Source: a virus
Virus genome (UHGV): UHGV-1684449
Direction: 5' to 3' (one strand)
Length of the DNA stretch: 21,062 nucleotides
The translations under genes were made by a program, and so were the position numbers. The notes under the pieces are model-generated. The model made no database searches and had not been told where the DNA came from. It was given only the letters and a program-made list of their open reading frames with translations. This document shows positions 1 through 21,062 of the stretch, piece by piece. The number at the start of each line of letters is the position of its first letter. The stretch's first letter is position 1.

Positions 1-144
1 ATTTAACATATTTTTGAGCACTTTTCTTTCACCCAATGGGTGAAAGCTGAATTTCGAAGGAATGCATATTTATCAAGGCTTTGATTATGCTTTTTGAAGT
101 ACTGACGTAGAATCTAGGAGTGAAATAACTCCCCTTAAAAGTTC

Positions 145-170
145 AGGCGTCCAGTTGGACGCCTTTTTTT
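145..170 (+). terminator. Rho-independent terminator-like hairpin
   Basis: Inverted repeat AGGCGTCC / GGACGCCT (145-152 / 157-164) with a 4-nt loop, followed by TTTTTT (165-170). Confidence 0.6.
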
Positions 171-220
171 ATCGCAATTATCTTATTAAGAAAACAATTT
201 GTTTAAAAGGATAAGAAAAC

Positions 221-646
221 ATGACAGCTATTAAGAAACTCTACGATGCCGCAAACGTGGCTCTGGATGTTATTGATGATGAAGTAGCAAAAGGCTTTCC
301 TGAACCTGATTGGGCGCATCAGCTACGAAACGCTATCGCAGAAATGACCCCATCAGATCCAACCCCCGACGAGACAGACTGGCAGCGATTCATCCGTATG
401 TACGCTCAGGAAATAGGTCCAACGCCAACGGCAGAGCAGGCAATGCTGCTGAAATACTTCAAAGAGGCGGGAGAGGATTTACCAATTGATGACTCAGCAT
501 ATTGGTTCCACTGCGCATGGCGTAAGTATGACGTGATATTCACACAAGGCATGGGAAGCAAAGATATGGTTGTGTGGCATCTACTCCATATAGACACAGC
601 CGTTGACAGAGTTATTGAACAGTTTTTCCCTAACCAAGAAGATTGA
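221..646 (+). CDS. Hypothetical protein (140 aa)
   Basis: ATG-initiated ORF from the six-frame track; preceded by the leader AAAAGGATAAGAAAACATG. No recognisable motifs. Confidence 0.55.
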   Translation: MTAIKKLYDAANVALDVIDDEVAKGFPEPDWAHQLRNAIAEMTPSDPTPDETDWQRFIRMYAQEIGPTPTAEQAMLLKYFKEAGEDLPIDDSAYWFHCAWRKYDVIFTQGMGSKDMVVWHLLHIDTAVDRVIEQFFPNQED

Positions 647-701
647 TCGCCTATTCATAACTAACAAAATAAGTAAACACTAACCACAAAAGGAAAAACA
701 C

Positions 702-977
702 ATGAGAGTTTTAGTTCGAATCGTTACCAGCACTGTCTATGACGTGTTTCCGCTTTTTATGGTCAAAGTCGATGGCCTTAACGATGAAGAAACTGACGCG
801 CTGATCCAGCGTACTCTTGTTGAATATACAGGTCATGACGCTGATTCAGTGATGGTTGATGATGATGGTGTTTGTTGGCATAACGGCAACTGTTGGTACG
901 TAGAAGAGACTCAACAAATCAGTAATGAAGATGCTGAACATCTTGAGCGTATTTTAAGCATCAGCACTTTTGAGTGA
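702..977 (+). CDS. Hypothetical protein (91 aa)
   Basis: ORF preceded by the conserved leader AAAAGGAAAAACACATG (688-704), with an AAGGA ribosome-binding site. No recognisable motifs. Confidence 0.55.
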   Translation: MRVLVRIVTSTVYDVFPLFMVKVDGLNDEETDALIQRTLVEYTGHDADSVMVDDDGVCWHNGNCWYVEETQQISNEDAEHLERILSISTFE

Positions 978-995
978 GTTTACAGTAAAGTTTAT

Positions 996-1015
996 ATAAG
1001 TTAGTATCTACCTAT
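996..1015. promoter_or_regulatory. Copy of the recurring 8-4-8 palindromic motif (ATAAGTTA-GTAT-CTACCTAT)
   Basis: Matches the ATAGGTAA-N4-TTACCTAT pattern seen at four other intergenic sites. Lies directly upstream of the small hydrophobic ORF. Confidence 0.35.
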
Positions 1016-1016
1016 C

Positions 1017-1196
1017 ATGAAGATTTTTATTGAATACTTGTTACTCATCGTTTCAATAGCTTTTGTCATCGACTGCATTTTCACTGGTGTCATTCGTAAA
1101 GTCTTTTCCCCGGTGCACGACGTAGTCATAAACGCTTTGGCTATCGTGCTCGTATTTAATTCAGCATTTGATGTAATCAAAGAGGTGGCAGCATGA
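1017..1196 (+). CDS. Small hydrophobic protein (59 aa), probably membrane-embedded
   Basis: Hand-translated ORF absent from the track (below its size cut-off): MKIFIEYLLLIVSIAFVIDCIFTGVIRKVFSPVHDVVINALAIVLVFNSAFDVIKEVAA. It has two hydrophobic segments. Its TGA stop overlaps the ATG of the next gene (ATGA at 1193-1196). No clear Shine-Dalgarno sequence upstream. Confidence 0.35.
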   Translation: MKIFIEYLLLIVSIAFVIDCIFTGVIRKVFSPVHDVVINALAIVLVFNSAFDVIKEVAA

Positions 1197-1528
1197 AGGC
1201 CATCCCATTCGCGCTGTTGTTCCTTTCTTCGATCGTTGTGGCCGACACCACTGTTTATCAGTGTGAAATGTCTGTAGCCGACGTTAAGAATGGCGCTCTT
1301 ACCGACGTCATAAAAGCACCATATGGAGCGATGGTCGTAGACAGCGGCGACCAGTTCTATGTTGTGCGTGACGATCGAGTATTGTCATCCCCATATCTCA
1401 CAAACCGTAATGGCAAATTAACCGGCGTCGGAGAAGACCACTTCGTATACAACAAATACAAGGGCTTCTATGGCGTTCACGCTTCTCAGCAAAGCTACCT
1501 TTTCGATGACTGCAAGGAGGTTGGATAA
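1193..1528 (+). CDS. Secreted or periplasmic small protein with N-terminal signal peptide (111 aa)
   Basis: N-terminus MKAIPFALLFLSSIVVA-DTT looks like a Sec signal peptide with an AxA-like cleavage site. Two cysteines in the mature part. GAGGTGG ribosome-binding site upstream. Confidence 0.6.
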   Translation: MKAIPFALLFLSSIVVADTTVYQCEMSVADVKNGALTDVIKAPYGAMVVDSGDQFYVVRDDRVLSSPYLTNRNGKLTGVGEDHFVYNKYKGFYGVHASQQSYLFDDCKEVG

Positions 1529-1740
1529 TGGCATTAACACTGGCAGGTCTGGAAATCGAGAAAACAAGCGGATACTGGCGTGCTAAGGGTTTCAAGCAGC
1601 CTGGCATTCTTGAGCGTCTGGAACGTGAAGATGGGTATATCGTCCACCAGCGGCGTGAATGGCGTATGTACGATCCAGAAACAGGAAAACTGACTACAAA
1701 AGCCGGAACACTTTGGGGTCTGTTGAAGAAAATACACTAA
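1528..1740 (+). CDS. Hypothetical protein (70 aa)
   Basis: ATG overlaps the upstream stop (TAATG). Strong AAGGAGG ribosome-binding site at 1514-1520. Confidence 0.5.
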   Translation: MALTLAGLEIEKTSGYWRAKGFKQPGILERLEREDGYIVHQRREWRMYDPETGKLTTKAGTLWGLLKKIH

Positions 1741-1787
1741 ATGCAAACTGACTGCGGCTCGTTCCGCAGTCATATTTCATAGTCGTC

Positions 1788-2320
1788 ACCGCTGACAGCA
1801 TACACAATCAATTACCGCTGATAGCATATCGAGAGTTTATCTCACCGCTCACAGCATACTTTACTCGATTTTTTACCGCTGACAGCATACTTAAGACATT
1901 GCATGAATAATGTGTACCGGTATGGGTATAACCAGAACAAAATTACCGCTGGCAGCATACGAAGGTCTGACATATACCATTAATTACCGCTGATAGCATA
2001 TCCAAACAAAAATTCCTCAATAAAACACCGCTGACAGCATACGTTCTATCAGGGAGTAGCAGGCAATAAATGCCTTTCACTACAAGCAATCAGCGCAATA
2101 GCAATAGAATGTTAGTGAGCGCAAACCTATATGGAATGCACTCTTCGAGGTTAGTAACCACTGGGGAGGTATGACAGAGCATTGAGTGGTGATAGATGAT
2201 TTACCGCTCACAGCATACGTTCATCTCACTATACCGCTGGTAGCATATCTTTAACCGTTCACAGCATACTTTTCAGAAAAATAGCCGCTGATAGCATACA
2301 TTTCACCGCTGACAGCATAT
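1788..2320 (+). repeat. Iteron array, 12 copies of a 16-bp direct repeat (consensus ACCGCTGACAGCATAC), incA-like
   Basis: Copies at 1788-1803, 1814-1829, 1844-1859, 1875-1890, 1945-1960, 1986-2001, 2027-2042, 2203-2218, 2233-2248, 2254-2269, 2284-2299 and 2305-2320, all in the same orientation. Variants include ACCGCTGATAGCATAT and ACCGCTCACAGCATAC. Start-to-start spacings are mostly 21, 30-31 or 41 bp. The last copy abuts the stop codon of the initiator gene. Confidence 0.85.
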
Positions 2321-3414
2321 CAAAGCAGTTTGAGACTATTGGAAAGGATCTCAATCATCTTGATATTTTCAGGCGTCAAATTCTGCGAAAGTTCGGTTAT
2401 CTTGTTGATAATGTTCTGTTTGGCATCAATTTCCCCAGCTTTCTCATCTGGTTTTTTGGGTTCGATGTCTTCAGGTTTTGGCGGTGCGACTTTGAGTTTT
2501 GGATTGCGGCTGTGAATCTGGATATAGATCGACCGCCCACGCTTAATCTCGCTGTATTCGAGATAGCCCAAATCTTGGAGAGCTTTTAAGCCGTTACGTA
2601 TAGTCTGATTCTGCGAGCTGACATTCCTGCTACTCAAATTGAGTCGCGCACGCAATCGAGCAAGCGATACCGGCGCAGGCTTGGTTGGAAGACTTTCGAT
2701 GAAGGTGTACAGAGCCTGTGCTGTTTCTTTGCGTGGTAGCTTATTGATAACCTTTAACTGCAAAAGAACCTTATGGTCAAAGCGATATAGTTCGGCCAGC
2801 TTCGGTTCTGCATAGAACACCACCGTATCTTTCTGCTCGTTGTAGTCCACGCTATTGATGAGGTGCACCATCAGAAGCGAGATCTTGTTAGAGCCGTCGA
2901 CGTTCTTTTCTTCATACGTTCTCTGGAAAGACAGAGTTGTACGCATGATCTTCAAAAGACTGTTTGTAAGCCGGTCGCGGAGTGTTTTGCGGATCTGTGA
3001 CGATGGATAGCCACAAAACTTCGCAAATTTCGTGATGCTTAACTCGACACGACCGTTAGGTTCGCCGTATTCTGCCAGCGAACGCACAACGCCCACCCAC
3101 GTTTTGAAATCATGATCCATGTCGAGACGAGGACCGGTTATCTTGATATCGGAATAGCCTTCAGAACGGGCTACTTCGAGCTGGACAAGCTCCTTTGAAG
3201 CATCGATCTCATTTGGCTTGTTACGTTTACTGTATTTTGTTCCCTTAAGCGTGGGGACGAACAACCCCAGTCGCATCAACGCAATTGGTTGGACTGTATT
3301 GTTGCTATTAGGGACAAGTTCCCCTGTGTACAATTCAAGGGAACCTTCTTCAAAGTTGTCGATGTTATCTTCTACTTCTTTGTTATTTTTACCTTTTTTA
3401 TTTTTTGTGGACAT
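2320..3414 (-). CDS. repA: Plasmid-type replication initiator, RepA-like (P1 RepA / Rep_3-like), 364 aa
   Basis: Minus-strand ORF flanked on both sides by iterons. Segments NSNNTVQPIALMRLGLFVP, DIKITGPRLDMDHDFKTW, ALYTFIESLP and IHSRNPKLK match my recollection of P1 RepA-family initiators. Start chosen at the internal ATG (3412-3414, MSTKNKKG...) because the track's longer 404-aa ORF runs through the upstream iterons. Confidence 0.75.
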   Translation of the reverse strand: MSTKNKKGKNNKEVEDNIDNFEEGSLELYTGELVPNSNNTVQPIALMRLGLFVPTLKGTKYSKRNKPNEIDASKELVQLEVARSEGYSDIKITGPRLDMDHDFKTWVGVVRSLAEYGEPNGRVELSITKFAKFCGYPSSQIRKTLRDRLTNSLLKIMRTTLSFQRTYEEKNVDGSNKISLLMVHLINSVDYNEQKDTVVFYAEPKLAELYRFDHKVLLQLKVINKLPRKETAQALYTFIESLPTKPAPVSLARLRARLNLSSRNVSSQNQTIRNGLKALQDLGYLEYSEIKRGRSIYIQIHSRNPKLKVAPPKPEDIEPKKPDEKAGEIDAKQNIINKITELSQNLTPENIKMIEILSNSLKLL

Positions 3415-3434
3415 GTGGACACCTTTGTCATTCA

Positions 3435-3536
3435 ACCGCTGACAGCATACTTGATTTGCCGCTGACAGAATACCAAAAACAGTTGGCAGCATACGGTGAA
3501 CCGCTGACAGACTATCAATTACCGCTGACAGCATAC
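3435..3536 (+). repeat. Upstream iteron array, 5 copies of the same 16-bp repeat, origin/incC-like
   Basis: Copies at 3435-3450 (ACCGCTGACAGCATAC), 3458-3473 (GCCGCTGACAGAATAC), 3479-3494 (ACAGTTGGCAGCATAC), 3500-3515 (ACCGCTGACAGACTAT) and 3521-3536. Spacing is 23, 21, 21, 21 bp, about two helical turns. They sit directly upstream of the initiator start codon. Confidence 0.8.
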
Positions 3537-3576
3537 ATGAACATGACTTCAGACCAGTCGTGGCGCGGCTTACAGC

Positions 3577-3649
3577 GATCGGGGATCTTATTTGATCTAT
3601 ATAAGGATCTATCTATGGATCTCTTTATTAGGATCTATCCTGTGGATAT
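3577..3649. promoter_or_regulatory. Origin-like region: GATC cluster in AT-rich DNA plus a DnaA-box-like site
   Basis: Six GATC sites at 3577, 3584, 3594, 3606, 3618 and 3632 within about 60 bp, inside repeated GGATCTAT units. GATCTCTTTATTAG resembles the E. coli oriC 13-mer GATCTCTTATTAG. TGTGGATAT at 3641-3649 matches the DnaA box consensus TGTGGATAA at 8 of 9 positions. Confidence 0.6.
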
Positions 3650-3735
3650 GTGAATAATTAAAACAGGCATTTACTACCTTCGGCGCACCTGGTGGGTTAT
3701 CGTTGCCTCGGCTAACAATCACAGAAAAATGACAT

Positions 3736-4380
3736 ATGGATCTAAAACGCACGCGCTGGGTTCGTCGTCTTGAAGACGGCTCCTACACTATCGAATCAAA
3801 TTCCAACCTGAATAAGCAGAAGTTGCTTTGTGACATCTGCGGTATAGCGGCGAAGTGCCCGATCTACGAAACCAGAATTAAACTTGATAAGGCTGGTGTG
3901 AATTTTCATTTAAACAGTTGCATCAGGTACGTTCCATTACTCGCATTTCGTAAACCGATCATCGGATTGGATGCTCCCTACTTCAACACACTCCGTTCAG
4001 GTGTGACGTGGCGAGATCGTTTATCACCAGACAAGCTGATTTGCCTCGTATCCGCAGACACAGGGAAAATCATCCGTTTTGGGAAAGTAGACAAGGTTTA
4101 CTCAGGCCCAGTAGACGAAATGTTGCGGAAACACAGCCGGTTTAATCATCTCTGTATGGGTGGTGAGAAAATCGAGAAGGTAGAAGAAGTGATCCGCAAA
4201 TCCTACGGACACTTCCTGAACAAAGATAGCCTGCTCACCGCAATCTACATCAGACATGTAAAACGTGAGTTCGACCTCGAATACCACAGTGAAGAAGAGC
4301 TTAACCTTGTTGACCCACGTCCAAAAGCTGGCGTCATAAGCATAAACGCAGCGCGTAAAAAGCCCACTGACGCGCTGTAA
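3736..4380 (+). CDS. Hypothetical protein (214 aa)
   Basis: ORF transcribed away from the initiator gene. Contains a CDICG (CxxC) motif. No family recognised, and the ribosome-binding site is weak. Confidence 0.5.
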   Translation: MDLKRTRWVRRLEDGSYTIESNSNLNKQKLLCDICGIAAKCPIYETRIKLDKAGVNFHLNSCIRYVPLLAFRKPIIGLDAPYFNTLRSGVTWRDRLSPDKLICLVSADTGKIIRFGKVDKVYSGPVDEMLRKHSRFNHLCMGGEKIEKVEEVIRKSYGHFLNKDSLLTAIYIRHVKREFDLEYHSEEELNLVDPRPKAGVISINAARKKPTDAL

Positions 4381-4398
4381 CCCTCCAGATCGCATATT

Positions 4399-4419
4399 GG
4401 CGTAGATAGAATCTACGCC
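4399..4419. other. Perfect 9-bp inverted repeat hairpin (GGCGTAGAT-AGA-ATCTACGCC)
   Basis: Read directly from the sequence. No downstream T-tract, so it may be a protein-binding site or RNA structure rather than an intrinsic terminator. Confidence 0.4.
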
Positions 4420-4502
4420 CCCTCAAAATAGCTCTCATAGCGTTCTACAGTGATCCTGTCTTATTTTTAGTCATACAGACAAGCAAAGTTGCGCCACAAC
4501 AA

Positions 4503-4522
4503 ATAGGTATATACTTACTTAT
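4503..4522. promoter_or_regulatory. Copy of the recurring 8-4-8 palindromic motif (ATAGGTAT-ATAC-TTACTTAT)
   Basis: Intergenic, about 110 bp upstream of the sbcD-like gene. Confidence 0.4.
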
Positions 4523-4634
4523 AAATTTTGTATATTAAGGCGCTCGTTTCATTCCTAACATACCGTTATGCATAGTTGTTTACCTTCTCATTGCTCTTAG
4601 AATTTGTATCAAAATAATCACAAAGGAAAAACAC

Positions 4635-5720
4635 ATGACTTTGCCATACGGCGTCATTTCTGACTGCCACTACCACAAATGGGATGCGTTCTCCACGACG
4701 AACGCTGAGGGGCTTAACTCCAGACTTGAAATACAGTTGGAAGCAACGAAAGAAGCAGCCATCGCCATGAAGAAGGCCGGTTGTACGTACATGTTGGTTG
4801 CCGGTGATACATTTCACGTCCGAGGAACTGTGTCCCCTTCTGTTTTGCATTACGTAACTGAAACGTACAAGTGGATTATCAACGAGCTTGATCTGACAGT
4901 AGTAATGCTGGCCGGTAATCACGATCTTGAAACCAACGATTCAGTATATAGCGCCAACGCAGCAGCATCGCTGAGTTCTATCGGCGTGGTAATCGTATGT
5001 GGCAAACGCCCACACTCAATAAAAATTGGTGATGTGACTGTCCACCTGATTAGCTGGCGTAACAATCATGCAGAGCTTATCTGCGATCTGAAAGCATTAC
5101 GTAAGAGCGTAGAAGGTGATAATCATGACGTTGTTATCCATACATCCATTAACAAAGCCATTCCAACAATGCCTGACGTCGGTATCGATGCGCAGGAGTT
5201 AAAGGATATCGGCTTTCGTCTCGTGCTTAGTGGGCATTACCACAACCACAAAGAGGTCATTCCTGGAGTTATCAGTGTCGGTGCGCTGACCCATCAAAAT
5301 TGGGGAGATGTTGGATCTCTGGCTGGTTACATGATCGTAAACCCGGACGGCAGTTTCAGTCACTACGAAACCAGTGCGCCTAAATTCATTAACCTGGAAG
5401 ATTATGTTGCCGATGACCAAATTCGCGGCAACTACGTGCGTTTCCGCGCCGTAATTGAGAACGATGAAGAAGGCATTAAGTACCAGAACATCCTCAAAAC
5501 AATGGGTGCAAAAGGTGTCGTGTGCAACTTCATCCGTAAGTCATCAATGATGGAAGGGACAGCAAGCACAACGGAAACCAGCAAAATCGATAGCCTGGGA
5601 GAGTCGGTATCTGCTTATTGCAAGATTGTCCACGATACTGACGGCGGATTTGATCTAAGCAAGTTGGATATTTTGTGTCAGGAAATCCTCACCGAAGCGG
5701 AGAGTTCGGAGGCTGTGTGA
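4635..5720 (+). CDS. sbcD: SbcD/Mre11-like metallophosphoesterase nuclease subunit
   Basis: Calcineurin-like phosphoesterase motifs: SDCHYH near the N-terminus, GDTFH, GNHD and GHYH. It sits immediately upstream of an SbcC/Rad50-like ATPase gene. Preceded by the leader AAAGGAAAAACACATG. Confidence 0.8.
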   Translation: MTLPYGVISDCHYHKWDAFSTTNAEGLNSRLEIQLEATKEAAIAMKKAGCTYMLVAGDTFHVRGTVSPSVLHYVTETYKWIINELDLTVVMLAGNHDLETNDSVYSANAAASLSSIGVVIVCGKRPHSIKIGDVTVHLISWRNNHAELICDLKALRKSVEGDNHDVVIHTSINKAIPTMPDVGIDAQELKDIGFRLVLSGHYHNHKEVIPGVISVGALTHQNWGDVGSLAGYMIVNPDGSFSHYETSAPKFINLEDYVADDQIRGNYVRFRAVIENDEEGIKYQNILKTMGAKGVVCNFIRKSSMMEGTASTTETSKIDSLGESVSAYCKIVHDTDGGFDLSKLDILCQEILTEAESSEAV

Positions 5721-5761
5721 GGCAAAGTCGTTATGGGAGCTTTCGAGACTTTGCCATCACG

Positions 5762-5953
5762 ATGAAAAGACTTGAACGAGGCCAGACGGTGATGTTTCAC
5801 AAGCCCTACCCGCCACAAGGAAATCCCGTAGCGTTTTATCTTGGAAGGTTAACCAGAAAAGGCGTATTGAGGCGCAGATCCTTCCCGGCGCATACGGAGT
5901 TCAGATTGAAAGAAGGTCAAAAGCTAACACACGGTATCAAAGGTGTTATATGA
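5762..5953 (+). CDS. Small basic hypothetical protein (63 aa), candidate
   Basis: Fills the 230-bp gap between the nuclease and ATPase genes. The track ORF 5675..5953 begins inside the upstream gene, so it is trimmed here to the first ATG after the sbcD-like stop (5762). No obvious Shine-Dalgarno sequence. Confidence 0.25.
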   Translation: MKRLERGQTVMFHKPYPPQGNPVAFYLGRLTRKGVLRRRSFPAHTEFRLKEGQKLTHGIKGVI

Positions 5954-7866
5954 AGTTTTTAAAGCTCCAGGTTGAGAATTTTATGGCTATCGCCAGCGCG
6001 GAGGTCGAGTTAGATCAGCGTGGTTTAGTGCTCATTCAGGGTGTTAATAGTGATGATAGTTCCGCATCAAGTAATGGCTCTGGAAAGTCAACGCTAATGA
6101 ATAGCCTGATGTGGTGTCTTTATGGCGAAACAGCTCATGGTGTGAAGGGTGACGATGTGTTGTCTACCGACCATGAAAAGAACTGTCGTGTTGCAGTAAC
6201 CATCGAGGATGAAGGCAAGAGATATGCGATCATTCGTCACCGTAAACACAAAGAGTTCAAAAATCGGCTTATCGTTCGTGGTGAAGACGGCGATATGACG
6301 AAAGGCAAAGATGCGCTGACGCAAGAGTTCGTCGAGCGTCTGATCGGTGCATCTAAAGAGGTTTTCATGGCTTCCATCTATGCGAGCCAAGAAGCTATGC
6401 CAGATTTACCTGGAATGTCCGACAAAAACCTCAAAACCATCGTAGAAGAAGCCGCTGGCGTTGACAGACTGACACGCGCCTACGCTATTGCTCGTGAGCG
6501 AGCTAATGCAGCTGCCGCACGTATGGATGTGGTTAAAACCAAATTGGAGTCGACAATCTCGACCATTGAGGCAACACAGTCAGAAATTGAGTCAGCGAAA
6601 GCCTCCTCTGAATCATGGGAGCAAGAGCGTTCTAAACGTTATGACGATGCCCTGGCTGGGCTGGCCAGTGCCGAAGTTGAGTTAACGGAAGTTGAACTTG
6701 AGATCCGCACTCTTCCCGAACAGATACGTGATACCGAGAAGGCAATCGAAAGTGAGCGCAAAAAGTTAGCCTCAAAAGAAGAACATGACGCCAAGTTGCT
6801 CAAAGTTCGTGGTGCGATAACTGATATTCGGGCAAGCATCAAAGCTACAGAAAATAGTCAGGCTGATGCAATGAACCGCGCGCGTAATTTTAAGACCAAA
6901 GCAGAAGAGGTTGGTACTAAAGTGGGATCACCATGCCCTACTTGTGGCAAAGCCTACTGCGAAGAAGATCTATCAACGGTGAAGGAGAATTTCATTGAAC
7001 AAGCACGTCAGGAAATTGGTCAGGCGAAGACACTTGCAGAGGCAATGGCTAAACACAAAACGAATCTTGAGAAAGCGTTAAGCATTGAGTCTGCCCTTGT
7101 TAAAACGACACCTGATGTAACGGCTATCATTGCCCGGATTGAAGAGCTTACGAAACAACTCTCATCTTTGCGTCATCGTGAGAAGGAGGTTGTTGCTATT
7201 GAGTCTCTTGTGACTCGTGCTCGTACTGAGGTCGATCGTATATCAAAAGAGATTAATCCGTTTATTGCTCTTATCGCCAGACACGAAGATAACCTGGTAT
7301 CCAGTAAGTCTACCTTCAAGTCCTTAAAAGATGAGTTGAAGGCTATTCAGGAACAAACGTTGCTATTGGAAAAAGCTCGTCAGGTCTACTCTCCTGCCGG
7401 GGTGCGTTCTCATATTTTGACGTCTGTTACGCCTTTCCTGAATACACGCACTGCCGAGTATCTCAATACGTTGTCTGACGGGAATATTACTGCTGAGTGG
7501 TCGACGATGGATGTCACTAAAAAAGGTGAGTATCGCGACAAATTCAACATTAGTGTGCAGAAGAAAGGTTCAAGTAAGTCGTTCCAGACCCTCTCTGGTG
7601 GTGAGAAGCGGAAAGTTCGCATTGCGTGTTCTTTGGCATTGCAGGATCTGGTTAGTAACCGGGCGAGTAAAAACATCGATTTGTTTATCGGCGACGAAAT
7701 TGACGATGCACTCGATACAGCCGGTCTTGAACGCCTCATGGGTATTCTGGAGTCCAAAGCTCGCGAGCGAGGTACTGTGCTGATTATCTCCCATAAAGAG
7801 ATGAAGTCATGGTTCCGGGAAACTATTACGCTGGAAGTTAAAGAGGGGCGCAGCTATGTCGTTTAA
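5950..7866 (+). CDS. sbcC: SbcC/Rad50-like SMC-family ATPase
   Basis: N-terminal Walker A (SNGSGKST), long central coiled-coil-like region with a CPTCG zinc-hook motif, C-terminal ABC signature LSGGEKRK and Walker B LFIGDEIDDALD. Confidence 0.8.
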   Translation: MKFLKLQVENFMAIASAEVELDQRGLVLIQGVNSDDSSASSNGSGKSTLMNSLMWCLYGETAHGVKGDDVLSTDHEKNCRVAVTIEDEGKRYAIIRHRKHKEFKNRLIVRGEDGDMTKGKDALTQEFVERLIGASKEVFMASIYASQEAMPDLPGMSDKNLKTIVEEAAGVDRLTRAYAIARERANAAAARMDVVKTKLESTISTIEATQSEIESAKASSESWEQERSKRYDDALAGLASAEVELTEVELEIRTLPEQIRDTEKAIESERKKLASKEEHDAKLLKVRGAITDIRASIKATENSQADAMNRARNFKTKAEEVGTKVGSPCPTCGKAYCEEDLSTVKENFIEQARQEIGQAKTLAEAMAKHKTNLEKALSIESALVKTTPDVTAIIARIEELTKQLSSLRHREKEVVAIESLVTRARTEVDRISKEINPFIALIARHEDNLVSSKSTFKSLKDELKAIQEQTLLLEKARQVYSPAGVRSHILTSVTPFLNTRTAEYLNTLSDGNITAEWSTMDVTKKGEYRDKFNISVQKKGSSKSFQTLSGGEKRKVRIACSLALQDLVSNRASKNIDLFIGDEIDDALDTAGLERLMGILESKARERGTVLIISHKEMKSWFRETITLEVKEGRSYVV

Positions 7867-8599
7867 ATTAAGCCGCTCGCAGTTTTTGCAGGTATTTGCA
7901 GTGATGCAGTCGATAAAACTGATCAATGGGCATACTTCCAATGGTGCGGCTCCACGTATTCTGTGGGGCAGCAACAATATTGACGGAGTACAATTCGCCG
8001 CGTTGCTTGGTCTAATATCCGAGACGCCATTGATGCAAAGTTTGAAATCACTACCACCTGGATGTATTGCGCCGATCCTGATTAATCCTTTTGTTGAGGG
8101 GGGATATCTTCCCAACGTCGGGCCTGGGTTTATTGCATCCCATGAAACTGAAGATCTTAACATTAATAGCGAAGGGTTCTTTGGGGGAATGGGTGCGCAT
8201 CACTGTATGGCTTTCACGAACCTTATTCGACTTGCCAATAAGCGGGTGGATAGTTTGGCATCGCCAGGTGATGCTTTTACTGGTTTCCTTATCCAAAGGA
8301 GAGATAAAAAGTACAGTGCGGACAAACTACAGTTTGTTGGTAAGTATGGAGAAATGGTAGAAATCGAACTTCAGCTCCCTCATGTTTTAGCAAACGATAG
8401 TGCAGACAGTCGGAGGCTGTTGGGCATCATGCGTCATTTCATAGCAAGTGGTGTTAAACATGCCGCAGATAAACGTGTCACGCAGGAAAATGAGTATTCA
8501 GACTTTGCAAACTATCCCCAACCAACGTTGCAAACGGCAATAGTAGCCAATTCGTTGGAGGCGAGATTATTGGAAAACCCTATATGGGGAACATGGTAA
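7856..8599 (+). CDS. Hypothetical protein (247 aa)
   Basis: Start overlaps the end of the ATPase gene by 11 nt; GAGGGG ribosome-binding site upstream. No family recognised. Confidence 0.5.
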   Translation: MSFKLSRSQFLQVFAVMQSIKLINGHTSNGAAPRILWGSNNIDGVQFAALLGLISETPLMQSLKSLPPGCIAPILINPFVEGGYLPNVGPGFIASHETEDLNINSEGFFGGMGAHHCMAFTNLIRLANKRVDSLASPGDAFTGFLIQRRDKKYSADKLQFVGKYGEMVEIELQLPHVLANDSADSRRLLGIMRHFIASGVKHAADKRVTQENEYSDFANYPQPTLQTAIVANSLEARLLENPIWGTW

Positions 8600-8608
8600 G
8601 GAGACTAT

Positions 8609-9178
8609 ATGAGTAAAAAAATCAGCGTAGTTGGTGTTGATCCCTCAATGAGCAACTTTGGGCTTGCTGTGGGCACTTTAGACCTTGAGACGGACGAACT
8701 TGAGATTCACGGCCTTACTCTTGTTGAGACTAAAGCGGGGAGTAACAAAAAGACCGTTCGTGTGAACAGTGACGATCTGCGCCGAGCCAGTGAAATATGG
8801 CGTGTTGCGAAGCCAATCATTGATAAGGCAAATATGGTTTTTTGTGAGCTACCGGTTGGGAGCCAAAACTCTCGTTCGCAGACGTCTTACGGTATTTGTA
8901 TCGGTGTACTTGCGTGTGTGGATAAGCCATTGATCCAGGTTACTCCAAACGAAATCAAGCATTTTGTCGGCAATAAACTTACTACATCGAAAGAAGAGAT
9001 TATCCAGTGGGCTACGAAAAAACACCCTAAAGCACCGTGGCTGCGTCGTAAGCAATCTGGACAGGATGTTCTCGTGAACAAAAACGAACATTTGGCTGAT
9101 GCGGTGGCTGCCATCCATACCGGTATGCAAACAGATCAGTTTCGCCAGGTGCGCGATGTTCTCAAGTCTCTCATTTGA
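8609..9178 (+). CDS. RuvC-like Holliday junction resolvase (RNase H fold), putative
   Basis: N-terminal VVGVDPSMSNFGLAVG resembles the RuvC GIDPGSRVTGYGV motif; C-terminal ADAVAAIHTG resembles RuvC ADALAIAITH. AAGGAG ribosome-binding site upstream. Confidence 0.5.
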   Translation: MSKKISVVGVDPSMSNFGLAVGTLDLETDELEIHGLTLVETKAGSNKKTVRVNSDDLRRASEIWRVAKPIIDKANMVFCELPVGSQNSRSQTSYGICIGVLACVDKPLIQVTPNEIKHFVGNKLTTSKEEIIQWATKKHPKAPWLRRKQSGQDVLVNKNEHLADAVAAIHTGMQTDQFRQVRDVLKSLI

Positions 9179-9186
9179 TCTCGTTG

Positions 9187-9206
9187 ATAGGTAAGTGCTT
9201 ATCTAT
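9187..9206. promoter_or_regulatory. Copy of the recurring 8-4-8 palindromic motif (ATAGGTAA-GTGC-TTATCTAT)
   Basis: Intergenic, between the RuvC-like gene and nrdA. Confidence 0.4.
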
Positions 9207-9212
9207 TAACAT

Positions 9213-9245
9213 GGGCCACTATATTTAGTGGCCCTCTTTATTTGG
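9213..9245 (+). terminator. Rho-independent terminator-like hairpin
   Basis: 9-bp stem GGGCCACTA / TAGTGGCCC (9213-9221 / 9226-9234) followed by T-rich TCTTTATTTGG. Confidence 0.5.
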
Positions 9246-9251
9246 TGATAC

Positions 9252-11567
9252 ATGATAAGCATCGTAAAACGTAACGGCCAAACAGAGCCGTTATCCGAAG
9301 AAAAATACAACCGCGTCGTAATGTATGGCGTAGAAGGCATTCGTGGTGTAAGCGCATCCGCTGTAGCAATGGGAGCTGCGGCCAGCATTTTTGATGGGAT
9401 TACCACCAGCCAGTTGCATGAGGCTTTGGTTAAATCTGCCGCTGATTTGATCTCACCAGAAGCACCAAATTACTCACAGGTGGCTGCCCGCCTGAACATT
9501 TTTAAAATCCGCAAAGATGCCTTCGGTCGTTACGACTATCCGAACTTCTACCAACACATTGTCAAGAACGTTAACAAGGGCGTTTATGACAAGGATTTGC
9601 TGACACATTATTCGTTTGAAGAGATCGAAGAACTCGGCAATTACATTAAGCCGAAACGTGACGATCTTTTTGGCTATGCAGCTACGGTGCAGTTGCAAAG
9701 CAAATACCTCGTTCAAAACCGTGTTACTGGTGAGATTCATGAGGGGCCGCAACATATCTATATGCTGGTAGGCATGTGTCTGTTCCAGAATTGGGAAGAC
9801 GACTGCGCTGGCAAAACACGTATGGAGATGGTCAAAGGTTTCTATGACGTTACAAGTACGTTCAAACTGTCTCTGCCCACACCAATCATGGCCGGCGTCC
9901 GTACTCCAACCCGTCAGTTCTCCAGTTGTGTGCTGATTGAGTCTGGCGATAGTCTGAAAGGGATTAGTGCAGCTTCAGCCGCAATTATCGACTACGTTTC
10001 ACGTCGTGCTGGAATTGGTATTGGTTTTGGCCGTATCCGTGCGCTGGGCAGCGAGATCCGCAATGGTGAAGCCACCCATACCGGAGTTATTCCATTCCTG
10101 AAGCATTTCCAGACGGCTGTTAAATCTTGTTCGCAAGGTGGTGTTCGTGGTGGCGCAGCAACAGCGTTTTACCCGATCTGGCATCTTGAAGTTGAAAGTC
10201 TGCTGGTGGTGAAAAATAACCGTGGTATTGATGAAAACCGCGTTCGCCATCTTGATTACGGCGTCATGAGTAACCGTCTAATGTACCGTCGACTCGTCAG
10301 AAGCGAGAACATCACTCTGTTCAGCCCGCATGATGTGCCTGATATGTACGAAGCCTTCTTCACAGACCAGGATCTGTTTGAAAAGCTGTACCATAAATAC
10401 GAAGCCGATGATTCAATTCGCAAGAAGTCAGTGTCTGCCATTGAGCTGTTCTCATCTCTGATGCAGGAACGAGCGTCCACGGGCCGAATTTATATTGCGA
10501 ACGTCGATCATATTAATGAGCATGGCGCTTTCATTCCTGCTCTTGCACCTGTCCGCCAGTCAAACCTGTGCATGGAGATCACTCTACCCACTCGTCCACT
10601 GGCATTTACCGACGACCCGAACGGTGAGATCGCGCTATGCACTTTATCCGCTTTTAACCTCGGAGCCATCCGTTCACTGGAGTCTCTTAAAGAGGTGGCG
10701 TTCTATGCCGTTGCTGCACTGGATTCGTTACTGGATTATCAAGACTATCCGATGGAGGCAGCCGCAGTGCCTGCCAAAGCTCGTCGTAGCTTGGGAATTG
10801 GTGTAACCAACTTTGCTTATTACCTGGCAAAGAATGGCGTTCGTTATTCTGATACCGCTGGCAATAAACTGGTGCATGAAACGTTCGAAGCTATCCAGTA
10901 TTACCTTCTTGATGCCAGCTGCCGACTTGCTGAAGCAAAAGGTGAGTGTGACTGGTTTGAGCAGACCAAGTACGCAATTGGTCAGTTGCCGATCGACCAT
11001 TACCGTTCTTCATTAGACGAAAGTGGCGAAACCAACTTTGAGTTAAAGATGCCGTGGGAAGAACTGCGTGAACGTATTGCAAAATACGGCCTTCGCAACT
11101 CCACACTGACGGCACAAATGCCATGCGAGACTTCCAGCCAGATCACTAATTCCACCAACGGCATCGAACCGCCTCGTGGCCCGGTGTCGGTGAAATCTTC
11201 TAAGGACGGCATCGTTAAGATGGTCGTGCCTGAGTTTGAAAAACTGAAGGAACAGTATGAATACCTGTGGGATATGCCGGACAACCGCGGCTATCTGACA
11301 AAGGTGGCGATCATCCAGAAGTTCTTTGACCAGGCTATTTCAGCCAATACCAACTATGACCCTTCTCGCTTTGAAGGCGATAAAGTCCCAATGATGACGC
11401 TACTGTCAGATTTGCTTCTCGCCTACAAGATGGGAGTTAAAACGCTTTACTACCACAACACCAGAGATGGGGCAGGAAAGCGTGATGACGACGAACCGCA
11501 GAATCCACTGACGCAAGCTGTAGCCGTCGAGCCAGAAGATGAGTGCGACGGAGCCTGCAAAATCTGA
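9252..11567 (+). CDS. nrdA: Ribonucleoside-diphosphate reductase alpha subunit (class Ia)
   Basis: 771 aa with high similarity along its length to E. coli NrdA as I recall it, including LPTPIMAGVRTPTRQFSSCVLIE, SCSQGGVRGGAATAFYP, VRQSNLCMEI, ISANTNYDPSRF and the C-terminal CDGACKI redox tail. Confidence 0.95.
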   Translation: MISIVKRNGQTEPLSEEKYNRVVMYGVEGIRGVSASAVAMGAAASIFDGITTSQLHEALVKSAADLISPEAPNYSQVAARLNIFKIRKDAFGRYDYPNFYQHIVKNVNKGVYDKDLLTHYSFEEIEELGNYIKPKRDDLFGYAATVQLQSKYLVQNRVTGEIHEGPQHIYMLVGMCLFQNWEDDCAGKTRMEMVKGFYDVTSTFKLSLPTPIMAGVRTPTRQFSSCVLIESGDSLKGISAASAAIIDYVSRRAGIGIGFGRIRALGSEIRNGEATHTGVIPFLKHFQTAVKSCSQGGVRGGAATAFYPIWHLEVESLLVVKNNRGIDENRVRHLDYGVMSNRLMYRRLVRSENITLFSPHDVPDMYEAFFTDQDLFEKLYHKYEADDSIRKKSVSAIELFSSLMQERASTGRIYIANVDHINEHGAFIPALAPVRQSNLCMEITLPTRPLAFTDDPNGEIALCTLSAFNLGAIRSLESLKEVAFYAVAALDSLLDYQDYPMEAAAVPAKARRSLGIGVTNFAYYLAKNGVRYSDTAGNKLVHETFEAIQYYLLDASCRLAEAKGECDWFEQTKYAIGQLPIDHYRSSLDESGETNFELKMPWEELRERIAKYGLRNSTLTAQMPCETSSQITNSTNGIEPPRGPVSVKSSKDGIVKMVVPEFEKLKEQYEYLWDMPDNRGYLTKVAIIQKFFDQAISANTNYDPSRFEGDKVPMMTLLSDLLLAYKMGVKTLYYHNTRDGAGKRDDDEPQNPLTQAVAVEPEDECDGACKI

Positions 11568-11572
11568 CATAT

Positions 11573-11600
11573 GGTGGGGGATATCCCCACCTTCTCTTTG
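11573..11600 (+). terminator. Hairpin plus T-rich tract between nrdA and nrdB (terminator or attenuator-like)
   Basis: Stem GGTGGGG / CCCCACC (11573-11579 / 11585-11591) followed by TTCTCTTTG. Confidence 0.4.
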
Positions 11601-11671
11601 ATTTGTAAACCTTGTTTAAACAAATAAGATAACAACTTGTTTAAACACATCAATAAGCAAAAGGAAAACAC

Positions 11672-12814
11672 ATGTCATATTCAACGTTCCGTTTGGGTGC
11701 TAATGATGCAACCAAAGAGCCTATGTTCCTCGGACAATCTGTCAACGTGGCACGTTACGATCAGCAAAAATACCGTGATTTTGAAAAGTTGATTGAACGT
11801 CAATTGTCTTTCTTCTGGCGGCCGGAAGAAGTTGATATTTCGAGCGATCGTATCGACTTCAACACGAAGCTGCGGGACCACGAACGTCACATTTTTCTGA
11901 GCAATCTCCGTTATCAAACGTTACTCGATTCAGTTCAGGGACGTAGCCCAAATGCAACGCTGCTGCCGCTTATCTCTATTCCTGAACTGGAAACGTGGGT
12001 TGAAACATGGTCTTTCTCTGAGACTATCCATAGCCGCAGCTACACCCACATTATTCGTGGCATGGTGGACGATCCGAGCATTGTTTTTAACGGTATTGTT
12101 ACGGATGAAGAAATCATCAACCGAGCGATCAGTATCTCTGCTGAATATGACAGGCTTTATGGGATGACCTGCGAGCGCCAGTCGTTAGGTGAGAAAGAGT
12201 TTGAACGTCTGTACGTAAATGAATATGGCTGGGAGCCATACCCTTTGCACCGTCAGCTTTTCCGCACGTTGGTGTCCATTAATGCGCTTGAGGCGATCCG
12301 TTTCTATGTAAGTTTTGCATGTACGTTTGCCTTTGGCGAACGGAAGTTGCTTGAGGGCAACACCAAAATTATGCGCTTTATTGCCCGTGATGAAGCTCTG
12401 CATTGCGAAGGAACTGAACGCATGATCCGCTTCATGCGTACCGGTCGCGAAGGTTTATTGTGGAAAGAGATTGCTGCTGATGAAGAAAACGTCATTTACG
12501 ACACCATGAAATCAGTCGCCGAACAAGAAATGAACTGGGCAGACTATCTCTTCAAAGACGGTTCGATGATTGGTTTAAACGCGGATATTCTGAAGACCTA
12601 TGTAAAATACCGCACCAATCTGGCTATGAATCGTCTTGGCCTGAAGGCTTTATTTCCAGAAGTTACCACAGATCCGCTGGTCTGGATGAACAAGTGGTTG
12701 TTAACCGACACACTGCAAATTGCACCACAAGAGGCAGAGCAAAGCACATATCTGGTAGGTCAGATCGATTCTACCGTGGATAAGGCTTCTCTAAGCCAGT
12801 TTGCAGACCTGTAA
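11672..12814 (+). CDS. nrdB: Ribonucleoside-diphosphate reductase beta subunit (class Ia)
   Basis: 380 aa, very similar to E. coli NrdB as recalled: [68 protein letters not shown] and RDEALH. Preceded by the leader AAAAGGAAAACACATG. Confidence 0.95.
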
Positions 12815-12891
12815 ACCGATACAAAGCATTATGTGGCCTGGCAACGCTGGGCCACAATGGATCACAAGAATTAAGAAGGAACAAAACTAGC

Positions 12892-13761
12892 ATGAACTTT
12901 ACCAAACTGACTGACCACCTGAAACTTGCCACCGATCGACTCATTGGATTTAAGCCAGAACCATATGAGTTGCATGAAGGTCATGGTGTAGCTACTGAAA
13001 GTATTTACAAGATGGTCGATCAGTTTCATGAACTCTTCCAGCATCCGAGACGCGTTATGCCGACACCAGAGCTGCTTCGTCTCCGTGCAAGCCTGATTCA
13101 TGAAGAAGCTGTAGTGGAAGGTATTCCAGCCGCAATGAATGGGGATATTGAGCAACTGCTGGATGCAATGGCCGACTTTTTATACGTTGGTGTTGGTACG
13201 ATGGTCGCCATCAAAGGTGGTATTTCTACCGGCATGACCTATTACACGCAGGAACAGAGCATTGATCGCTTTATGCAGACAATTTTTGTGCCTGGTAACA
13301 CTGTTTTCGATGATATGGCAATGCCATTTCAGGAAGCTCGTGAGGCGTCATGTATGCTCGAAGAGCTGGCAGATAAACTTGAGAACAAGACTGTTAAGGA
13401 TTCTGAGCTGATTCAGGAACTGCGCCGTGTAATGAACAAAATCTATGTGGCGTGCATGATGACCTATCGACTGGCTGATTTCCTCGGTATCAATGTCGTC
13501 GAGCTGGTTGGCGAAATTCATCGGTCCAACATGACAAAATTATGGCCTGCAGATGCCGAAGAGCGTCGCCATGCTGTGGCCAACTGCAAATACGACTCTT
13601 CTGACCTGGGATTTCGCCATGCTGATGGCACCGATAAGATGATCGGTTTTCGAATTTCCGATGGAAAGATTCTGAAGTCTCCAACCTATAGTGATGTCGA
13701 TTTATCCTCCTTTGTTGAGCAAGCTAAAGCCTCAGCAATGTACGGAATGATCAAAAAATAA
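12892..13761 (+). CDS. Putative MazG-like nucleoside triphosphate pyrophosphohydrolase
   Basis: HEEAVVEGI...DIEQLLDAMADFLYV is an E-x2-E ... E-x2-D pattern typical of all-alpha MazG/HisE-type pyrophosphatases. It lies within the nucleotide-metabolism cluster. Assigned from pattern only. Confidence 0.45.
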   Translation: MNFTKLTDHLKLATDRLIGFKPEPYELHEGHGVATESIYKMVDQFHELFQHPRRVMPTPELLRLRASLIHEEAVVEGIPAAMNGDIEQLLDAMADFLYVGVGTMVAIKGGISTGMTYYTQEQSIDRFMQTIFVPGNTVFDDMAMPFQEAREASCMLEELADKLENKTVKDSELIQELRRVMNKIYVACMMTYRLADFLGINVVELVGEIHRSNMTKLWPADAEERRHAVANCKYDSSDLGFRHADGTDKMIGFRISDGKILKSPTYSDVDLSSFVEQAKASAMYGMIKK

Positions 13762-13830
13762 TTGTAGGTAGTTATCTATCTGTGTATATTGCGTTGGCGC
13801 GTTAAATTTCTGAAACAACTATTCGTTTTT

Positions 13831-13856
13831 GGTGGCCTATGGCCACCATTTTTTTA
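13831..13856 (+). terminator. Rho-independent terminator
   Basis: Stem GGTGGCC / GGCCACC (13831-13837 / 13841-13847) with a TAT loop, followed by ATTTTTTTAT. Confidence 0.65.
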
Positions 13857-13932
13857 TCTATCTGGCCTTGTTCCCTCAATAAATGTAAACTCACTTAATT
13901 AATAAGTGGTTACTTATCTTTGTGAGGTTTTT

Positions 13933-15036
13933 GTGTCACTCCTTTTGAATCGTGAGCATACGAACGGTCAGGTAACAAACGCATCGTATGCAAAAGTTAT
14001 TGAGACGGTGCTTAAAAGCGGCGTGCAGGCTGATGATCGCACAGGCACTGGTACTTTAAGCACCTGCTACGTTCCCTCTTACTACATGCTTACTGGTGGG
14101 ACTGTGCCGCTTATTTCTGGAAAGGCGGTAAATCTTAAGCCACTGCTTGTCGAACTTGAGTGGTATCTGAAAGGCACGGGCAACATCCAATTTCTCAAGG
14201 ATAACGGCGTTAAGATTTGGGATGCATGGGCCGATGAGAATGGCGATTTGGGGCCGGTTTACGGTAAGCAGTGGCGTCGATGGGAAGATACCCGCATCGT
14301 GAGCCATAGTGAATATCTGAGCAAGATCGATACTTTCCGTGAACGCGGGTACAAAGTCGAGGGATACCTGGGTATCAGTGAAGATCGCGTAGTGCTGTCC
14401 CGTGAAATCGATCAGCTACAGCGTATTGTCGATACACTGCGCACGAACCCCACCGATCGTCGTATCATGCTTAACGCATGGAACGTAGGCGAGCTTGAGG
14501 ATATGAAACTGCCACCTTGCCACTTTGTCTTCTCTTTGTGGAGTCGTGAGCTTGATTTTGAAACCCGTTTAACGATGGCAACTGACATTGGTCTTCAACA
14601 CAGTCGCCTCGGTTATGAGTCTATCTACACCAAGATGCTATACGATCTGGAGATGGACGGCAGTGTTACTGAAACTGAACTGGATGAACTTGGAATCCCC
14701 AAACGCATCCTCAACTCCTGCCTCGTACAGCGTAGCGTAGACACTTTTGTTGGTATGCCATTCAATATTGCTGGCTATGGCATTCTCACTCATTTTCTCG
14801 CGAAGATTACGGGTCACATGGCCGGTGCATTTGTACATTTTGGCTTTGACGTGCATTTGTACAACAACCACATGGAAGGTGTGTGTGAGCTAATGAAACG
14901 ACAGGCTCCAGAGCATTCAGATCCGGTCGTTATTTTCCCTCATGAATGGTCTGAGCTGGATGATTTCAAATGGGACGATATTCTGATTCTTGGCTATGAC
15001 CCTCTACCGTGGATCAAGGTTCCAGTGGCGGTGTGA
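13933..15036 (+). CDS. thyA: Thymidylate synthase (ThyA family) with internal insertions
   Basis: Conserved ThyA motifs DRTGTGT, GPVYGKQWRRW, DRRIMLNAWNVGELEDMKLPPCH (catalytic Cys), QRSVD...PFNIAGY and the C-terminal GYDP...IKVPVAV. The track ORF begins at GTG 13906; I prefer the in-frame GTG at 13933 because GAGG at 13924-13927 gives a better ribosome-binding site. The start is uncertain. Confidence 0.85.
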   Translation: MSLLLNREHTNGQVTNASYAKVIETVLKSGVQADDRTGTGTLSTCYVPSYYMLTGGTVPLISGKAVNLKPLLVELEWYLKGTGNIQFLKDNGVKIWDAWADENGDLGPVYGKQWRRWEDTRIVSHSEYLSKIDTFRERGYKVEGYLGISEDRVVLSREIDQLQRIVDTLRTNPTDRRIMLNAWNVGELEDMKLPPCHFVFSLWSRELDFETRLTMATDIGLQHSRLGYESIYTKMLYDLEMDGSVTETELDELGIPKRILNSCLVQRSVDTFVGMPFNIAGYGILTHFLAKITGHMAGAFVHFGFDVHLYNNHMEGVCELMKRQAPEHSDPVVIFPHEWSELDDFKWDDILILGYDPLPWIKVPVAV

Positions 15037-15037
15037 T

Positions 15038-15451
15038 ATGGCAAGAGGTATGTATGTCTTATGCGAAATTGAAGGTGTGCTGGCAAATACCAGCCATCGT
15101 AAATCTGTATCTGACGCGGATGCAGGCCAGCTCATTGCCGGTGATGAACTCATTTTCCCCACCAGCCGTATGTTGCGTGGTTTTGCTCGCTCAGGGGCTG
15201 AAGTGGTGCTTATCAGTAGCCGCTCTGAAACTCTTGAAGCGCCCACTAAACGATGGCTGAAAGATTTTGGCGTTGATTACGACTGGCTTCATCTCGTACC
15301 GAATGGCACCAGTTATGAGAAGCATATTAAGCGCACATTAGCGGAGCATAAAGGCGATCTGCTTATCGCTGCGCTGGTGCACGATCCTCGACTCCGTGCC
15401 GCTTTAGCTGACTCTCATCATAGACCGGTCATCTATGAGGTGAGCAAATGA
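15038..15451 (+). CDS. Hypothetical protein, possibly a HAD-like phosphatase fold (137 aa)
   Basis: ORF between the thymidylate synthase and dihydrofolate reductase genes. YVLCEIEGVL resembles HAD motif I (hhhhDxDGxL) but with Glu at both Asp positions; VVLISSRS and GDLLIAALVHD could be motifs II and IV. Start trimmed to the first ATG after the thyA stop. Confidence 0.4.
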   Translation: MARGMYVLCEIEGVLANTSHRKSVSDADAGQLIAGDELIFPTSRMLRGFARSGAEVVLISSRSETLEAPTKRWLKDFGVDYDWLHLVPNGTSYEKHIKRTLAEHKGDLLIAALVHDPRLRAALADSHHRPVIYEVSK

Positions 15452-15924
15452 AGATGATAGCTGCTGTTGGCCGTAACTATGAGATCGGCATAGCGAACGA
15501 ACTGCCCTGGCGTTGTTCTACCGATCTGAAGCTATTTAAGAGACTCACCAAAAACGCCACTGTCGTTATGGGGCGTAAAACGATGGAAAGTCTCAAACGC
15601 CCTCTTCCAGAGCGTCATAACCTCGTTTTGACGCGCTCTCATGGCTTTGTACCAAATGGATTCTACCCTGCTGGTGTGGATGATGTGTTGCGATTACCAG
15701 AGCCTGTGTGGGTGATTGGCGGGGAACAAATTTACTCGCTATTCATGCCGCATGTTGAAGAGATTTGGCTCTCCCACATCGGCGTTGATGTGCCAAACGC
15801 CGATGCATTCTTCCCGGCAAGCATGATGCGTAATTTAGGCTTTGTGCCTGTTGAAACAGTTTTTACCCAACGAGCCAGCGAGGAAGAGCCTGGCTTTTCG
15901 CAGATCGTATACAGAAGGTCGTAA
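15448..15924 (+). CDS. folA: Dihydrofolate reductase
   Basis: 158 aa. MIAAVGRNYEIGIANELPW, VVMGRKTMESLKRPLPERHNLVLTR and VWVIGGEQIY match the DHFR family pattern (E. coli FolA: MISLIAALA...MPW, [34 protein letters not shown]). GAGGTG ribosome-binding site; start overlaps the upstream stop. Confidence 0.85.
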   Translation: MKMIAAVGRNYEIGIANELPWRCSTDLKLFKRLTKNATVVMGRKTMESLKRPLPERHNLVLTRSHGFVPNGFYPAGVDDVLRLPEPVWVIGGEQIYSLFMPHVEEIWLSHIGVDVPNADAFFPASMMRNLGFVPVETVFTQRASEEEPGFSQIVYRRS

Positions 15925-16568
15925 TGGATTACCGGATTGGGATCACTGGTGCTCAGGGCAGTGGGAAAACAACCCTGGCAAAATATATCGACAAACATTA
16001 CGGAATCCCTTACGTGGATGCTGGTGTCGGAAGTTTGATGAGCCGACTCGGTGTTCGAGTAGGTGAGTCTATGCCTCTATATGAGCGGCTTCAGATTCAA
16101 ATGGAAATAGCAAAGCATATAGAGCTACTTACGCGTGGTGTTGAAGGCTTTGTTATCGATCGCACACCTGCTGATGTTATGGCCTACACGTTGGATTTGG
16201 TCGGCCATACCAATGAAGATCGATGTATTGAGTTAGCCCTCGATATCGAAAAGTTTTGCCACAAAACTGCTATTTCAAACTTTAACGCCATTGCTGGCCT
16301 ACGCCCGGGGGTCGCTCTCTCAGAGCGAGATTACTTGCGGTCACAACGAGCATCATTAGACCGTCTGTATGTCGCTCGTATTGATGCGTTGATGTGCGGG
16401 GAACTGACAAAAATTCACCTGCATCCGCAAAGGGGGGATCTGCAAACCTTCGTCGTTTCCAACCGATATCGCACGGTTGAAGCAAGAGCCAGATCAGTGA
16501 TGAGAATGCTAGATAACGCTGTAGAAAAGATAGAAAACCGGTTCTGTGGCCGAGTGACCGTTCATTAG
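15924..16568 (+). CDS. P-loop NTPase, putative nucleotide or nucleoside kinase
   Basis: Walker A GITGAQGSGKTT at the N-terminus; size and genomic context are consistent with a dNMP kinase-like enzyme. Translationally coupled to the upstream gene (TAATG). Specific function not established. Confidence 0.4.
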   Translation: MDYRIGITGAQGSGKTTLAKYIDKHYGIPYVDAGVGSLMSRLGVRVGESMPLYERLQIQMEIAKHIELLTRGVEGFVIDRTPADVMAYTLDLVGHTNEDRCIELALDIEKFCHKTAISNFNAIAGLRPGVALSERDYLRSQRASLDRLYVARIDALMCGELTKIHLHPQRGDLQTFVVSNRYRTVEARARSVMRMLDNAVEKIENRFCGRVTVH

Positions 16569-16629
16569 AAATTGTTCGCCTCTTCGACATTGCGACAATA
16601 AAACTCTCAAAATGGGTTAAGGATAAAAA

Positions 16630-17049
16630 ATGTTTAGTGAAATGTTGCTTGAAGATGAACTGGATCGGAAAACAACAGAGGCTTTGATTCGTGTAGCGGA
16701 CGAACATTCCCGGTCGCTTATGAGCGATCGAGAGGCTCGCCTGGCTATTCGTGCCATATTCGAAACTGCGCAGGGGCTTGTTGGCGCACAAGTAGGTGAA
16801 GCCATTAACATCGCCATGTCTCAGTTCAGTGAAGACAGTAAAAAGCCTCTGTTTCCTATGCATTTGATGCTGGCTGGTGGCACGGTGCTTTATATCTCTG
16901 TTTGTCTGGATAGCAACCAAATCAATATTCTCAACACTGCGTCAGGTAAGTGGAAAGATCCGATTGTCTGTGAAACCAGTGAAGAAACTTTGAAAAAAGC
17001 GGCTCAATTTGTACGTAGCGCACTACTTAAGGGCGCTAAGAAGTTGTAA
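16630..17049 (+). CDS. Hypothetical protein (139 aa)
   Basis: ORF with an AAGGA ribosome-binding site. No family recognised. Confidence 0.5.
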   Translation: MFSEMLLEDELDRKTTEALIRVADEHSRSLMSDREARLAIRAIFETAQGLVGAQVGEAINIAMSQFSEDSKKPLFPMHLMLAGGTVLYISVCLDSNQINILNTASGKWKDPIVCETSEETLKKAAQFVRSALLKGAKKL

Positions 17050-17058
17050 GGAGTTCTG

Positions 17059-17616
17059 ATGACAACGATTGTTGCAGGCATCGATATCGAGTCTACGGGA
17101 CTGGATTTCCTTGCTGGTCATAAAATTATTGAAATCGCAATTACCCGCTATGAACTGGAGACACAGAGACATATTGATAGTCTGGAGATGCGTTTTAACC
17201 CTCGCAGAAACATAGATCCGAAAGCTCAAGCCGTTCATGGCATTTCATTAGAACAGCTCGCAGCTGAACCTTTGTTGTCAAATCATGCCAGCGAAATTGG
17301 CGCTTATATGGGGGCATGTAGTGCGTGGATTGCTCATAACGGCGAAGCGTTTGATATACCATTTATTCGACACGAGTTTTCAGGGTATGGAGTAAGACTG
17401 CCAGACGTTCCCGTTATAGATACTATGTTATCGGGATTGTGGGCCACAGAAGACGGTAAACGTCCTCGCCTTGAAGAATTGGCCTTCTCTCTTGGCTTTA
17501 TATACGATCATGCCAAAGCACATAGTGCCTTATATGACACAAACTTAATGATGCAATGCTTCTTTAAGGCACGTAATAAATACGGATTTTTTAAATTACC
17601 CTCTGAAATTGTGTAA
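17059..17616 (+). CDS. DnaQ-like 3'-5' exonuclease (DEDDh family)
   Basis: Exo I GIDIESTG, Exo II HNGEAFDIPF and Exo III HSALYDT motifs. AAGGAG ribosome-binding site. Confidence 0.75.
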   Translation: MTTIVAGIDIESTGLDFLAGHKIIEIAITRYELETQRHIDSLEMRFNPRRNIDPKAQAVHGISLEQLAAEPLLSNHASEIGAYMGACSAWIAHNGEAFDIPFIRHEFSGYGVRLPDVPVIDTMLSGLWATEDGKRPRLEELAFSLGFIYDHAKAHSALYDTNLMMQCFFKARNKYGFFKLPSEIV

Positions 17617-17620
17617 AACA

Positions 17621-17660
17621 AAAGCCTGCTTTAAAGAGAGTTTGAAGCAGGCTTTCTTTT
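17621..17660 (+). terminator. Rho-independent terminator
   Basis: Stem AAAGCCTGCTT / AAGCAGGCTTT (17621-17631 / 17645-17655) followed by CTTTT. Confidence 0.65.
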
Positions 17661-17776
17661 AAAGAACAGTCGCCTTTCAATCATTTCCTGCCTGTATTTA
17701 ATACTTTTCCGCCTGATAGGTTTAGTCAAAATGTAGCCATCGAAACGCAAATGCAACTAAACAGAAGGAGACTTAC

Positions 17777-18586
17777 ATGAGTTCGGTTGAAAATGTAATG
17801 ACAAATGATGATCTGGATGAGCTGACAGCCATGTTGCAATCACTTGATGAACCAGTAAAAAAAGCTGCACAGGTTGAAAATACTGATGATATTGACGATC
17901 TGCTTCTCGGCCTCGATGCTGGCGTAGCCATGAGTTCTGATGATGTTGCCGAAGAACTGTTCAATGAAGAAAAAGCAGGTGATTTCAGCTCCGCTTTAAA
18001 TGAGTTGGAGTTAGCTCATGAGCCTATAAACGTAATTAAGGCTGAAAGTGTTGAATCTGCCGAAAACGAGCCAGAACAATTGGGGTTTATTGAGGTTGAA
18101 GAGTGTGTTGAGGTTAATGATGAATTAAAAGTTCAACAGTCAAATGATAGCAATACAAATAAAAAAGCTCGTACTGCAAGAGGTCCTCGTTTTACTTTAA
18201 GTGATAAAGATGATTTGTTTTTCAATAAAGCAGGCTTAGAAAAAGATATTTTCTTAGACGCTTACGAAAACGCGCCTGTCAAAGCAAAGGATAAGATATT
18301 AAACCTTCTTAATTGGTTTAGCGGAGGTCCAGATATTAGTGTTTACACGGTAATTTCCATGAGACACCTTCTCACAGAAAAGAAGGCTACAAGTAATAGT
18401 ATTAAGATTGCTTTAATGAGCAATCCAGAAAAACCGTATCCGCTTAACACTGCGTCAACTCAGGCTGGGCAAATGATGGCTGTATTTCCAGCTACAGGAA
18501 TTGCTGTTAGAGACGGTGGAAATCTAACATTGAACGAAGAATCACCGATCGTTAAGAAGTTTGTCGCGGAGTACACTATTGGATGA
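17777..18586 (+). CDS. Hypothetical protein with a strongly acidic N-terminal half (269 aa)
   Basis: GAAGGAG ribosome-binding site. The first ~120 residues are rich in Asp and Glu (DDLDEL, DDIDDLLLGLD, ESVESAENEPEQ, EVEECVEVNDE). No family recognised. Confidence 0.55.
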   Translation: MSSVENVMTNDDLDELTAMLQSLDEPVKKAAQVENTDDIDDLLLGLDAGVAMSSDDVAEELFNEEKAGDFSSALNELELAHEPINVIKAESVESAENEPEQLGFIEVEECVEVNDELKVQQSNDSNTNKKARTARGPRFTLSDKDDLFFNKAGLEKDIFLDAYENAPVKAKDKILNLLNWFSGGPDISVYTVISMRHLLTEKKATSNSIKIALMSNPEKPYPLNTASTQAGQMMAVFPATGIAVRDGGNLTLNEESPIVKKFVAEYTIG

Positions 18587-18626
18587 CGTTCCCCTACTGA
18601 AAATAAAGCCCATAGAGAGCTTTATA

Positions 18627-18708
18627 GTGCTGGGTAAGCTAACCCATACCCAGCACCACAAAAACGCGCCAGAGAGCTTCTTGTTCGCATTTCTGGCGCG
18701 TTTTATTT
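18627..18708 (+). terminator. Tandem hairpins; the second is a rho-independent terminator
   Basis: Hairpin 1 has a perfect 10-bp stem GTGCTGGGTA / TACCCAGCAC (18627-18636 / 18647-18656). Hairpin 2 has stem AAAACGCGCCAGA / TCTGGCGCGTTTT (18661-18673 / 18692-18704) followed by ATTTG. Confidence 0.6.
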
Positions 18709-18737
18709 GATTGCCATACATAAAATCAAATGCAAAA

Positions 18738-18757
18738 ATAGGTAATCACTTACCTAT
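18738..18757. promoter_or_regulatory. Best copy of the recurring palindromic motif (ATAGGTAA-TCAC-TTACCTAT)
   Basis: Perfect 8-bp inverted arms with a 4-bp spacer, 12 nt upstream of the methyltransferase start codon. Confidence 0.45.
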
Positions 18758-18768
18758 CGAGAAAGAAG

Positions 18769-19362
18769 ATGATTGCAGCCGAAAAAATCAAACAGCGAAA
18801 GCGCGACAACTCTCTTCGTGACCTCTGGAGAACACCTGATTGGCTGTTTTCTGCCATTCAACGTTATCTTGGAGTGACATTTGATGTTGACGTTGCCTGC
18901 AACAAGGACAATGCAAAGCTGCCTATTTTCATAGGCGTTGAGCGCGATGCTTTGAAATCTGAATGGGGGCAGCCAGGTACAATTGCCTTCCTCAATCCAC
19001 CCTACTCCAAAATCTCCCCCTGGATTGATGCGGCTATACGTGAGCAGGCTCGCGGAGTTACAACAGTGATGCTAATTCCTCAATCCCTCGATACAAAGTG
19101 GTATGAGCGTGCAACAGAGTATGCGAATGAGACGATTATTCTGTCTGGTGGCCGCGTTGCGTTTGTCGAGCCTGACGTCAATTTGGGTCAGGTAGAAGTA
19201 AACATCAACCCCGGTGGCAGTATGCTCGTTGTTTTTCGAGGGTTTTGTCAGGACGCTGGGCACTCTATAAGCAAGATCCCTTTGGACGTCATGAAAAGTC
19301 TGGGAGGGTATGATCCTGCGAATGTGATCAGGAAAAAAAGACCATCAAAGAAGGCTGCTTAG
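18769..19362 (+). CDS. DNA N6-adenine methyltransferase (phage Dam-type family)
   Basis: Catalytic motif FLNPPYS (NPPY) and N-terminal LWRTPDWLF, typical of small phage N6-adenine methyltransferases. Target sequence not determinable from the sequence. Confidence 0.7.
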   Translation: MIAAEKIKQRKRDNSLRDLWRTPDWLFSAIQRYLGVTFDVDVACNKDNAKLPIFIGVERDALKSEWGQPGTIAFLNPPYSKISPWIDAAIREQARGVTTVMLIPQSLDTKWYERATEYANETIILSGGRVAFVEPDVNLGQVEVNINPGGSMLVVFRGFCQDAGHSISKIPLDVMKSLGGYDPANVIRKKRPSKKAA

Positions 19363-19548
19363 TTTGCTCTGGCGTCTGTAATTAGCCTGCTTCTGTATAT
19401 ATAAATAACTACATATTAATTATTAATATACGGAAGCAGGCTGTTTTGTATCAGAGACTCCCAGACCTGAACATCACTACAGAATCCACTAGACCCCCTT
19501 CCCAGACGCTTTAAAATCGATTTTATGAACCACTTTAAGGAAACCAAC

Positions 19549-19779
19549 ATGTCATACTCGACTAATGTCGTTGCGCTCGTAGAGAGCGATTTTCTGGCCC
19601 AGGCTCGTGAAATGATGAAAGATCGTGAGCAGGCTTTCAACTTGTACGAGTGGGCAATTAAGTGCTTGCATCTTGGCGAGCATCGCGAACTTGTTGAACA
19701 GCTTTTAGGTGAGTTGATCAATGAGGTGTTTGCCTTGAATGTTCAACTACATGGTCGAGAAAATAATCAATCACAATGA
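19549..19779 (+). CDS. Hypothetical protein (76 aa)
   Basis: The track ORF starts at 19525, but the in-frame ATG at 19549 has a proper AAGG ribosome-binding site and the leader AAGGAAACCAACATG. No family recognised. Confidence 0.45.
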   Translation: MSYSTNVVALVESDFLAQAREMMKDREQAFNLYEWAIKCLHLGEHRELVEQLLGELINEVFALNVQLHGRENNQSQ

Positions 19780-20360
19780 TAGATAAGTACAAACTATTCA
19801 TAAAGTGAATTGTAAGTGCTAAGATCTGATAGTTTCCAGTCGTAGACTGGAGGCTCGACCTGATGGGTGGGGGTAAGCGTCACTGGCGTCAGGTTTAAAA
19901 AAGCTCACTACCAGCGTAGAACCGGTGCCGTATAGGTGTCGGGGAAGGGGGAACCAAAGTGAGCAGAGACAAGGGTCACTTTATGATTGTCGAGTCTGGG
20001 GTGTTTCGAGAGGTTGAATCCAGTACTCCCCTTCATAAAGTGTGGGAAGATCTCGGTTCTGGGGTGCTGTCATCCATAACTTCCCAAGTCTAAGCTGGCA
20101 GTAGACTTAGACCATAGCTTTTCAGGTTATGAAACGACCAGGTTGGTGAGGAATTTTATACTCACCTCCCTGGGAGAGTATTACCTGAAAAGACAACCTC
20201 TCACTTCGTTCGAGGTGAACTTCACTCACTTCGTTCGTTCAGTTCAGGTTTATAAAAACCTGTTCTGGGAAGTAATTTGTTTATTTTAATAATTATTAAC
20301 ACGCACGCGTGTGCGCACGCGCGAGGAAAAATCGGCGCGGCGCTTGATTCAGGAGTTTAT

Positions 20361-20951
20361 ATGACGACGAAGACACCAGCCCGATCGCAAGCAAAAACTC
20401 GCAAAAAAGACAAAAACAAAAATTCTCCCCGCACCAATCCCACAACGCCTGTCGTAGAGTTCAATCCCCAGCTTAAAACCGTGAAAATCTTTAGTGATGG
20501 CTCTTGCCTTAAAAATCCGGGTGGCCCGGGCGGTTACGGTATCGTTCTCCAGTATCGTGGTGAGGAACGCGAGTTCTCAGATGGTTTTCATAGCACCACC
20601 AATAACCGCATGGAGATGATGGGGGCACTTATCGGGCTGGAGCGTTTGAAATATCCATGCAACGTTATTTTGCACTCTGATAGCCAGTATCTGAAAAACG
20701 GCATGACACAGTGGATGAAATGGTGGAAACGCAATGGATGGATGACTTATGACAAAAAACCGGTAAAGAATGTTGATCTGTGGAAGCGTCTGGATGAGGC
20801 CGCAAGTCGACATAATGTTCGCTGGAAGTGGGTTAAAGGTCACGCCGGGCATCGTGAAAATGAAATATGTGATCGACTCGCGAAGATCGCAGCTTTTTCA
20901 GCAGCAGATATGCCTCACAAGAAAGATATTGGTTTTGTTTATAACAAATAG
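20361..20951 (+). CDS. rnhA: Ribonuclease HI
   Basis: [52 protein letters not shown] and [20 protein letters not shown] closely match E. coli RNase HI as recalled. Start placed at ATG 20361 with an AGGAG ribosome-binding site; the track's 20277 start adds an implausible leader. Confidence 0.9.
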
Positions 20952-20970
20952 TAAGTAAGTGTTTACCTAT
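20951..20970. promoter_or_regulatory. Copy of the recurring 8-4-8 palindromic motif (GTAAGTAA-GTGT-TTACCTAT)
   Basis: Begins at the last base of the rnhA stop codon; the right arm is a perfect match. Confidence 0.35.
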
Positions 20971-21062
20971 CATTTTAAATCATGTATCTTATCGGCGTCA
21001 GGATGACAATGTGTCGGTAAGACACAGTTCCAGGATGGAACGAGAAAGGCGGCTGGCAATCG

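Follow-up and report, generated by a model that had tools for sequence, protein, structure and literature searches.

A probable pECOH89-type phage-plasmid of the SSU5/pHCM2 group: its region for replication and DNA metabolism, with a replicon of the P1 RepA/RepFIB type

Members of the SSU5/pHCM2 group are temperate siphoviruses that persist in the lysogen as a low-copy circular plasmid. The Salmonella phage SSU5 and the plasmid pHCM2 belong to the SSU5_pHCM2 group, part of the SSU5 supergroup (Pfeifer et al. 2021, PMC7969092), and E. coli phage-plasmids of the SSU5/pECOH89 family are well described. One of these, pECOH89, is a CTX-M-15 phage-like plasmid with a RepA that is 48% identical to that of pLF82 (PMC3999498); the plasmid itself (2014), the replicon type IncFIB(H89-PhagePlasmid) and the 48-50% divergence of its Rep from that of pLF82 are already published. 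Another relative, Cyrano, is present at 5.5 copies per cell, forms siphovirus virions and shows a 39-fold induction by ciprofloxacin (PMC9928086).

Here, we analysed a window of 21,062 nucleotides (UHGV virus genome UHGV-1684449), which very probably serves replication and DNA metabolism in a pECOH89-type member of the SSU5/pHCM2 group, having a P1 RepA/RepFIB-type replicon and lytic operons on the opposite strand. Gene identities, origin anatomy, plasmid location and kinship to known elements are established by the present analysis. A preliminary description, made from the letters alone, had reported an iteron-based plasmid replicon embedded in a phage-type DNA-metabolism module and likened it to SSU5/pHCM2-like phage-plasmids; the observation is confirmed and its interpretation supported. 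BLAST searches of phage and plasmid collections, as that description had suggested, returned approximately 205 E. coli and Shigella plasmid records of about 110 kb that are ~99% identical to the window and cover 80% or more of it, as well as the phage records Cyrano, CMS-2020a and PhiR41_1 at 98-99% identity. SSU5 aligned with 82% of the window at 76.4% identity and in collinear gene order, and NrdA is 86% identical to that of SSU5 and 87% to that of a Klebsiella relative (pJN2-26). Plasmid pAVS0225-A is 100% identical to the window in the three segments tested (1-600, 1760-3414 and 3736-9178), including the rep cassette, and pECOH89 (NC_023916.1) in the one block tested (19850-20245). The closest plasmid, NZ_AP022089.1, is typed as non-mobilizable, and a few of the matching records exceed the usual size (up to 198 kb) or are typed as conjugative. 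The window belongs to a well-described phage-plasmid family, so its hybrid layout, though real, is not new.

All of the DNA-metabolism genes named in the preliminary description are present on the + strand with profile matches. An SbcD-like nuclease (4635-5720; Metallophos) and an SbcC/Rad50-like protein (5950-7866; AAA_23, SMC_N and SbcC Walker B domain) lie upstream of a RuvC-like Holliday-junction resolvase (8609-9178), which matched PHROGs alone (phrog_159, 3e-57), with no Pfam or NCBIfam match, and whose product is named 'RuvC family protein' in some RefSeq records. The class Ia ribonucleotide reductase subunits NrdA (9252-11567; 1301 bits) and NrdB (11672-12814; 607 bits) both score above the NCBIfam equivalog cut-offs. 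These are followed by a dNTP/dTMP operon (12892-16568, + strand) encoding a MazG-like NTP pyrophosphohydrolase (12892-13761), a ThyA-type thymidylate synthase (13933-15036; PF00303, 3e-79), a PNKP-phosphatase-like HAD protein (15038-15451), DHFR (15448-15924; 3e-34) and a P-loop nucleotide-kinase-like protein (15924-16568). Further along the same strand are a DnaQ-like DEDDh 3'-5' exonuclease (17059-17616; PF00929, 1e-20), a phage-type Dam N6-adenine methyltransferase (18769-19362; PF05869, 1.5e-37) and RNase HI (20358-20951; PF00075, 4e-44). The RNase HI start is placed at the ATG at 20358 on the sequence evidence of a Shine-Dalgarno/ATG pair conserved in the alignment; a TTG start at 20277 was rejected, as the ORF would then cover non-coding sequence. 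A further + strand gene encodes a DUF7238 protein (221-646; PF23885, 5e-38).

The replicon is an iteron replicon of the P1 RepA/RepFIB type and is read on the strand opposite to the DNA-metabolism module. The earlier statement that the metabolism genes are packed on one strand beside the replicon holds for those genes, but rep itself lies on the - strand. In the direction of rep, the order is tandem DnaA boxes, six GATC sites, five iterons, rep and twelve further iterons. Counting copies with up to three mismatches, the iteron ACCGCTGACAGCATA occurs 17 times where 0.49 copies were expected, a count that none of 100 shuffles reached. The five origin iterons (3435-3535, 21-23-bp spacing) stand directly upstream of rep and correspond by position to P1 incC, while the downstream array of twelve (1788-2319; 7 + 5, single orientation) runs up to the rep stop codon and matches P1 incA in position. 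Beyond the origin iterons is a segment of 72% A+T (3577-3657), which holds six GATC (Dam) sites at 3577-3635, i.e. six in less than 100 nt against a mean maximum of 3.3 in shuffles, and two overlapping DnaA boxes at 3641-3657 that read ATATCCACA and TTATTCACA on the rep strand.

The Rep initiator of the IncFIB(H89-PhagePlasmid) type (2320-3414, - strand, 364 aa) carries a Rep3_N domain (5e-9) and matches phrog_775 (5e-133). RefSeq gives a 404-aa protein starting at 3534, a start that overlies the five origin iterons; the ATG at 3414 is the likely start. Rep is 43.5% identical to P1/P7 RepA (E = 2e-64) and about 50% identical to IncF RepFIB RepA, and is a true homolog of both. Its identity to pLF82 RepA is likewise about 50%, in agreement with the published 48% (PMC3999498).

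The rep gene and its iterons form an exchangeable module, which in this lineage is of the H89 type and not of the pLF82/SSU5 type. The backbone of Cyrano is 98% identical to the window, yet its RepA is only 50% identical; H89-type iterons were absent from Cyrano, and Cyrano-type iterons did not occur above chance in the window. In the alignment, the left edge of the cassette is the stop codon of a small protein annotated as P1 Cra-like (1528-1740, + strand; phrog_804) and the other falls inside the GATC/DnaA segment, part of which is conserved with Cyrano. Next to the cassette on its right lies the gene for an ASCH-like protein (3736-4380, + strand; phrog_2105 and Cyrano annotation), and the window, SSU5, Cyrano and the Klebsiella relative all have the replicon between the Cra-like and ASCH-like genes. 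In the Klebsiella relative, Rep is 85-87% identical to that of the window, and the iteron core, the layout and the arrangement of the GATC/DnaA segment are all shared.

The left end of the window is the edge of a resistance insertion. Positions 1-118 (- strand) are a 100% match to the ISEc9/ISEcp1 ends and represent the left (IRL-side) end of ISEcp1. This end forms the boundary of a 2,971-bp ISEcp1-blaCTX-M-15-delta-wbuC(orf477) transposition unit, of which the remainder lies to the left; the window thus contains only the final 118 nt of this cassette and the target-site duplication. The latter, AGTGA (5 bp), has its right-hand copy at 119-123 and is found on both sides of the unit in an occupied locus, and the empty target site in a locus without the unit is ATTACAGTGAAATAA. 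In pAVS0225-A the full 2,971-bp unit is present, with the transposase and blaCTX-M-15 directly to the left of the equivalent edge, and through this insertion an SPFH-domain gene has lost its final few bases. The identical junction occurs in three E. coli records, pAVS0225-A among them. Plasmid p2-S1-NGR-02-A, which has this exact junction, is typed as IncFIB(H89-PhagePlasmid) (PMC11358271).

The flanking sequence that the preliminary description had proposed to inspect was available in pAVS0225-A. Outside the window it encodes terminase, portal, major capsid, tape measure, tail fibres, cor and two ParB proteins, as well as an S24 peptidase, a tyrosine recombinase and its own DnaE, DnaB-like helicase and primase; one tail-fibre gene is flagged as a pseudogene (incomplete CDS), and the SPFH gene is the one truncated by the IS. 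As to whether the element exists outside the chromosome, among 5,426 complete E. coli genomes each of the 258 backbone copies was found on a plasmid record, with no chromosomal copy, and the rep cassette was likewise on plasmid records in 183 of 183 places. CMS-2020a and PhiR41_1, database records labelled as phage, encode a Rep identical to that of the window; no papers describing either were found in the literature, and for infectious particles from an H89-type CTX-M-15 element the search yielded these phage-labelled records and no direct evidence.

Expression data come from the lysogen RNA-seq of Cyrano, an element with the other replicon type. RepA (133) and a putative repressor (96) were expressed there, and SbcCD, RuvC, NrdAB, ThyA, DHFR, the exonuclease, Dam and RNase H were at background (6-20). 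The expression pattern and virion production are established in this 98%-identical relative, and by analogy the element of the window would also be inducible.

Two further non-coding features appear to be undescribed. An unannotated, ultraconserved block of ~320-420 nt (19854-20271, + strand; core ~19953-20271) is 96% identical to the Klebsiella relative, against 73% for the backbone, and is transcribed in the Cyrano lysogen. We regard it as a candidate structured RNA. Rfam gave no match at gathering thresholds over the whole window and none at E ≤ 1 on 19780-20290, and no tRNA or tmRNA was found. A 44-codon ORF inside the block, 'CYRAN_81' (19959-20093), was judged spurious. The other feature is a 20-bp palindrome, ATARGTAAGTACTTACYTAT, with five window copies (996-1015, 4503-4522, 9187-9206, 18738-18757 and 20951-20970; 0.06 expected), all intergenic. 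It is kept at corresponding positions in SSU5 and a Klebsiella relative, and has about 17 intergenic sites.

We propose that two replication systems with separate jobs coexist in one element. The P1 RepA/RepFIB-type theta replicon would keep up the plasmid state, with initiation occurring when Rep binds the five origin iterons beside the Dam-methylatable, AT-rich, DnaA-box segment. By analogy with P1, Rep would also repress its own promoter inside the origin iterons, and the twelve downstream iterons would restrain copy number through titration and handcuffing; Rep-dependent initiation, autorepression and iteron copy control are all taken to be P1-like, and the transcription of RepA in the Cyrano lysogen lends this indirect support. 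The short operons on the opposite strand would feed lytic replication with precursors and DNA processing, using NrdAB, ThyA, DHFR, MazG, the kinase, SbcCD, RuvC, the DnaQ-like exonuclease, Dam and RNase H; the DnaE, helicase and primase of the element are encoded outside the window. Going by the expression pattern of Cyrano, these operons are probably silent during the plasmid state.

The element may instead be a defective phage-like plasmid that has been domesticated, replicates and is passed on only in the plasmid form, and no longer completes a lytic cycle. We consider this unlikely, although it deserves the most weight among the alternatives. The incomplete tail-fibre CDS and the SPFH gene cut by the ISEcp1 unit in pAVS0225-A are in its favour, as are the characterisation of pECOH89 solely as a non-conjugative plasmid (PMC3999498) and the report that mitomycin C did not induce one E. 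coli SSU5-like element, yielding no virion DNA (PMC9600943). However, the virion, lysis-associated and replisome modules are intact apart from those lesions, the 98%-identical Cyrano produces virions (PMC9928086), and records with an identical Rep were deposited as phages, one of them listing K-12 MG1655 as host. Backbone conservation of ~99% over about 200 plasmids also fits continued selection on phage genes. Even if defective, the element would by descent remain a member of the SSU5 family, and therefore this alternative concerns present activity and not identity.

The remaining alternatives do concern identity. A conventional plasmid with an integrated prophage, or a cointegrate, in place of a single phage-and-plasmid entity, could be suspected from the tyrosine recombinase and from the few larger or conjugative-typed records, but the 111.7-kb record is SSU5 backbone in nearly every gene and lacks transfer genes, the closest plasmid is the non-mobilizable NZ_AP022089.1, and the replicon occupies one constant locus, flanked by the Cra-like and ASCH-like genes, in the window as in SSU5, Cyrano and the Klebsiella relative; we hold this origin to be highly improbable. 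Even less credible is a strictly lytic phage region in which the RepA-like gene serves another function, the outcome that the preliminary description had set against its own proposal. The DNA-metabolism set is typical of large virulent phages, and SSU5 was originally isolated as a plaque former and is termed virulent in the abstract of PMC5427195. Nevertheless, every E. coli copy is on a circular plasmid record of ~100-115 kb, Cyrano is maintained at its 5.5 copies per cell (PMC9928086), and Rep is a homolog of P1 RepA and RepFIB RepA within a complete iteron/GATC/DnaA origin. Plasmid location, Rep homology and the P1-like origin refute the strictly lytic interpretation: the relatives are plasmids, and Rep is a P1 RepA homolog with iterons.

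Taking the window as part of a pECOH89-type phage-plasmid, the nearest described system is pECOH89 (HG530657 / NC_023916.1), the PlasmidFinder reference for IncFIB(H89-PhagePlasmid). It resembles the window in Rep type, gene list and ISEcp1-blaCTX-M-15-orf477-delta cassette (PMC3999498), its size of 111,741 bp compares with 111,743 bp for pAVS0225-A, and no difference from the window was detected, with sequence identity taken from the 19850-20245 block, as the window runs across the start of the pECOH89 record. The window may thus derive from pECOH89 itself or from a plasmid nearly identical to it. Cyrano (pLF82, OV696614), an experimentally demonstrated plasmid prophage with inducible siphovirus virions (PMC9928086), has a 98.3% identical backbone and identical gene order. 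It differs in having a 50% identical RepA, unrelated iterons with a CTACAGTGGWTA core and an origin unit (iterons and GATC segment) that is duplicated ~370 bp apart, and it is without the ISEcp1/CTX-M-15 insertion. SSU5 differs in its Rep (48-49% identical, pLF82/pHCM2 type) and, between the ASCH-like gene and sbcD, has further small genes, including one for an acetyltransferase. The Klebsiella SSU5-like element pJN2-26 (MZ779062) has the core ACCGCTGACAGCATA in a 5 + 8 layout, a GATC cluster and tandem DnaA boxes, but its backbone is only ~73-76% identical and megablast aligns 8556-21056 alone.

For P1, the layout was compared via its curated oriR, incC, repA and incA features. Like the window, P1 has a DnaA box, a cluster of 5-6 GATC sites, five iterons spaced by ~21 bp, rep and an array running from the stop codon; P1 incC holds the autoregulated repA promoter, and the origin iterons of the window are in the same position. 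In contrast, the iteron sequence is unrelated, P1 has 9 downstream iterons against the 12 in single orientation here, and the array in the window is not followed by a parAB operon, the ParB genes being tens of kb away beside the terminase module. The phage backbones are also unrelated, P1 being a myovirus and the present element a siphovirus. The RepA of IncF RepFIB replicons, found in thousands of E. coli and Klebsiella plasmids, is ~50% identical over 77-79% of its length, and RepFIB repA also has two flanking iteron sets; unlike the element described here, the plasmids that host it are conjugative and carry no phage genes.

A preliminary description had likened the window, with its phage-type DNA metabolism and recombination genes packed beside an iteron-based replicon, to the SSU5-type phage-plasmids, and comparison with phage and plasmid collections bears this kinship out. 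Megablast returned about 205 E. coli/Shigella plasmid records, ~110 kb in size, that align with 80% or more of the window at an identity of ~99%; among phage records, identity is 98.3% for Cyrano (the phage-plasmid pLF82), ~99% for CMS-2020a and PhiR41_1, and 76.4% across 82% of the window for Salmonella phage SSU5, and gene order is common to the window, Cyrano and SSU5. No paper on the biology of PhiR41_1 or CMS-2020a was found in the literature. Plasmid pAVS0225-A (NZ_CP124493.1, 111,743 bp) is 100% identical to the window over 1-600, 1760-3414 and 3736-9178, and pECOH89 (NC_023916.1, 111,741 bp), the start of whose record is spanned by the window, over 19850-20245. A 2014 paper (PMC3999498) described pECOH89 as a non-conjugative "phage-like plasmid" with ISEcp1-blaCTX-M-15-orf477-delta, akin to SSU5, pHCM2, p09EL50 and pLF82, and this plasmid is the reference for the PlasmidFinder type IncFIB(H89-PhagePlasmid). 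The SSU5-type group has been covered at length by Pfeifer et al. (PMC7969092, PMC9600943); the element and its hybrid architecture are therefore already known.

The left end of the window (1-118) is the IRL end of ISEcp1, reading leftwards, and the same exact junction occurs in p2-S1-NGR-02-A, whose published typing is IncFIB(H89-PhagePlasmid). In pAVS0225-A, the sequence immediately left of the window contains the transposase, blaCTX-M-15 and a truncated wbuC (orf477). The whole unit is a 2,971-bp ISEcp1-blaCTX-M-15-delta-wbuC insertion a few bases before the 3' end of an SPFH-domain gene (window 1-123 side), with the 5-bp duplication AGTGA recognisable from the empty site ATTACAGTGAAATAA when compared with the filled one. 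Elements like pECOH89 are catalogued under their own PlasmidFinder type and are monitored in surveillance as carriers of blaCTX-M-15 whose spread may be by infection and not by conjugation.

All of the DNA metabolism genes named from the sequence in the preliminary description were recovered on the + strand through family matches of the Pfam, PHROGs and NCBIfam type. They comprise SbcD-like (4635-5720) and SbcC-like (5950-7866) nucleases, a RuvC-like resolvase (8609-9178; matched in PHROGs alone, phrog_159, 3e-57), class Ia NrdA (9252-11567) and NrdB (11672-12814), a thymidylate synthase (13933-15036), DHFR (15448-15924), a DEDDh/DnaQ-like exonuclease (17059-17616) and RNase HI (rnhA, 20358-20951). 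The same strand carries a MazG-like pyrophosphohydrolase after NrdB, a PNKP-phosphatase-like protein between thymidylate synthase and DHFR, a P-loop kinase-like protein after DHFR and a phage-type Dam methylase (18769-19362). NCBIfam holds no model for the Rep, RuvC-like, ASCH-like, MazG or PNKP-like proteins. The thymidylate synthase is named 'ThyX' in the Cyrano annotation (17108-18211 of the Cyrano stretch L002), and its protein matches the ThyA family (PF00303, 3e-79), in agreement with the adjoining DHFR gene; at 367 aa it is long, and its match falls in two stretches, which suggests an insertion relative to a typical ThyA. Conserved, terminator-like GC-rich hairpins with T-runs at 9213-9240, ~13830-13860 and 18668-18715 would split the module into several short operons. 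The iteron-based replicon is likewise present beside the module, with a Rep3_N-domain initiator and 17 iterons, the rep gene lying on the - strand.

Virion and partition genes, expected in the flanks of a phage-plasmid, were found in the remainder of pAVS0225-A: terminase large subunit, portal, major capsid, tape measure, tail fibres and Cor; two ParB-family proteins with an ABC-type ATPase, and a tyrosine recombinase; a transcriptional regulator and an S24 peptidase; DnaE, a DnaB-like helicase, a toprim primase, DNA ligase, RecA and a 5'-3' exonuclease; and four tRNAs. One tail-fibre CDS of this plasmid (26597-30430 of its stretch L005) is marked as an incomplete pseudogene, so that the formation of infectious particles by this plasmid may be affected. 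Another of its stretches (L006, 18947-22238) holds a full-length metG (methionine-tRNA ligase) and apbC, normally chromosomal housekeeping genes.

The extrachromosomal state is supported by a survey of 5,426 complete E. coli genomes: segment 3736-9178 of the backbone occurred in 247 and the rep cassette in 119, and every place (258/258 and 183/183, respectively) was on a plasmid record, none being chromosomal. Cyrano is carried at 5.5 copies per cell and yields DNase-protected genomes and siphovirus particles, with a 39-fold induction by ciprofloxacin (PMC9928086). The hybrid layout is confirmed, and its reading as a phage-plasmid is supported. RNA-seq of the LF82 lysogen indicates how the two halves are used: Cyrano RepA reads ~133 normalised units and the putative repressor ~96, with SbcD, SbcC, RuvC, NrdA, NrdB, MazG, thymidylate synthase, the PNKP-like protein, DHFR, the exonuclease, Dam and RNase H all at 6-20, the local background (PMC9928086, S1 Table). 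The reading that these levels support best is a division of labour: the replicon is active while the element is carried as a plasmid, and the genes of the phage-type precursor and recombination sets are kept back for lytic growth. Methylation of the GATC-rich origin by the element's own Dam in the plasmid state was considered and dropped, Cyrano dam being at lysogen background; the host Dam is presumably the methylase of these sites.

Two features of the window appear to be undescribed and are the only ones that merit new work, namely a non-coding block and a dispersed palindrome. The block lies at 19854-20271 (core ~19953-20271), between a small ORF (19549-19779) and rnhA at 20358. When ten elements from five genera are aligned, pairwise identity averages 0.92-1.00 over 19939-20237 and drops to 0.57-0.85 in the flanking sequence. 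Positions 20006-20205 are 96.0% identical to the Klebsiella relative (the phage-plasmid pJN2-26), against a mean of 72.6% over 12.5 kb and 85% for the runner-up among 200-nt segments, which lies inside nrdB. Each of 687 plasmids carries the block once; they span at least six genera (Klebsiella 310, Escherichia 195, Enterobacter 88, Salmonella 49, Citrobacter 24 and Cronobacter 10), and 677 of them are typed as non-mobilizable. Copies at 60-90% identity were seen in Cronobacter and others. The block persists where betT or another gene replaces rnhA, and in a Buttiauxella contig (L016) it survives a deletion that brings the sbcD-like gene right up to the block core, with cargo genes following. 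Cargo stands directly downstream of the block in the place of rnhA in Enterobacter and Citrobacter plasmids (L012, L014) and in L016, comprising betT, a hypothetical gene and a LysR regulator with an MFS transporter; accordingly, the 3' edge of the block may be a preferred boundary for accessory-gene insertion.

No annotation of the block was present among the listed plasmid records and no paper on it was found; its sole annotation anywhere is CYRAN_81 of Cyrano, a GTG-started ORF of 44 codons (window 19959-20093). Indels of 1 nt truncate or shift this frame in 10 of the 50 distinct copies, with the nucleotides downstream invariant, so the constraint is not on a protein and the ORF was rejected as spurious. 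The CYRAN_81 transcript is 12-fold above background in the Cyrano lysogen (PMC9928086). Searches of the window with Rfam at gathering thresholds and with ARAGORN gave no match and no tRNA or tmRNA, and Rfam at E <= 1 gave none on 19780-20290. The + strand of the block alignment folds at -145.6 kcal/mol against -99.1 +/- 6.4 for column-shuffled controls (z = -7.3), and the - strand at z = -5.6. With ten sequences, 99.5% of cells are paired and five pairs show compensatory changes, against 0-1 in slid controls; with 50 distinct sequences, compensatory changes affect seven base pairs and hardly any pair is broken, these structures being derived from the same alignments of closely related sequences on which they were tested. 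The signal is confined to the full block and its alignment; a single-sequence fold of the block centre (19930-20110) is unremarkable (z = -0.19).

We infer a + strand promoter, TTCATA-17-TAAGAT in the window, and with it the strand of the transcript. Closer matches to the promoter occur in SSU5 and Klebsiella; a consensus scan placed the window's version below threshold (8/12 matches), called only a - strand site (19838-19809) and called no canonical terminator. We regard it as an even call that the block is a structured RNA of ~320-450 nt, previously undescribed, specific to the SSU5 supergroup, expressed in the lysogen and under constraint far above that of any protein gene of the element. 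Such an RNA may act in immunity, maintenance or replication control. Other readings are possible: the block could be a cis-acting DNA site, for example a lytic origin or a packaging site, or its conservation could come from repeated recombination spreading one allele. The compensatory pairs and the lysogen transcript speak for an RNA; most of the block core never varies, however, and covariation is uninformative there. A structured RNA may also be regulated together with the 20-bp palindrome, a copy of which abuts the -35 element of the putative block promoter in SSU5 and the Klebsiella relative, the window's own copy at that place being degenerate.

The palindrome (consensus ATARGTAAGTACTTACYTAT, also given as ATAGGTAATCACTTACCTAT) has five copies in the window at no more than three mismatches, against 0.06 expected, and all are intergenic: 996-1015, 4503-4522 upstream of sbcD, 9187-9206 before nrdA, 18738-18757 (perfect, 11 nt before the dam ATG) and 20951-20970. 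Over the whole of pAVS0225-A (stretches L004, L005 and L006) there are 17 distinct sites, against ~0.2 expected, just upstream of operons in every module, including the portal, the parB/helicase divergent region and the tRNA cluster. Corresponding positions in SSU5 and the Klebsiella relative retain their sites even as the DNA around them diverges. The usual order is stop codon, terminator hairpin, palindrome and ribosome-binding site; in the ruvC-nrdA spacer the palindrome precedes the hairpin. No fixed -35 or -10 element was found beside it, and no description of it in the literature. Changes in the half-sites are mostly uncompensated A/G transitions, which disfavour an RNA hairpin, and a protein-binding site may for this reason be the better reading. 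The palindrome is read as a candidate dispersed operator for a global regulator that the element would encode, an arrangement that may be compared with P1 and its scattered C1 operators. Candidates for this regulator are the putative repressor beside the integrase and the S24 peptidase protein. Together with the lysogen-transcribed block, it offers a testable entry point to the choice between plasmid maintenance and lytic growth in SSU5-type phage-plasmids.

The replicon itself differs among otherwise near-identical backbones. Cyrano RepA is 50% identical to the window Rep and 91% to that of SSU5, with the Cyrano-window backbone at 98%; a 48% identity between the RepA proteins of pECOH89 and pLF82 was published in 2014 (PMC3999498). 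Divergence starts exactly past the stop codon of a Cra-like ORF (~1741) and stops inside the GATC/DnaA segment (~3555-3735), full identity resuming at the ATG at 3736. The H89-type iteron was not found in Cyrano, and the Cyrano/SSU5 iteron matched the window only at chance level. Cyrano and SSU5 carry the iteron-plus-GATC/DnaA-box origin unit as a tandem duplicate ~360-380 bp apart (6204-6830 of L002 and 5073-5700 of the SSU5 stretch L003), whereas the window has a single unit. In the Klebsiella plasmid pJN2-26, Rep shares 85-87% identity with that of the window, the iteron core is the same, laid out as 5 + 8, and, as in the window, there is a GATC cluster with tandem DnaA boxes; window NrdA is 86-87% identical to those of SSU5 and pJN2-26 alike. 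Each E. coli rep allele thus agrees with one outgroup lineage, SSU5 or pJN2-26, and the H89 type is found in about half of close E. coli backbones (119 genomes with the cassette against 212 backbone records at >=90% identity). These sequence comparisons indicate that rep travels together with its iterons as a single cassette, a movement that would bear on the incompatibility and coexistence of related phage-plasmids in one cell. The window's replicon is predicted to be compatible with the pLF82 type and incompatible with the Klebsiella type. The labels attL and attR around rep in pJN2-26 (1112-1131 and 2382-2401 of its stretch L009) are an annotation artefact, both being copies of the iteron (ACCGCTGACAGCATA).

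What is added here to a known replicon type is an explicit anatomy of the H89-type origin, part for part the counterpart of P1, and a probable error in the RefSeq Rep start. The iteron ACCGCTGACAGCATA occurs in 17 copies flanking rep, against 0.49 expected, a count reached in 0/100 shuffles. Read on the rep strand, two overlapping DnaA boxes (3657-3641; TTATTCACA with 0 mismatches and ATATCCACA with 1 to TTWTNCACA) are followed by a 72% A+T segment (3635-3577) with six GATC sites within 59 nt (mean maximum of shuffles, 3.3 per 100 nt), five origin iterons at 21-23-bp spacing (3535-3435), a probable ribosome-binding site and the ATG at 3414, rep (2320-3414 or 2320-3534) and twelve downstream iterons in a single orientation starting at the rep stop codon (2319-1788). 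The longer form is RefSeq WP_001348683.1, of 404 aa from 3534, 40 codons upstream of that ATG, and its extension (3415-3534) covers all five origin iterons. In the 404-aa ORF, alignment with homologs begins only at residue ~70, and several records are rotated so that 3414 is the first base; the 364-aa Rep is therefore more likely, and the RefSeq start is probably a start-codon mis-annotation.

A sequence search of Rep against solved structures gave no match at E <= 1. Rep is 43.5% identical to P1/P7 RepA (E = 2e-64) and ~50% to the RepFIB RepA of IncF plasmids. The curated annotation of P1 has the same order of parts, a DnaA box, five Dam sites, five incC iterons at 21-bp spacing that hold the repA promoter, repA, and nine incA iterons beginning at the stop codon; unlike in P1, a par operon does not follow the downstream array of the window. 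With this shared order and homologous Rep proteins, the H89-type origin is a P1/RepFIB-type replicon. By analogy with P1, replication would initiate at the five origin iterons, rep would be autorepressed, and copy number would be controlled by the distal array of twelve.

Follow-up and report, generated by a model that had tools for sequence, protein, structure and literature searches.

A 20-bp palindrome recurs between the genes of a 21,062-nt stretch of viral DNA (the window, meaning the whole stretch analyzed), which raises the question of what acts on it. The window belongs to an SSU5-like phage-plasmid and is 98% identical to Escherichia phage Cyrano (pLF82). We consider it somewhat more probable than the alternatives taken together that the palindrome is an operator of a phage-encoded dimeric helix-turn-helix regulator, most probably the XRE lysogeny repressor, an orthologue of CYRAN_45 encoded outside the window. 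We infer that a protein binds at all, that the binder is the XRE protein and that its effect is repression. No description of the palindrome was found in the literature searched.

The window was searched for ATAGGTAA-N4-TTACCTAT, and five matches were found with three or fewer mismatches, compared with a mean of 0.06 and a maximum of 1 in dinucleotide-preserving shuffles. A sequence-only reading of this DNA had reported five copies outside coding sequence. All five exist and lie outside long ORFs; the copy at 20951 shares only the last base of the stop codon with ORF 20277–20951. The copies are listed below together with the weaker ones.

996–1015: motif copy ATAAGTTAGTATCTACCTAT, 3 mismatches, 22.9 bits, between ORF 702–977 and ORF 1017–1196
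4503–4522: motif copy ATAGGTATATACTTACTTAT, 2 mismatches, 26.0 bits, between an ASCH-domain gene (3736–4380) and sbcD (4635–5720)
9187–9206: motif copy ATAGGTAAGTGCTTATCTAT, 1 mismatch, 26.7 bits, between a ruvC-like gene (8609–9178) and nrdA (9252–11567)
18738–18757: perfect-arm copy ATAGGTAATCACTTACCTAT, 0 mismatches, 27.3 bits, 11 nt before the adenine-methyltransferase start at 18769
20951–20970: motif copy GTAAGTAAGTGTTTACCTAT, 2 mismatches, 25.0 bits, sharing its first base with the end of the RNase H stop codon
13902–13921: degenerate copy ATAAGTGGTTACTTATCTTT, 15.6 bits, directly upstream of thyX
13764–13783: weak, shortened copy GTAGGTAGTTATCTATCTGT, 13 bits, directly after the mazG-like stop codon, of uncertain status
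19779–19798: decayed copy ATAGATAAGTACAAACTATT, about 11 bits, after ORF 19525–19779 and upstream of the small gene CYRAN_81
669–688: decayed copy ATAAGTAAACACTAACCACA, about 9 bits, upstream of ORF 702–977

Orthologous junctions in Salmonella SSU5 (76% nucleotide identity) and Klebsiella pJN2-26 retain sites between diverged flanks. The sequence at 996–1015 is the same at the orthologous position in SSU5 (L005:13628). Orthologues of the 4503–4522 copy are found in SSU5 (L005:18634) and Klebsiella (L009:343), and the 9187–9206 copy is kept in both (L005:23329 and L009:5035) with a diverged left flank. The perfect-arm copy corresponds to L005:33205 in SSU5 and L009:14621 in Klebsiella, the latter being the exact consensus, and the copy at 20951–20970 to L005:35458 and L009:16842, which score 28.7 bits each. 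The weaker copies have counterparts as well. For 13902–13921 these are stronger than the window's own copy (Cyrano 72599, 21.8 bits; SSU5 28065, 22.4 bits; Klebsiella 9789, 26.0 bits). The counterpart of 19779–19798 is ATCGGTAAGTACTTACCATT at SSU5 34263 (16–18 bits), that of 669–688 is ATAAATAAGCACTTACCAAT at L005:13300 in SSU5 (20 bits), and the 13764 copy is identical in Cyrano (L006:28240) with weak counterparts at SSU5 27911 and Klebsiella 9622. Since the weaker copies near 669, 13764 and 13898, also listed in the sequence-only reading, each stand at the position of a relative's copy, we regard them as decayed family members rather than chance matches; the last is better read 4 bases to the right, at 13902–13921.

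Intergenic enrichment, which the earlier reading had proposed to check, was examined over the whole Cyrano genome. Cyrano carries about 20 strong copies, and 17 matches with three or fewer mismatches were found against about 0.3 expected. Coding sequence makes up 87% of this genome, yet 19 of the 20 strong sites lie outside it (binomial P = 2.7e-16). The sites were said to lie mostly just upstream of gene starts; the tendency holds, but start codons follow at anything from 2 to more than 100 nt, and some sites stand after a stop codon and before a strong terminator, such as Cyrano 5443 after the capsid gene. In distant SSU5-like viral contigs of 58–62% GC, whose proteins are 27–41% identical to those of Cyrano, the motif occurs about once per 3 kb, compared with 0 in shuffles, and the core TAAGTAAGYRCTTACTTA is almost invariant. 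The spread of the roughly 20 copies over both early and late genes, and conservation far beyond the phage studied, are additions to the earlier description.

That description was of an 8-4-8 inverted repeat. The arms are as described, but the N4 spacer is not free: the consensus is a 20-bp perfect palindrome, ATAGGTAAGTACTTACCTAT, with the half-site ATARGTAAGT. Among 49 unique sites, mirrored positions have nearly equal base counts (for example, A21/G24 at position 4 and A22/G25 at its mirror), and T6 and A15 are invariant. The two arms vary independently. The pair 4–17 is Watson-Crick in 25 of 49 sites, where independence predicts about 22, and mispairs of the G.U type (46) and the A.C type (39) are similar in number. 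Arms with the same mirrored frequencies and independent variation point to a site for a symmetric protein dimer and not to an RNA hairpin. A symmetric dimer that binds duplex DNA typically leaves such a pattern, which favors the dimeric-regulator site suggested earlier.

A link to promoter elements had also been suggested, and sigma-70-like elements do overlap the sites, with a direction that matches the downstream gene. Three such promoters were predicted in the window.

991–1018, + strand: predicted sigma-70 promoter TTTATA-16-TATCAT with the motif as spacer, a consensus match only
9184–9212, + strand: predicted nrdA promoter TTGATA-17-TAACAT, enclosing the motif
18711–18739, + strand: TTGCCA-17-AAAAAT with TG upstream, a predicted promoter of the extended -10 type

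In the first of these, the final 3 bases of the motif begin the -10 and CAT completes it. The nrdA register is repeated in SSU5 and reads TTGATA-17-TACTAT in Klebsiella. In the third, the last base of the -10 is motif base 2, which would place the transcription start within the motif; the TGnAAAAAT is kept in SSU5 and Klebsiella. A -10-like hexamer, TATATT, is also present at 4531–4536, 8 nt downstream of the 4503–4522 copy. Overall, the -35/-10 elements, which are consensus matches in AT-rich flanks, overlap the sites in several registers: TTGAAA/TTGCAA-17-TA(Y)nAT spaced by the motif, TTGATA-17-TAACAT before nrdA, an extended -10 of the TGTAAGAAT type 8 nt downstream, and TGnAAAAAT whose last base is motif base 2. 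The spacer register TTGAAA/TTGCAA-17-TA(Y)nAT was found in 52 of 237 unique sites, about 3-fold over controls with the -35 window shifted 3–5 bases further upstream but almost equal (49 vs 42) to a control shifted 3 bases the opposite way. Its direction agrees with the downstream gene in 25 cases and disagrees in 3. The TA(Y)nAT hexamer at the motif edge is equally frequent on both strands (61 vs 69 of 141) and may simply belong to a longer palindrome.

As operators, the roughly 20 intergenic copies per genome would stand before or between early and late genes of the lytic cycle. Most abut or overlap promoter elements of the sigma-70 type, with the motif forming the 17-bp spacer and the start of the -10, or covering either the -35 region or the start site. 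A bound dimer would exclude RNA polymerase, leaving the phage silent in the plasmid state, and copies with no promoter may act as roadblocks to elongating polymerase. Several sites, terL/portal among them, have no predicted promoter, which counts against repression, as do the sites placed before a strong terminator.

The earlier statement that the window encodes no obvious cognate DNA-binding protein agrees with our analysis; the best candidate, CYRAN_45, is encoded about 16 kb upstream of the window's genome position. CYRAN_45 is of the XRE type by Pfam (HTH_19), and its AlphaFold model has a five-helix XRE fold that matched C.BclI, HigA-DNA, SinR and P22 c2 in Foldseek. Its segment GYKNxNNLSLIKSGKIPLP is nearly invariant among homologues of 55–100% identity, and GYKNxN is retained in a 36%-identical homologue from a 60%-GC lineage. 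In 46 distinct regions upstream of the XRE gene, a TTTACA-16-TAATAT promoter is conserved, and (C)GGTAAGYACTTACC comes after it, at about +2 to +15. This copy scores low (9.7–15.5 bits) because only the central 14 bp fit. A weaker core copy of this kind, placed where transcription of the repressor gene itself begins, would let the protein regulate its own synthesis negatively. In a distant lineage, a 22-bit site lies 77 nt upstream of the XRE gene. Because any gene has about a 1 in 5 chance of an upstream site, a site beside the XRE gene says little about which protein binds.

Expression in the lysogen was taken from LF82 RNA-seq (supplementary table of PMC9928086), with a background of 9.8. 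CYRAN_45 reads 96, whereas the ParB-like CYRAN_119 (5), CYRAN_120 (9.5), the winged-helix CYRAN_123 (7.8) and CYRAN_37 (6.4) are at or near background. CYRAN_45 is the one helix-turn-helix candidate, of those examined, that is clearly expressed in the lysogen. Of the 18 genes that directly follow sites, 17 are at or near background, and a strong upstream site was found for 0 of the 14 lysogen-expressed genes listed as morons (PMC9928086). CYRAN_81, with only a decayed site upstream, reads 117. On the other hand, CYRAN_34, directly after a site, reads 44, which counts against repression. The gene-level RNA-seq change over site junctions was not significantly larger than over other junctions (Mann-Whitney P = 0.14 to 0.9).

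Silence of the downstream genes in the lysogen would also be explained by a lytic-only activator. The motif would then be recognized by a positive regulator of lytic transcription, or would belong to a promoter specific to the phage, with the sites switching lytic promoters on like the P1 late-promoter dyad or the T4 MotA box; we regard this as unlikely, though worth serious attention. Candidates are the winged-helix CYRAN_123 (just before terS), the 70-aa CYRAN_46 (divergent from the XRE gene) or an unrecognised factor. Persistence over very distant lineages and GC contents is what core transcription machinery would show: immunity specificities usually diverge fast, and a motif frozen over 45–62% GC is no less expected of a core transcription factor than of a repressor. 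Intact sites in SSU5, which has no XRE gene, point the same way, as does a 58%-GC relative with two sites between the winged-helix gene and terS. In macrophage-grown cells, expression jumps exactly at some sites, with a log2 step of +3.65 over the 996–1015 junction (CYRAN_59 to 60; LF82 RNA-seq). In the spacer registers the dyad centre lies at about -19.5 to -22.5, close to the dyad at -22 of P1 late promoters. However, repression is the normal outcome when a dimer occupies the start site or the space between -35 and -10, and many of the associated promoters combine a good -35 and -10 with the optimal 17-bp spacing, for which no activator should be required. The same motif precedes replication and nucleotide-metabolism genes as well as structural and lysis genes, so one activator would erase the temporal classes, and the Cyrano annotation has no RNA polymerase or sigma gene.

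Other binders, or no binder on DNA, were also considered. Scattered palindromic sites on a plasmid are characteristic of KorB, with its operators on RK2, and of SopB on phage-plasmid N15, and on that model the copies could be dispersed centromere-like or silencing sites for the ParB-family CYRAN_119 and 120. In Cyrano (105107), as in the four distant lineages L063, L044, L028 and L111, the ParB-like gene does have a site directly upstream. We hold this to be improbable, as Pfam detects only the ParB N-terminal domain and no helix-turn-helix in these two proteins, they are at or near lysogen background (5 and 9.5 vs 9.8) in a state that calls for a partition or silencing protein, ParA of the element is encoded at another place beside a small partner gene, and the co-orientation with promoters is left unexplained. 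Very improbable, in our view, is binding by a conserved host transcription factor, by which nitrate or anaerobic signalling could gate the phage. Each arm matches the NarL/NarP heptamer consensus, TACYYMT; positions 14–20 read TACYTAT/C, a lead, and the R/Y degeneracy at positions 4–5 and 16–17 mirrors that of the heptamer. But the heptamers point apart with 6 bp between them instead of the 7-2-7 inverted layout of high-affinity sites, the conserved AAGT/ACTT falls outside the heptamer, the motif persists in 58–62% GC phages that probably have other hosts, and it co-occurs with a phage-family-specific XRE protein whose recognition region is invariant. Finally, the motif might act as an intercistronic RNA hairpin with a role in processing, stability, termination or the control of translation. 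It is intergenic, mostly in co-directional arrays and sometimes a few bases from a ribosome-binding site; three of the five window copies fold better than shuffles (-4.9 to -7.1 kcal/mol); G.U-type mispairs slightly exceed A.C-type (71 vs 45) when sites are oriented by gene direction; and an FljA-like protein (PF03614), whose Salmonella homologue binds mRNA, is conserved in the family. The independent variation of the arms nevertheless largely refutes this reading, to which we give almost no credence. The other two copies do not fold (0 and -1 kcal/mol), disruptive mispairs at stem positions 1–8 outnumber G.U pairs (72 vs 34), and no within-lineage covariation was seen, the sequence itself and not just the pairing being conserved. 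There is no consistent U-tract after the motif and no Rfam family match in the window.

By analogy with known systems, a dispersed network of lysogeny-repressor operators, comparable to P1 C1 operators and mycobacteriophage stoperators, is the best reading, with a little more than an even chance of being right. In the P1 plasmid prophage, C1 controls many unlinked operators at promoters of lytic functions (replication, methylase, regulators). The sites here are likewise dispersed at predicted promoters, and the element has further P1-like traits in its Cra- and Tci-like genes and its RepA-iteron replicon. The operators of P1 are asymmetric 17-mers to which the large C1 binds, and P1 late genes are separately controlled by Lpa, whereas here the candidate is a small XRE-type protein, the site is symmetric and sites reach into the structural gene block. 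Operators of lambda, 434 and P22 c2 share with the motif a dyad whose best-conserved half-site bases are about one helical turn apart, overlap with -35/-10, a copy at the repressor's own promoter and, in the candidate, the XRE fold. Unlike the lambdoid 2 x 3 operators clustered at one switch, a single core site is accompanied here by about 20 dispersed over 100 kb, and specificity is conserved over a very broad family instead of being split into immunity groups. KorA/KorB operators stand at about 7–12 promoters around an IncP plasmid. KorA is described as a global repressor with a symmetric operator (PMC2665229). The resemblance lies in repeated short palindromic operators, which in IncP coordinate repression of backbone functions; the protein family and sequence differ, and the element's ParB-family proteins have no detected helix-turn-helix and are not expressed in the plasmid state.

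In mycobacteriophage L5 and Cluster A, the repressor motif is dispersed genome-wide, mostly in short intergenic regions (PMC5712189; PMC9283540). With its operator and about 24 stoperators, L5 resembles the present case in having one motif in about 20–30 copies genome-wide, mostly in short intergenic regions and with late genes included. L5 sites are 13-bp, asymmetric, bound by a monomer and in one orientation to transcription, whereas a 20-bp perfect dyad here implies a dimer. Many copies here fall on core promoter elements and not downstream of them, and roadblock activity is putative; the Gram-negative phage-plasmid host range and the repressor fold class also differ. Mycobacteriophage D29, a lytic deletion derivative, lost its repressor and kept its stoperators (PMC5712189). 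In the same way SSU5, a lytic isolate, lacks the integrase-XRE module and retains its sites.

The sequence-only reading had listed five copies of ATAGGTAA-N4-TTACCTAT in the window. With up to 3 mismatches allowed, all five were recovered, at 996, 4503, 9187, 18738 and 20951, compared with a mean of 0.06 copies and a maximum of 1 in shuffles of the window. Each of them falls between ORFs, as had been stated. The four central bases are not a free spacer, since GTAC or GTGC is conserved there, and the full element is therefore a 20-bp perfect palindrome, ATAGGTAAGTACTTACCTAT, with the half-site ATARGTAAGT. Weaker copies had been proposed at 669 and 13898, and both match strong copies in relatives. 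The second one, before thyX, belongs at 13902 by comparison with the relatives, its placement at 13898 being due to the internal TAAG-TAAG-TA periodicity. An extra weak copy at 19779 also has a strong counterpart in relatives.

The window is 98% identical to ∼58.5–79.8 kb of Escherichia phage Cyrano (pLF82, OV696614) and 76% identical to Salmonella phage SSU5 and Klebsiella SSU5-like phage-plasmids. In PLSDB, ∼205 plasmid records each span at least 80% of it. It contains small genes of unknown function, a RepA replicon, sbcCD, nrdAB, mazG, thyX, dhfr, an adenine methylase and RNase H; repA is on the minus strand and all other genes are on the plus strand.

When the same pattern was run over the whole of Cyrano in three pieces, 9, 8 and 0 copies were obtained (0.14, 0.13 and 0.01 expected). 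This amounts to 17 scattered copies at up to 3 mismatches versus ∼0.3 expected, above a threshold of at least 10, and a degenerate pattern added a few extra copies; ∼20 sites are strong. The left 44 kb of Cyrano was analysed by pattern search and alignment only. Nineteen of the 20 strong sites lie in non-coding DNA, with 87% of the genome coding (P = 2.7e-16). The one coding copy, which is conserved, lies within the 3′ end of the portal gene. Sites precede or separate late genes (terL/portal, after the capsid gene, tail M/L, J/fibre, holin) as well as early ones (the helicase-primase block, SSB, nrdA, thyX, methylase and others).

Base counts were taken from 49 unique sites in three genomes. 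Mirrored positions have near-identical counts, and T6/A15 are invariant. The dyad is accompanied by independent variation of the half-sites, as in Cro/CI-type operators: the variable pair 4–17 is complementary in 25 sites versus ∼22 under independence. This signature, as read from the sequence, is that of a symmetric protein dimer on duplex DNA and not of an RNA or single-strand hairpin, in line with the dimeric regulator first suggested. An RNA role for the motif is a minor alternative. G.U-type and A.C-type mispairs are equally common in the 49 sites (46 and 39), and in a larger gene-oriented set disruptive stem mispairs (72) exceed G.U pairs (34). The sole covariation in that set, at pair 4–17, is a lineage-wide R to A shift in both arms; no within-lineage covariation of the arms was found. 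Rfam gave no match in the window, and two of the five copies there form no RNA fold. An RNA hairpin was rejected on the mispair counts, the lack of covariation and the two non-folding copies. An intrinsic terminator was also rejected because there is no consistent U-tract and the sequence 3′ of the motif varies. Some sites have true terminators next to them, on one side or the other.

Orthologues of every copy in the window are present at the corresponding gene junctions of SSU5 and Klebsiella pJN2-26, mostly between flanks that have diverged. When IMG/VR was scanned for the exact pattern, at least 120 loci were found, many of them close relatives. Other loci among the matches listed are 58–62% GC and have no nucleotide similarity to Cyrano, and their proteins are 27–41% identical to the Cyrano ParB-like, TerS, CobS, PolIII-alpha, UvsY and XRE proteins. 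In these contigs the AT-rich core TAAGTAAGYRCTTACTTA is almost invariant and occurs about once per 3 kb versus 0 in shuffles, again between genes; one copy lies at the tail M/L junction, the same place as in Cyrano. For a phage immunity system it is unusual that one operator sequence is so deeply conserved over hosts differing widely in GC, and this calls for an explanation. In several distant viral contigs, two copies 46–79 bp apart were also seen and may indicate looping or cooperative binding at some of the loci.

Paired copies in distant viral contigs
L040, 11624–11698: pair
L056, 1620–1718: pair between a small winged-helix gene and terS
L100, 3084–3165: pair
L123, 8781–8846: pair at the tail M/L junction

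Sigma-70-like matches, called as consensus matches in AT-rich DNA, are scarce across the window (19 versus 33 expected; 32.6, sd 7.1, in shuffles), yet the sites show them repeatedly, in a few registers.

Promoter-like registers at the sites
Register (i), window 996, Cyrano 3527, 52659 and 57446, and many GC-rich sites: TTGAAA or TTGCAA, motif bases 1–17 as spacer, TA(Y)nAT
Register (ii), window 9184–9212, at nrdA: TTGATA-17-TAACAT, kept in three genera
Register (iii), window 4503 type: extended −10 such as TGTAAGAAT or TGTCATAAT, ∼8 nt 3′ of the motif
Register (iv), window 18738: TGnAAAAAT ending at motif base 2, kept in three genera

Because the −10 of register (iv) ends at motif base 2, its predicted start site lies within the motif. 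Register (i) was present at 52 of 237 unique sites, ∼3-fold over controls in which the −35 window was shifted 3–5 bases upstream; with a shift of 3 bases in the opposite direction, into the first motif bases, the control was almost equal (42 versus 49), so the enrichment is only moderate. Its direction agreed with that of the downstream ORF in 25 cases and disagreed in 3. On its own, the TA(Y)nAT hexamer shows no strand bias (61 sense, 69 antisense) and may therefore belong to a longer 26-bp palindrome. A single −10 register was rejected on these counts, since direction appears only in combination with the −35 hexamer. Whatever the register, the footprint of polymerase (−40 to +25) and that of a bound dimer would overlap. 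No promoter candidate was found at some sites, such as terL/portal and tail M/L, and some have a stop codon on one side and a terminator on the other (Cyrano 5443 and 22448). A fixed-distance promoter for a phage RNA polymerase was discarded, since sites lie anywhere from 2 to >100 nt from the start codon and the Cyrano annotation contains no RNA polymerase or sigma gene.

The portal-gene copy (Cyrano 3527–3546; SSU5 L008, 2986–3005) is identical in both phages and lies within a near-consensus TTGAAA-17-TATGAT. The scaffold and capsid genes may be driven from this promoter-like copy; expression climbs from portal to capsid in macrophage-grown cells.

It had been stated that the window encodes no obvious cognate DNA-binding protein, and no product with a recognisable domain of this kind is known there; the only product scanned, a 70-aa Cra-like protein (1528–1740), had no Pfam match. 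The candidate is CYRAN_45, a 128-aa protein encoded next to the integrase at Cyrano 42188–42574 and of XRE type by Pfam and structure. Its AlphaFold model has a mean pLDDT of 73, with 83–90 over the helix-turn-helix core. The nearest folds are C.BclI, HigA-DNA, SinR and P22 c2, all with weak E-values, and a PDB sequence search gave no match. Homologues were found only on ∼100–116 kb contigs, from Escherichia, Salmonella, Cronobacter, Citrobacter, Enterobacter, Klebsiella and Raoultella, and all 55 protein matches and all 80 viral loci in the search were SSU5-like. The segment GYKNxNNLSLIKSGKIPLP is near-invariant down to 55% identity, and GYKNxN is kept in a 36%-identical homologue on a 60%-GC contig.

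In 46 distinct regions upstream of the XRE gene, we found a conserved TTTACA-16-TAATAT promoter followed by the core palindrome (C)GGTAAGYACTTACC at ∼+2 to +15, which is a putative autoregulation-type arrangement. In the GC-rich lineage, a 22-bit site lies 77 nt 5′ of the XRE gene. The ∼250 bp between CYRAN_45 and CYRAN_46 hold one core site (score 9.7–15.5 bits) and no second site of at least 4 bits. SSU5, a lytic isolate, lacks the integrase-XRE module and has intact sites. CYRAN_46 (Cyrano 42826–43038), which encodes 70 aa and is transcribed away from the XRE gene, gave no match in Pfam and occupies the position of a Cro-like lytic regulator. It is ∼90-fold up in macrophage-grown LF82, an E. 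coli lysogen (log2 4.3 to 10.8).

Expression values were taken from the published LF82 RNA-seq (PMC9928086, supplementary table), in which the background is 9.8. In the lysogen, CYRAN_45 is at 96. Values at or near background were seen for the ParB-like genes (5 and 9.5); the winged-helix gene that precedes terS is at 7.8, CYRAN_37 at 6.4 and the FljA-like gene at 18. Of 18 genes just 3′ of sites, 17 are at or near background, the exception being CYRAN_34, and none of the 14 lysogen-expressed genes in the moron list of PMC9928086 has a strong site upstream. CYRAN_81, which is lysogen-expressed, follows the decayed site at window 19779. Macrophage-grown cells show log2 rises exactly at Cyrano sites 57446 (+3.6), 59399 (window 996; +3.65), 9018 (+2.5) and 34730 (+2.4). 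In the RNA-seq, levels also drop 2- to 5-fold across sites without a predicted terminator between the genes, for example from ASCH to sbcD, where sbcD is barely above the count floor. Only single junctions are suggestive: the overall statistic for gene-level steps at site junctions versus other junctions was not significant. Position, conservation and expression together make the XRE protein the probable partner of the motif.

On balance, we lean towards a dispersed operator network of a dimeric phage repressor, probably the XRE protein, that silences lytic promoters and possibly blocks read-through. In the plasmid-prophage state, repressor dimers on the sites would shut the lytic promoters, and the same bound sites could stop read-through transcription. 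The intergenic location of 19 of 20 sites and the 25:3 co-orientation of the predicted promoters at or near lytic genes are as expected for dispersed operators. The evidence that the lysogeny repressor binds them is circumstantial: the XRE gene is lysogen-expressed, and a core site lies at its conserved promoter. For an elongation roadblock, the sites without promoters and the drops in level across some sites are suggestive.

The main rival, in which the motif serves a positive regulator of the lytic programme or sets its promoter specificity, is favoured by the deep conservation of the motif and its retention in SSU5 without the XRE module. We consider it less likely, as early and late targets are mixed, near-consensus promoters are present at sites, and the position of the dyad speaks against it. 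The P1-type late promoter, which has a −10 but no −35, a dyad centred near −22 and the Lpa activator, offers a comparison; here the dyad centre is at −19.5 and −22.5 in two registers, but −35 hexamers are present and early genes are also preceded by sites. ParB/KorB-type sites (parS or OB) are a minor alternative, since the Cyrano ParB-like proteins show a ParB_N domain only, with no helix-turn-helix detected, and their genes are at or near background in the lysogen. So is binding by a host NarL-like protein. A NarL/NarP site consists of TACYYMT heptamers in a 7-2-7 inverted repeat with a 2-bp spacer, whereas the heptamer-like arms of the motif are everted and 6 bp apart. Replication iterons were rejected because the motif is dispersed and inverted and does not form direct repeats clustered at an origin.

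The proposed repressor-operator network resembles P1 C1 operators and L5 stoperators in function, with many intergenic copies genome-wide. Mycobacteriophage D29 has lost its repressor and kept its stoperators (PMC5712189), and SSU5 likewise has sites and no XRE module. However, L5 stoperators are asymmetric and have one orientation to transcription, whereas the motif is a perfect dyad with direction only in its flanks. In form, the symmetric site and the XRE-fold candidate are like Cro/CI operators, but lambdoid switches have clustered operators beside the repressor gene and here there is one core site. Given neither stoperator asymmetry nor a lambdoid cluster, we class the sites as putative dispersed repressor operators, outside both named families. 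No description of the motif or its core strings was found in the searchable literature.

A broader and more doubtful proposal is that one small XRE repressor with 20–40 symmetric sites per genome forms a family-wide silencing and insulation system, acting at promoters and as roadblocks. A single DNA specificity would then be common to SSU5-like lineages from enterobacterial to ∼60% GC, frozen by the dozens of sites to be kept matched. If so, immunity would extend between family members of different genera, and any relative resident in the cell would block lytic members that lack the repressor, such as SSU5.

[quoted passage not shown] The motif gives a concrete regulon map with ∼20 named sites, a named candidate repressor and a predicted autoregulated promoter. 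It also predicts genes that escape control, such as the lysogen-expressed small gene after the decayed 19779 site. If the repressor model is true, the XRE protein supplied in trans should block SSU5. The compact operator/candidate-repressor pair is also offered for engineering.

Salmonella FljA acts on fliC mRNA. Its Pfam family, 'Repressor of phase-1 flagellin', is matched by CYRAN_114 (Cyrano 100780–101301; E = 1e-80). The phage family has retained this protein: viral contigs L025 and L106 encode homologues, and an SSU5 homologue is cited in the Klebsiella pJN2-26 record (pJN226_0046).

Other repeats and elements
1787–2323 and 3434–3539: iterons, ∼20-bp direct repeats with consensus ACCGCTGACAGCATAC, at least 14 copies, flanking repA (2320–3534, minus strand) on both sides
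3596–3639: GATC-rich triple repeat
9213–9234: GC-clamped palindrome, GGGCCACTATATTTAGTGGCCC then TCTTTATTT, between the motif and the nrdA start, scored as a terminator
19386–19448, also Cyrano ∼31160–31215 and 108330–108379: long hairpins, CCTGCTTCTGTATATA, AT-rich loop, TATATACGGAAGCAGG, then a T-run
SSU5 L005 ∼33860–33920 and Klebsiella L009 ∼15270–15330: the same hairpin family in relatives

The repA repeats have the layout of a P1-like origin with copy-control iterons; they and the triple repeat are unrelated to the palindrome. The 9213–9234 palindrome is kept in SSU5 and Klebsiella. Its core CCACTATATTTAGTGG resembles an NrdR box, and its position at the predicted nrdA transcription start suggests host NrdR control of phage nrdAB. 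The long hairpins resemble strong terminators and are found again where several gene blocks end. Spurious weak motif matches arise in their AT-rich loops. Bases 1–118 are 100% identical to thousands of unrelated plasmids and a few phages, similarity to Cyrano beginning at base 119. They are probably the end of a widespread mobile element, beside or in place of the 3′ end of a stomatin-like gene. Terminator-like hairpins are commoner in the window than in its shuffles (24 versus 16.8).

Follow-up and report, generated by a model that had tools for sequence, protein, structure and literature searches.

A conserved operon of two predicted envelope proteins and a Cra-family protein beside the replicon of SSU5-type phage-plasmids

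The analyzed sequence, hereafter the window, was the whole 21,062-nucleotide stretch of the UHGV virus genome UHGV-1684449. Three small genes, designated A, B, and C, were found in it next to a repA gene, and the following features were assigned to the locus:

979..1007, plus strand: sigma-70-like promoter, TTTACA-17 nt-TAGTAT (promoter scan)
1000..1014, plus strand: operator-like site GTTAGTATCTACCTA (weight-matrix scan)
1017-1196, plus strand: gene A, 59 aa
1193-1528, plus strand: gene B, 111 aa
1193-1243, plus strand: predicted signal peptide of B, residues 1-17, predicted cleavage between VVA and D
1528-1740, plus strand: gene C, 70 aa
1749..1772, no strand assigned: GC-rich hairpin with a 9-bp stem and a poor U-tract (terminator scan)
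1788-2319, plus strand: 12 iterons, ACCGCTGACAGCATA-like units (pattern search)
2320-3534, minus strand: repA, maximal ORF (RepB/Rep_3 annotation in related records)
3435-3535, on the other side of repA: 5 further iterons (pattern search)

An earlier note made from the sequence alone had described a hydrophobic two-helix ORF followed by two overlapping genes and adjoining an iteron array, and this arrangement was recovered. The 59-aa product of gene A has a GRAVY value of 1.56 and two hydrophobic segments (approximately residues 3-26 and 31-50). The stop codon of A overlaps the start codon of B in the sequence ATGA (1193-1196), the stop codon of B overlaps the start codon of C in TAATG (1526-1530), and the stop codon of C is located 48 nt before the 12-iteron array. 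The Shine-Dalgarno sequence of B (GAGGTG) lies inside gene A, and that of C (AAGGAGG), which is strong, lies inside gene B. The hairpin directly after the stop codon of C (RNAfold, -15.6 kcal/mol for 1741-1790) is a probable weak bidirectional terminator parting the operon from the iterons; a different hairpin occupies the same place in SSU5, pMT1, and Enterobacter. The 12-iteron array, which is incA-like and situated downstream of repA, lies outside the operon.

Sequence comparison identified the element holding the trio as a phage-plasmid of the SSU5/pHCM2/pMT1 type from E. coli. The nucleotide identity of the window was 99.5% to non-mobilizable E. coli plasmids of ~110 kb and to phages PhiR41_1, which infects MG1655, and Cyrano, and 76% to SSU5. 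The gene order DUF7238 gene - 91-aa gene - A - B - C - iterons - Rep_3 repA was also found, and the carriers of this core synteny are non-mobilizable enterobacterial plasmids of ~100-120 kb and phages. Gene B was detected in 811 PLSDB records (780 of them non-mobilizable) and gene A in 767 plasmid records, and the trio proteins of Cyrano were 98.6-100% identical to those of the window. The annotations of phages PhiR41_1, Cyrano, and SSU5 and of pMT1 include gene A; the RefSeq annotation often omits it, as in the best-matching plasmid. Phage-plasmids of the SSU5 type are frequent in clinical E. coli, Klebsiella, Enterobacter, Salmonella Typhi (pHCM2), and Yersinia pestis (pMT1) and increasingly carry resistance genes, and their non-structural genes are mostly unannotated.

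The trio and its overlaps were kept across Escherichia, Salmonella, Klebsiella, Enterobacter, Yersinia, and Serratia. Purifying selection was detected on all three genes, with saturated synonymous sites (for A, pN of 0.16-0.37 versus pS of 0.70-0.88), and C, with a dN/dS of 0.03-0.08, evolves far slower than A and B. The A-B-C order and both overlaps were retained in every SSU5-type lineage examined, even where B was only ~27-33% identical. Since the same ORFs and overlaps recur in such distant relatives and where synonymous sites are saturated, the trio is not a product of chance. It is a real and conserved accessory operon, with transcription of its own, in phage-plasmids of the SSU5 type (the pHCM2/pMT1/Cyrano/PhiR41_1 group).

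A small hydrophobic ORF overlapped or abutted B in 6 of 10 independent contexts; in two of these six, both outside the SSU5 type (Pantoea phage PdC23 and L018), it was located downstream of B. Other elements carried B without a membrane partner, namely L019, as an insert in a tail module, L017, after a primase gene, and L021, in an integrase island. In pHCM2 of S. Typhi, A and B are fused by an in-frame deletion, and the plasmid is nonetheless widespread, which indicates that A and B are dispensable for plasmid maintenance. Two long repetitive proteins (P0095 and P0099) obtained in an exhaustive search were spurious. The 76-aa protein encoded upstream of the PdC23 B homologue, considered as Cra-like because of its C-terminal ...LLKKVH, was rejected at an hhalign probability of 1%.

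The hydropathy of A strongly predicts a two-helix inner-membrane protein. According to the positive-inside rule, both termini are predicted to face outwards (N-out/C-out) and the loop to be cytoplasmic. A PHROG profile search assigned A to phrog_2535 (E = 3.7e-31). In the alignment, the basic loop R/K-K-x-[FL]-x-P-[VIM]-x-G was conserved, with D19 and N39 invariant inside the helices, and the loop motif was retained even in the divergent versions of A from L010, L015, and L027. The only PADLOC match of the trio, that of A to typeIV_Cas5 (E = 0.0087), was judged to be noise.

The Sec-type signal peptide that had been proposed for the 111-aa protein was likewise predicted here. The N-terminus of B reads MK-AIPFALLFLSSIVV-A, with DTT following the predicted cleavage site after residue 17, and shows the n/h/c layout of a Sec (SPase I) substrate: a basic n-region, an h-region, agreement with the -3/-1 rule, and no lipobox cysteine. 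The signal-peptide pattern was present in all B homologues, down to 25% identity, and B contains no further hydrophobic segment. Its only cysteines, residues 24 and 107, are placed in the first and last predicted strands and belong to the invariant set C24, F55, S66, P67, and C107. Mature B, 94 aa long and acidic, is predicted to fold into a small closed beta-barrel in which C24 and C107 form a disulfide. The Sec signal peptide, the invariant cysteine pair, and the predicted small barrel suggest that B is probably periplasmic. The protein was assigned to phrog_2077, and its fold class resembles the small signal-peptide or lipoprotein-type barrels encoded by other phages. A PDB sequence search with the B and C family profiles gave nothing below E ~0.1, and the sole NCBIfam match of B (E = 0.08, against a cut-off of 518 bits) was noise. 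The trio includes a real small membrane protein often missed by annotation pipelines and a predicted exported barrel of a very small family.

Two groups of proteins with comparable features were considered. In Cap15, a membrane effector of CBASS, two transmembrane helices are fused to a minimal cytosolic beta-barrel, whereas here the helices (A) and the barrel (B) are separate polypeptides, and B, with its cleavable signal peptide and conserved cysteine pair, is predicted to be periplasmic. Neither CD-NTase nor other CBASS genes were found near the trio, and PADLOC gave no match to them. The second group comprised the periplasmic lysozyme inhibitors PliC, MliC, and ACP. On a rival reading, B would inhibit enzymes that degrade peptidoglycan (such as lysozyme of the host, T6SS wall effectors, or phage lysins) in the periplasm, and the operon would be a conversion factor for survival of the carrier bacterium in phagocytes. 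The likeness of B to these inhibitors is generic for small barrels, B has invariant residues of its own, and no Pfam MliC match was obtained for it at E<=1; we consider this role unlikely.

The hydrophilic and basic protein C (pI 9.6) is predicted to be cytoplasmic. By profile similarity, it is a member of the uncharacterised Cra family: residues 1-70 of C aligned to positions 3-72 of phrog_804 (E = 6.5e-34), to which Cra of phage P1 was also assigned (E = 1e-34), and tblastn of C against P1 cra showed 43.5% identity over 62 residues (E = 1e-4). A marginal match to phrog_8116, a PHROG of unknown function, was obtained in addition (E = 0.064). Both proteins are of similar length (70 aa for C and 73 aa for Cra) and are encoded on enterobacterial phage-plasmids. 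However, P1 cra is a solitary gene between lox and cre that contains the cre promoters, whereas C comes third in an operon for envelope proteins and has no adjacent recombinase; it is followed by the hairpin, the 12 iterons, and the repA 3' end. The match to Cra gives C a family name without explaining its role, and the trio offers a first handle on this long-unexplained family of P1.

The -10 element of the promoter stops 9 nt short of the ATG of A, and no Shine-Dalgarno sequence precedes this gene. The mRNA of A is accordingly predicted to lack a leader or to carry one of <=4 nt, the start site (about 1013-1017, corresponding to 59,417-59,420 of OV696614) being inferred. The promoter block TTTACAG...ATATAAGTTAGTAT(C/T)TACCTAT(C/T)ATG recurs in conserved form in E. 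coli, SSU5, pMT1, Enterobacter, Klebsiella, and pHCM2, including those that have another gene upstream; more distant relatives have a canonical Shine-Dalgarno sequence (GAGG) before their A gene. A PhoP box (AGTTTA-N6-AGTTTA) considered in the promoter was rejected because its spacing was wrong and its second half-site was not conserved in SSU5, pMT1, and Klebsiella.

The site GTTAGTATCTACCTA belongs to a set of dispersed palindrome copies with a consensus of about GATAGGTAAGT..ACTTACCTATC and overlaps both the -10 element and the predicted start of transcription. The weight-matrix scan of Cyrano gave 40 matches (~25 sites, both strands counted), compared with 1.7 +/- 1.1 expected from Markov shuffles. 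Almost all of the sites are located just upstream of operons, including one next to a putative repressor gene, and the copies in the window are at 670, 1000, 4503, 9188, 18739, and 20952. Genes adjacent to the palindrome were induced more strongly in macrophages (Mann-Whitney p = 7e-4). The palindrome probably defines the regulon of the element as a candidate operator, although it could instead be a promoter element; no description of it was found in the searchable literature. In the C1 regulon of P1, many dispersed operators control early operons, and similarly a single short motif occurs at ~25 operon starts of the SSU5-type element. The C1 operator is asymmetric, whereas the motif described here is an unrelated palindrome with a putative operator role.

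The transcription of the operon was assessed using published RNA-seq data of a Cyrano lysogen (PMC9928086, S1 Table; originally Prudent et al., 2021), in which CYRAN_60, CYRAN_61, and CYRAN_62 correspond to A, B, and C. The values are log2(FPKM+5) and cover one strain, two replicates, and, here, short genes; the B1 and B6 controls, whose exact meaning is not given in the text consulted, were taken as bacteria-only. In overnight LB culture, the three genes were at about 2.3-3.7, with CYRAN_60 and CYRAN_61 at or near the floor of 2.32, and in the controls so taken they were at 3.1-6.3 (PMC9928086). In macrophages, they reached about 7 after 1 h and 8.4-8.9 after 6 h, and the neighbors CYRAN_58 and CYRAN_59 remained at 2.5-5.6 (PMC9928086). 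Because the trio rises and these neighbors stay low, it is a transcription unit of its own, off in the resting lysogen. Relative to the 6 h control, with the above reading of the controls, CYRAN_61 ranked first (+5.4 log2) and CYRAN_60 second (+5.3) among 123 genes at 6 h in macrophages, an induction of about 40-fold. This new reading of the data marks the trio as the most strongly induced unit of the element in macrophages. Its profile correlated (r = 0.96-0.99) with those of CYRAN_44 and CYRAN_98 (the latter S24 LexA-like), which have canonical LexA boxes, and of CYRAN_46, which lies beside the gene of the putative repressor, CYRAN_45. The operon is therefore switched on together with LexA-box genes, presumably SOS-regulated ones; no LexA box was found in the trio promoter itself. 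The earlier note had mentioned neither this silence in the resting lysogen nor the homology of C to P1 Cra or the SSU5-type nature of the element.

The same data bear on whether the three genes belong together functionally. In the 6 h control, again as bacteria-only, CYRAN_62 was at 6.3 versus about 3.2 for CYRAN_60 and CYRAN_61, a higher basal level that hints at partly separate expression. Together with the solitary B homologues of L019, L017, and L021, the lone Cra-family gene beside lox-cre in P1-type phages, and the much slower evolution of C, it would fit two or three unrelated accessory genes, an A-B envelope pair and an independent Cra-type protein, with nothing but a promoter in common and coupled through genome compaction instead of a joint mechanism. 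The occurrence of B without a membrane partner and of C alone in P1 indeed means that A, B, and C may not be one machine. On the other hand, the order and overlaps persist throughout the SSU5-type lineages and the three transcripts rise together, and we regard independence of the genes as rather doubtful.

The location of the operon also raised the question of an effect on the neighboring replicon, where induced transcription into the incA-like iterons, a Cra-type protein, or both would loosen copy-number control as the plasmid state is abandoned. The operon points into the iterons and is separated from them only by the weak hairpin with its poor U-tract, and every SSU5-type element keeps it in this place beside repA. 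However, the repA transcript was nearly flat (7.0-8.3) during induction, pHCM2 replicates with A and B destroyed, P1 cra is far from the plasmid replicon, and such a role would leave the membrane and periplasmic proteins without a function. This explanation is very improbable.

The structural part of the earlier interpretation stood, whereas the suggested relation to exclusion, immunity, or toxin proteins found no counterpart in the databases: searches of Pfam, NCBIfam, PHROGs, and PADLOC linked A, B, and C to no known family for exclusion, immunity, defence, or toxins, and the proteins showed no homology to T4 Imm/Sp, P1 Sim, HK97 gp15, P22 SieA/B, T5 Llp, or Cor. All PHROG matches at E<=0.1 (2535 for A, 2077 for B, 804 and the marginal 8116 for C) were of unknown function, and a literature search by protein accession found no mention of the proteins. 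A role in superinfection exclusion, immunity, or toxicity thus may be regarded as a possibility only. Temperate phages usually express their exclusion genes during lysogeny, and the silence of the operon in this state counts against such a role. It argues in particular against a constitutive prophage gene for immunity or exclusion, and a function in the early lytic or stress phase fits better.

Our preferred reading, which is a guess with a probability of roughly one in three, is that the trio is an envelope exclusion or protection module of the early, derepression phase. The -10 element and predicted start site lie inside a palindrome copy; the operon is off in the resting plasmid-prophage and comes on with the LexA-box genes under host stress, for example, inside macrophages. 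A is probably translated from an mRNA with little or no leader, and B and C via strong internal ribosome-binding sites and the stop/start overlaps. Early after derepression, A and B would act jointly at the inner membrane and periplasm, where they might block DNA entry or wall attack by a superinfecting phage or other muralytic agents during development of the element, with C as a co-expressed cytoplasmic factor. A comparable layout is known for Imm and Sp of T4, inner-membrane and periplasm-facing proteins of early superinfection exclusion. As predicted for A and B, a small two-helix inner-membrane protein is combined there with a small periplasmic protein and expressed in the early lytic phase. 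However, no homology is detectable, T4 Sp is helical whereas B is predicted to be all-beta, and T4 has no Cra-like third gene. The findings as a whole turn hypothetical proteins into directly testable hypotheses on exclusion, wall protection, a regulon with its operator, and leaderless translation.

The expression of the trio alongside LexA-box genes is also compatible with a membrane module acting during induction, either an auxiliary holin/antiholin-like timing device or an SOS-type toxin (A) moderated by B. The predicted placement of the products in the membrane, periplasm, and cytoplasm corresponds to the T/RI/RIII layout of T4, and polar residues within helices, such as D19 and N39 of A, are often found in pore-forming or oligomerising peptides. 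However, a standard holin-endolysin-Rz/Rz1 cassette is present elsewhere in the element (CYRAN_22-25), A is devoid of the charged C-terminal tail typical of holins, and the searches linked none of the proteins to a holin, antiholin, or type I toxin. In addition, the operon was strongly expressed in macrophages, yet Cyrano virions were not detected there above background. Such a module is quite unlikely.

Very improbable, in our estimate, is a single trans-envelope device switched on by the SOS/derepression circuit of the phage-plasmid and altering the fate of the carrier in phagocytes. It would consist of the periplasmic barrel B, the two-helix adaptor A with its cytoplasmic basic loop, and the Cra-type partner C, and it would change envelope resistance or intracellular survival or couple the envelope state to the plasmid-to-lytic switch at the neighboring replicon. 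If true, the "cryptic" elements of the pHCM2, pMT1, and pLF82 type in S. Typhi, Y. pestis, and AIEC would have a function that matters to the host.

The earlier note had described three translationally coupled small genes beside an iteron array, and the ORFs with both of their overlaps were confirmed exactly where it had placed them. They are referred to here as A (59 aa), B (111 aa), and C (70 aa), and their surroundings are as follows.

221-646, gene for a DUF7238 protein of 141 aa, upstream of the trio
702-977, gene for a 91-aa protein (phrog_2209), upstream of the trio
979-1007, conserved sigma-70-like promoter, TTTACA-17-TAGTAT, ending 9 nt upstream of the ATG of A
1000-1014, GTTAGTATCTACCTA, conserved block across the -10 element and start of the trio, one copy of a dispersed palindrome
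1017-1196, ORF A
1193-1528, ORF B
1528-1740, ORF C
1749-1772, GC-rich hairpin directly 3' of C (-15.6 kcal/mol for 1741-1790)
From 1788 (start of the first), 12 iterons downstream of C
2320-3534, minus strand, maximal repA ORF (404 aa, as in RefSeq), overlapping five upstream iterons
3435-3535, five further iterons on the far side of repA

The A/B junction is ATGA and the B/C junction TAATG, with strong internal ribosome-binding sites for B (GAGGTG) and C (AAGGAGG). The 59-aa ORF is skipped by RefSeq in the closest plasmid, and other annotators call it. The iterons on both sides of repA resemble the incA/incC layout of P1, and one rival explanation for the trio is that it affects this adjacent replicon. 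The RepA start is placed later in other annotations (351-364 aa), and the 404-aa version is probably an over-extension.

Bases 119-4000 showed 99.5% identity to ~110-kb non-mobilizable E. coli plasmids, 99% to Escherichia phages PhiR41_1 and CMS-2020a, 95% to Cyrano (phage-plasmid pLF82 of the AIEC strain LF82), and 76% to Salmonella phage SSU5. On the basis of these identities, the window is assigned to the SSU5-type phage-plasmids, the group that includes pHCM2 (S. Typhi) and pMT1 (Y. pestis). The DUF7238 gene and the 91-aa gene are syntenic with the trio in E. coli-, Salmonella-, Yersinia-, Enterobacter-, and Serratia-type elements, and the former is absent from that position in both Klebsiella phages. 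Window bases 1-118 match, at 100% identity, an IS end that other records label ISEc9 (ISEcp1-type); this stretch takes the place of the last few codons of the SPFH/stomatin-like gene preceding the region in related plasmids; therefore, this copy carries an IS insertion just upstream, possibly with cargo.

The trio with both overlaps was found in SSU5, pMT1, Enterobacter, two Klebsiella phages, and Serratia, as well as in relatives whose B is merely ~27-33% identical. The related locus L010 encodes a 56-aa TM ORF followed by proteins of 112 and 71 aa, and L015 has ORFs of 45, 115, and 70 aa. Between the E. coli-, Salmonella-, and Klebsiella-type lineages, synonymous sites are saturated (pS 0.61-0.88) and non-synonymous differences are low (A 0.16-0.37, B 0.17-0.27, C 0.03-0.10); by these measures, purifying selection acts on all three genes. 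A, B, and C were assigned to PHROG families 2535, 2077, and 804, respectively, each of unknown function, and are present in 767, 811, and 1485 PLSDB records. The surplus for C consists of matches below 60% identity. Those sampled were ~90-110-kb E. coli and Salmonella plasmids with 43.5% identity, as for phage P1 cra; because of this size and identity, they are probably plasmids of the P1 type that encode Cra.

Protein A, with two hydrophobic helices (GRAVY 1.56), is strongly predicted to lie in the inner membrane. Its connecting loop, R/K-K-x-[FL]-x-P-[VIM]-x-G, is the best-conserved part and is kept even in the most divergent versions. The loop is also the most positively charged part in every version, so that under the positive-inside rule it would be cytoplasmic, with both termini outside. 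D19 and N39, within the helices, are invariant among SSU5-type sequences. No Shine-Dalgarno sequence precedes the ATG in the SSU5 group, which, together with the promoter ending 9 nt before it, points to a leaderless or nearly leaderless mRNA. The A homologues of L010 and L015 have a normal Shine-Dalgarno sequence, which independently supports translation of A.

Protein B begins with a textbook Sec signal peptide (predicted cleavage VVA|D after residue 17, no lipobox). The AlphaFold2 model is all-beta with ten strands and a disordered signal peptide (mean pLDDT 83.5); only one model of the five was confident. When 1.84 billion representative proteins were searched exhaustively with a profile, just 27 relatives emerged at E<=1e-3, two of which, long and repetitive, were rejected as spurious. 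A signal peptide is present in all full-length relatives, and C24, F55, S66, P67, and C107 are invariant among them. C24 and C107 fall in the first and last strands of the model, which should adjoin if the barrel is closed; a disulfide is therefore likely, which would place the protein in the periplasm, and B is strongly predicted to be a disulfide-bonded periplasmic protein. A Foldseek comparison with viral models revealed a resemblance (TM-score ~0.7) to uncharacterised proteins of other phages, some annotated as lipoproteins; no sequence link between these and B was found.

Protein C, basic (pI 9.6) and free of hydrophobic segments, is strongly predicted to be cytoplasmic. It is extremely conserved (dN/dS 0.03-0.08) and, judged by sequence, shares a family with P1 Cra, which is encoded between lox and cre and for which no function has ever been established. 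A fold search with C was uninformative, and its structure model was poor.

The evidence that the three genes belong together is mixed. The order A-B-C beside the iterons is invariant within SSU5-type elements, and B homologues outside this group occur in other mobile-element settings. In Pantoea phage PdC23, the homologue is the second gene of an operon divergent from cro and is followed by an overlapping 46-aa hydrophobic ORF; on a short contig (L018), a hydrophobic ORF overlaps it downstream. Three further homologues stand by themselves: that of L019 lies among tail genes, that of L017 follows a primase gene, and that of L021 belongs to an integrase island that also has a Tlde1-domain gene. 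Of 10 contexts in all, 6 have a small hydrophobic ORF touching B, which supports an A-B partnership. P1 has a C-family gene without A and B, and a rival explanation is that the genes are unrelated and merely co-packed in one operon.

In pHCM2 (L011, 3001-3306), an in-frame deletion has left A with its first helix and loop, which run directly into B at residue 47; the joint lies in a microhomology shared by both (...GAM...). The product, P0016, is a 101-aa chimera without the signal peptide and first cysteine of B, and it occurs on ~1000 contigs. This fusion must inactivate A and B, so both are dispensable for plasmid maintenance. The envelope pair is thus inactivated in the Typhi lineage, with the Cra-like gene retained.

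Cyrano carries the trio as CYRAN_60, CYRAN_61, and CYRAN_62 (98.6-100% protein identity to the window's copies). Their expression was taken from a published strand-specific RNA-seq table (PMC9928086, S1 Table; original data, Prudent et al., 2021), which covers one strain and two replicates, for short genes; B1 and B6 are read here as bacteria-only controls.

Expression of CYRAN_60 / CYRAN_61 / CYRAN_62, log2(FPKM+5)
Overnight LB: 2.3 / 2.5 / 3.7
Bacteria-only control, 1 h: 4.3 / 4.7 / 5.4
Bacteria-only control, 6 h: 3.3 / 3.1 / 6.3
THP1 macrophages, 1 h: 7.0 / 6.2 / 7.2
THP1 macrophages, 6 h: 8.6 / 8.4 / 8.9

The trio is silent and then induced. CYRAN_60 and CYRAN_61 were at or near the detection floor (2.32) in overnight LB, and in macrophages at 6 h, compared with the 6 h control, CYRAN_61 ranked first (+5.4 log2) and CYRAN_60 second (+5.3) among 123 Cyrano genes, a rise of ~40-fold against a median of +0.9 for all genes. 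The authors of PMC9928086, whose focus was on genes high in LB, made no comment on CYRAN_60-62. The upstream CYRAN_58/59 remained at 2.5-5.6 and repA at 7.0-8.3; therefore, the trio is a separate transcription unit, and copy number is not the cause of the rise. The DUF7238 and 91-aa genes were not co-induced with it. The basal level of CYRAN_62 in the 6 h control exceeded that of CYRAN_60/61 (6.3 vs ~3.2, log2), which suggests that the operon has an additional promoter inside it or that a 3' fragment is more stable; a consensus scan found no promoter inside B. A rival explanation is that B resembles PliC and inhibits enzymes that degrade the wall, which would help the carrier in phagocytes.

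The five-condition profile of the trio correlated (r = 0.96-0.99) with those of CYRAN_44 (integrase) and CYRAN_98 (LexA-like S24 peptidase), and also with that of CYRAN_46, the neighbour of a putative repressor gene. Canonical LexA boxes (CTGT-N8-ACAG) lie upstream of CYRAN_98 (TACTGTATGTGTATACAGTA, L013 ~39,250-39,300) and CYRAN_44 (CTGTTTACTTATACAG, L012 ~41,040-41,075). LF82 is known to meet genotoxic, SOS-inducing conditions inside macrophages, and we infer that the trio is SOS dependent. A lysis-timing or membrane-perturbing module is a further rival explanation of the trio.

The palindrome at the trio promoter is ~22 bp long, with a consensus of about GATAGGTAAGT..ACTTACCTATC. A weight matrix built on nine sites gave 40 matches (~25 sites) in Cyrano vs 1.7 +/- 1.1 in shuffles. 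Nearly all sites are intergenic and immediately upstream of operons, one of them 30 nt upstream of the putative repressor gene. The window holds six (670, 1000, 4503, 9188, 18739, and 20952), next to the ~25 across Cyrano (L012, L013, and L022). First genes downstream of a site rose more in macrophages than the remaining genes did (median +1.75 vs +0.76 log2, Mann-Whitney p = 7e-4, a partly circular test, since some matrix sites came from looking upstream of induced genes), and the trio was the strongest responder among palindrome-linked genes. The palindrome probably serves, as operator or as promoter element, a regulon that spans the whole element. In the simplest reading, its copies would be the operators of a repressor regulon like that of P1 C1, with a phage-specific promoter element as the alternative; under the former, the trio would be operator controlled. 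No published description of the palindrome was found in the literature searched.

Our guess, to which we give a probability of about 0.35, is that A and B have an early, derepression-phase role in envelope exclusion or protection, with C as a co-expressed cytoplasmic factor. The products of A and B, placed at the barrier crossed by an incoming phage, would confer the exclusion or protection, in a layout like that of T4 Imm/Sp. This reading is favoured on four grounds: the products sit at that barrier, ~800 elements keep the genes although plasmid life does not require them, the trio switches on with the lytic/SOS programme, and other phages here and there encode secreted barrels of a similar kind.

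The sequence itself is not new, as the genes have been deposited hundreds of times as hypothetical proteins and their PHROG families exist. New are the account of what the three products are and where they are predicted to reside, the relation of C to Cra, the very small B family and the cysteine pair invariant in it, the probable leaderless start of the operon at A, the operator-like palindrome, and the re-reading of public RNA-seq data, in which the trio has the strongest macrophage induction in the whole element. The trio falls within a known kind, small phage accessory envelope proteins, and matched no characterised family; it is a solid, testable lead rather than a surprise.

The remote B homologue of the integrase-flanked chromosomal island (L021 1152-3211, GCA_041954745.1) lies downstream of the Tlde1-domain gene, an L,D-transpeptidase-type effector, and has genes for several further small proteins, exported or membrane-located, around it. 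This cluster may represent immunity genes against wall effectors.

Follow-up and report, generated by a model that had tools for sequence, protein, structure and literature searches.

RepFIB replicons of the F/P307 type carry iteron clusters on both sides of the rep gene. In phage P1, for which the curated annotation AF234172 served as our reference, the incA array abuts the repA stop codon, and the replicon also contains five incC iterons at 22/21/21/21-bp intervals, five Dam sites and a DnaA site. An earlier description of pECOH89 calls it a phage-like plasmid and reports RepA, parA and parB on it; plasmids of its kind are typed as IncFIB(H89-PhagePlasmid), a label in use in at least 25 papers, and IncFIB(AP001918) plasmids are found in isolates that carry them. 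The publication on the Klebsiella IncpKPHS1 replicon gave the number of iterons downstream of repA as only four (PMC6735626). A detailed account of the origin analyzed here was not found in the literature on the SSU5 or pHCM2 iterons, nor did the literature searched on the lineage yield a functional test of RepA–iteron binding, of Dam, DnaA or chaperone dependence, or of the negative role of the downstream array.

The window, i.e., the whole stretch of 21,062 nucleotides analyzed here, comes from the virus genome UHGV-1684449. Its segment 1749-3657 is very probably the plasmid-prophage replicon of an E. coli phage-plasmid of the pECOH89/p09EL50 type (SSU5 supergroup). Judged by sequence comparison, it is an orthologue-level relative of the P1 oriR–repA–incA replicon and of the RepFIB family. 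The replicon was already known, since plasmid-typing tools catalogue it as IncFIB(H89-PhagePlasmid). What was observed directly is the anatomy of the locus, the homology of the protein, that of the origin core at the nucleotide level, and the occurrence of the element as a circular plasmid on which no other replicon is typed. The features are as follows.

1749-1772, no strand assigned: bidirectional hairpin with a 9-bp stem and 6 G-C pairs, terminator-like on both strands
1788-2320, plus strand: incA-like copy-control array, 12 iterons that all point the same way as those of the origin
2320-3414, minus strand: repA initiator gene, ATG at 3414, TGA at 2322-2320, 364 aa plus stop
3415-3434, minus strand: short repA leader with the Shine-Dalgarno sequence AAGGTG (3425-3420), 5 nt before the ATG
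3435-3536, plus strand: origin iterons (incC-like), five copies at 23/21/21/21-bp spacing
3554-3587, no strand assigned: GC-rich origin-core block CCAGTCGTGGCGCGGCTTACAGCGATCGGGGATC, nearly identical in P1 oriR
3577-3635, no strand assigned: AT-rich stretch with six GATC (Dam) sites, set in repeated heptamers of the GGATCTA type
3641-3657, minus strand: two tandem DnaA boxes, ATATCCACA (3641-3649) and TTATTCACA (3649-3657), at the outer origin edge

Seventeen copies of the 16-mer iteron ACCGCTGACAGCATAC, all on the plus strand, flank the minus-strand repA gene, twelve of them at 1788-2320 and five at 3435-3536. A search of the whole window for the pattern CCGCTGACAGCATA, allowing up to 3 mismatches and compared with 100 shuffles, returned 18 matches against 1.56 ± 1.37 expected; none of the shuffles got to 18. 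Seventeen of the matches correspond to the copies named in the sequence-only reading, and the direct repeats it had placed upstream (five) and downstream (twelve) of the initiator gene were thus all recovered as same-strand copies. The 18th match, a weak inverted iteron-like site inside repA (3068-3081, 3 mismatches), was within chance expectation and was rejected. The origin iterons start at 3435, 3458, 3479, 3500 and 3521, which confirmed the 21-23 bp distances proposed for the copies upstream of the start codon. The downstream copies start at 1788, 1814, 1844, 1875, 1945, 1986, 2027, 2203, 2233, 2254, 2284 and 2305, the intervals being 26, 30, 31, 70, 41, 41, 176, 30, 21, 30 and 21 bp. As claimed, this array ends at the stop codon: its last iteron (2305-2320) overlaps the repA stop by 1 nt. 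The suggestion that the iteron spacings approximate whole helical turns held for 11 of the 15 intervals and failed for those of 26, 70, 176 and 23 bp.

Five iterons at about 21 bp were present in all six family members aligned, and in the alignments those of the window keep the register of the P1 incC iterons. Beyond them, the origin core (3554-3657) can be matched base by base to P1 oriR. The GATC sites (3577, 3584, 3594, 3606, 3618 and 3632; six in about 60 bp) form the densest group in the window, six in 62 bp being reached by none of 2000 shuffles. The G+C content over 3575-3660 is 34%, and the GATC-rich, AT-rich stretch is presumed to be the unwinding and methylation-sensing region. The five annotated Dam sites of P1 fall at or next to GATC sites of the window, the fourth across a gapped stretch, and the tandem DnaA boxes coincide in the alignment with the 18-bp site annotated for DnaA binding in P1 oriR. 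A DnaA box and a GATC cluster had been predicted at the origin and both were found, with a second DnaA box lying just past the end coordinate given originally. Conservation with P1 is about 80% in the host-factor module (DnaA boxes, Dam sites and GC-rich block), whereas the Rep–iteron specificity module has fully diverged.

The repA gene had been called the sole minus-strand gene in the window, and it alone is annotated on the minus strand across the equivalent of the window in a 99% identical plasmid. A weak DnaA-box-like sequence, GTGTCCACA, overlaps its start codon (3421-3413). At the same position the Klebsiella relative has GTATCCACA, and P1 and other relatives carry TATCCACA boxes between the iterons and repA. 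The consensus promoter scan at its default threshold gave no minus-strand promoter. From a relaxed scan and homology to P1 PrepA we inferred two candidates on the minus strand, TTGGTA-N18-AAGTAT (3476-3447), at a position homologous to the annotated PrepA, and TTGATA-N19-TATGCT (3518-3488). Both are weak, with 7-9 of 12 consensus matches and spacers of 18-19 nt; by analogy with P1, an autoregulated repA promoter probably lies inside the origin iterons. Two annotation anomalies were seen in public records of this region: the RefSeq RepA is 40 codons too long, its extension crossing the iterons, and in one GenBank phage record two iterons are annotated as attL and attR.

The protein is a homologue of P1 RepA. 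BLASTP aligned it to P1 RepA with 46% identity over 278 aa (E 3e-86), and tblastn gave 43.5% identity to P1/P7 repA (E 2e-64), 47.9% to SSU5 RepA and 85% to the Klebsiella pKPHS1-type protein. The Pfam domain PF01051 Rep3_N (WH1 domain) was matched with 37.5 bits against a cutoff of 22.4, no family match was returned by the NCBIfam profiles, and the 477 homologues, where a source gives them a name, are called RepB family, RepA or RepFIB. The profile search proposed earlier thus placed the protein among the Rep_3/RepA initiators. A sequence search of the PDB yielded nothing at E <= 1, so the fold was examined via a structure model. The AF2 model, of moderate confidence (mean pLDDT 68.8, pTM 0.48), predicts a disordered N-terminus (1-45), the winged helices WH1 (about 68-210) and WH2 (about 214-303) and, after a disordered linker (308-329), a C-terminal helical hairpin (331-363). 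Its best PDB matches were domains 2-3 of RctB (2e-7), RepE (2z9o and 1rep; 1.8e-5) and a Rep WH1 domain, with TM-scores to RepE and RctB of only 0.34-0.51. The model therefore resembles RepE/RctB and is consistent with the two winged-helix domains expected.

The comparison with P1 supported the claim of an oriR/repA/incA layout. In both replicons tandem DnaA boxes are followed by GATC sites, a GC-rich block, five iterons, repA and a second array abutting its stop codon, and the spacing classes are the same, 21-22 bp between the origin iterons, 30-31 and 40-41 bp between those of the control array. The iteron itself is unlike that of P1, as had also been stated (GTATGCTGTCAGCGGT here versus GATGTGTGCTGGAGGGAAA in P1). 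The control array has 12 iterons, against 9 in P1; all are direct, while the P1 copies occur in both orientations, and a 160-bp spacer lies inside the array. The leader is about 20 nt long compared with about 57 nt, clear right-hand DnaA boxes are absent from it, and RepA is longer by about 12 N-terminal and about 55 C-terminal residues. Finally, parAB–parS does not follow the array and the phage backbone is SSU5-like, unrelated to Punavirus. These differences from P1 are minor.

RepFIB replicons encode proteins of the same family, and the C-terminal linker and helical tail, absent in P1 RepA, are common to both. Nevertheless, proteins of the 'RepB family/RepFIB RepA' group are about 45-55% identical to this RepA, the co-residence of IncFIB(AP001918) plasmids in the same isolates points to a distinct specificity, and the replicon studied here is carried on a tailed-phage genome. 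The SSU5/pLF82/pHCM2-type replicon occupies the same genomic slot, between a cra-like gene and a 214-aa ORF, and has the same origin-core design with five origin iterons. However, its RepA is only about 48% identical (tblastn; PMC3999498), its iteron is AACCACTGTAGAGAGTAG, its downstream array has both orientations and it possesses an extra upstream repeat cluster. The relationship of the two amounts to a replicon swap in an otherwise similar backbone. The IncpKPHS1 replicon of Klebsiella phage-plasmids (pKPHS1, pJN2-26) shares an 85% identical RepA, the iteron consensus, five origin iterons and the direct orientation of all copies; it differs in having 8 downstream iterons versus 12 and a non-homologous spacer.

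The sequence-only reading had pointed to a phage-plasmid lifestyle, and the whole window indeed proved 99-100% identical to phage-plasmids of the pECOH89/p09EL50 type, E. coli plasmids of about 110 kb represented by more than 120 complete circular records, which places it in the SSU5 supergroup. In all three records examined (p09EL50, pECOH89 and pWP4-S18-ESBL-07_2) the sole listed replicon was rep_cluster_488. Near-identical genomes were also deposited as phages (PhiR41_1 and CMS-2020a, 99.3-99.6% identity to the window), the replicon heads a large DNA-metabolism block (SbcCD-like, NrdAB, ThyA, DHFR, exonuclease, Dam), and pECOH89 additionally encodes dnaE and dnaG; all this would suit a lytic (vegetative) phage origin, or an origin that serves both the lytic role and plasmid maintenance. 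The gene for the element's own Dam-family methylase lies at 18769-19362. We consider such a function improbable, as the homologous systems of known function (P1 oriR, RepFIB) are all low-copy plasmid-maintenance replicons, the element occurs stably as a plasmid on which no other replicon is typed, and a negative-control array of 12 iterons would limit initiation, contrary to the needs of lytic amplification.

The downstream array is bipartite, with seven distal copies (1788-2042) and five proximal ones (2203-2320) split by the iteron-free spacer (2043-2202). Its sequence is 100% identical to that of pECOH89 and its length is the same in 120 of 122 plasmid records. The idea that the spacer hides a conserved functional element was dropped: the ORFs in it are short and unconvincing, and the Klebsiella relative has not conserved it. 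Next to the array a cra-like gene of 70 aa runs convergently (stop at 1740), with small hypothetical genes beyond it, and the terminator-like hairpin sits between this gene and the distal array end. No parA–parB–parS operon was found directly downstream of the array; pECOH89 has its parA and parB genes elsewhere. Searches of the whole window with Rfam at gathering thresholds and with a tRNA scan gave no matches, so the replicon shows no sign of antisense or regulatory RNAs. Among the relatives, the number of downstream iterons is 12 here, 9 in PhiR41_1, through a clean 87-bp deletion of three iterons, and 8 in Klebsiella.

The all-direct, bipartite arrangement might act as a fast-evolving copy-number dial, in which recombination between iterons would alter how many control iterons there are and thereby shift the phage-plasmid copy number, a proposal we regard as rather unlikely. 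In pECOH89-type elements an ISEcp1–blaCTX-M-15 cassette is inserted about 1.7 kb away, and if the proposal were true its dosage would shift, leading to unstable resistance levels. That the array is instead a second origin, or a centromere/partition site for another protein, is most improbable: the missing adjacent par operon, unlike in P1, makes a nearby cis-acting stability site conceivable, and the bipartite, all-direct structure is unlike P1 incA, but the repeats share their 16-mer with the origin iterons and would therefore be bound by RepA, no DnaA boxes, GATC cluster or AT-rich core adjoin the array, P1 incA occupies the same position, and repeat numbers varying among viable relatives are expected of a tunable control rather than of an essential origin.

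For the low-copy plasmid replicon that we favour, the mode of action would follow P1, and autonomous replication, autorepression, handcuffing and Dam dependence are all expected by homology. RepA monomers would bind the five origin iterons and host DnaA the tandem boxes, upon which the fully Dam-methylated AT-rich stretch (3577-3635) would open and the host replisome would load for theta replication. After replication, hemimethylated GATC sites would delay re-firing by SeqA-type sequestration. RepA bound to the origin iterons would occlude its own promoter, giving autorepression, and the 12 downstream iterons would keep the copy number low by titration of RepA and by pairing with the iterons of the origin (handcuffing). 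The clade-specific iteron would set a specificity and an incompatibility group separate from P1, F RepFIB and the SSU5/pLF82-type replicon.

The practical value of these results lies in annotation rather than in discovery: origin, iterons and control array are mapped to the base for a type of replicon that is widespread among the phage-plasmids of clinical E. coli and Shigella, blaCTX-M-15 being present on some. The extended RefSeq RepA and the attL/attR labels placed on iterons are exposed as systematic annotation errors. The current understanding of iteron replicons is unaltered. The locus is an example of modular origin evolution, in which a conserved host-factor module is joined to a diverged Rep–iteron module, and the diverged Rep–iteron specificity fits the sharing of one cell by pECOH89-type and F-type RepFIB plasmids.

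A search of the 21-kb window with the 16-bp iteron CCGCTGACAGCATA (up to three mismatches) returned 18 matches against 1.56 ± 1.37 expected, a count attained in none of 100 shuffles. Seventeen of them were found on the plus strand in two clusters (12 + 5), confirming the claim of the sequence-only reading that 17 copies flank the minus-strand initiator gene repA. On the rep strand the iteron showed high information content over GTATGCTGTCAGCGGT, with 10 positions invariant among the 17 copies. The main features are as follows.

Features of the replicon and its flanks
1528-1740, plus strand: cra-like gene (70 aa), convergent on the control array
1749-1772, bidirectional: terminator-like hairpin bounding the control array
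starts 1788, 1814, 1844, 1875, 1945, 1986, 2027, 2203, 2233, 2254, 2284, 2305, plus strand: control-array iterons (n = 12)
ATG 3414, TGA 2322-2320, minus strand: repA (364 aa)
starts 3435, 3458, 3479, 3500, 3521, plus strand: origin iterons (n = 5)
3577-3635: GATC cluster, six sites within 60 bp, outside the five upstream iterons
3641-3649 and 3649-3657: tandem DnaA boxes (n = 2), beyond the GATC cluster
4635-7866 and 9252-17616, plus strand: same-strand DNA-metabolism block downstream of the replicon (SbcD-like metallophosphoesterase, SbcC/Rad50-like ATPase, NrdA, NrdB, MazG/PRA-PH-like protein, thymidylate synthase, DHFR, kinase-like P-loop protein and 3'-5' exonuclease)

The array had been said to end at the repA stop codon, and its final iteron indeed shares one base with this codon. 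Spacings close to whole helical turns, proposed in the same reading, held for 11 of the 15 intervals but not for those of 26, 70, 176 and 23 bp. The DnaA box and GATC cluster were also recovered, although the second DnaA box (3649-3657) falls past the end first assigned to the replicon. The six-GATC cluster is the densest in the window and was attained in none of 2000 shuffles. As previously noted, repA stands alone on the minus strand: in a plasmid of 99% identity, the region corresponding to the window has no other gene annotated on that strand. An inverted iteron-like site, TCGCTGGCAGAATA, lies inside repA (3068-3081, minus strand, three mismatches) and pairs with the iteron at 1947-1961 as a 15-nt inverted repeat of 93% complementarity. 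It is also present in phage PhiR41_1, and chance alone could supply such a match in the window.

Judged from the sequence, the likeness of the origin to P1 oriR reflects homology and goes beyond layout. In the curated P1 record (AF234172, features taken in the window's orientation), nine incA iterons, the final one ending at the repA stop codon, and five incC iterons at 22/21/21/21 bp with PrepA within them enclose repA, accompanied by five Dam sites and an 18-bp DnaA site. Pairwise alignment of the two origins gave long identical runs, in which window 3554-3587 pairs with CCAGACGTGGCGCGGCCTGCAACGATCAGGGATC of P1. Each of the five GATC sites annotated in P1 fell at or adjoining a window GATC site, the fourth within a gapped stretch, whereas the sixth is found only in the window, P1 having GACC there. 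The tandem DnaA boxes aligned, and the five origin iterons were in register but differed in sequence. Six-way alignment of the window, Klebsiella phage pJN2-26, P1, Cronobacter JK004, SSU5 and RCS47 showed the host-factor module (DnaA boxes, GATC sites and GC-rich block) to be conserved and five origin iterons at ~21 bp to be present in all six, with a clade-specific iteron sequence. The P1 oriR/repA/incA layout suggested earlier is thus upheld by the RepA homology and the origin alignment, as is, by both alignments, the remark that the iteron sequence is unlike that of P1. SSU5 (JQ965645) carries a third iteron-like cluster (912-999), ~300 bp upstream of its five origin iterons and beyond the DnaA/GATC module, with no counterpart in the window.

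RepA matched P1 RepA at 46% identity over 278 aa (E 3e-86); tblastn identities were 43.5% to P1 and P7 RepA, 47.9% to SSU5 RepA and 85-87% to Klebsiella pKPHS1-type phage-plasmids. The 477 homologues retrieved by database search are, where named, RepB-family, RepA or RepFIB initiators. The profile search suggested by the sequence-only reading for the 364-aa protein detected Rep3_N (WH1) in Pfam at 37.5 bits (cutoff 22.4); NCBIfam, and the PDB searched by sequence alone, gave no match. The two winged-helix domains expected in the same reading correspond to two helix-plus-beta-hairpin modules in an AlphaFold2 model built with 30 homologues as input (mean pLDDT 68.8; core residues 70-305 mostly 75-90). 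Its top PDB matches were RctB domains 2-3 (E 2e-7), RepE (2z9o, 1.8e-5; 1rep) and an isolated Rep WH1 domain, with TM-scores that were modest (0.34-0.53), as expected from uncertain domain orientation. Most RepFIB-like homologues also have the linker and helical tail found at the C terminus (residues 308-363), which P1 RepA lacks.

The homology with P1 RepA, a Shine-Dalgarno AAGGTG read 5 nt upstream of the ATG and the PhiR41_1 annotation support 3414 as the true repA start. RefSeq/PGAP gives a 404-aa RepA (WP_001348683.1) starting at an ATG within the outermost origin iteron. The 40 additional residues (window 3415-3534; MLSAV...MLPTV...LSAA...CCQRL) are translated iterons, ATGCTGTCAGCGGT in every iteron reading as M-L-S-A-V, and this start was rejected. 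The leader from iterons to ATG is ~20 nt in the window versus ~57 nt in P1, retaining only a degenerate DnaA-like box that overlaps the start codon.

The P1 system is known from experimental work, including that of the Chattoraj and Austin laboratories. The mechanism proposed for the window was drawn from this system, in part through the AF234172 feature notes. By analogy, the five origin iterons would be occupied by RepA monomers and the tandem boxes by DnaA; full Dam methylation of its GATC sites would allow the AT-rich stretch to melt, and theta replication would begin with loading of the host replisome. Hemimethylated GATC sites would be sequestered after firing, RepA sitting on the origin iterons would block the repA promoter, and the downstream array would hold copy number down by titrating RepA and handcuffing the origin. 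The standard scan found no minus-strand promoter, but TTGGTA-N18-AAGTAT (3476-3447) is a candidate at the position homologous to P1 PrepA, and a relaxed scan gave a second, TTGATA-N19-TATGCT (3518-3488). The window also encodes its own Dam-family N6-adenine methyltransferase (18769-19362, plus strand; PF05869, E 1.5e-37); methylation of the origin, with its six clustered GATC sites, might not rely solely on host Dam.

That the downstream array is instead a centromere or a second origin is unlikely, since it is built of the same RepA sites as the origin, lacks DnaA boxes, a GATC cluster and an AT-rich module, and differs in repeat number among viable relatives. It contains 12 iterons in the window, nine in PhiR41_1 and eight in pJN2-26, the origin iterons remaining constant at five. 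The PhiR41_1 replicon (PV340561, 3042-3537) is otherwise 99.3% identical to that of the window but lacks three distal control iterons through an exact 87-bp iteron-to-iteron deletion (window 1788-1875), which shows that inter-iteron recombination alters the size of the control array. All 12 copies are direct, as in pJN2-26, whereas P1, SSU5, JK004 and RCS47 have downstream iterons in both orientations. A 160-bp spacer without iterons (2043-2202) divides the array 7+5; no recognisable element was found in it, and it is not conserved in the Klebsiella relative. The P1 par operon has no equivalent after the window array, which is bordered there by the terminator-like hairpin and the cra-like gene. 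Homologues of the convergent ORF at 1528-1740 are annotated 'putative Cre-associated protein' in SSU5 and pJN2-26; its final 41 nt are 100% identical to the 'P1 Cra protein' gene of phage Cyrano, and Pfam gave no match. In pJN2-26 (MZ779062), 20-bp repeats around repA (1378-1397 and 2648-2667) are labelled attR and attL in GenBank; both are RepA iterons, and the labels were rejected as an annotation artefact.

The window belongs to a pECOH89/p09EL50-type phage-plasmid of E. coli. Its replicon segment matched 92 plasmid records at 99-100% identity and 166 at ≥95%, the control array and that of pECOH89 (NC_023916) share 100% identity, and ~110 kb non-mobilizable E. coli plasmids are 99% identical to the whole window. 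PhiR41_1 and CMS-2020a, deposited as phages, are 99.3-99.6% identical. Membership of this type bears out the suggested phage-plasmid lifestyle. In the three records viewed in full (p09EL50, pECOH89 and pWP4-S18-ESBL-07_2), rep_cluster_488 is the single replicon. A lytic origin is likewise improbable: the design is geared to negative control, and the element is maintained as a plasmid in which no other replicon is typed. The DNA-metabolism block is typical of SSU5-group phage-plasmids. Window 1-118 is foreign to this backbone, related plasmids aligning from 119 onward; it is the ISEcp1 left end, with its terminal inverted repeat CCTAGATTCTACGTCAGTACTTCA at 95-118 (minus strand), and accounts for the ~4400 plasmid records matching the window. 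pECOH89 carries ISEcp1-blaCTX-M-15 at this position, ~1.7 kb from the control array.

pECOH89 was described in 2014 as a phage-like plasmid akin to SSU5, pHCM2 and pLF82; its RepA is identical to the p09EL50 protein and shares 48% identity with the one from pLF82 (PMC3999498). Such plasmids are typed IncFIB(H89-PhagePlasmid) (PMC12838234), a label that appears in at least 25 papers, and the group is well documented as living as phage-plasmids (PMC7969092; bioRxiv 10.1101/2025.09.12.675607). Because the iteron sequence is distinct, compatibility with P1 and F-type RepFIB is predicted, and isolates with both IncFIB(H89-PhagePlasmid) and IncFIB(AP001918) plasmids fit this prediction (PMC12838234). 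The replicon is already known: over 120 complete plasmid records contain its sequence, existing annotation names its gene as a plasmid initiator, and its typing name declares RepFIB kinship. A base-level map of this origin was not found in the searchable literature; the one given here is a useful annotation rather than a discovery.

Follow-up and report, generated by a model that had tools for sequence, protein, structure and literature searches.

The closest described relatives of the present locus are the oriR origins of P1 and P7 (IncY). Maintenance of P1 depends on the Dam methyltransferase of its host, and the dmt gene of P1 serves lytic functions; Enterobacterales carry a Dam of their own. 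According to the title of their 1987 paper, Abeles and Austin reportedly found that the P1 origin requires methylated DNA, and Abeles et al. are said, again by title, to have worked on that origin. Judging by their titles, Gammie and Crosa in 1991 reportedly described a role of Dam methylation in the REPI replicon of pColV-K30, and Brendler and Austin in 1999 are said to have dealt with SeqA binding; these titles are taken from the reference list of PMC2865523. The RepFIB replicons (REPI of pColV-K30 or P307) can be likened to our locus by description, i.e., by the role of Dam in REPI; the iteron specificities differ. The left end of E. coli oriC is similar in having an A+T-rich unwinding region with closely spaced GATC sites and adjoining DnaA boxes. 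Another comparable system is ori2 of V. cholerae chromosome 2, which is iteron-type, strictly Dam-dependent and SeqA-sequestered (PMC2865523, PMC6090056). In ori2 the GATC sites lie inside the RctB iterons, where methylation promotes initiator binding, whereas in our locus they occupy the unwinding region and are not part of the iterons; the two initiators are unrelated.

The locus was found in a stretch of 21,062 bp (the window, i.e., all of the DNA that was analysed). Positions 3435-3657 are very probably the origin of a P1 oriR-type iteron replicon (RepA/IncY/RepFIB family), which is presumably methylation-dependent like that of P1 and probably not regulated by the methyltransferase encoded in the same window. 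The complete replicon consists of this origin, the rep gene at 2320-3414 and a downstream iteron array at 1787-2326. The 73-bp stretch 3577-3649, singled out in the first-pass annotation as an origin signature, represents the host-factor half of this origin, where six Dam sites in short A+T-rich repeats precede two DnaA boxes. The origin reading is supported, and by more than resemblance, since the DNA is homologous to oriR of P1/P7 and the Rep is 46% identical to P1 RepA. The features of the replicon are as follows.

3435-3541, plus strand: five origin iterons, four perfect and one degenerate, with starts 20-23 bp apart; the equivalent of P1 incC.
3542-3576, no strand: G+C-rich spacer (58% G+C) leading from the iterons to the GATC repeats.
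3577-3640, no strand: A+T-rich stretch forming the origin core, whose short repeats hold six GATC (Dam) sites; supported by statistics, the P1/P7 alignment and conservation.
3641-3657, minus strand: two DnaA boxes sharing one base, ATATCCACA (3641-3649) and TTATTCACA (3649-3657).
2320-3414, minus strand: rep gene for an initiator of the P1 RepA family, 364 aa from the ATG at 3414 (BLASTP and Pfam Rep3_N).
1787-2326, plus strand: second iteron array, downstream of rep, with twelve co-oriented ACCGCTGACAGCATAC-type repeats; the equivalent of P1 incA.

The six GATC sites start at 3577, 3584, 3594, 3606, 3618 and 3632, so that they are spaced by 7-14 bp and fall within 59 bp (3577-3635). The G+C content of 3577-3640 is 34% compared with 46% window-wide, which bears out the earlier statement about six sites in some 60 bp of AT-rich DNA. 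The background of the window is 112 GATC in 21,062 bp, or one per 188 bp. In dinucleotide-preserving shuffles (n=2000) the maximum number of GATC per 59-bp span averages 2.8 with the highest value of 5, and six sites are reached in 0/2000; the Poisson expectation of such a cluster for the whole window is about 0.016. The second-densest real cluster in the window has three sites. In p09EL50, a sister plasmid of 109,274 bp with an ordinary overall GATC frequency (460 sites, 4.2 per kb, observed/expected 0.86-1.1), four or more GATC per 60 bp are found at the origin core only. A comparison of the GATC density with the rest of the element had been proposed as a check; it places the core clearly above background.

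The trio that ranks second in the window (three GATC in 55 bp at 19275-19329) belongs to the 3' end of the methyltransferase gene and is within chance, considering that the shuffle maximum averages 2.8.

The sites had been described as parts of repeated units resembling the 13-mers of E. coli oriC. The repetition is real; the exact unit GGATCTAT, however, is present in two copies only, and the unit is better described as (G/T)GATCT followed by 5-9 variable bases. The resemblance to 13-mers is weak. When the GATC units are scanned with GATCTnTTnTTTT, only 3618-3630 is within 2 mismatches and two more units have 3; the loose 13-mer pattern is barely enriched (108 matches in the window vs 89 expected). 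The unit at 3618, GATCTCTTTATTAG, is presumably one insertion away from the middle 13-mer of oriC. With one good unit and such counts, an oriC-type 13-mer unwinding element was dropped in favour of a description in terms of P1-type heptamers. In contrast to oriC, the units here are 10-14 bp long without a general fit to the 13-mer consensus, and initiation needs a plasmid Rep and iterons. One more copy of the repeat unit, ATATGGATCTA at 3734-3744, overlaps the start codon of ORF 3736-4380. This ORF encodes a conserved protein (phrog_2105, named ASCH domain protein in phage Cyrano), and its homologue always follows the core in SSU5-like elements.

The DnaA-box-like sequence reported beside the cluster proved to be two overlapping boxes rather than one. 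They read TGTGGATAT (3641-3649) and TGTGAATAA (3649-3657, i.e., TTATTCACA on the minus strand) in plus-strand letters; each is one mismatch from TTATCCACA. In the alignment they fall opposite AGTGGATAATGTGGATAA, the DnaA site annotated in P1/P7, and they are conserved in 31/31 of the cores compared below. On the other side of the cluster, the spacer CCAGTCGTGGCGCGGCTTACAGC aligns with CCAGACGTGGCGCGGCCTGCAAC of P1; it reads CCAGTCGTGGCGCGGC... against CCAGACGTGGCGCGGC... in P1. The iterons mentioned earlier as lying nearby are confirmed as the five at 3435-3541, with starts at 3435, 3458, 3480 (the degenerate one), 3500 and 3521 and the core CCGCTGACAG. In the downstream array this core is found with at most 2 mismatches at 1789, 1815, 1845, 1876, 1946, 1987, 2028, 2204, 2234, 2255, 2285 and 2306, all twelve falling within 1789-2315.

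The Rep protein is 46% identical to P1 RepA over 278 aa (BLASTP, E 3e-86) and 49% identical to the RepA of SSU5; it also has a Pfam Rep3_N match. The RefSeq form of this gene is 404 aa long and starts at an ATG at 3534, inside the origin iterons. This annotation is probably over-extended, because an AAGGTG Shine-Dalgarno sequence precedes the ATG at 3414 by 7 nt and the homology to P1 RepA begins at residue 32 of the 364-aa form. The sequence TGTGGACATGTGGACA at 3406-3421 is an imperfect palindrome with two overlapping TGTGGACA motifs, which resemble DnaA boxes with two departures from the consensus. At the inner edge of the iterons, the palindrome shares bases with the start codon of rep; it may serve as an operator or as a weak inner site for DnaA. 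A crude consensus scan of 3300-3800, the iterons included, found no sigma-70-like promoter or terminator.

A sensitive blastn search with 3536-3680 as the query detects P1, P7 and numerous P1-like plasmids, with alignments of about 110-123 bp and 78-82% identity, and the DNA match to them is limited to 3548-3668 of the window. In the matched stretch the P1 (K02380) and P7 (AF503408) records contain the annotation “Dam methylation site” (4 and 5 sites, respectively), a DnaA site, the incC iterons and the rep_origin oriR; repA and the incA iterons lie beyond it. In the alignment all five GATCs of P1/P7 are opposite GATCs of the window, and the sixth site of the window is GGACCT in P1. The order outward from the iterons (G+C-rich spacer, GATC repeats, tandem DnaA boxes) is the same, and in both cases there are five origin iterons and an iteron array downstream. 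The sequence features of the P1 replicon that were tested are all present, except for a rep promoter inside the iterons, which was not detected.

The differences from P1/P7 are as follows. The iteron of the window is CCGCTGACAGCATAC; there are six GATCs vs five, and twelve downstream iterons in one orientation vs nine in two orientations. Compared with P1, the Rep has a C-terminal extension of about 55 aa, and the DnaA boxes overlap by one base, while those of P1 abut. The iteron sequence, the six GATCs and the twelve co-oriented control iterons are lineage-specific variations of the known P1 oriR/RepFIB-type family; a specialist in plasmid replication would recognise the replicon type at once. 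A P1-like plasmid typed as IncHI1B, pMUB-MIN10-2, also has six GATCs in a core with 82% nucleotide identity to ours, and its initiator is of the “RepB family”.

The GATCs are selectively conserved in the core. We gathered 90 related loci via the conserved downstream gene and BLAST, which gave 30 distinct cores and, together with the window, 31; a scan of genome contigs with the downstream protein gave only five loci, and viral contigs and plasmid/phage BLAST were much more useful. The 31 cores span at least four iteron/Rep types (the window, SSU5/pMT1, P1/P7 and the IncHI1B-typed P1-like plasmid). Within 3577-3640, the 24 GATC columns are 98.4% identical vs 77.3% for the 40 others (Mann-Whitney p 1e-6, a significance inflated by the relatedness of the sampled cores). 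Each of the six sites is intact in 28-31 of the 31 sequences.

At the DNA level, the window starts to resemble Cyrano and the P1-like plasmids near 3548, immediately beyond the last iteron (SSU5, at about 3576). Between the window and Cyrano or the P1-like plasmids, the DNA-level similarity of Rep and iterons is below detection. Hence, conservation or exchange of the host-factor half does not depend on the Rep/iteron half. This suggests that Rep/iteron cassettes are swapped modularly against a fixed core of about 120 bp, since conservation of the core greatly exceeds that of Rep (46% identity). What is common to these replicons is a host-factor half with about 80% DNA identity, shared at Rep identities of about 46% and with differing iterons. 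The fixed break near 3548 can be useful for replicon typing, the prediction of incompatibility and the study of Rep/iteron module exchange.

In the SSU5/pMT1/pHCM2-type lineage (26 loci), origin-like modules occur as a tandem pair, and both modules contain iterons, GATC repeats and a DnaA-like box; they lie, in particular, at 2600-2720 and 2990-3075 in SSU5 (L001) and at 2442-2561 and 2842-2914 in Y. pestis (L005). The Rep-proximal copy keeps a GGxTCT periodicity of about 10-12 bp, and GGTC or GTTC stands in place of three of its six GATCs; this degenerate state is itself conserved across the lineage. The lineage of the window has a single core.

As to the element itself, the 2.1 kb around the GATC cluster is 99-100% identical to about 70 plasmids of E. 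coli and Shigella, each of about 110 kb. Among them are p09EL50 (O104:H4) and pECOH89; the methyltransferase of the latter is 100% identical to that of the window. The Escherichia phage PhiR41_1 has 99.3% identity to the same 2.1-kb region. More distant matches include the phages SSU5 and Cyrano, Salmonella pHCM2-type and Yersinia pMT1-type plasmids, and plasmids of Klebsiella and Enterobacter; the hosts found for related elements are all Enterobacterales. The sister plasmid p09EL50 carries capsid, portal, terminase and tail genes together with ParB-domain proteins, DnaE, a DnaB-like helicase and a ligase. Given these virion and replication genes, the window belongs to the SSU5-supergroup of phage-plasmids as defined in PMC7969092, i.e., the replicon resides in an SSU5-like siphovirus-type phage-plasmid of E. 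coli, distinct from P1. Its replicon lineage is rep_cluster_488 (MOB-suite), for which we found no experimental work. A full-text literature search gave no title or abstract on the origin of SSU5-like elements, although the subject may be treated in older subscription literature on pMT1 and pHCM2; in the phage-plasmid survey that covers these elements (PMC7969092) the words “methyltransferase” and “iteron” are both absent.

From the homology to P1 we infer that the origin in the window depends on methylation and binds SeqA. Rep, from the five iterons, and DnaA, from its boxes, would open the A+T-rich GATC region, which is the presumed strand-opening site and, when hemimethylated, the presumed binding site of SeqA. 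Firing would occur only with the GATCs methylated on both strands. After replication, the hemimethylated cluster would be bound by the SeqA of the host and re-initiation would be delayed; cooperative binding of SeqA would fit the GATC spacings of 7-14 bp. The downstream iteron array would limit the copy number. In the plasmid state, methylation would be supplied by the Dam of the host, and the most likely roles of the Dam-family enzyme of the element would be to keep fast-replicating or packaged DNA fully methylated and protected from restriction, rather than to regulate the origin. The details of opening may differ from P1, because the two Rep proteins share only 46% identity and the iterons differ.

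This enzyme is the second component named in the first-pass annotation, where an NPPY-motif methyltransferase was paired with the origin.

18769-19362, plus strand: 197-aa N6-adenine DNA methyltransferase of the phage Dam family, apparently an orphan and a candidate GATC methylase (PF05869, TIGR01712, phrog_111, PADLOC).

The identification of the enzyme is correct. NPPY is found at residues 76-79, within FLNPPYSK (residues 74-81), which is conserved in the alignment with the enzymes of T1, HP1 and the Stx phage. The match to the Pfam Dam family PF05869 has an E-value of 1.5e-37 (129.3 bits vs a cutoff of 28.1), and the match to TIGR01712 (the NCBIfam equivalog “phage N-6-adenine-methyltransferase”) has 112.5 bits vs 97.05; there is a match to phrog_111, and the best PADLOC match is “orphan methyltransferase”. 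The identity is 39% to ORF35 of Stx-phage Min27, 31% to HP1 Dam and 25% to T1 Dam, and these enzymes are 33-38% identical among themselves. Characterised members of the family are specific for GATC, and the window enzyme probably methylates GATC as well. A PDB sequence search with the enzyme gave no solved structure, and the names of its cluster members give no clue to specificity. Like the orphan Dam enzymes of the HP1, T1 and VT-2 type, it is a small N6-adenine methyltransferase with an NPPY motif, for which no partner nuclease can be recognised; the papers on cloning the “Dam methyltransferases” of HP1 and VT-2 are cited in PMC7556043. A restriction-modification pair is unsupported, as no Pfam, PADLOC or PDB match was obtained for the neighbour 17777-18586, though a novel nuclease is conceivable.

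The best surviving alternative to our reading is that the Dam-family enzyme of the element acts on the GATCs of the origin and sets their methylation and sequestration state; we consider it unlikely. In its variants, the enzyme might re-methylate the origin faster than host Dam and so shorten the sequestration by SeqA, might raise the copy number at induction, or might provide fully methylated DNA that fires at once in a new host. What speaks for this is that the enzyme is a bona fide phage member of the Dam family, about as close to its Stx-phage, HP1 and T1 homologues as they are to each other, and that it is part of a conserved backbone: a tblastn search (E <= 1e-20) finds it in 739 plasmid records, and it is present in about 722 of the SSU5-like plasmids, from Klebsiella, Escherichia, Enterobacter, Salmonella, Citrobacter and Cronobacter. 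P1, VT-2 and HP1 are among the phages that encode Dam-like proteins (PMC7556043), and a putative Dam methyltransferase of Stx phage Phi24B was reported to be expressed in lysogen cultures (PMC3342100).

On the other hand, the gene lies 15 kb from the origin, within a phage DNA-metabolism/replication block; its neighbours are nrdA, nrdB, thyA, a kinase/clamp-loader-like ATPase, a polymerase exonuclease subunit and RNase H. The Enterobacterales in which such elements are found have a Dam of their own. Homologues of the methyltransferase matched 1987 phage records, most of them without plasmid origins; orphan Dam is thus common in phages that have no such origin, and its co-occurrence with one is of little weight. 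The Yersinia plasmids provide a further argument. About 63 pMT1 plasmids carry the region of the origin and the downstream gene, and the Y. pestis locus keeps six GATCs, but no Yersinia is among the organisms listed for the 739 enzyme-bearing records (one tblastn search at the above threshold). Accordingly, the origin appears to be maintained intact there without the enzyme of the element. Overall, the evidence leans against a dedicated link between the methyltransferase and the origin.

The annotation had added that the element could control its own origin “as P1 does with its own Dam-type enzyme”. This parallel is not established, considering that P1 is maintained by the Dam of the host and uses dmt in the lytic cycle. 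P1, whose origin is homologous, does encode a Dam-type enzyme; its Dmt belongs to a methyltransferase family different from that of the window enzyme, and it follows that the P1 and SSU5-like lineages did not inherit a shared pair of origin and methylase. There is a related form of the proposal, in which the enzyme is made in lytic growth or, sparsely, in the plasmid state, and full methylation of the six origin GATCs is due to it; this would allow packaged genomes immediate oriR-type replication in a new cell, or an escape from SeqA at times when the copy number has to rise. It also appears improbable to us. If it were true, the pairing of the same core with non-homologous Dam enzymes in the P1 and SSU5-like lineages would be a case of convergent selection.

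It has also to be considered whether the GATC repeats are retained for their sequence as such, as parts of the unwinding region (e.g., for single-strand contacts of Rep or DnaA, similarly to the oriC 13-mers), with the Dam sites being incidental. Such an explanation is compatible with a role of the Dam sites, as the two are not exclusive; taken in this strict form, we believe that it is very unlikely. The conserved unit is indeed longer than GATC (GGATCT in most copies), and the Rep-proximal copy in the SSU5/pMT1 lineage, with its GGxTCT periodicity and three lost GATCs, indicates that the repeat frame can persist without the Dam site. However, in the working copy the GATC bases are nearly invariant while the flanks vary, the match to the 13-mer consensus is weak, and the P1 origin reportedly requires methylated DNA, as the above title of Abeles and Austin has it.

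We give hardly any credence to the last proposal, namely, that the cluster is not an origin but a methylation-regulated packaging site similar to pac of P1 (a cluster of GATC-containing hexamers, the cleavage of which needs methylation) or a Dam-sensitive regulator of ORF 3736-4380, which starts about 100 bp downstream with a GGATCTA overlapping its start codon: the stretch aligns with oriR of P1 rather than with pac and is flanked by iterons and DnaA boxes, the terminase of p09EL50 is about 48 kb away (11-13 kb, with the core at about 60.4 kb), the crude consensus scan found no promoter-like site in 3300-3800, and P1-like plasmids share the core without the downstream gene. A pac site of the P1 type was rejected also in view of the units, which are GGATCT here vs TGATC(A/G), and since p09EL50 shows no second GATC cluster in the element.

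With our reading, i.e., a P1-type origin under host control, a testable mode of replication control (host Dam/SeqA and DnaA acting on a P1-type core) is assigned to a very common group of enterobacterial phage-plasmids. The core is carried by hundreds of plasmid records, some of them with resistance genes. The result does not open any long-standing question.

Two observations concern the sister plasmid p09EL50. At 28005-31296, a region outside the window, it carries a full-length metG (methionine-tRNA ligase) and apbC, both host-derived in look. In the whole plasmid (L095-L097) CTAG is strongly depleted, with observed/expected of 0.41 vs 0.86 for GATC; under-representation of CTAG is the usual enterobacterial pattern.

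Follow-up and report, generated by a model that had tools for sequence, protein, structure and literature searches.

Few enzymes are as conserved and as well studied as thymidylate synthase, which is also a drug target, and a gene for it with an unusual layout raises the question of whether the enzyme itself is unusual. Such a gene, thyA, lies in a 21,062-nt stretch of the virus genome UHGV-1684449 (the whole of this stretch is called the window below). Its product is 367 aa long, as compared to 264 aa for E. coli ThyA, carries two extra segments within the conserved core and starts at a codon other than ATG. Our main reading, to which we assign a probability of roughly 85%, is that the gene encodes a functional folate-dependent ThyA of an SSU5-like phage-plasmid, in which the inserts would be inherited, folded add-ons that leave the core chemistry unchanged.

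Genomic context of thyA

Over 4 kb around thyA, identity is 98–99% to the Escherichia phages CMS-2020a, PhiR41_1, and Cyrano; for Salmonella phage SSU5 it drops to 76%. Other genes of the window encode a Rep3-type replication initiator, SbcCD, a class Ia ribonucleotide reductase, a DnaQ-like exonuclease, and a Dam methylase. This gene content and the relatedness to SSU5-type phages therefore identify the window as part of an SSU5-like phage-plasmid. Near-identical phage-plasmid genomes in public databases already list the gene as thymidylate synthase.

Judged by domain matches and collinearity, thyA is part of a nucleotide-supply block that comprises NrdAB, a MazG-like protein, ThyA, a HAD-like protein, dihydrofolate reductase (DHFR), and a P-loop protein. 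The neighbors of thyA in this block are as follows:

9252–11567 and 11672–12814, plus strand: nrdA and nrdB, class Ia ribonucleotide reductase (within 9252–12814)
12892–13761, plus strand: MazG-like nucleotide pyrophosphohydrolase, 289 aa (PF01503, E 1.3e-8; phrog_671, E 1.1e-47)
15038–15451, plus strand: small HAD/PNKP-phosphatase-like protein, 137 aa, with its ATG 1 nt past the thyA stop
15448–15924, plus strand: dihydrofolate reductase, 158 aa (PF00186, E 2.9e-34), overlapping the preceding gene by 4 nt
15924–16568, plus strand: P-loop AAA_28 protein, 214 aa (PF13521, E 2e-9)

The nrdAB assignment is based on the open reading frames, on the annotation of the collinear SSU5 and PhiR41_1 genes, and on Pfam matches of the collinear Photobacterium genes. 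The HAD-like protein matches PF25109 at E 8.9e-5, which is below the curated cutoff, and phrog_5387 at E 5.5e-90; its gene holds this position in SSU5, pJN2-26, and Photobacterium as well. DHFR is encoded by the second gene past thyA, 412 nt downstream, within a translationally packed block. The final gene of this tightly packed thyA block encodes the P-loop AAA_28 protein, which appears weakly kinase-like, with a weak match (E 2.9e-10) to phrog_2107 “thymidylate kinase”. The nucleotide-supply block is kept from Enterobacterales to Photobacterium and was seen in SSU5, pJN2-26, and Photobacterium.

Reading frame and translation start

The frame is open over positions 13906–15036 of the plus strand, and the form beginning with the GTG at 13933 is the version annotated in SSU5 (SSU5_081, 1104 nt) and PhiR41_1. 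Read from this codon, the protein has 367 residues, in agreement with the length of about 367 aa given in the first-pass annotation of this DNA, made by a model from the sequence alone. Three in-frame codons of start type precede the conserved core: GTG at 13906, GTG at 13933, and TTG at 13945. The earlier claim that all in-frame starts are GTG therefore overlooked the TTG but was correct in that no usable ATG exists: the first in-frame ATG, at 14086 (residue 52), lies within the fold, downstream of R36.

The upstream region was compared across four SSU5-like genomes (the window, PhiR41_1, SSU5, and pJN2-26). The features relevant to the start are listed below:

13830–13858, plus strand: terminator-like hairpin (TGGTGGCC-TAT-GGCCACCA) with a T-run, 8 pairs of which 6 are GC
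13924–13927, plus strand: Shine-Dalgarno GAGG, 5 nt 5' of the start codon, invariant in 4/4 genomes
13933–15036, plus strand: thyA coding sequence, 367 aa, GTG start, TGA stop

The hairpin stem and T-run are kept in all four genomes, and this element closes the MazG-like gene and marks the beginning of the thyA unit. Upstream of the start, the alignment contains indels whose lengths are not multiples of three. The start column itself varies, with GTG in the window, ATG in PhiR41_1, and TTG in SSU5 and pJN2-26. The conserved terminator, the invariant GAGG, the varying start column, and the non-triplet upstream indels together mark 13933 as the true start, and the four-genome alignment thus backs the GTG proposed earlier. 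PhiR41_1 encodes a protein 99.5% identical to the window ThyA, yet with an ATG start, and the non-ATG start accordingly reads in this alignment as a variable trait at the strain level.

Family membership and predicted activity

The protein belongs to the ThyA family: it matches PF00303 (Thymidylat_synt) at E 3.3e-79 with 266.2 bits against a threshold of 24.3, exceeds the TIGR03284 equivalog cutoff (222.7 bits vs. 108.35), matches phrog_160, and has the ThyA fold. The scores for two narrower models, the E. coli-type equivalog NF002497 (264.2 bits vs. a cutoff of 327) and the Burkholderia-type equivalog NF010393 (137.7 bits vs. 576), stay below their cutoffs; the protein is therefore a divergent ThyA and a member of neither narrow group.

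All 17 catalytic or binding positions checked match E. coli ThyA (Ec). The nucleophile Cys196, encoded by the following codon, and His197 correspond to Ec C146 and H147:

14518–14520, plus strand: TGC codon of the catalytic nucleophile Cys196, in the PPCH motif (E. coli Cys146)

The four-arginine site for the dUMP phosphate is complete (R36, R267, R176, and R177, equivalent to Ec R21, R166, R126, and R127), as is the set Q266, R267, S268, and D270 (Ec Q165, R166, S167, and D169). Also retained are E74, W96, W99, Y110, H308, and Y310, the counterparts of Ec E58, W80, W83, Y94, H207, and Y209, and the uracil-specifying asparagine (N278, Ec N177). At the C-terminus the PVAV lid is kept, with the conservative exchange of E. 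coli I264 for V367. The alignment thus agrees with the original observation that the catalytic Cys, the Arg, Ser, and Asp of the QRSxD motif, and the Asn of PFNIA are retained.

Because this catalytic machinery is fully conserved, we infer that the protein follows the usual ThyA mechanism as a dimer. Cys196 would attack C6 of dUMP, whose phosphate would be bound by R36 and R267 together with R176' and R177' of the partner subunit, while N278 would read the uracil. 5,10-Methylene-tetrahydrofolate would give the carbon and then a hydride, yielding dTMP and dihydrofolate, and the latter would be recycled by the DHFR encoded two genes downstream.

Some of the same data could also be read differently. 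Scores under the narrow ThyA equivalog cutoffs would suit a ThyA-fold pyrimidine hydroxymethylase acting on dUMP or dCMP, with the inserts altering how the methylene intermediate is handled and a modified base being made. Hydroxymethylases do occur among phage ThyA homologs, a point raised in PMC7824862, and a MazG-like pyrophosphohydrolase adjoins thyA, as in some base-modifying phages. We regard this reading as very improbable, given that the TIGR03284 cutoff is passed and that E74, W96, W99, Y110, D270, and the C-terminal lid are all kept. The retained Asn278 also speaks against it, since dCMP hydroxymethylases have Asp in place of this uracil-specifying residue; in the T4 enzyme this is presumably Asp179, as implied by the D179N entry 6L18. 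An enzyme of the dCMP hydroxymethylase type (T4 gp42) is excluded by the asparagine and by the fold ranking. For a dUMP hydroxymethylase (SPO1 gp29 type) we know of no agreed sequence determinants, and such an activity appears unlikely in view of the intact lid and the adjacent DHFR, an enzyme needed only where dihydrofolate is produced. A normal dUMP-to-dTMP synthase is the most likely activity, given the retained catalytic residues, the ThyA-type fold, and the nearby DHFR gene, two positions downstream.

Position and predicted fold of the two insertions

A phmmer comparison with E. coli ThyA split the protein into three blocks: residues 18–118 (Ec 3–102/4–103), 156–203 (Ec 107–154), and 261–367 (Ec 161–265). 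The segments between them are as follows, with net lengths taken from MAFFT and hmmalign alignments:

14287–14397, plus strand: insertion 1, approximately residues 119–155, net +34 aa, between Ec W101 and R107
14542–14712, plus strand: insertion 2, approximately residues 204–260, net +51 aa, in the hairpin Ec 155–158

Insertion 2 thus sits between the strands equivalent to Ec 149–155 and 158–167. The values of 34 and 51 aa are close to the roughly 30 aa between GKQWR and DRRIM and 50 aa between PPCH and QRSVD that had been estimated in the first-pass annotation.

AlphaFold2, run on a 36-sequence alignment, returned a model with a pLDDT of 93.4 and a pTM of 0.92. In this model, insertion 1 consists of strands 117–124, 141–146, and 152–159 and helices 125–130 and 132–137 (DSSP), with pLDDT of 94–97 in 10-residue blocks over residues 121–160. 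Insertion 2 is predicted to form three helices (209–225, 231–242, and 247–253) at a pLDDT of 92–98. The first-pass annotation had suggested extra surface domains. Both segments are indeed compact modules in the prediction (pLDDT > 90), and a surface location fits their insertion sites. Insertion 1 would be a small beta/alpha module and insertion 2 a three-helix module that branches off the core where the dimer interface has its perimeter, the two decorating a conserved core whose chemistry they would leave unaltered.

In a Foldseek search, no solved structure spanned the whole model (best query-normalized TM 0.71). Among predicted viral proteins, a BFVD entry reached a query-normalized TM (TMq) of 0.85 and the thymidylate synthase of phage 201phi2-1 reached 0.83. 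Sequence searches of Pfam and PDB with insertion 2 alone gave no match, and those with insertion 1 alone gave only a sub-threshold Sedlin_N match (E 0.016). Residues 110–161 of the Burkholderia thailandensis ThyA structure 3V8H align to insertion 1 with zero net gap and with motifs in common; a cellular enzyme thus provides a solved counterpart of insertion 1. For insertion 2, these searches yielded no apparent solved counterpart.

Distribution of the insertions

Both insertions, of 34 and 51 aa, are present in all SSU5-like homologs examined. The hosts of these elements include Escherichia, Salmonella, Klebsiella, Enterobacter, Raoultella, Citrobacter, Providencia, Morganella, and Xenorhabdus, and the contigs are mostly 95–120 kb long. 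Past the SSU5-like elements, the closest annotated proteins are the thymidylate synthases of SPN3US-type jumbo phages, with 37–41% identity. SPN3US itself, a 356-kb jumbo-phage contig, and Photobacterium also have both insertions.

When 1.84 billion representatives were searched with a profile and the matches were profile-aligned, this gave 114 well-aligned representatives of 50%-identity clusters. Both insertions occur in 64 of them, insertion 2 only in 25, and insertion 1 only in 11. A strict coupling of the two, hinted at by the first 120 homologs, is rejected by these 25 and 11 cases. The alignments likewise give no sign of one joint domain, as the inserts occur independently and insertion 1 is also found in a bacterial ThyA.

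Insertion 2 carries the signature [ST]xx[LM]xxxER ... [LM]Dxxx[IV]PxRxL, which in the window reads SRELDFETR ... LDELGIPKRIL; its R212 and P256 are kept in no fewer than 80% of the 139 homologs that bear the insert. The segment aligns with those of SPN3US, the jumbo-phage contig, Photobacterium, and Ectothiorhodospira. This shared signature points to a single inherited module and not to gains that occurred several times independently.

All four distant loci inspected have a phage or phage-like context: SPN3US, the 356-kb jumbo-phage contig, an SSU5-like module on a 2.03-Mb replicon of Photobacterium ganghwense, and a prophage-like region of Ectothiorhodospira. Both insertions are thus common to a large ThyA subfamily carried mainly by phages, which is unnamed and is defined here, and neither is peculiar to the window gene. 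The first-pass annotation had stated that its proposal would fall if the apparent insertions proved common in a known ThyA subfamily with ordinary activity; since so many ThyA relatives share them, this is largely what we found.

Selection on the inserted segments

Among the window, SSU5, and pJN2-26, synonymous differences are saturated (pS 0.6–1.0). The pN values are 0.02–0.23 for insertion 1, 0.11–0.16 for insertion 2, and 0.06–0.12 for the core, and pN/pS is 0.04–0.23 for insertion 1 and 0.14–0.20 for insertion 2. By this measure, both inserts are real protein under purifying selection.

Group I introns are known in phage thymidylate synthase genes such as T4 td, which makes it reasonable to consider that the extra segments are in-frame remnants of mobile elements (a group I intron, an intein, or a homing-endonuclease relic) or an artefact of annotation or assembly. 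The very large, unexplained insertions that other metagenomic ThyA representatives carry at site 1 could be taken in the same sense. The probability of such an origin is nevertheless close to negligible. An Rfam search over positions 13700–15200 gave zero matches at E up to 1, and the segments, 111 and 171 nt long, fall short of the size of a group I intron or an intein. Their GC content resembles the remainder of the gene, both are predicted to fold with high confidence, the same architecture recurs in dozens of independent genomes, and purifying selection at the protein level is strong while synonymous sites are saturated. No intein or endonuclease Pfam domain was found in the inserts or in the large-insert relatives: ten relatives whose insertions or extensions are very large matched only the ThyA domain in Pfam, with no sign of inteins or endonucleases at site 1. 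An intron, intein, or artefact origin is rejected on the absence of Rfam matches and of such Pfam domains, the purifying selection, and the gene-like GC content.

Comparison with known thymidylate synthases

The window ThyA shares its fold with the E. coli enzyme (264 aa; PDB 2TSC, 1AN5, and others), with a Foldseek TM of 0.94 on the E. coli chain and 44% identity over aligned columns. It differs by an N-terminus 15 residues longer and by the +34 and +51 aa inserts. The B. thailandensis enzyme 3V8H (PRK13821/NF010393-type, ~323 aa) has the insert matching insertion 1 but is only 28% identical to the window protein and lacks any sequence corresponding to the 51-aa insertion 2.

By sequence, the jumbo-phage relatives are SPN3US gp037 and its Erwinia and Cronobacter relatives. 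SPN3US gp037 shares the sites of both insertions and the insertion-2 signature with the window protein, although the insert lengths differ, and the genes next to thyA in jumbo phages are unlike those in the window. The predicted structure of the 201phi2-1 protein (B3FJL1) superposes over the inserts at a TMq of 0.83 and 28% identity. Many metagenomic representatives have a third large insertion at the site used in Lactobacillus casei, and the length of the 201phi2-1 protein (457 aa) hints that it may have one as well.

Lineage-specific surface insertions in the otherwise invariant ThyA core have precedents: the L. casei enzyme carries a 50-aa insert, and eukaryotic enzymes carry inserts of 12 and 8 aa. 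The L. casei insert is located at Ec 87–89, a site that is empty in the window ThyA (0 extra residues at Ec 87–90). Judging from the human and L. casei sequences, the eukaryotic 8-residue insert lies at the insertion 1 site, between QWR and DQL, and the alignment block obtained with human TS is consistent with this. To our knowledge, neither the L. casei nor the eukaryotic enzymes have an insertion in the hairpin past the catalytic Cys. T4 td, which is not known to have a module of the insertion-2 type, contains a group I intron, unlike the window thyA, for which Rfam gave no match. Phage T4 pairs its ThyA, Td, with the phage DHFR Frd, which boosts dTMP supply (PMC7725336). The window resembles T4 in that it also pairs a phage ThyA with a phage DHFR.

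A literature search returned nothing on either insertion, no report of activity, complementation, or structure for any insert-bearing member, and no biochemical characterization of the jumbo-phage ThyA relatives.

Possible roles of the insertions

In human thymidylate synthase, the pocket that receives F59' lies on the perimeter of the monomer–monomer interface and is lined by Y202 (PMC9831607). The equivalent of Y202 in the window protein is W203, and insertion 2 begins with the next residue, S204. This adjacency to an interface-perimeter residue therefore makes it plausible that the module lies at the dimer edge, where the three helices could extend the dimer or make it self-specific. Our preferred guess is that insertion 2 gives extra buttressing or extension of the homodimer.

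A broader proposal is that the inserts are docking or specificity modules on an enzyme that keeps ThyA chemistry: they might recruit ribonucleotide reductase, DHFR, the MazG-like protein, or a kinase into a dNTP-synthesis complex, in line with the partner interaction suggested in the first-pass annotation, or insertion 2 might extend the dimer interface and so restrict pairing to self, excluding host ThyA. In its favor, both inserts are predicted to be folded and are under purifying selection, insertion 2 emerges beside the interface perimeter, the subfamily has a phage or phage-plasmid context at 4/4 loci, and within SSU5-like elements the gene always lies inside the nucleotide-metabolism block. 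Td and Frd of T4 take part in multi-enzyme assemblies, and the T4 dNTP-synthesis complex is the proposed analogue. Such Td/Frd assemblies are mentioned in PMC7725336. The proposal is weakened by the independent occurrence of the inserts (only insertion 2 in 25 representatives, only insertion 1 in 11) and by the different genes around thyA in jumbo phages, and the presence of insertion 1 in the cellular Burkholderia ThyA argues against a phage-specific partner for that insert. On balance, we consider it rather unlikely.

More specific, and more doubtful still, is the idea that insertion 2 pairs with its twin across the two-fold axis to form an enlarged, self-exclusive interface, or that it docks onto a phage dNTP-synthesis complex. 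Since ThyA active sites span both subunits, a self-exclusive interface would block mixed dimers with host ThyA. If true, either version would explain the phage or phage-plasmid context at the four loci, from phage-plasmids to jumbo phages.

Work on the insert-bearing branch could show how phages customize a core enzyme for stability, for self-association as opposed to pairing with host subunits, or for complex formation. The window itself adds little to this, as the features flagged in it are family traits and all the evidence points toward ordinary ThyA chemistry. The wider interest is limited to the mainly phage-borne insertion-2 module, which is uncharacterized in the literature found.

Further elements upstream of thyA

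One more invariant element lies between the hairpin and the start codon:

13910–13917, plus strand: 8-mer TTACTTAT, just 5' of the ribosome-binding site

The 8-mer is identical across the four genomes, with divergent flanking sequence, and has three copies in the window vs. 0.62 expected by chance. A motif scan led us to reject it as a recurring promoter or operator motif of the window, and a sigma-70 scan upstream of thyA found no forward-strand promoter. A hairpin comparable to that at 13830–13858 is also present 5' of the Photobacterium homolog.

Sequence elements upstream of thyA

Between the terminator hairpin at the end of the MazG-like gene and the thyA ribosome-binding site lies an 8-mer, TTACTTAT, which occurs three times in the window against 0.62 copies expected. 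The window also contains two TAAG...CTTA-type palindromes, both short and imperfect:
13910-13917, TTACTTAT, upstream of thyA
669-676, minus strand, TTACTTAT
4515-4522, plus strand, TTACTTAT
9190-9210, palindrome upstream of nrdA
13896-13920, palindrome upstream of thyA

An alignment of the upstream regions of the four SSU5-like genomes (the window, PhiR41_1, SSU5 and pJN2-26) revealed that the 8-mer is unchanged in all of them, embedded in divergent intergenic DNA. The same alignment demonstrated that the left arm of the thyA-upstream palindrome is not kept in the relatives, and on this sequence comparison the palindrome is probably not an operator. A scan of the window found no sigma-70-like promoter on the forward strand upstream of thyA.

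Other genes in the window

Three further gene products of the window are as follows:
2320-3534, minus strand, protein of 404 aa carrying a Rep3-type replication-initiator WH1 domain
12892-13761, MazG-like protein of 289 aa
15038-15451, HAD/PNKP-phosphatase-like protein of 137 aa, between thyA and the DHFR gene

The WH1-domain protein is consistent with plasmid-style maintenance of the phage. In the MazG-like protein, the PRA-PH/MazG domain is limited to residues 42-106, leaving approximately 180 C-terminal residues without an assigned domain. The phosphatase-like HAD protein within the dTMP-synthesis block is found in all SSU5-like elements examined as well as in Photobacterium, and may be a nucleotidase.

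Distant loci

Two of the four distant ThyA loci whose gene neighborhoods were inspected are:
Photobacterium ganghwense CP071326.1, 802763-819824, full SSU5-like module inside a 2.03-Mb replicon
Ectothiorhodospira shaposhnikovii JAJMLZ010000004.1, 45278-58252, prophage-like region encoding a ThyA with insertion 2 only

The gene order at the Photobacterium locus is SbcC-like, NrdA, NrdB, MazG-like, ThyA, HAD-like, DHFR, AAA_28, exonuclease, methylase and RNase H. Finding the full module within this replicon points to an SSU5-like element, integrated or co-integrated, in a species of Vibrionaceae, far outside Enterobacterales. The Ectothiorhodospira region also encodes SbcCD, a RecA with an intein-splicing domain, dUTPase and an RNase_T exonuclease.

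Large insertions in other ThyA proteins

In many metagenomic ThyA representatives, the site of insertion 1 holds a very large insertion of 120-390 aa; others have 60-95 aa inserted at the Lactobacillus casei site, E. coli positions 87-89 (P0125, P0132, P0130, P0165, P0184, P0214 and similar). Pfam analysis of ten representatives with very large insertions or extensions detected no domain besides ThyA, and both sites appear to be insertion hotspots for unexplained domains. One homolog, P0019 (505 aa, on a 2.4-kb contig), aligns to the window ThyA at 76% identity, with 73% of the query covered; its Pfam ThyA match ends at profile position 182, and it is possibly a fusion, a frameshift or an assembly artefact.

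Follow-up and report, generated by a model that had tools for sequence, protein, structure and literature searches.

A Pnkp-type HAD-like protein with Glu at the nucleophile position, encoded between thyA and folA in SSU5-like phage-plasmids, is a candidate pseudo-phosphatase

In the C-terminal DxDxT 3'-phosphatase domain of T4 Pnkp (1ltq, 2ia5, 5uj0), D165 is the covalent nucleophile that forms an aspartyl-phosphate and D167 is the general acid/base, with S211 and K258 contacting the phosphate and a Mg2+ ion held by D165, D278 and the carbonyl of D167 (PMC3592404). The D165N mutant of this enzyme is inactive, and the D167N mutant sequesters an RNA 3'-phosphate in the phosphatase site (PMC3592404). 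Our literature searches returned nothing useful on the roles of T4 R176, R213 and D254 or on HAD pseudophosphatases with Glu. Pnkp1 of Capnocytophaga gingivalis (4xrp, 4xru), part of the Pnkp1-Rnl-Hen1 RNA repair complex, has CDLDGTL, SGR and DD motifs together with an N-terminal kinase domain and is encoded in an RNA-repair operon. Phages also encode stand-alone Pnkp-like phosphatases (phrog_415/phrog_505; PF25109) of about 140-160 aa, and these keep the DxDGT motif, the motif III Lys and a motif IV [DE]D. HAD-like folds can also be used for binding or storage and not for catalysis, as in plant vegetative storage proteins (VSP) and the LNS2 domain of Nir2/PITPNM; soybean VSP is without the nucleophilic Asp. 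The Nir2 LNS2 domain recognises phosphatidic acid (PMC12582312).

The protein considered here is encoded in a window of 21,062 nucleotides (UHGV virus genome UHGV-1684449) that represents an E. coli phage-plasmid of the SSU5-like type. Over 2.6 kb around the gene, identity is 99.5% with Escherichia phages CMS-2020a and PhiR41_1 and 78.5% with Salmonella phage SSU5. The reading frame (Table 1) runs from an ATG at 15038 to a TGA stop at 15449-15451 and gives a product of 137 aa, which is 87% identical to the SSU5 orthologue and 73% identical to that of a Klebsiella phage, and which matches phrog_5387, a family with no assigned function, over its full length (E = 5.5e-90). A longer in-frame TTG start at 14990 was rejected because it lies inside thyA and because homologues keep the N-terminus MA[RK]GM, a conservation that supports the start at 15038. 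The ATG follows the thyA stop (TGA, 15034-15036) by 1 nt, and the stop shares a 4-nt ATGA with the folA start, an overlap that the annotations of SSU5 and the Klebsiella phage also show; the final codons of the HAD-like gene contain GAGGTG, the Shine-Dalgarno sequence of folA. The first-pass annotation had described translational coupling to the DHFR gene, which this overlap bears out, and the 1-nt spacing shows that the coupling reaches thyA upstream as well.

Table 1. Features of the HAD-like gene and its neighbours (positions in the window)
Feature	Position	Strand	Basis or remark
CDS, 137-aa HAD-like protein	15038..15451	+	ORF and sequence; orthologue of SSU5_082; phrog_5387
Degenerate motif I YVLCEIEGVL, residues 6-15	15053..15082	+	Aligned to Pnkp1 VICDLDGTL and T4 Pnkp FDVDGTL
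R21, equivalent to T4 Pnkp R176, kept	15098..15100	+	Profile alignment; at least 90% conserved in alignments A1 and A2
R44-M-L-R-G48 clade-specific motif, helix 40-51	15167..15181	+	R44 and G48 unchanged in every operon-linked orthologue, also in the Ala, Thr, Gly and Asp variants
Motif II VVLISSRS, residues 56-63	15203..15226	+	S60 = T4 S211, R62 = T4 R213; strand 55-63
Shortened loop and helix start PNGTSYEKHIKR	15299..15334	+	Site where the motif III Lys (T4 K258) and D254 would fall
Motif IV GDLLIAALVHD, residues 106-116	15353..15385	+	H115 = T4 D277, D116 = T4 D278; after strand 108-114
C-terminal clade motif S-H-H-R-P (consensus HPH[KR]P), before last strand	15413..15427	+	P130 invariant and [KR]129 conserved in all operon-linked orthologues
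ATGA overlap of HAD-like stop and folA start	15448..15451	+	Sequence
MazG-like pyrophosphohydrolase, 289 aa	12892..13761	+	
thyA, maximal ORF, true start uncertain	13906..15036	+	PF00303, E = 3.3e-79
folA, dfrA51-like DHFR	15448..15924	+	PF00186, E = 2.9e-34; 89% identity to SSU5 DHFR
AAA_28 P-loop kinase-like gene	15924..16568	+	PF13521, E = 2e-9; phrog_2107 'thymidylate kinase', E = 2.9e-10
139-aa protein, phrog_5373, function not assigned	16630..17049	+	
DnaQ-like exonuclease	17059..17616		

Sequence comparison placed the protein among the polynucleotide 3'-phosphatases. A single-sequence search of the PDB found Pnkp1 (4xrp) at E = 1.9e-5 with VLCEIEGVL opposite VICDLDGTL, and a profile (A1) made from Glu-bearing homologues alone found it again at E = 8.8e-6 with CEIEG opposite CDLDG. 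When searched against 1.84 billion proteins, the same Glu-only profile reached proteins with a canonical DxDGT (E = 3e-11 to 1e-8); of these, the stand-alone phage phosphatases, which resemble our protein in size and phage origin, are the nearest relatives, with E about 1e-10 to 1e-11 for P0049 and P0050, for example. The protein also matches phrog_415, 'polynucleotide kinase' (E = 1e-8), and PF25109, HAD_PNKP, the latter at E = 6.3e-5 and 23.6 bits, under the gathering cutoff of 27.6 bits; some orthologues (P0004, P0011, P0045) carry a precomputed match to PF25109. The HAD resemblance of the 137-aa protein is thus beyond chance. Neither NCBIfam nor PADLOC gave a match, so the protein is neither a named equivalog nor a known defence component.

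An AF2 model computed from the A1 alignment (pLDDT 90.7, pTM 0.87) has strands 5-10, 55-63, 83-87, 108-114 and 131-134 alternating with helices, which is the arrangement of a Rossmannoid core. Foldseek matched this model to many HAD phosphatases in the PDB with a probability of 1.00, ranking Pnkp1 (4xru/4xrp) first and the T4 Pnkp phosphatase domain (5uj0, 1ltq, 2ia5) next, at TMq 0.77-0.82, followed at lower rank by plant VSP (4fyp), class C acid phosphatases and the Nir2 LNS2 domain (9jzp/9jtz). The LNS2 and VSP matches are distant (11-18% identity), eukaryotic and associated with other ligands. Viral Pnkp and phosphatase proteins rank top in a fold search of BFVD. Pnkp1 is the best match by both sequence and fold (20-23% identity); the T4 domain shares the same single-domain HAD fold, with TMq up to 0.82, at about 14% identity. 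As modelled, therefore, the protein is a genuine single-domain HAD fold of the Pnkp-type polynucleotide 3'-phosphatase branch. An NT5C-like 5'-nucleotidase identity was rejected, all significant sequence and fold matches belonging to the Pnkp and class B/C acid phosphatase branch, and this refines the earlier idea of a nucleotide phosphatase: the family is the Pnkp-type branch, not the 5'-nucleotidases.

The first-pass annotation had read YVLCEIEGVL (residues 6-15), VVLISSRS (56-63) and GDLLIAALVHD (106-116) as a degenerate HAD motif I and possible motifs II and IV, and had set fold prediction as the test of this reading. The three segments are present exactly as quoted, the predicted fold has the Rossmannoid HAD core, and motif I stands column for column with the DxDGT of the solved Pnkp phosphatase domains. 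In the model E10 lies at the end of strand 5-10, S60 within strand 55-63 and H115-D116 right after strand 108-114, which is where HAD motifs I, II and IV are expected. Residue equivalences were taken from a profile alignment to T4 Pnkp that is colinear over the whole domain, and here too the assignments held, motif II falling on T4 S211, motif IV on D277/D278, and the two Glu residues of motif I, E10 (gaa, 15065-15067) and E12 (gaa, 15071-15073), on D165 and D167. V14 (15077-15079) corresponds to T169. The DxDx(T/V) signature, with its Asp nucleophile and the Asp two residues on, accordingly reads E10-I-E12-G-V14, with Glu at both acidic positions; Val at the fifth motif position is tolerated in active DxDx(T/V) enzymes.

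The remaining motifs are altered to different degrees. The Ser/Thr at the end of strand 2 (motif II) is present as S60 and mostly kept in the clade described below, with Cys, Asp and Ala as exceptions, and the equivalents of T4 R176, D187 (here D36), S211 and R213 are all kept. At motif III, a gap of eight columns relative to canonical relatives takes out the RPxGDxRxDxxxK loop that holds T4 D254 and K258, and hmmalign places '------' at this loop in every Glu-clade member. The motif III Lys/Arg is absent and the nearby K95 and K98 are unconserved among orthologues; a structural substitute for this Lys may exist. In place of the acidic pair of motif IV (DD or GDxxxD) our protein has H115-D116, elsewhere in the Glu clade the position reads CS, RT, TT, RS or AS, and D116 is confined to the closest relatives. 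The orthologue of Klebsiella phage ST13-OXA48phi12.3 (73% identity) has EIEDVL at motif I and ALVSS at motif IV. Among the six catalytic elements, one, the Ser, is conventionally present. Compared with T4 Pnkp, the HAD-like protein thus has D165 and D167 changed to Glu, D277 changed to His, the D254/K258 loop deleted and no fused kinase, and judged from these residues its phosphatase activity has most likely been lost; these motif losses argue against a Mg2+-dependent 3'-phosphatase activity proceeding through an aspartyl-phosphate. The stand-alone phage phosphatases, which retain DxDGT, the motif III Lys and [DE]D, differ from it in the same respects.

To place these changes in the family, 181 collected proteins were aligned to one HMM. 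Of these, 143 (P0039 and above) are 50%-identity cluster representatives from the 1.84-billion-protein search, beyond the first homologue set, and their nucleophile position is Asp in 131, Glu in six, and Ala, Thr and Gly in one each, with three unaligned. The non-Asp proteins all fall in one clade, whose hallmarks are HPH[KR]P at the C-terminus and R-[ML]-L-x-G in helix 40-51. Canonical DxDGT relatives read x-G-[LVF] where the clade has HPH[KR]P, and R44 and G48 are unconserved among them. In an NJ tree the DID-bearing P0045 is basal in the clade, and above it branch two sister groups, an Ala/Thr/Gly clade (P0043, P0044, P0047) and the Glu clade. P0045 keeps SGR and the motif III Lys, and its motif IV is already E-P. 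Within the Glu clade, E10 is invariant down to about 34-37% identity (P0039, P0040), and E/D12, R21, D36, S60 and R62 are largely kept. The ancestral motif of the Glu clade is E-x-D: most of the clade has Asp at residue 12, and the second Glu is a late change, with E-x-E restricted to the SSU5/E. coli/Klebsiella subclade.

The invariance of E10, taken together with the retention of E/D12, R21, D36, S60 and R62, argues against a purely inert pocket and indicates that it is still under selection in the Glu clade, a pattern that would suit ligand binding or else a residual or altered catalysis. One alternative to consider is consequently an active hydrolase or phosphotransferase of altered chemistry, in which Glu10 would either be the nucleophile, forming a glutamyl-phosphate, or activate water as a general base, and the substrate would be a nucleotide (e.g., a 3'- or 5'-dNMP) or a 3'-phosphate end. 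Besides the invariance of E10 in all Glu-clade members across deep divergence, this reading can call on the acidic residue retained at position 12, on the kept R21, D36, S60 and R62, and on the location of the gene among nucleotide-metabolism enzymes. An Asp-to-Glu change at the nucleophile inactivates other HAD enzymes, however, and this counts against it. It also has to contend with Ala, Thr or Gly at position 10 in syntenic orthologues, with the deletion of the motif III Lys loop, with the absence of the Mg2+-ligand Asp (T4 D278) from the 73%-identity Klebsiella orthologue and most Glu-clade members, and with the fact that even D165N abolishes the activity of T4 Pnkp (PMC3592404). We regard such an enzyme as quite unlikely. 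As E10 never varies within the Glu clade, there is room for a further proposal, in which Glu10 would be no relic but the residue that does the work in a re-engineered HAD pocket without Mg2+ site or motif III Lys, serving either non-canonical catalysis (through a glutamyl-phosphate or by direct water attack) or as a nucleotide sensor, e.g., for dUMP or dTMP, that tunes the ThyA/DHFR/kinase module; we would call this one very unlikely.

The genomic setting of the gene is conserved. In SSU5-like phage-plasmids the operon has the order nrdA-nrdB-mazG-thyA-X-folA-AAA_28 kinase-like-Y-DnaQ-like exo, where X is the HAD-like gene and NrdA and NrdB are encoded upstream of it. The same operon slot is occupied in SSU5, in Raoultella-type and other Glu-clade elements, in the Ala, Thr and Gly variants (the Thr variant lying on a 99.9-kb NCBI contig) and in the Asp-bearing basal member. 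The gene adjoins thyA in all related loci, and synteny is kept down to 28% identity; in a basal relative (L008/L009) the order is ThyA-HAD-AAA_28, without folA. As single-protein queries against viral contigs, P0043 and P0045 gave no match. Since the Glu, Ala, Thr, Gly and Asp variants are positional orthologues, the function they share cannot need an acyl-phosphate nucleophile.

Loss of the catalytic motifs and variation of the nucleophile position between lineages might also be expected of a functionless remnant, that is, a decaying phosphatase gene still carried in the operon. The selection data contradict this reading. Relative to SSU5, dN/dS is 0.068 for the HAD-like gene, on par with 0.061 for the neighbouring DHFR gene and next to 0.035 for NrdA, the ratio being approximate because dS is high (1.3). 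Across five more distant loci the amino-acid identity of the HAD-like protein drops in step with that of MazG, DHFR and AAA_28. The open reading frame is intact and full length in all lineages examined, and the persistence of synteny to 28% identity and the confident, compact AF2 model speak against decay as well. The gene is under purifying selection, the direction being clear even though the ratio is approximate, and is not decaying; a functionless remnant is hardly credible.

The relationship to Pnkp raises another alternative, namely that the HAD-like protein forms a split, Pnkp-like end-healing pair with the AAA_28 protein, to which it contributes the phosphatase-like half, and that it recognises or sequesters 3'-phosphate termini of broken RNA or DNA instead of serving dNTP synthesis. 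Its closest solved and viral relatives are indeed polynucleotide kinase-phosphatases, and fusion to a P-loop kinase is frequent among canonical relatives, in the order HAD-kinase (P0078, P0135, P0137) or kinase-HAD (P0054, P0067). The P-loop AAA_28 gene lies one gene downstream of the HAD-like gene, and directly after it in L008/L009, and the sequestration of an RNA 3'-phosphate by T4 D167N provides a precedent for such a role (PMC3592404). The AAA_28 protein is weakly similar to NMP kinases; against it as a Pnkp-like partner, phmmer detected no significant similarity to the kinase domains of the collected Pnkp-like proteins, and its weak matches are to (d)NMP, adenylate and thymidylate kinases, those in the PDB being weak P-loop matches to adenylate, cytidylate and dephospho-CoA kinases. 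In addition, no RNA ligase is seen in the operon, and the gene to which the HAD-like gene is invariably tied is thyA. A split end-healing pair appears unlikely to us.

We lean towards the view that the protein is a non-catalytic, Pnkp-type HAD pseudo-phosphatase, which the dTMP/dNTP module of the phage-plasmid has kept for a binding or accessory role. The aspartyl-phosphate machinery has been dismantled, with Glu at the nucleophile position (Ala, Thr or Gly in the sister lineages), the motif III Lys loop deleted and the Mg2+-ligand Asp of motif IV unconserved, so that conventional phosphatase work has most likely been lost. The protein would more probably work by binding, in the manner of an accessory or adaptor subunit whose production keeps pace with that of ThyA, DHFR and the kinase-like protein, any of which would be a candidate partner, and its remnant pocket (E10, E/D12, R21, D36, S60, R62) may hold a phosphorylated nucleotide or a 3'-phosphate end. 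By analogy, a ligand-binding pocket of this kind would fit with the 3'-phosphate sequestration of T4 D167N and the phosphatidic-acid sensing of Nir2 LNS2. The first-pass annotation had offered two possible functions, and they fare differently: a dead HAD fold used for binding is favoured by the Ala, Thr and Gly orthologues, the deleted motif III and the unconserved motif IV Asp, and a nucleotide phosphatase with unusual chemistry is disfavoured.

These results bear on how such genes are labelled. GenBank MK422451 labels an orthologue 'polynucleotide kinase/phosphatase, C-terminal phosphatase domain of T4 PNKP', and in phage Cyrano 'Polynucleotide kinase' is listed under the matching stretch; SSU5 and PHROGs have the protein as hypothetical or unknown. 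The similarity to Pnkp phosphatases has thus already been noticed by annotators. In the searches we made, no description was found of how this clade has systematically lost the catalytic set, of the Glu/Ala/Thr/Gly series at the nucleophile position or of the fixed thyA-X-(folA)-AAA_28 linkage. Three of the four tests for HAD catalytic motifs came out negative and the Pfam score fell under its cutoff, so the protein should not be filed as a phosphatase, and the labels 'polynucleotide kinase' and 'polynucleotide kinase/phosphatase' on such genes probably overstate what it can do. If the reading as a pseudo-phosphatase is true, its presence in a thyA-folA-kinase module would be a clear case from bacterial viruses of a HAD enzyme turned non-catalytic accessory, and it could be a clue to how a phage dTMP-synthesis complex is physically organised or regulated. 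The interest would be greater still if Glu10 were catalytic or if the protein regulated the ThyA/DHFR module. Phage-plasmids of the SSU5-like type are widespread among clinical Enterobacteriaceae, and in them the HAD-like gene and the DHFR gene are linked in translation. The DHFR of SSU5 is dfrA51, which confers trimethoprim resistance in E. coli, and resistance has been demonstrated for both dfrA50 and dfrA51 (PMC12217456). The Klebsiella orthologue of the DHFR, QBP27508.1 (dfrA50), is likewise encoded directly after the HAD-like gene.

Several further observations were made on the neighbouring genes. The ThyA ORF is 376 aa long compared with the 266 positions of the Pfam model, and its match is split into 27-213 and 268-376, which implies about 100 aa of insertions; every related locus has this conserved long form (350-376 aa). 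Inspection by eye shows the PCH cysteine and PFN asparagine motifs of ThyA, and the GTG start at 13906 adds nine residues relative to SSU5. On one related metagenomic contig (L005, 4945-6028) thyA is called as two overlapping ORFs of 124 and 251 aa, which suggests a frameshift or an assembly error. The AAA_28 gene begins on the last base of the folA stop. Its product shows weak likeness to (d)CMP, adenylate and thymidylate kinases but belongs to no curated family, and record labels for it vary among 'AAA family ATPase', 'ABC transporter ATP-binding protein' and hypothetical. The 139-aa ORF at 16630-17049 had no Pfam, NCBIfam or PADLOC match; it is found between the AAA_28 gene and the DnaQ-like exonuclease gene in every related locus and is fast-evolving, with 71% identity to SSU5. 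The MazG-like protein has a clear PRA-PH stretch at 42-106 and a second, marginal MazG-like stretch at 160-216 (whole-protein E = 0.1), which hints at a tandem MazG architecture for the product of 12892-13761.

Follow-up and report, generated by a model that had tools for sequence, protein, structure and literature searches.

The region at 19780-20360 of the window (the whole 21,062-nt stretch of DNA that was analysed) raises the question of what is carried between two protein genes in a stretch that does not exhibit an ordinary protein gene of its own. The two genes that enclose the region are as follows.

19549..19779, plus strand: 76-aa ORF, phrog_5343, with no assigned function, which always accompanies the slot studied here.
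20361..20951, plus strand: rnhA, encoding RNase HI (phrog_531, E = 9e-80), with its ATG at 20361.

The original prediction had described the region as free of ORFs of at least 60 aa and dense in hairpins and direct repeats. The absence of such ORFs is borne out, as the largest are those of 44 aa (19959-20093) and 48 aa (20143-20289), and every feature named there could be located, at coordinates that differ by 0-2 nt. The direct repeat TCTGGGGTG is located at 19995-20003 and 20058-20066 (previously placed at 19994 and about 20056), and longer imperfect copies of it span 19990-20003 and 20053-20066. The direct repeat (C)TCACTTCGTTCG is located at 20200-20212 and 20225-20237. The hairpin GTCTAAG/CTTAGAC occupies 20088-20112, and the hairpin CAGGTTT-ATAA-AAACCTG occupies 20245-20262 and is extendable to 20240-20267. 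The GC-rich purine/pyrimidine stretch occupies 20301-20323 with a palindrome inside at 20306-20323. By our own arithmetic, a repeated 9-mer is expected by chance about 0.6 times in 580 nt and a repeated 13-mer about 0.003 times. The repeated 9-mer alone is therefore unremarkable. Taken together, the fold z-scores and the conservation of the region lie far outside what chance would produce.

The window belongs to an SSU5/pHCM2-like phage-plasmid and is 100% identical to pECOH89 of E. coli, a 111.7-kb plasmid that carries CTX-M-15. The element was identified in 687 PLSDB plasmids and 12 phage records by distant-mode blastn against phages and plasmids, and in about 74 IMG/VR contigs by a motif scan of viral contigs. 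It is also present in 232 of the 5,426 complete E. coli genomes (4.3%). The hosts of the relatives are Escherichia, Salmonella, Klebsiella, Enterobacter, and Cronobacter. An ordinary protein gene in the same slot of the relatives was not found, since all 687 plasmids and all 12 phages keep the element. A motif scan of species-representative genomes located the element only in Kluyvera (2) and as a truncated remnant in Buttiauxella that had been left by deletion. A gapped direct-repeat scan of metagenomes returned mostly unrelated repeats, and nhmmer recovered only close full-length copies. No divergent member of the family was found by any of these searches (blastn of phages and plasmids, motif scans of viral contigs and species representatives, and the metagenome repeat scan with nhmmer), so the covariation described below is limited to variation inside one tight family. 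Several plasmids exhibit recombination junctions at or adjoining the element. No description of the element was found in the SSU5/pHCM2 literature on non-coding RNA, origin or RNase H.

The conserved core at 19853-20275 exhibits 91-97.5% identity across the relatives from Escherichia, Salmonella, Klebsiella, Enterobacter, and Cronobacter, compared with about 75-85% for the flanking genes among the same relatives. When 7-14 kb were compared in windows of 200 nt, the core made up the top 7 of 128-189 windows (0.91-0.975 versus a median of 0.74-0.78). The blastn identity of the non-coding core is 88-92% versus 79-83% for the 1-kb stretch with the flanking genes. The part at 19966-20275 (about 300 nt) is 96-100% identical across genera, with predicted loops and junctions included. 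These comparisons show that purifying selection acts more strongly on the core than on any neighbouring gene. No ORF of at least 30 aa is common to all 61 distinct copies. Indels put the 44-aa and 48-aa ORFs out of frame in several lineages, which for the 44-aa ORF are Klebsiella, L124, L093, and L157. The suggestion of a degenerate gene remnant is not upheld, because the region is the most conserved and not the least, and no reading frame is common to the lineages.

The features of the region are as follows.

19797..19825, plus strand: putative sigma-70 promoter, read from the sequence and the alignment.
19831..20290, plus strand: proposed non-coding RNA gene of about 445-460 nt, from conservation, covariation, the lack of an ORF, and Cyrano expression, with inferred ends.
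19831..19855, plus strand: 5'-terminal hairpin, variable in sequence and conserved in structure (fold z = -3.7).
19857..19964, plus strand: 5' domain, with compensatory changes.
19966..20202, plus strand: central domain of the consensus fold, closed by 19966-19976/20196-20202.
20203..20275, plus strand: 3' domain of the consensus fold, with the helix 20203-20207/20269-20273.
20299..20349, plus strand: semi-conserved GC-rich palindromic element, from the RNA to the ribosome-binding site of rnhA.

The fold of the plus strand has a z-score of -4.2 versus shuffles and that of the minus strand -3.1. The consensus plus-strand fold constructed from the alignment of the 61 distinct copies consists of 127 pairs in 17 helices, and 99.8% of its cells are paired. 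Double compensatory changes were observed at 8 pairs and in 80 cells versus 5.8 and 20.8 in shuffles, and the observed values were reached by 3/500 shuffles for pairs and by 0/500 for cells. Slid controls exhibit at most 2 pairs and 4 cells with double changes. Only 5 of the 17 consensus helices, together with the separate 5' hairpin, exhibit covariation, as the remainder shows no variation at all. The substitutions are thus shown to preserve a multi-helix RNA fold.

The 5' hairpin has been rebuilt from unrelated sequence in four lineages (CCAGTC/GACTGG, CCGGA/TCCGG, GCTGGCAGAT/ATCTGCCAGC, and GATTTCGA/TCGAAATC). The 5' domain consists of a hairpin with a G-rich apex (19857-19895), an A-rich linker (19896-19902), and a helix (19903-19908/19959-19964) that encloses the hairpin 19922-19942. 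Its covariation among the 61 copies comprises A-U to G-C (12 and 11 copies), C-G to U-A (14), and U-A to C-G (18), and its G-U to A-U or G-C changes fit the plus strand. The central domain consists of the helices 19977-19986/20033-20042 and 20043-20049/20080-20086, the hairpin 20088-20112, and the nested helices 20118-20131/20179-20192 and 20138-20150/20161-20173, and a hairpin of this domain carries the conserved apical GAGAGGUUG (20008-20016). Covariation is exhibited there by 19979/20040 and by the hairpin 20088-20112 (U-A to C-G in 13/61, plus alternation of G-C, G-U, and A-U). The remainder of the central domain is invariant and speaks neither for nor against the fold. The segment GAGAGGTTG (20008-20016) is perfectly complementary to CAACCTCTC (20194-20202), and a 9-bp pseudoknot between them is possible. 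In the 3' domain, the hairpin 20208-20218/20226-20236 is built on the direct repeat CTCACTTCGTTCG (20200-20212, 20225-20237), and AGGUGA (20215-20220) can in principle pair with either UCACUU copy, which may give alternative hairpins. The same domain includes the hairpin 20239-20268. The 3' hairpin has z = -4.5 and exhibits U-A to G-C covariation in 9/61 copies.

The putative promoter consists of a -35 hexamer TTCATA (19797-19802), a 17-nt spacer, TG (19817-19818), and a -10 hexamer TAAGAT (19820-19825). It matches the consensus at 8/12 positions, which is under the threshold of the promoter scanner. A TAnnAT hexamer (TAAGAT, TAAAAT, TAGAAT) is found at the same alignment column in every lineage despite the diverged surroundings. 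The E. coli, SSU5-type, and Cronobacter copies have TGn before the -10. A TTnnnA hexamer is located 17-18 nt upstream. The start site would be located at about 19831-19833. At the other end, the conserved core ends in the invariant ...CTGGGAAGTAA, which is followed by a variable U-rich tract (20276-20290). A canonical intrinsic terminator is absent, as the U-tract follows a long-range helix and not a simple hairpin. Part of the GC-rich element beyond it has been deleted from pHCM2, and plasmids with a replacement of rnhA have a truncated copy. The fold of the GC-rich stretch does not surpass that of shuffles (z = -1.7 and -0.6). This element is a candidate for a weak terminator, an attenuator or a protein site.

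The expression of the region can be read from the phage Cyrano, which is 97-98% identical and for which strand-resolved RNA-seq profiles of its lysogen of LF82 have been published (PMC9928086, Table 1, S1 Table). The annotation CYRAN_81 (44-aa ORF) falls inside the RNA and is reported at 12-fold over the prophage background (PMC9928086 Table 1). The CYRAN_81 stretch reaches 12-14 times its two neighbours and up to about 39 times in macrophages, with log2 fpkm of 6.8-10.35 compared with 3.1-5.8 for the 76-aa ORF and 2.6-5.0 for rnhA (PMC9928086). Its level is similar to that of the repressor gene CYRAN_45, and rnhA is low in every condition where the RNA rises (PMC9928086). These data show that the stretch is transcribed at a repressor-like level in the lysogen and that the genes on either side are nearly silent there. 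The ends of the transcript, and the strand to which the counted reads belong, are inferred, not mapped. The annotation CYRAN_81, which presents the stretch as a "moron" (a gene of the prophage that the lysogen expresses) for a 44-aa protein, is a mis-annotation of the RNA.

It is highly improbable that the region is instead a DNA-level element (a protein-binding hub, an origin or a recombination site) or that it encodes a small protein such as CYRAN_81. The direct repeats and palindromes, the 44-aa ORF annotated in Cyrano, and the recombination junctions at or next to the element in several plasmids would agree with this explanation. However, the compensatory and G-U-compatible changes show selection on the plus-strand RNA fold, Klebsiella and other lineages have the ORFs out of frame, the 9-mer repeat is no more than chance would give, and the Buttiauxella copy is a deletion remnant and not an active site. 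Of the three interpretations offered by the original prediction, only that of structured non-coding RNA is retained, in view of conservation above the flanking genes, compensatory changes that are compatible with G-U pairing and with the plus strand, and the published expression. A regulatory hub acting at the DNA level is not retained as the main reading because the substitutions respect RNA pairing. Such a role may still be played by the promoter-proximal 19797-19830 or the GC-rich 20299-20345.

The best explanation, to which we give a probability of roughly 0.45, is that the region holds a stand-alone gene whose product, a structured non-coding RNA of about 450 nt read from the plus strand, acts in the plasmid-prophage state. 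The RNA would be transcribed from an extended -10 promoter of its own (19797-25), and the transcript would open with a protective 5' hairpin. Transcription would stop at the structured 3' domain and the U-tract (about 20276-90), in which case the RNA would be neither a leader of rnhA nor a DNA site.

The relation of the RNA to rnhA bears on two other explanations. The TTG-extended reading frame of rnhA begins at 20277. Its product is a canonical RNase HI with catalytic residues and a basic N-terminal extension of roughly 40-45 aa. L011, L012, and L361 lack the gene and retain the RNA slot. CP082664 keeps the RNA without rnhA and has its next genes on the opposite strand, and CP126779 keeps the RNA without rnhA and has betT cargo next. 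The RNA is thus independent of rnhA, because it persists where rnhA has been replaced, and rnhA is a neighbour that is not demonstrably part of the function of the RNA. These arrangements, with opposite-strand genes or unrelated cargo next to the element in L011, L012, and L361, argue against a leader or attenuator that acts in cis on rnhA and the genes after it, in which an abundant, prematurely terminated leader would be accompanied by regulated read-through. The RNA has the same orientation as rnhA and ends 70 nt upstream of it, its level far above the rnhA mRNA is typical of attenuators in the off state, and the alternative hairpins on the direct repeat (20200-20237) could be a switch. However, the RNA is more conserved than rnhA, the 5' part of which is only 40-65% identical, and the spacer between the RNA and rnhA is variable. 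Rfam gives no riboswitch or leader match, and rnhA does not follow the RNA in any condition of the Cyrano data. A leader is thus considered improbable.

To our knowledge, ColE1 RNA II is the only well-known case in which a structured RNA of about 500 nt works together with RNase HI. It is a multi-hairpin transcript of about 550 nt in which the fold matters and which is functionally tied to RNase HI. The RNA described here is similar in size, is G-rich, and has an RNase HI gene directly after it, within a replication module. It may thus be a pre-primer or origin transcript whose hybrid over 20276-20349 is cut by phage or host RNase HI and primes DNA synthesis. The location within the replication and nucleotide-metabolism module, the GC skew of +0.14 overall and +0.28 in the 5' domain, the variable AT-rich tract after the RNA, and the Cyrano copy number of about 5.5 (PMC9928086) are consistent with such a transcript, and the replacement of the allele in the sister lineage would fit an incompatibility determinant. 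Nevertheless, the cumulative GC skew of pECOH89 has no inflection at the locus and its extremes adjoin repB, the skew of the locus ranks only 48 of 413 windows, no G-quadruplex motif is found, and the G-runs are unremarkable. A consensus scan, which is a weak test, gave no minus-strand promoter of RNA I type in 19831-20290, and its one nearby site on that strand (19838 to 19809) is directed away from the RNA. Plasmids that have lost rnhA and part of the GC element still carry the RNA, although the RNase HI of the host could substitute there. The plasmids also carry a RepB-type replicon already, and the presence of the RNA does not co-vary with replicon type across plasmids. The RNA is further unlike ColE1 RNA II in lacking sequence or covariance-model similarity to it. 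We therefore regard a pre-primer as distinctly unlikely.

The 76-aa ORF and the RNA co-occur in essentially the same 73-74 IMG/VR contigs. In a sister lineage, a homologue of this ORF with 49-51% identity is located upstream of an unrelated RNA-like element, and this divergent form of the ORF is carried by 39 plasmids. The plasmids pCAV1335-118 and DS-1 exhibit the same synteny with an unrelated conserved element that has z = -5.2, ends in an intrinsic terminator, and gives no Rfam match, and DS-1 keeps the slot element without rnhA. Homology between the 5' domain and the sister element was considered from the motifs GGTGGGGG..AGCG, AAAAGCTCA, and GAGGAACC, which occur in the same order. It was rejected with covariance model R1 with filters off, for which the best in-gap match scored 2.4 bits (E = 9.4).

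Specificity determinants are usually exchanged by replacement with a different allele in the same slot. Within the reading of a stand-alone RNA gene, we tentatively favour, as the likeliest mechanism, that the RNA would work in trans to regulate or maintain the plasmid-prophage state. The grounds are that lysogens express it alongside the repressor and integrase, that it is independent of rnhA, and that a sister lineage has a different and equally structured "allele" in its slot. It would be a determinant of the immunity or compatibility type, with a logic like that of phage P1 c4, phage P4 CI, and plasmid copy-control RNAs. An antisense target was not found on the 111.7-kb plasmid, where complementarity never extends beyond 12 nt and is at chance level (E at least 2.4). 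In the E. coli lineage, 19995-20006 can pair perfectly over 12 nt with the leader of terS (small terminase; partner AAACACCCCAGA, -21 kcal/mol), and this pairing weakens to -13.9 kcal/mol in SSU5 and -8.8 in the Klebsiella lineage. The pairing appeared compensatory by eye, and permutation over genomes gave 0/2000, but it fails the energy ranking and the permutation over distinct lineage combinations (1046/5000), so that it is no better than chance. The variable patch at this match is largely explained by the RNA's own helix (alignment columns 166-204). A regulator that works by base-pairing would not usually have about 300 nt that are nearly invariant, with loops included, and this feature is more in keeping with a three-dimensional RNA-protein complex or a catalytic RNA.

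An RNA-protein complex or "ornate" RNA, in which the three-dimensional shape binds or sequesters a conserved protein or machine, self-assembles or catalyses, is accordingly considered, and we judge it unlikely. The 96-100% identity of 19966-20275 across genera, the 17 helices with several junctions and the possible pseudoknot (20008-16/20194-202), and the lack of an antisense target on the plasmid agree with it, as do a size and prophage location like those of ROOL and GOLLD (PMC12286853). The unrelated sequence in the slot of the sister lineage would be unexpected if a conserved host partner dictated the fold. Moreover, Rfam gives no match to an RNA of RNA-protein complexes, a ribozyme or an ornate RNA, and a GGA-type or other repeated protein-binding motif is not apparent by eye. 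A CsrA sponge was rejected by inspection, as the approximately 8 GGA motifs (eye count) are about the number expected by chance and are not located in repeated hairpin loops.

The covariance-model and tRNA searches proposed with the original prediction gave no match. Rfam 15, in which the families covered include C4 antisense RNA, RNAI, ROOL, GOLLD, group I/II introns, RNase P, tmRNA, 6S, CsrB, ToxI, and riboswitches, gave 0 matches at gathering thresholds over the whole window. With permissive filters over 19350-20450, only chance eukaryotic and viral models were returned (12-21 bits versus thresholds of 37-208). ARAGORN identified 0 tRNA or tmRNA genes in the window.

The RNA can also be compared with other known classes. 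The c4 RNA of P1/P7 and the CI RNA of P4 are encoded by phage-plasmids or satellites and are antisense RNAs made in the lysogen that hold lytic functions off, and their specificity differs between relatives. They are about 70-80 nt, processed from leaders, and adjoined by defined covarying target sites. The RNA resembles them in its expression in lysogeny with the repressor and in the unrelated sister-lineage "allele", but it is about 420-450 nt, has its own promoter-like element, and gives no Rfam C4 match. ROOL and GOLLD are found mainly in Firmicutes and other phyla, often beside tRNA genes, and are 580-800 nt. The RNA is similar to them in being large, multi-junction, highly conserved, borne by phages or prophages, and without known function, whereas it is restricted to SSU5-like phage-plasmids of Enterobacteriaceae, is expressed in lysogeny, and gives no covariance-model match. 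The order of promoter, structured RNA, leaky stop, and ribonuclease gene, with the RNA in large excess, is similar to type III toxin-antitoxin systems (ToxI/ToxN). However, the RNA has only two-copy dispersed direct repeats and no tandem repeats, and the downstream gene encodes RNase HI (phrog_531), not a ToxN-type toxin, and is dispensable for retention of the RNA.

A more general proposal, which we consider doubtful, is that a fixed slot of SSU5-like phage-plasmids, from the 76-aa ORF to RNase H, is reserved for a structured RNA of about 450 nt that represents an unrecognised class of lysogeny-state effector. This effector would be either a determinant of immunity or compatibility that is exchangeable and exists as at least two unrelated alleles, or a primer linked to RNase H that serves a second, RNA-primed origin of a 110-kb phage-plasmid.

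The SSU5/pHCM2-like phage-plasmids are common in clinical Enterobacteriaceae, and some, such as pECOH89, carry CTX-M-15. On our reading, the most conserved sequence of their replication module is an RNA gene that has gone unannotated and is transcribed in the carrier state. This gene would be a concrete and easily deleted handle on plasmid maintenance, exclusion of relatives or replication start, and experiments are tractable as PhiR41_1 infects E. coli K-12. With this RNA, a candidate family joins the few large structured RNAs of bacteria that are without known function.

The window represents an SSU5/pHCM2-like phage-plasmid. Over the 1 kb around the non-coding gap, its identity is 100% with E. 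coli plasmid pECOH89 (NC_023916.1), which carries blaCTX-M-15, 98-98.6% with phages PhiR41_1, CMS-2020a, and Cyrano, 83% with Salmonella phage SSU5, and ~80% with Klebsiella phage-plasmids. The gene order is thymidylate synthase, dihydrofolate reductase, 3'-5' exonuclease, adenine methyltransferase, 76-aa ORF, 580-bp gap, and RNase HI. The gap contains a genuine, expressed, structured non-coding RNA gene (the RNA) with a probability of about 0.9.

19549-19779: 76-aa ORF (phrog_5343, function unknown)
~19831-20290, + strand: the RNA
20361-20951: RNase HI gene, rnhA (phrog_531)

The phage-plasmid RNase HI has a Lys/Arg-rich N-terminal extension of roughly 40-45 aa (20361-20495) that E. coli RnhA does not have. 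Among relatives, the catalytic domain is conserved, while conservation of the extension is poor (40-65% nucleotide identity). A long AT-rich palindrome (AGCCTGCTTCTGTATATATAAATAA...TATATACGGAAGCAGGCT) lies 3' of the methyltransferase gene (19378-19445), with a near-identical copy upstream of the leader of the small-terminase gene terS (pECOH89 65,585-65,640; L161:15585-15640, where L161 is part of that plasmid). A blastn query containing it matched 34 places in 12 phage records, and the palindrome is apparently a terminator-like element repeated between genes in the SSU5-like phage family.

All sequence features previously described for the gap were found, with coordinate offsets of 0-2 nt. 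There is no ORF of at least 60 aa in 19780-20360, and the region has direct repeats TCTGGGGTG (19995-20003 and 20058-20066) and CTCACTTCGTTCG (20200-20212 and 20225-20237), two hairpins (20088-20112 and 20240-20267), and a GC-rich stretch with a palindrome at 20306-20323. By simple arithmetic, ~0.6 9-mer repeats and ~0.003 13-mer repeats are expected by chance. Compared with shuffles, the + strand (z = -4.2) folds better than the - strand (z = -3.1). Four additional long-range inverted repeats were identified.

19977-86/20033-42: long-range inverted repeat
20008-16/20194-202: long-range inverted repeat
20076-86/20266-76: long-range inverted repeat
20118-30/20180-92: long-range inverted repeat

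The gap sequence is not protein-coding. No ORF of at least 30 aa is common to all 61 distinct copies of the RNA. In the Klebsiella clade and in three further lineages, 1-nt indels move a 44-aa frame into another frame, and a 48-aa frame is disrupted by indels near 20151. A function as a DNA site or a small protein is very improbable. The degenerate remnant offered in the original prediction was rejected. No tRNA or tmRNA was found in the window by ARAGORN, and Rfam 15 gave no match for the whole window at gathering thresholds and chance matches only for the gap under permissive settings. The RNA is absent from Rfam 15 and from the genome annotations examined, and no account of it was found in the searched literature on SSU5 or pHCM2 with ncRNA, origin, or RNase H.

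The decisive observation is the conservation of the non-coding core. Distant-mode blastn with the non-coding part alone gave 88-92% identity in Klebsiella, Salmonella, Enterobacter, Cronobacter, and Raoultella relatives, while the 1 kb including the flanking genes gave only 79-83% in these relatives. The core, delimited as 19853-20275 in a 13-sequence alignment, exhibits 90-100% identity per 50 nt (98-100% at 19984-20083 and 20183-20232) and lies between 70 variable nt on its 5' side and a variable, AT-rich spacer on its 3' side. In comparisons with SSU5 and three other lineages, the seven most conserved of 128-189 200-nt windows are those of the core (identity 0.91-0.975; median 0.74-0.78; best coding window 0.85-0.88).

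The RNA element was found in 687 PLSDB plasmids, 12 phage records, ~74 IMG/VR contigs, and 232 of 5,426 complete E. coli genomes, with no PGAP annotation under the element. No divergent homologues were found. The species-representative genomes have only two Kluyvera copies and a truncated remnant in Buttiauxella gaviniae (NZ_LXEP01000001.1, L163:4825-5164) that matches 19955-20287 with 95.8% identity. In Buttiauxella, the 3' end of a metallophosphoesterase gene runs in frame into this copy, and LysR and MFS cargo lie after it. The fusion indicates a deletion, and the copy is a degraded remnant of a phage-plasmid.

RNAalifold predicted 127 pairs in 17 helices from the alignment of the 61 copies, and standard pairs form in 99.8% of cells. 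The comparative alignment suggested in the original prediction revealed both-side changes in 8 pairs and 80 cells, compared with 5.8 pairs and 20.8 +/- 4.2 cells in column shuffles; these values were reached by 3/500 (pairs) and 0/500 (cells) shuffles. Sliding the 3' partners by 1-3 columns as a control left at most 2 pairs and 4 cells with double changes. Covariation supports the 19857-19895 hairpin, the 19903-08/19959-64 helix, 19979/20040, the 20088-20112 hairpin, and the 3' hairpin. The invariant 3' half is neutral for or against the fold. Changes on one side of a pair interconvert G-C, G-U, and A-U, and only the + strand tolerates this type.

In four lineages a hairpin occupies one position directly upstream of the core, formed from an unrelated sequence in each (window 19831-19855, z = -3.7). 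A hexamer upstream of this hairpin occupies the same alignment column in all lineages.

19820-19825: TAnnAT hexamer (TAAGAT in the window; TAAAAT or TAGAAT elsewhere)

TGn precedes the hexamer in copies from E. coli, SSU5-type, and Cronobacter elements, and a second hexamer, TTnnnA, is found 17-18 nt upstream. Together these form a putative promoter of the RNA itself, which would start near 19831-19833; a consensus promoter scanner made no call there. The core terminates in invariant CTGGGAAGTAA (20265-20275), followed by a U-rich tract in most lineages. Because no canonical hairpin-plus-U terminator is present at the 3' end, we only infer its position. The putative promoter region of the E. 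coli lineage (19797-19827, TTCATAAAGTG...GTGCTAAGATCT) resembles a partial duplicate of RNA-internal 20032-20053, which consists of TTCATAAAGTG then GTGGGAAGATCT with a common overlapping G. The promoter-side copy has a 9-nt insertion, and the upstream sequence of other lineages is unrelated to it.

The 44-aa frame within the RNA is annotated as CYRAN_81 in Cyrano (OV696614). In the LF82 lysogen, CYRAN_81 is among the expressed prophage genes, 12-fold over the prophage median (PMC9928086 Table 1). The RNA-seq library is strand-resolved, since + and - strand profiles are plotted (PMC9928086).

Expression in the Cyrano lysogen as log2(fpkm+5) (PMC9928086 S1 Table)
CYRAN_81, LB: 6.8-6.9
CYRAN_81, culture medium: 9.0-9.3 and 6.9
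CYRAN_81, macrophages: 8.2-9.0 and 10.3
76-aa ORF, across conditions: 3.1-5.8
rnhA, across conditions: 2.6-5.0
Putative repressor CYRAN_45, across conditions: 6.4-10.4

CYRAN_81 is 12-14-fold higher than its neighbours in LB and ~39-fold at 6 h in macrophages. In the plasmid-prophage state, the core is thus transcribed as a discrete, abundant RNA, the ends of which we infer, and it is not co-expressed with the 76-aa ORF or rnhA. Conservation, compensatory changes, and published expression thus support the structured non-coding RNA that had been proposed. Two "hypothetical proteins" outside the window, near the integrase and repressor genes, CYRAN_43 (OV696614 40268-40822) and CYRAN_40 (39144-39356), are expressed at 723 and 15 times the prophage background (PMC9928086 RNA-seq). 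Either may be another mis-annotated RNA gene or an abundant lysogen-expressed prophage gene.

The RNA is unlikely to be a cis leader of rnhA. It is intact in plasmids in which rnhA is replaced: the genes after it are on the opposite strand in CP082664, and the next gene is betT cargo in CP126779. Between the RNA and rnhA, the spacer and the GC-rich element vary, with a partial deletion in pHCM2, and the GC-rich element folds no better than shuffles. The replacement, the variable spacer, and the expression gap between the RNA and rnhA argue against a simple leader. CP082664, CP126779, and the Buttiauxella sequence have the junction GAGG(G)AAAAATCGCCCATYGTAATGT in common, directly 3' of the RNA (~20325), where rnhA is replaced by different cargo in the three elements. 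Recombination may have recurred at this point behind the RNA gene, or the junction may have been inherited.

A ColE1 RNA II-like role, as an RNase H-linked pre-primer or origin transcript, is attractive because the RNase HI gene is the neighbour, but it is doubtful, if less so than the leader. The extremes of the cumulative GC skew lie beside repB, with no inflection at the RNA locus; the RNA's own skew is +0.14 (rank 48/413 windows), and the RNA has no G-quadruplex motif and, by consensus scan, no antisense promoter within it.

No complementarity to the RNA longer than 12 nt was found over the complete 111.7-kb plasmid (E at least 2.4). One perfect 12-nt match pairs RNA 19995-20006 (UCUGGGGUGUUU), the sole hypervariable patch within the invariant centre, with AAACACCCCAGA, 90 nt upstream of terS and directly preceding a terminator-like hairpin. 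Both patches vary among the 35 genomes with both loci, with G-C to A-U co-changes by eye, and the duplex weakens to -13.9 kcal/mol in SSU5 and -8.8 in Klebsiella. The cognate pairs are not the best in two of four main types, a permutation over distinct lineage combinations was not significant (1046/5000), and the site is not among the plasmid's best duplexes with the RNA. The patch variation is largely explained by the RNA's own helix, and the tempting terS-leader pairing is a candidate lead only.

The leader of this small-terminase / "DNA-binding protein" gene (pECOH89 65,460-65,560, minus strand; L161:15460-15560) has two AAACAAGTTG repeats and a terminator-like hairpin (AGAGCGC..GCGCTCT then GTGTGTTTT) immediately before the ribosome-binding site. 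Such a layout points to control of the packaging operon by attenuation. The linear records of SSU5 and Cyrano start just upstream of the leader.

The tblastn search with the 76-aa ORF identified 728 plasmids, 41 more than have the RNA, and 39 of them have a homologue below 60% identity. Two were examined, K. oxytoca pCAV1335-118 and K. pneumoniae DS-1 unnamed2, which represent a sister lineage. Both plasmids keep the gene order of the window: a methyltransferase, a 75-aa ORF (49-51% identical to the 76-aa ORF), a 571- or 586-nt gap, RNase H or a replacement gene, and TerB.

L360:2426-2996 (pCAV1335-118): gap with conserved non-coding element of ~420-520 nt
L361:2426-3011 (DS-1 unnamed2): gap with the same element

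The sister gap has no similarity to the RNA by nhmmer --max, the covariance model of the RNA's 5' domain gave at best 2.4 bits inside it with filters off, and the element has no Rfam match. Between both plasmids the element is 84-93% identical per 100 nt (~85% overall), at least as conserved as the flanking genes. The element persists in the plasmid that has a replacement gene instead of RNase H; its fold reaches z = -5.2, and a clear intrinsic terminator marks its end.

Phage-plasmids of this family thus maintain a slot for a large structured RNA, which at least two unrelated sequences fill. Unrelated occupants in one slot are the pattern of phage immunity regions and plasmid copy-control RNAs. 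The pattern would be more surprising if a conserved host partner shaped the RNA, which weighs against an RNA-protein complex or "ornate" structural RNA, a reading of low probability. In our ranking, this reading precedes the pre-primer, the rnhA leader, and the DNA site or small protein in that order, and follows a trans-acting RNA, which is placed first but tentatively. The RNA would then act in trans as a regulatory or maintenance RNA of the prophage-plasmid state, of the immunity or compatibility type.
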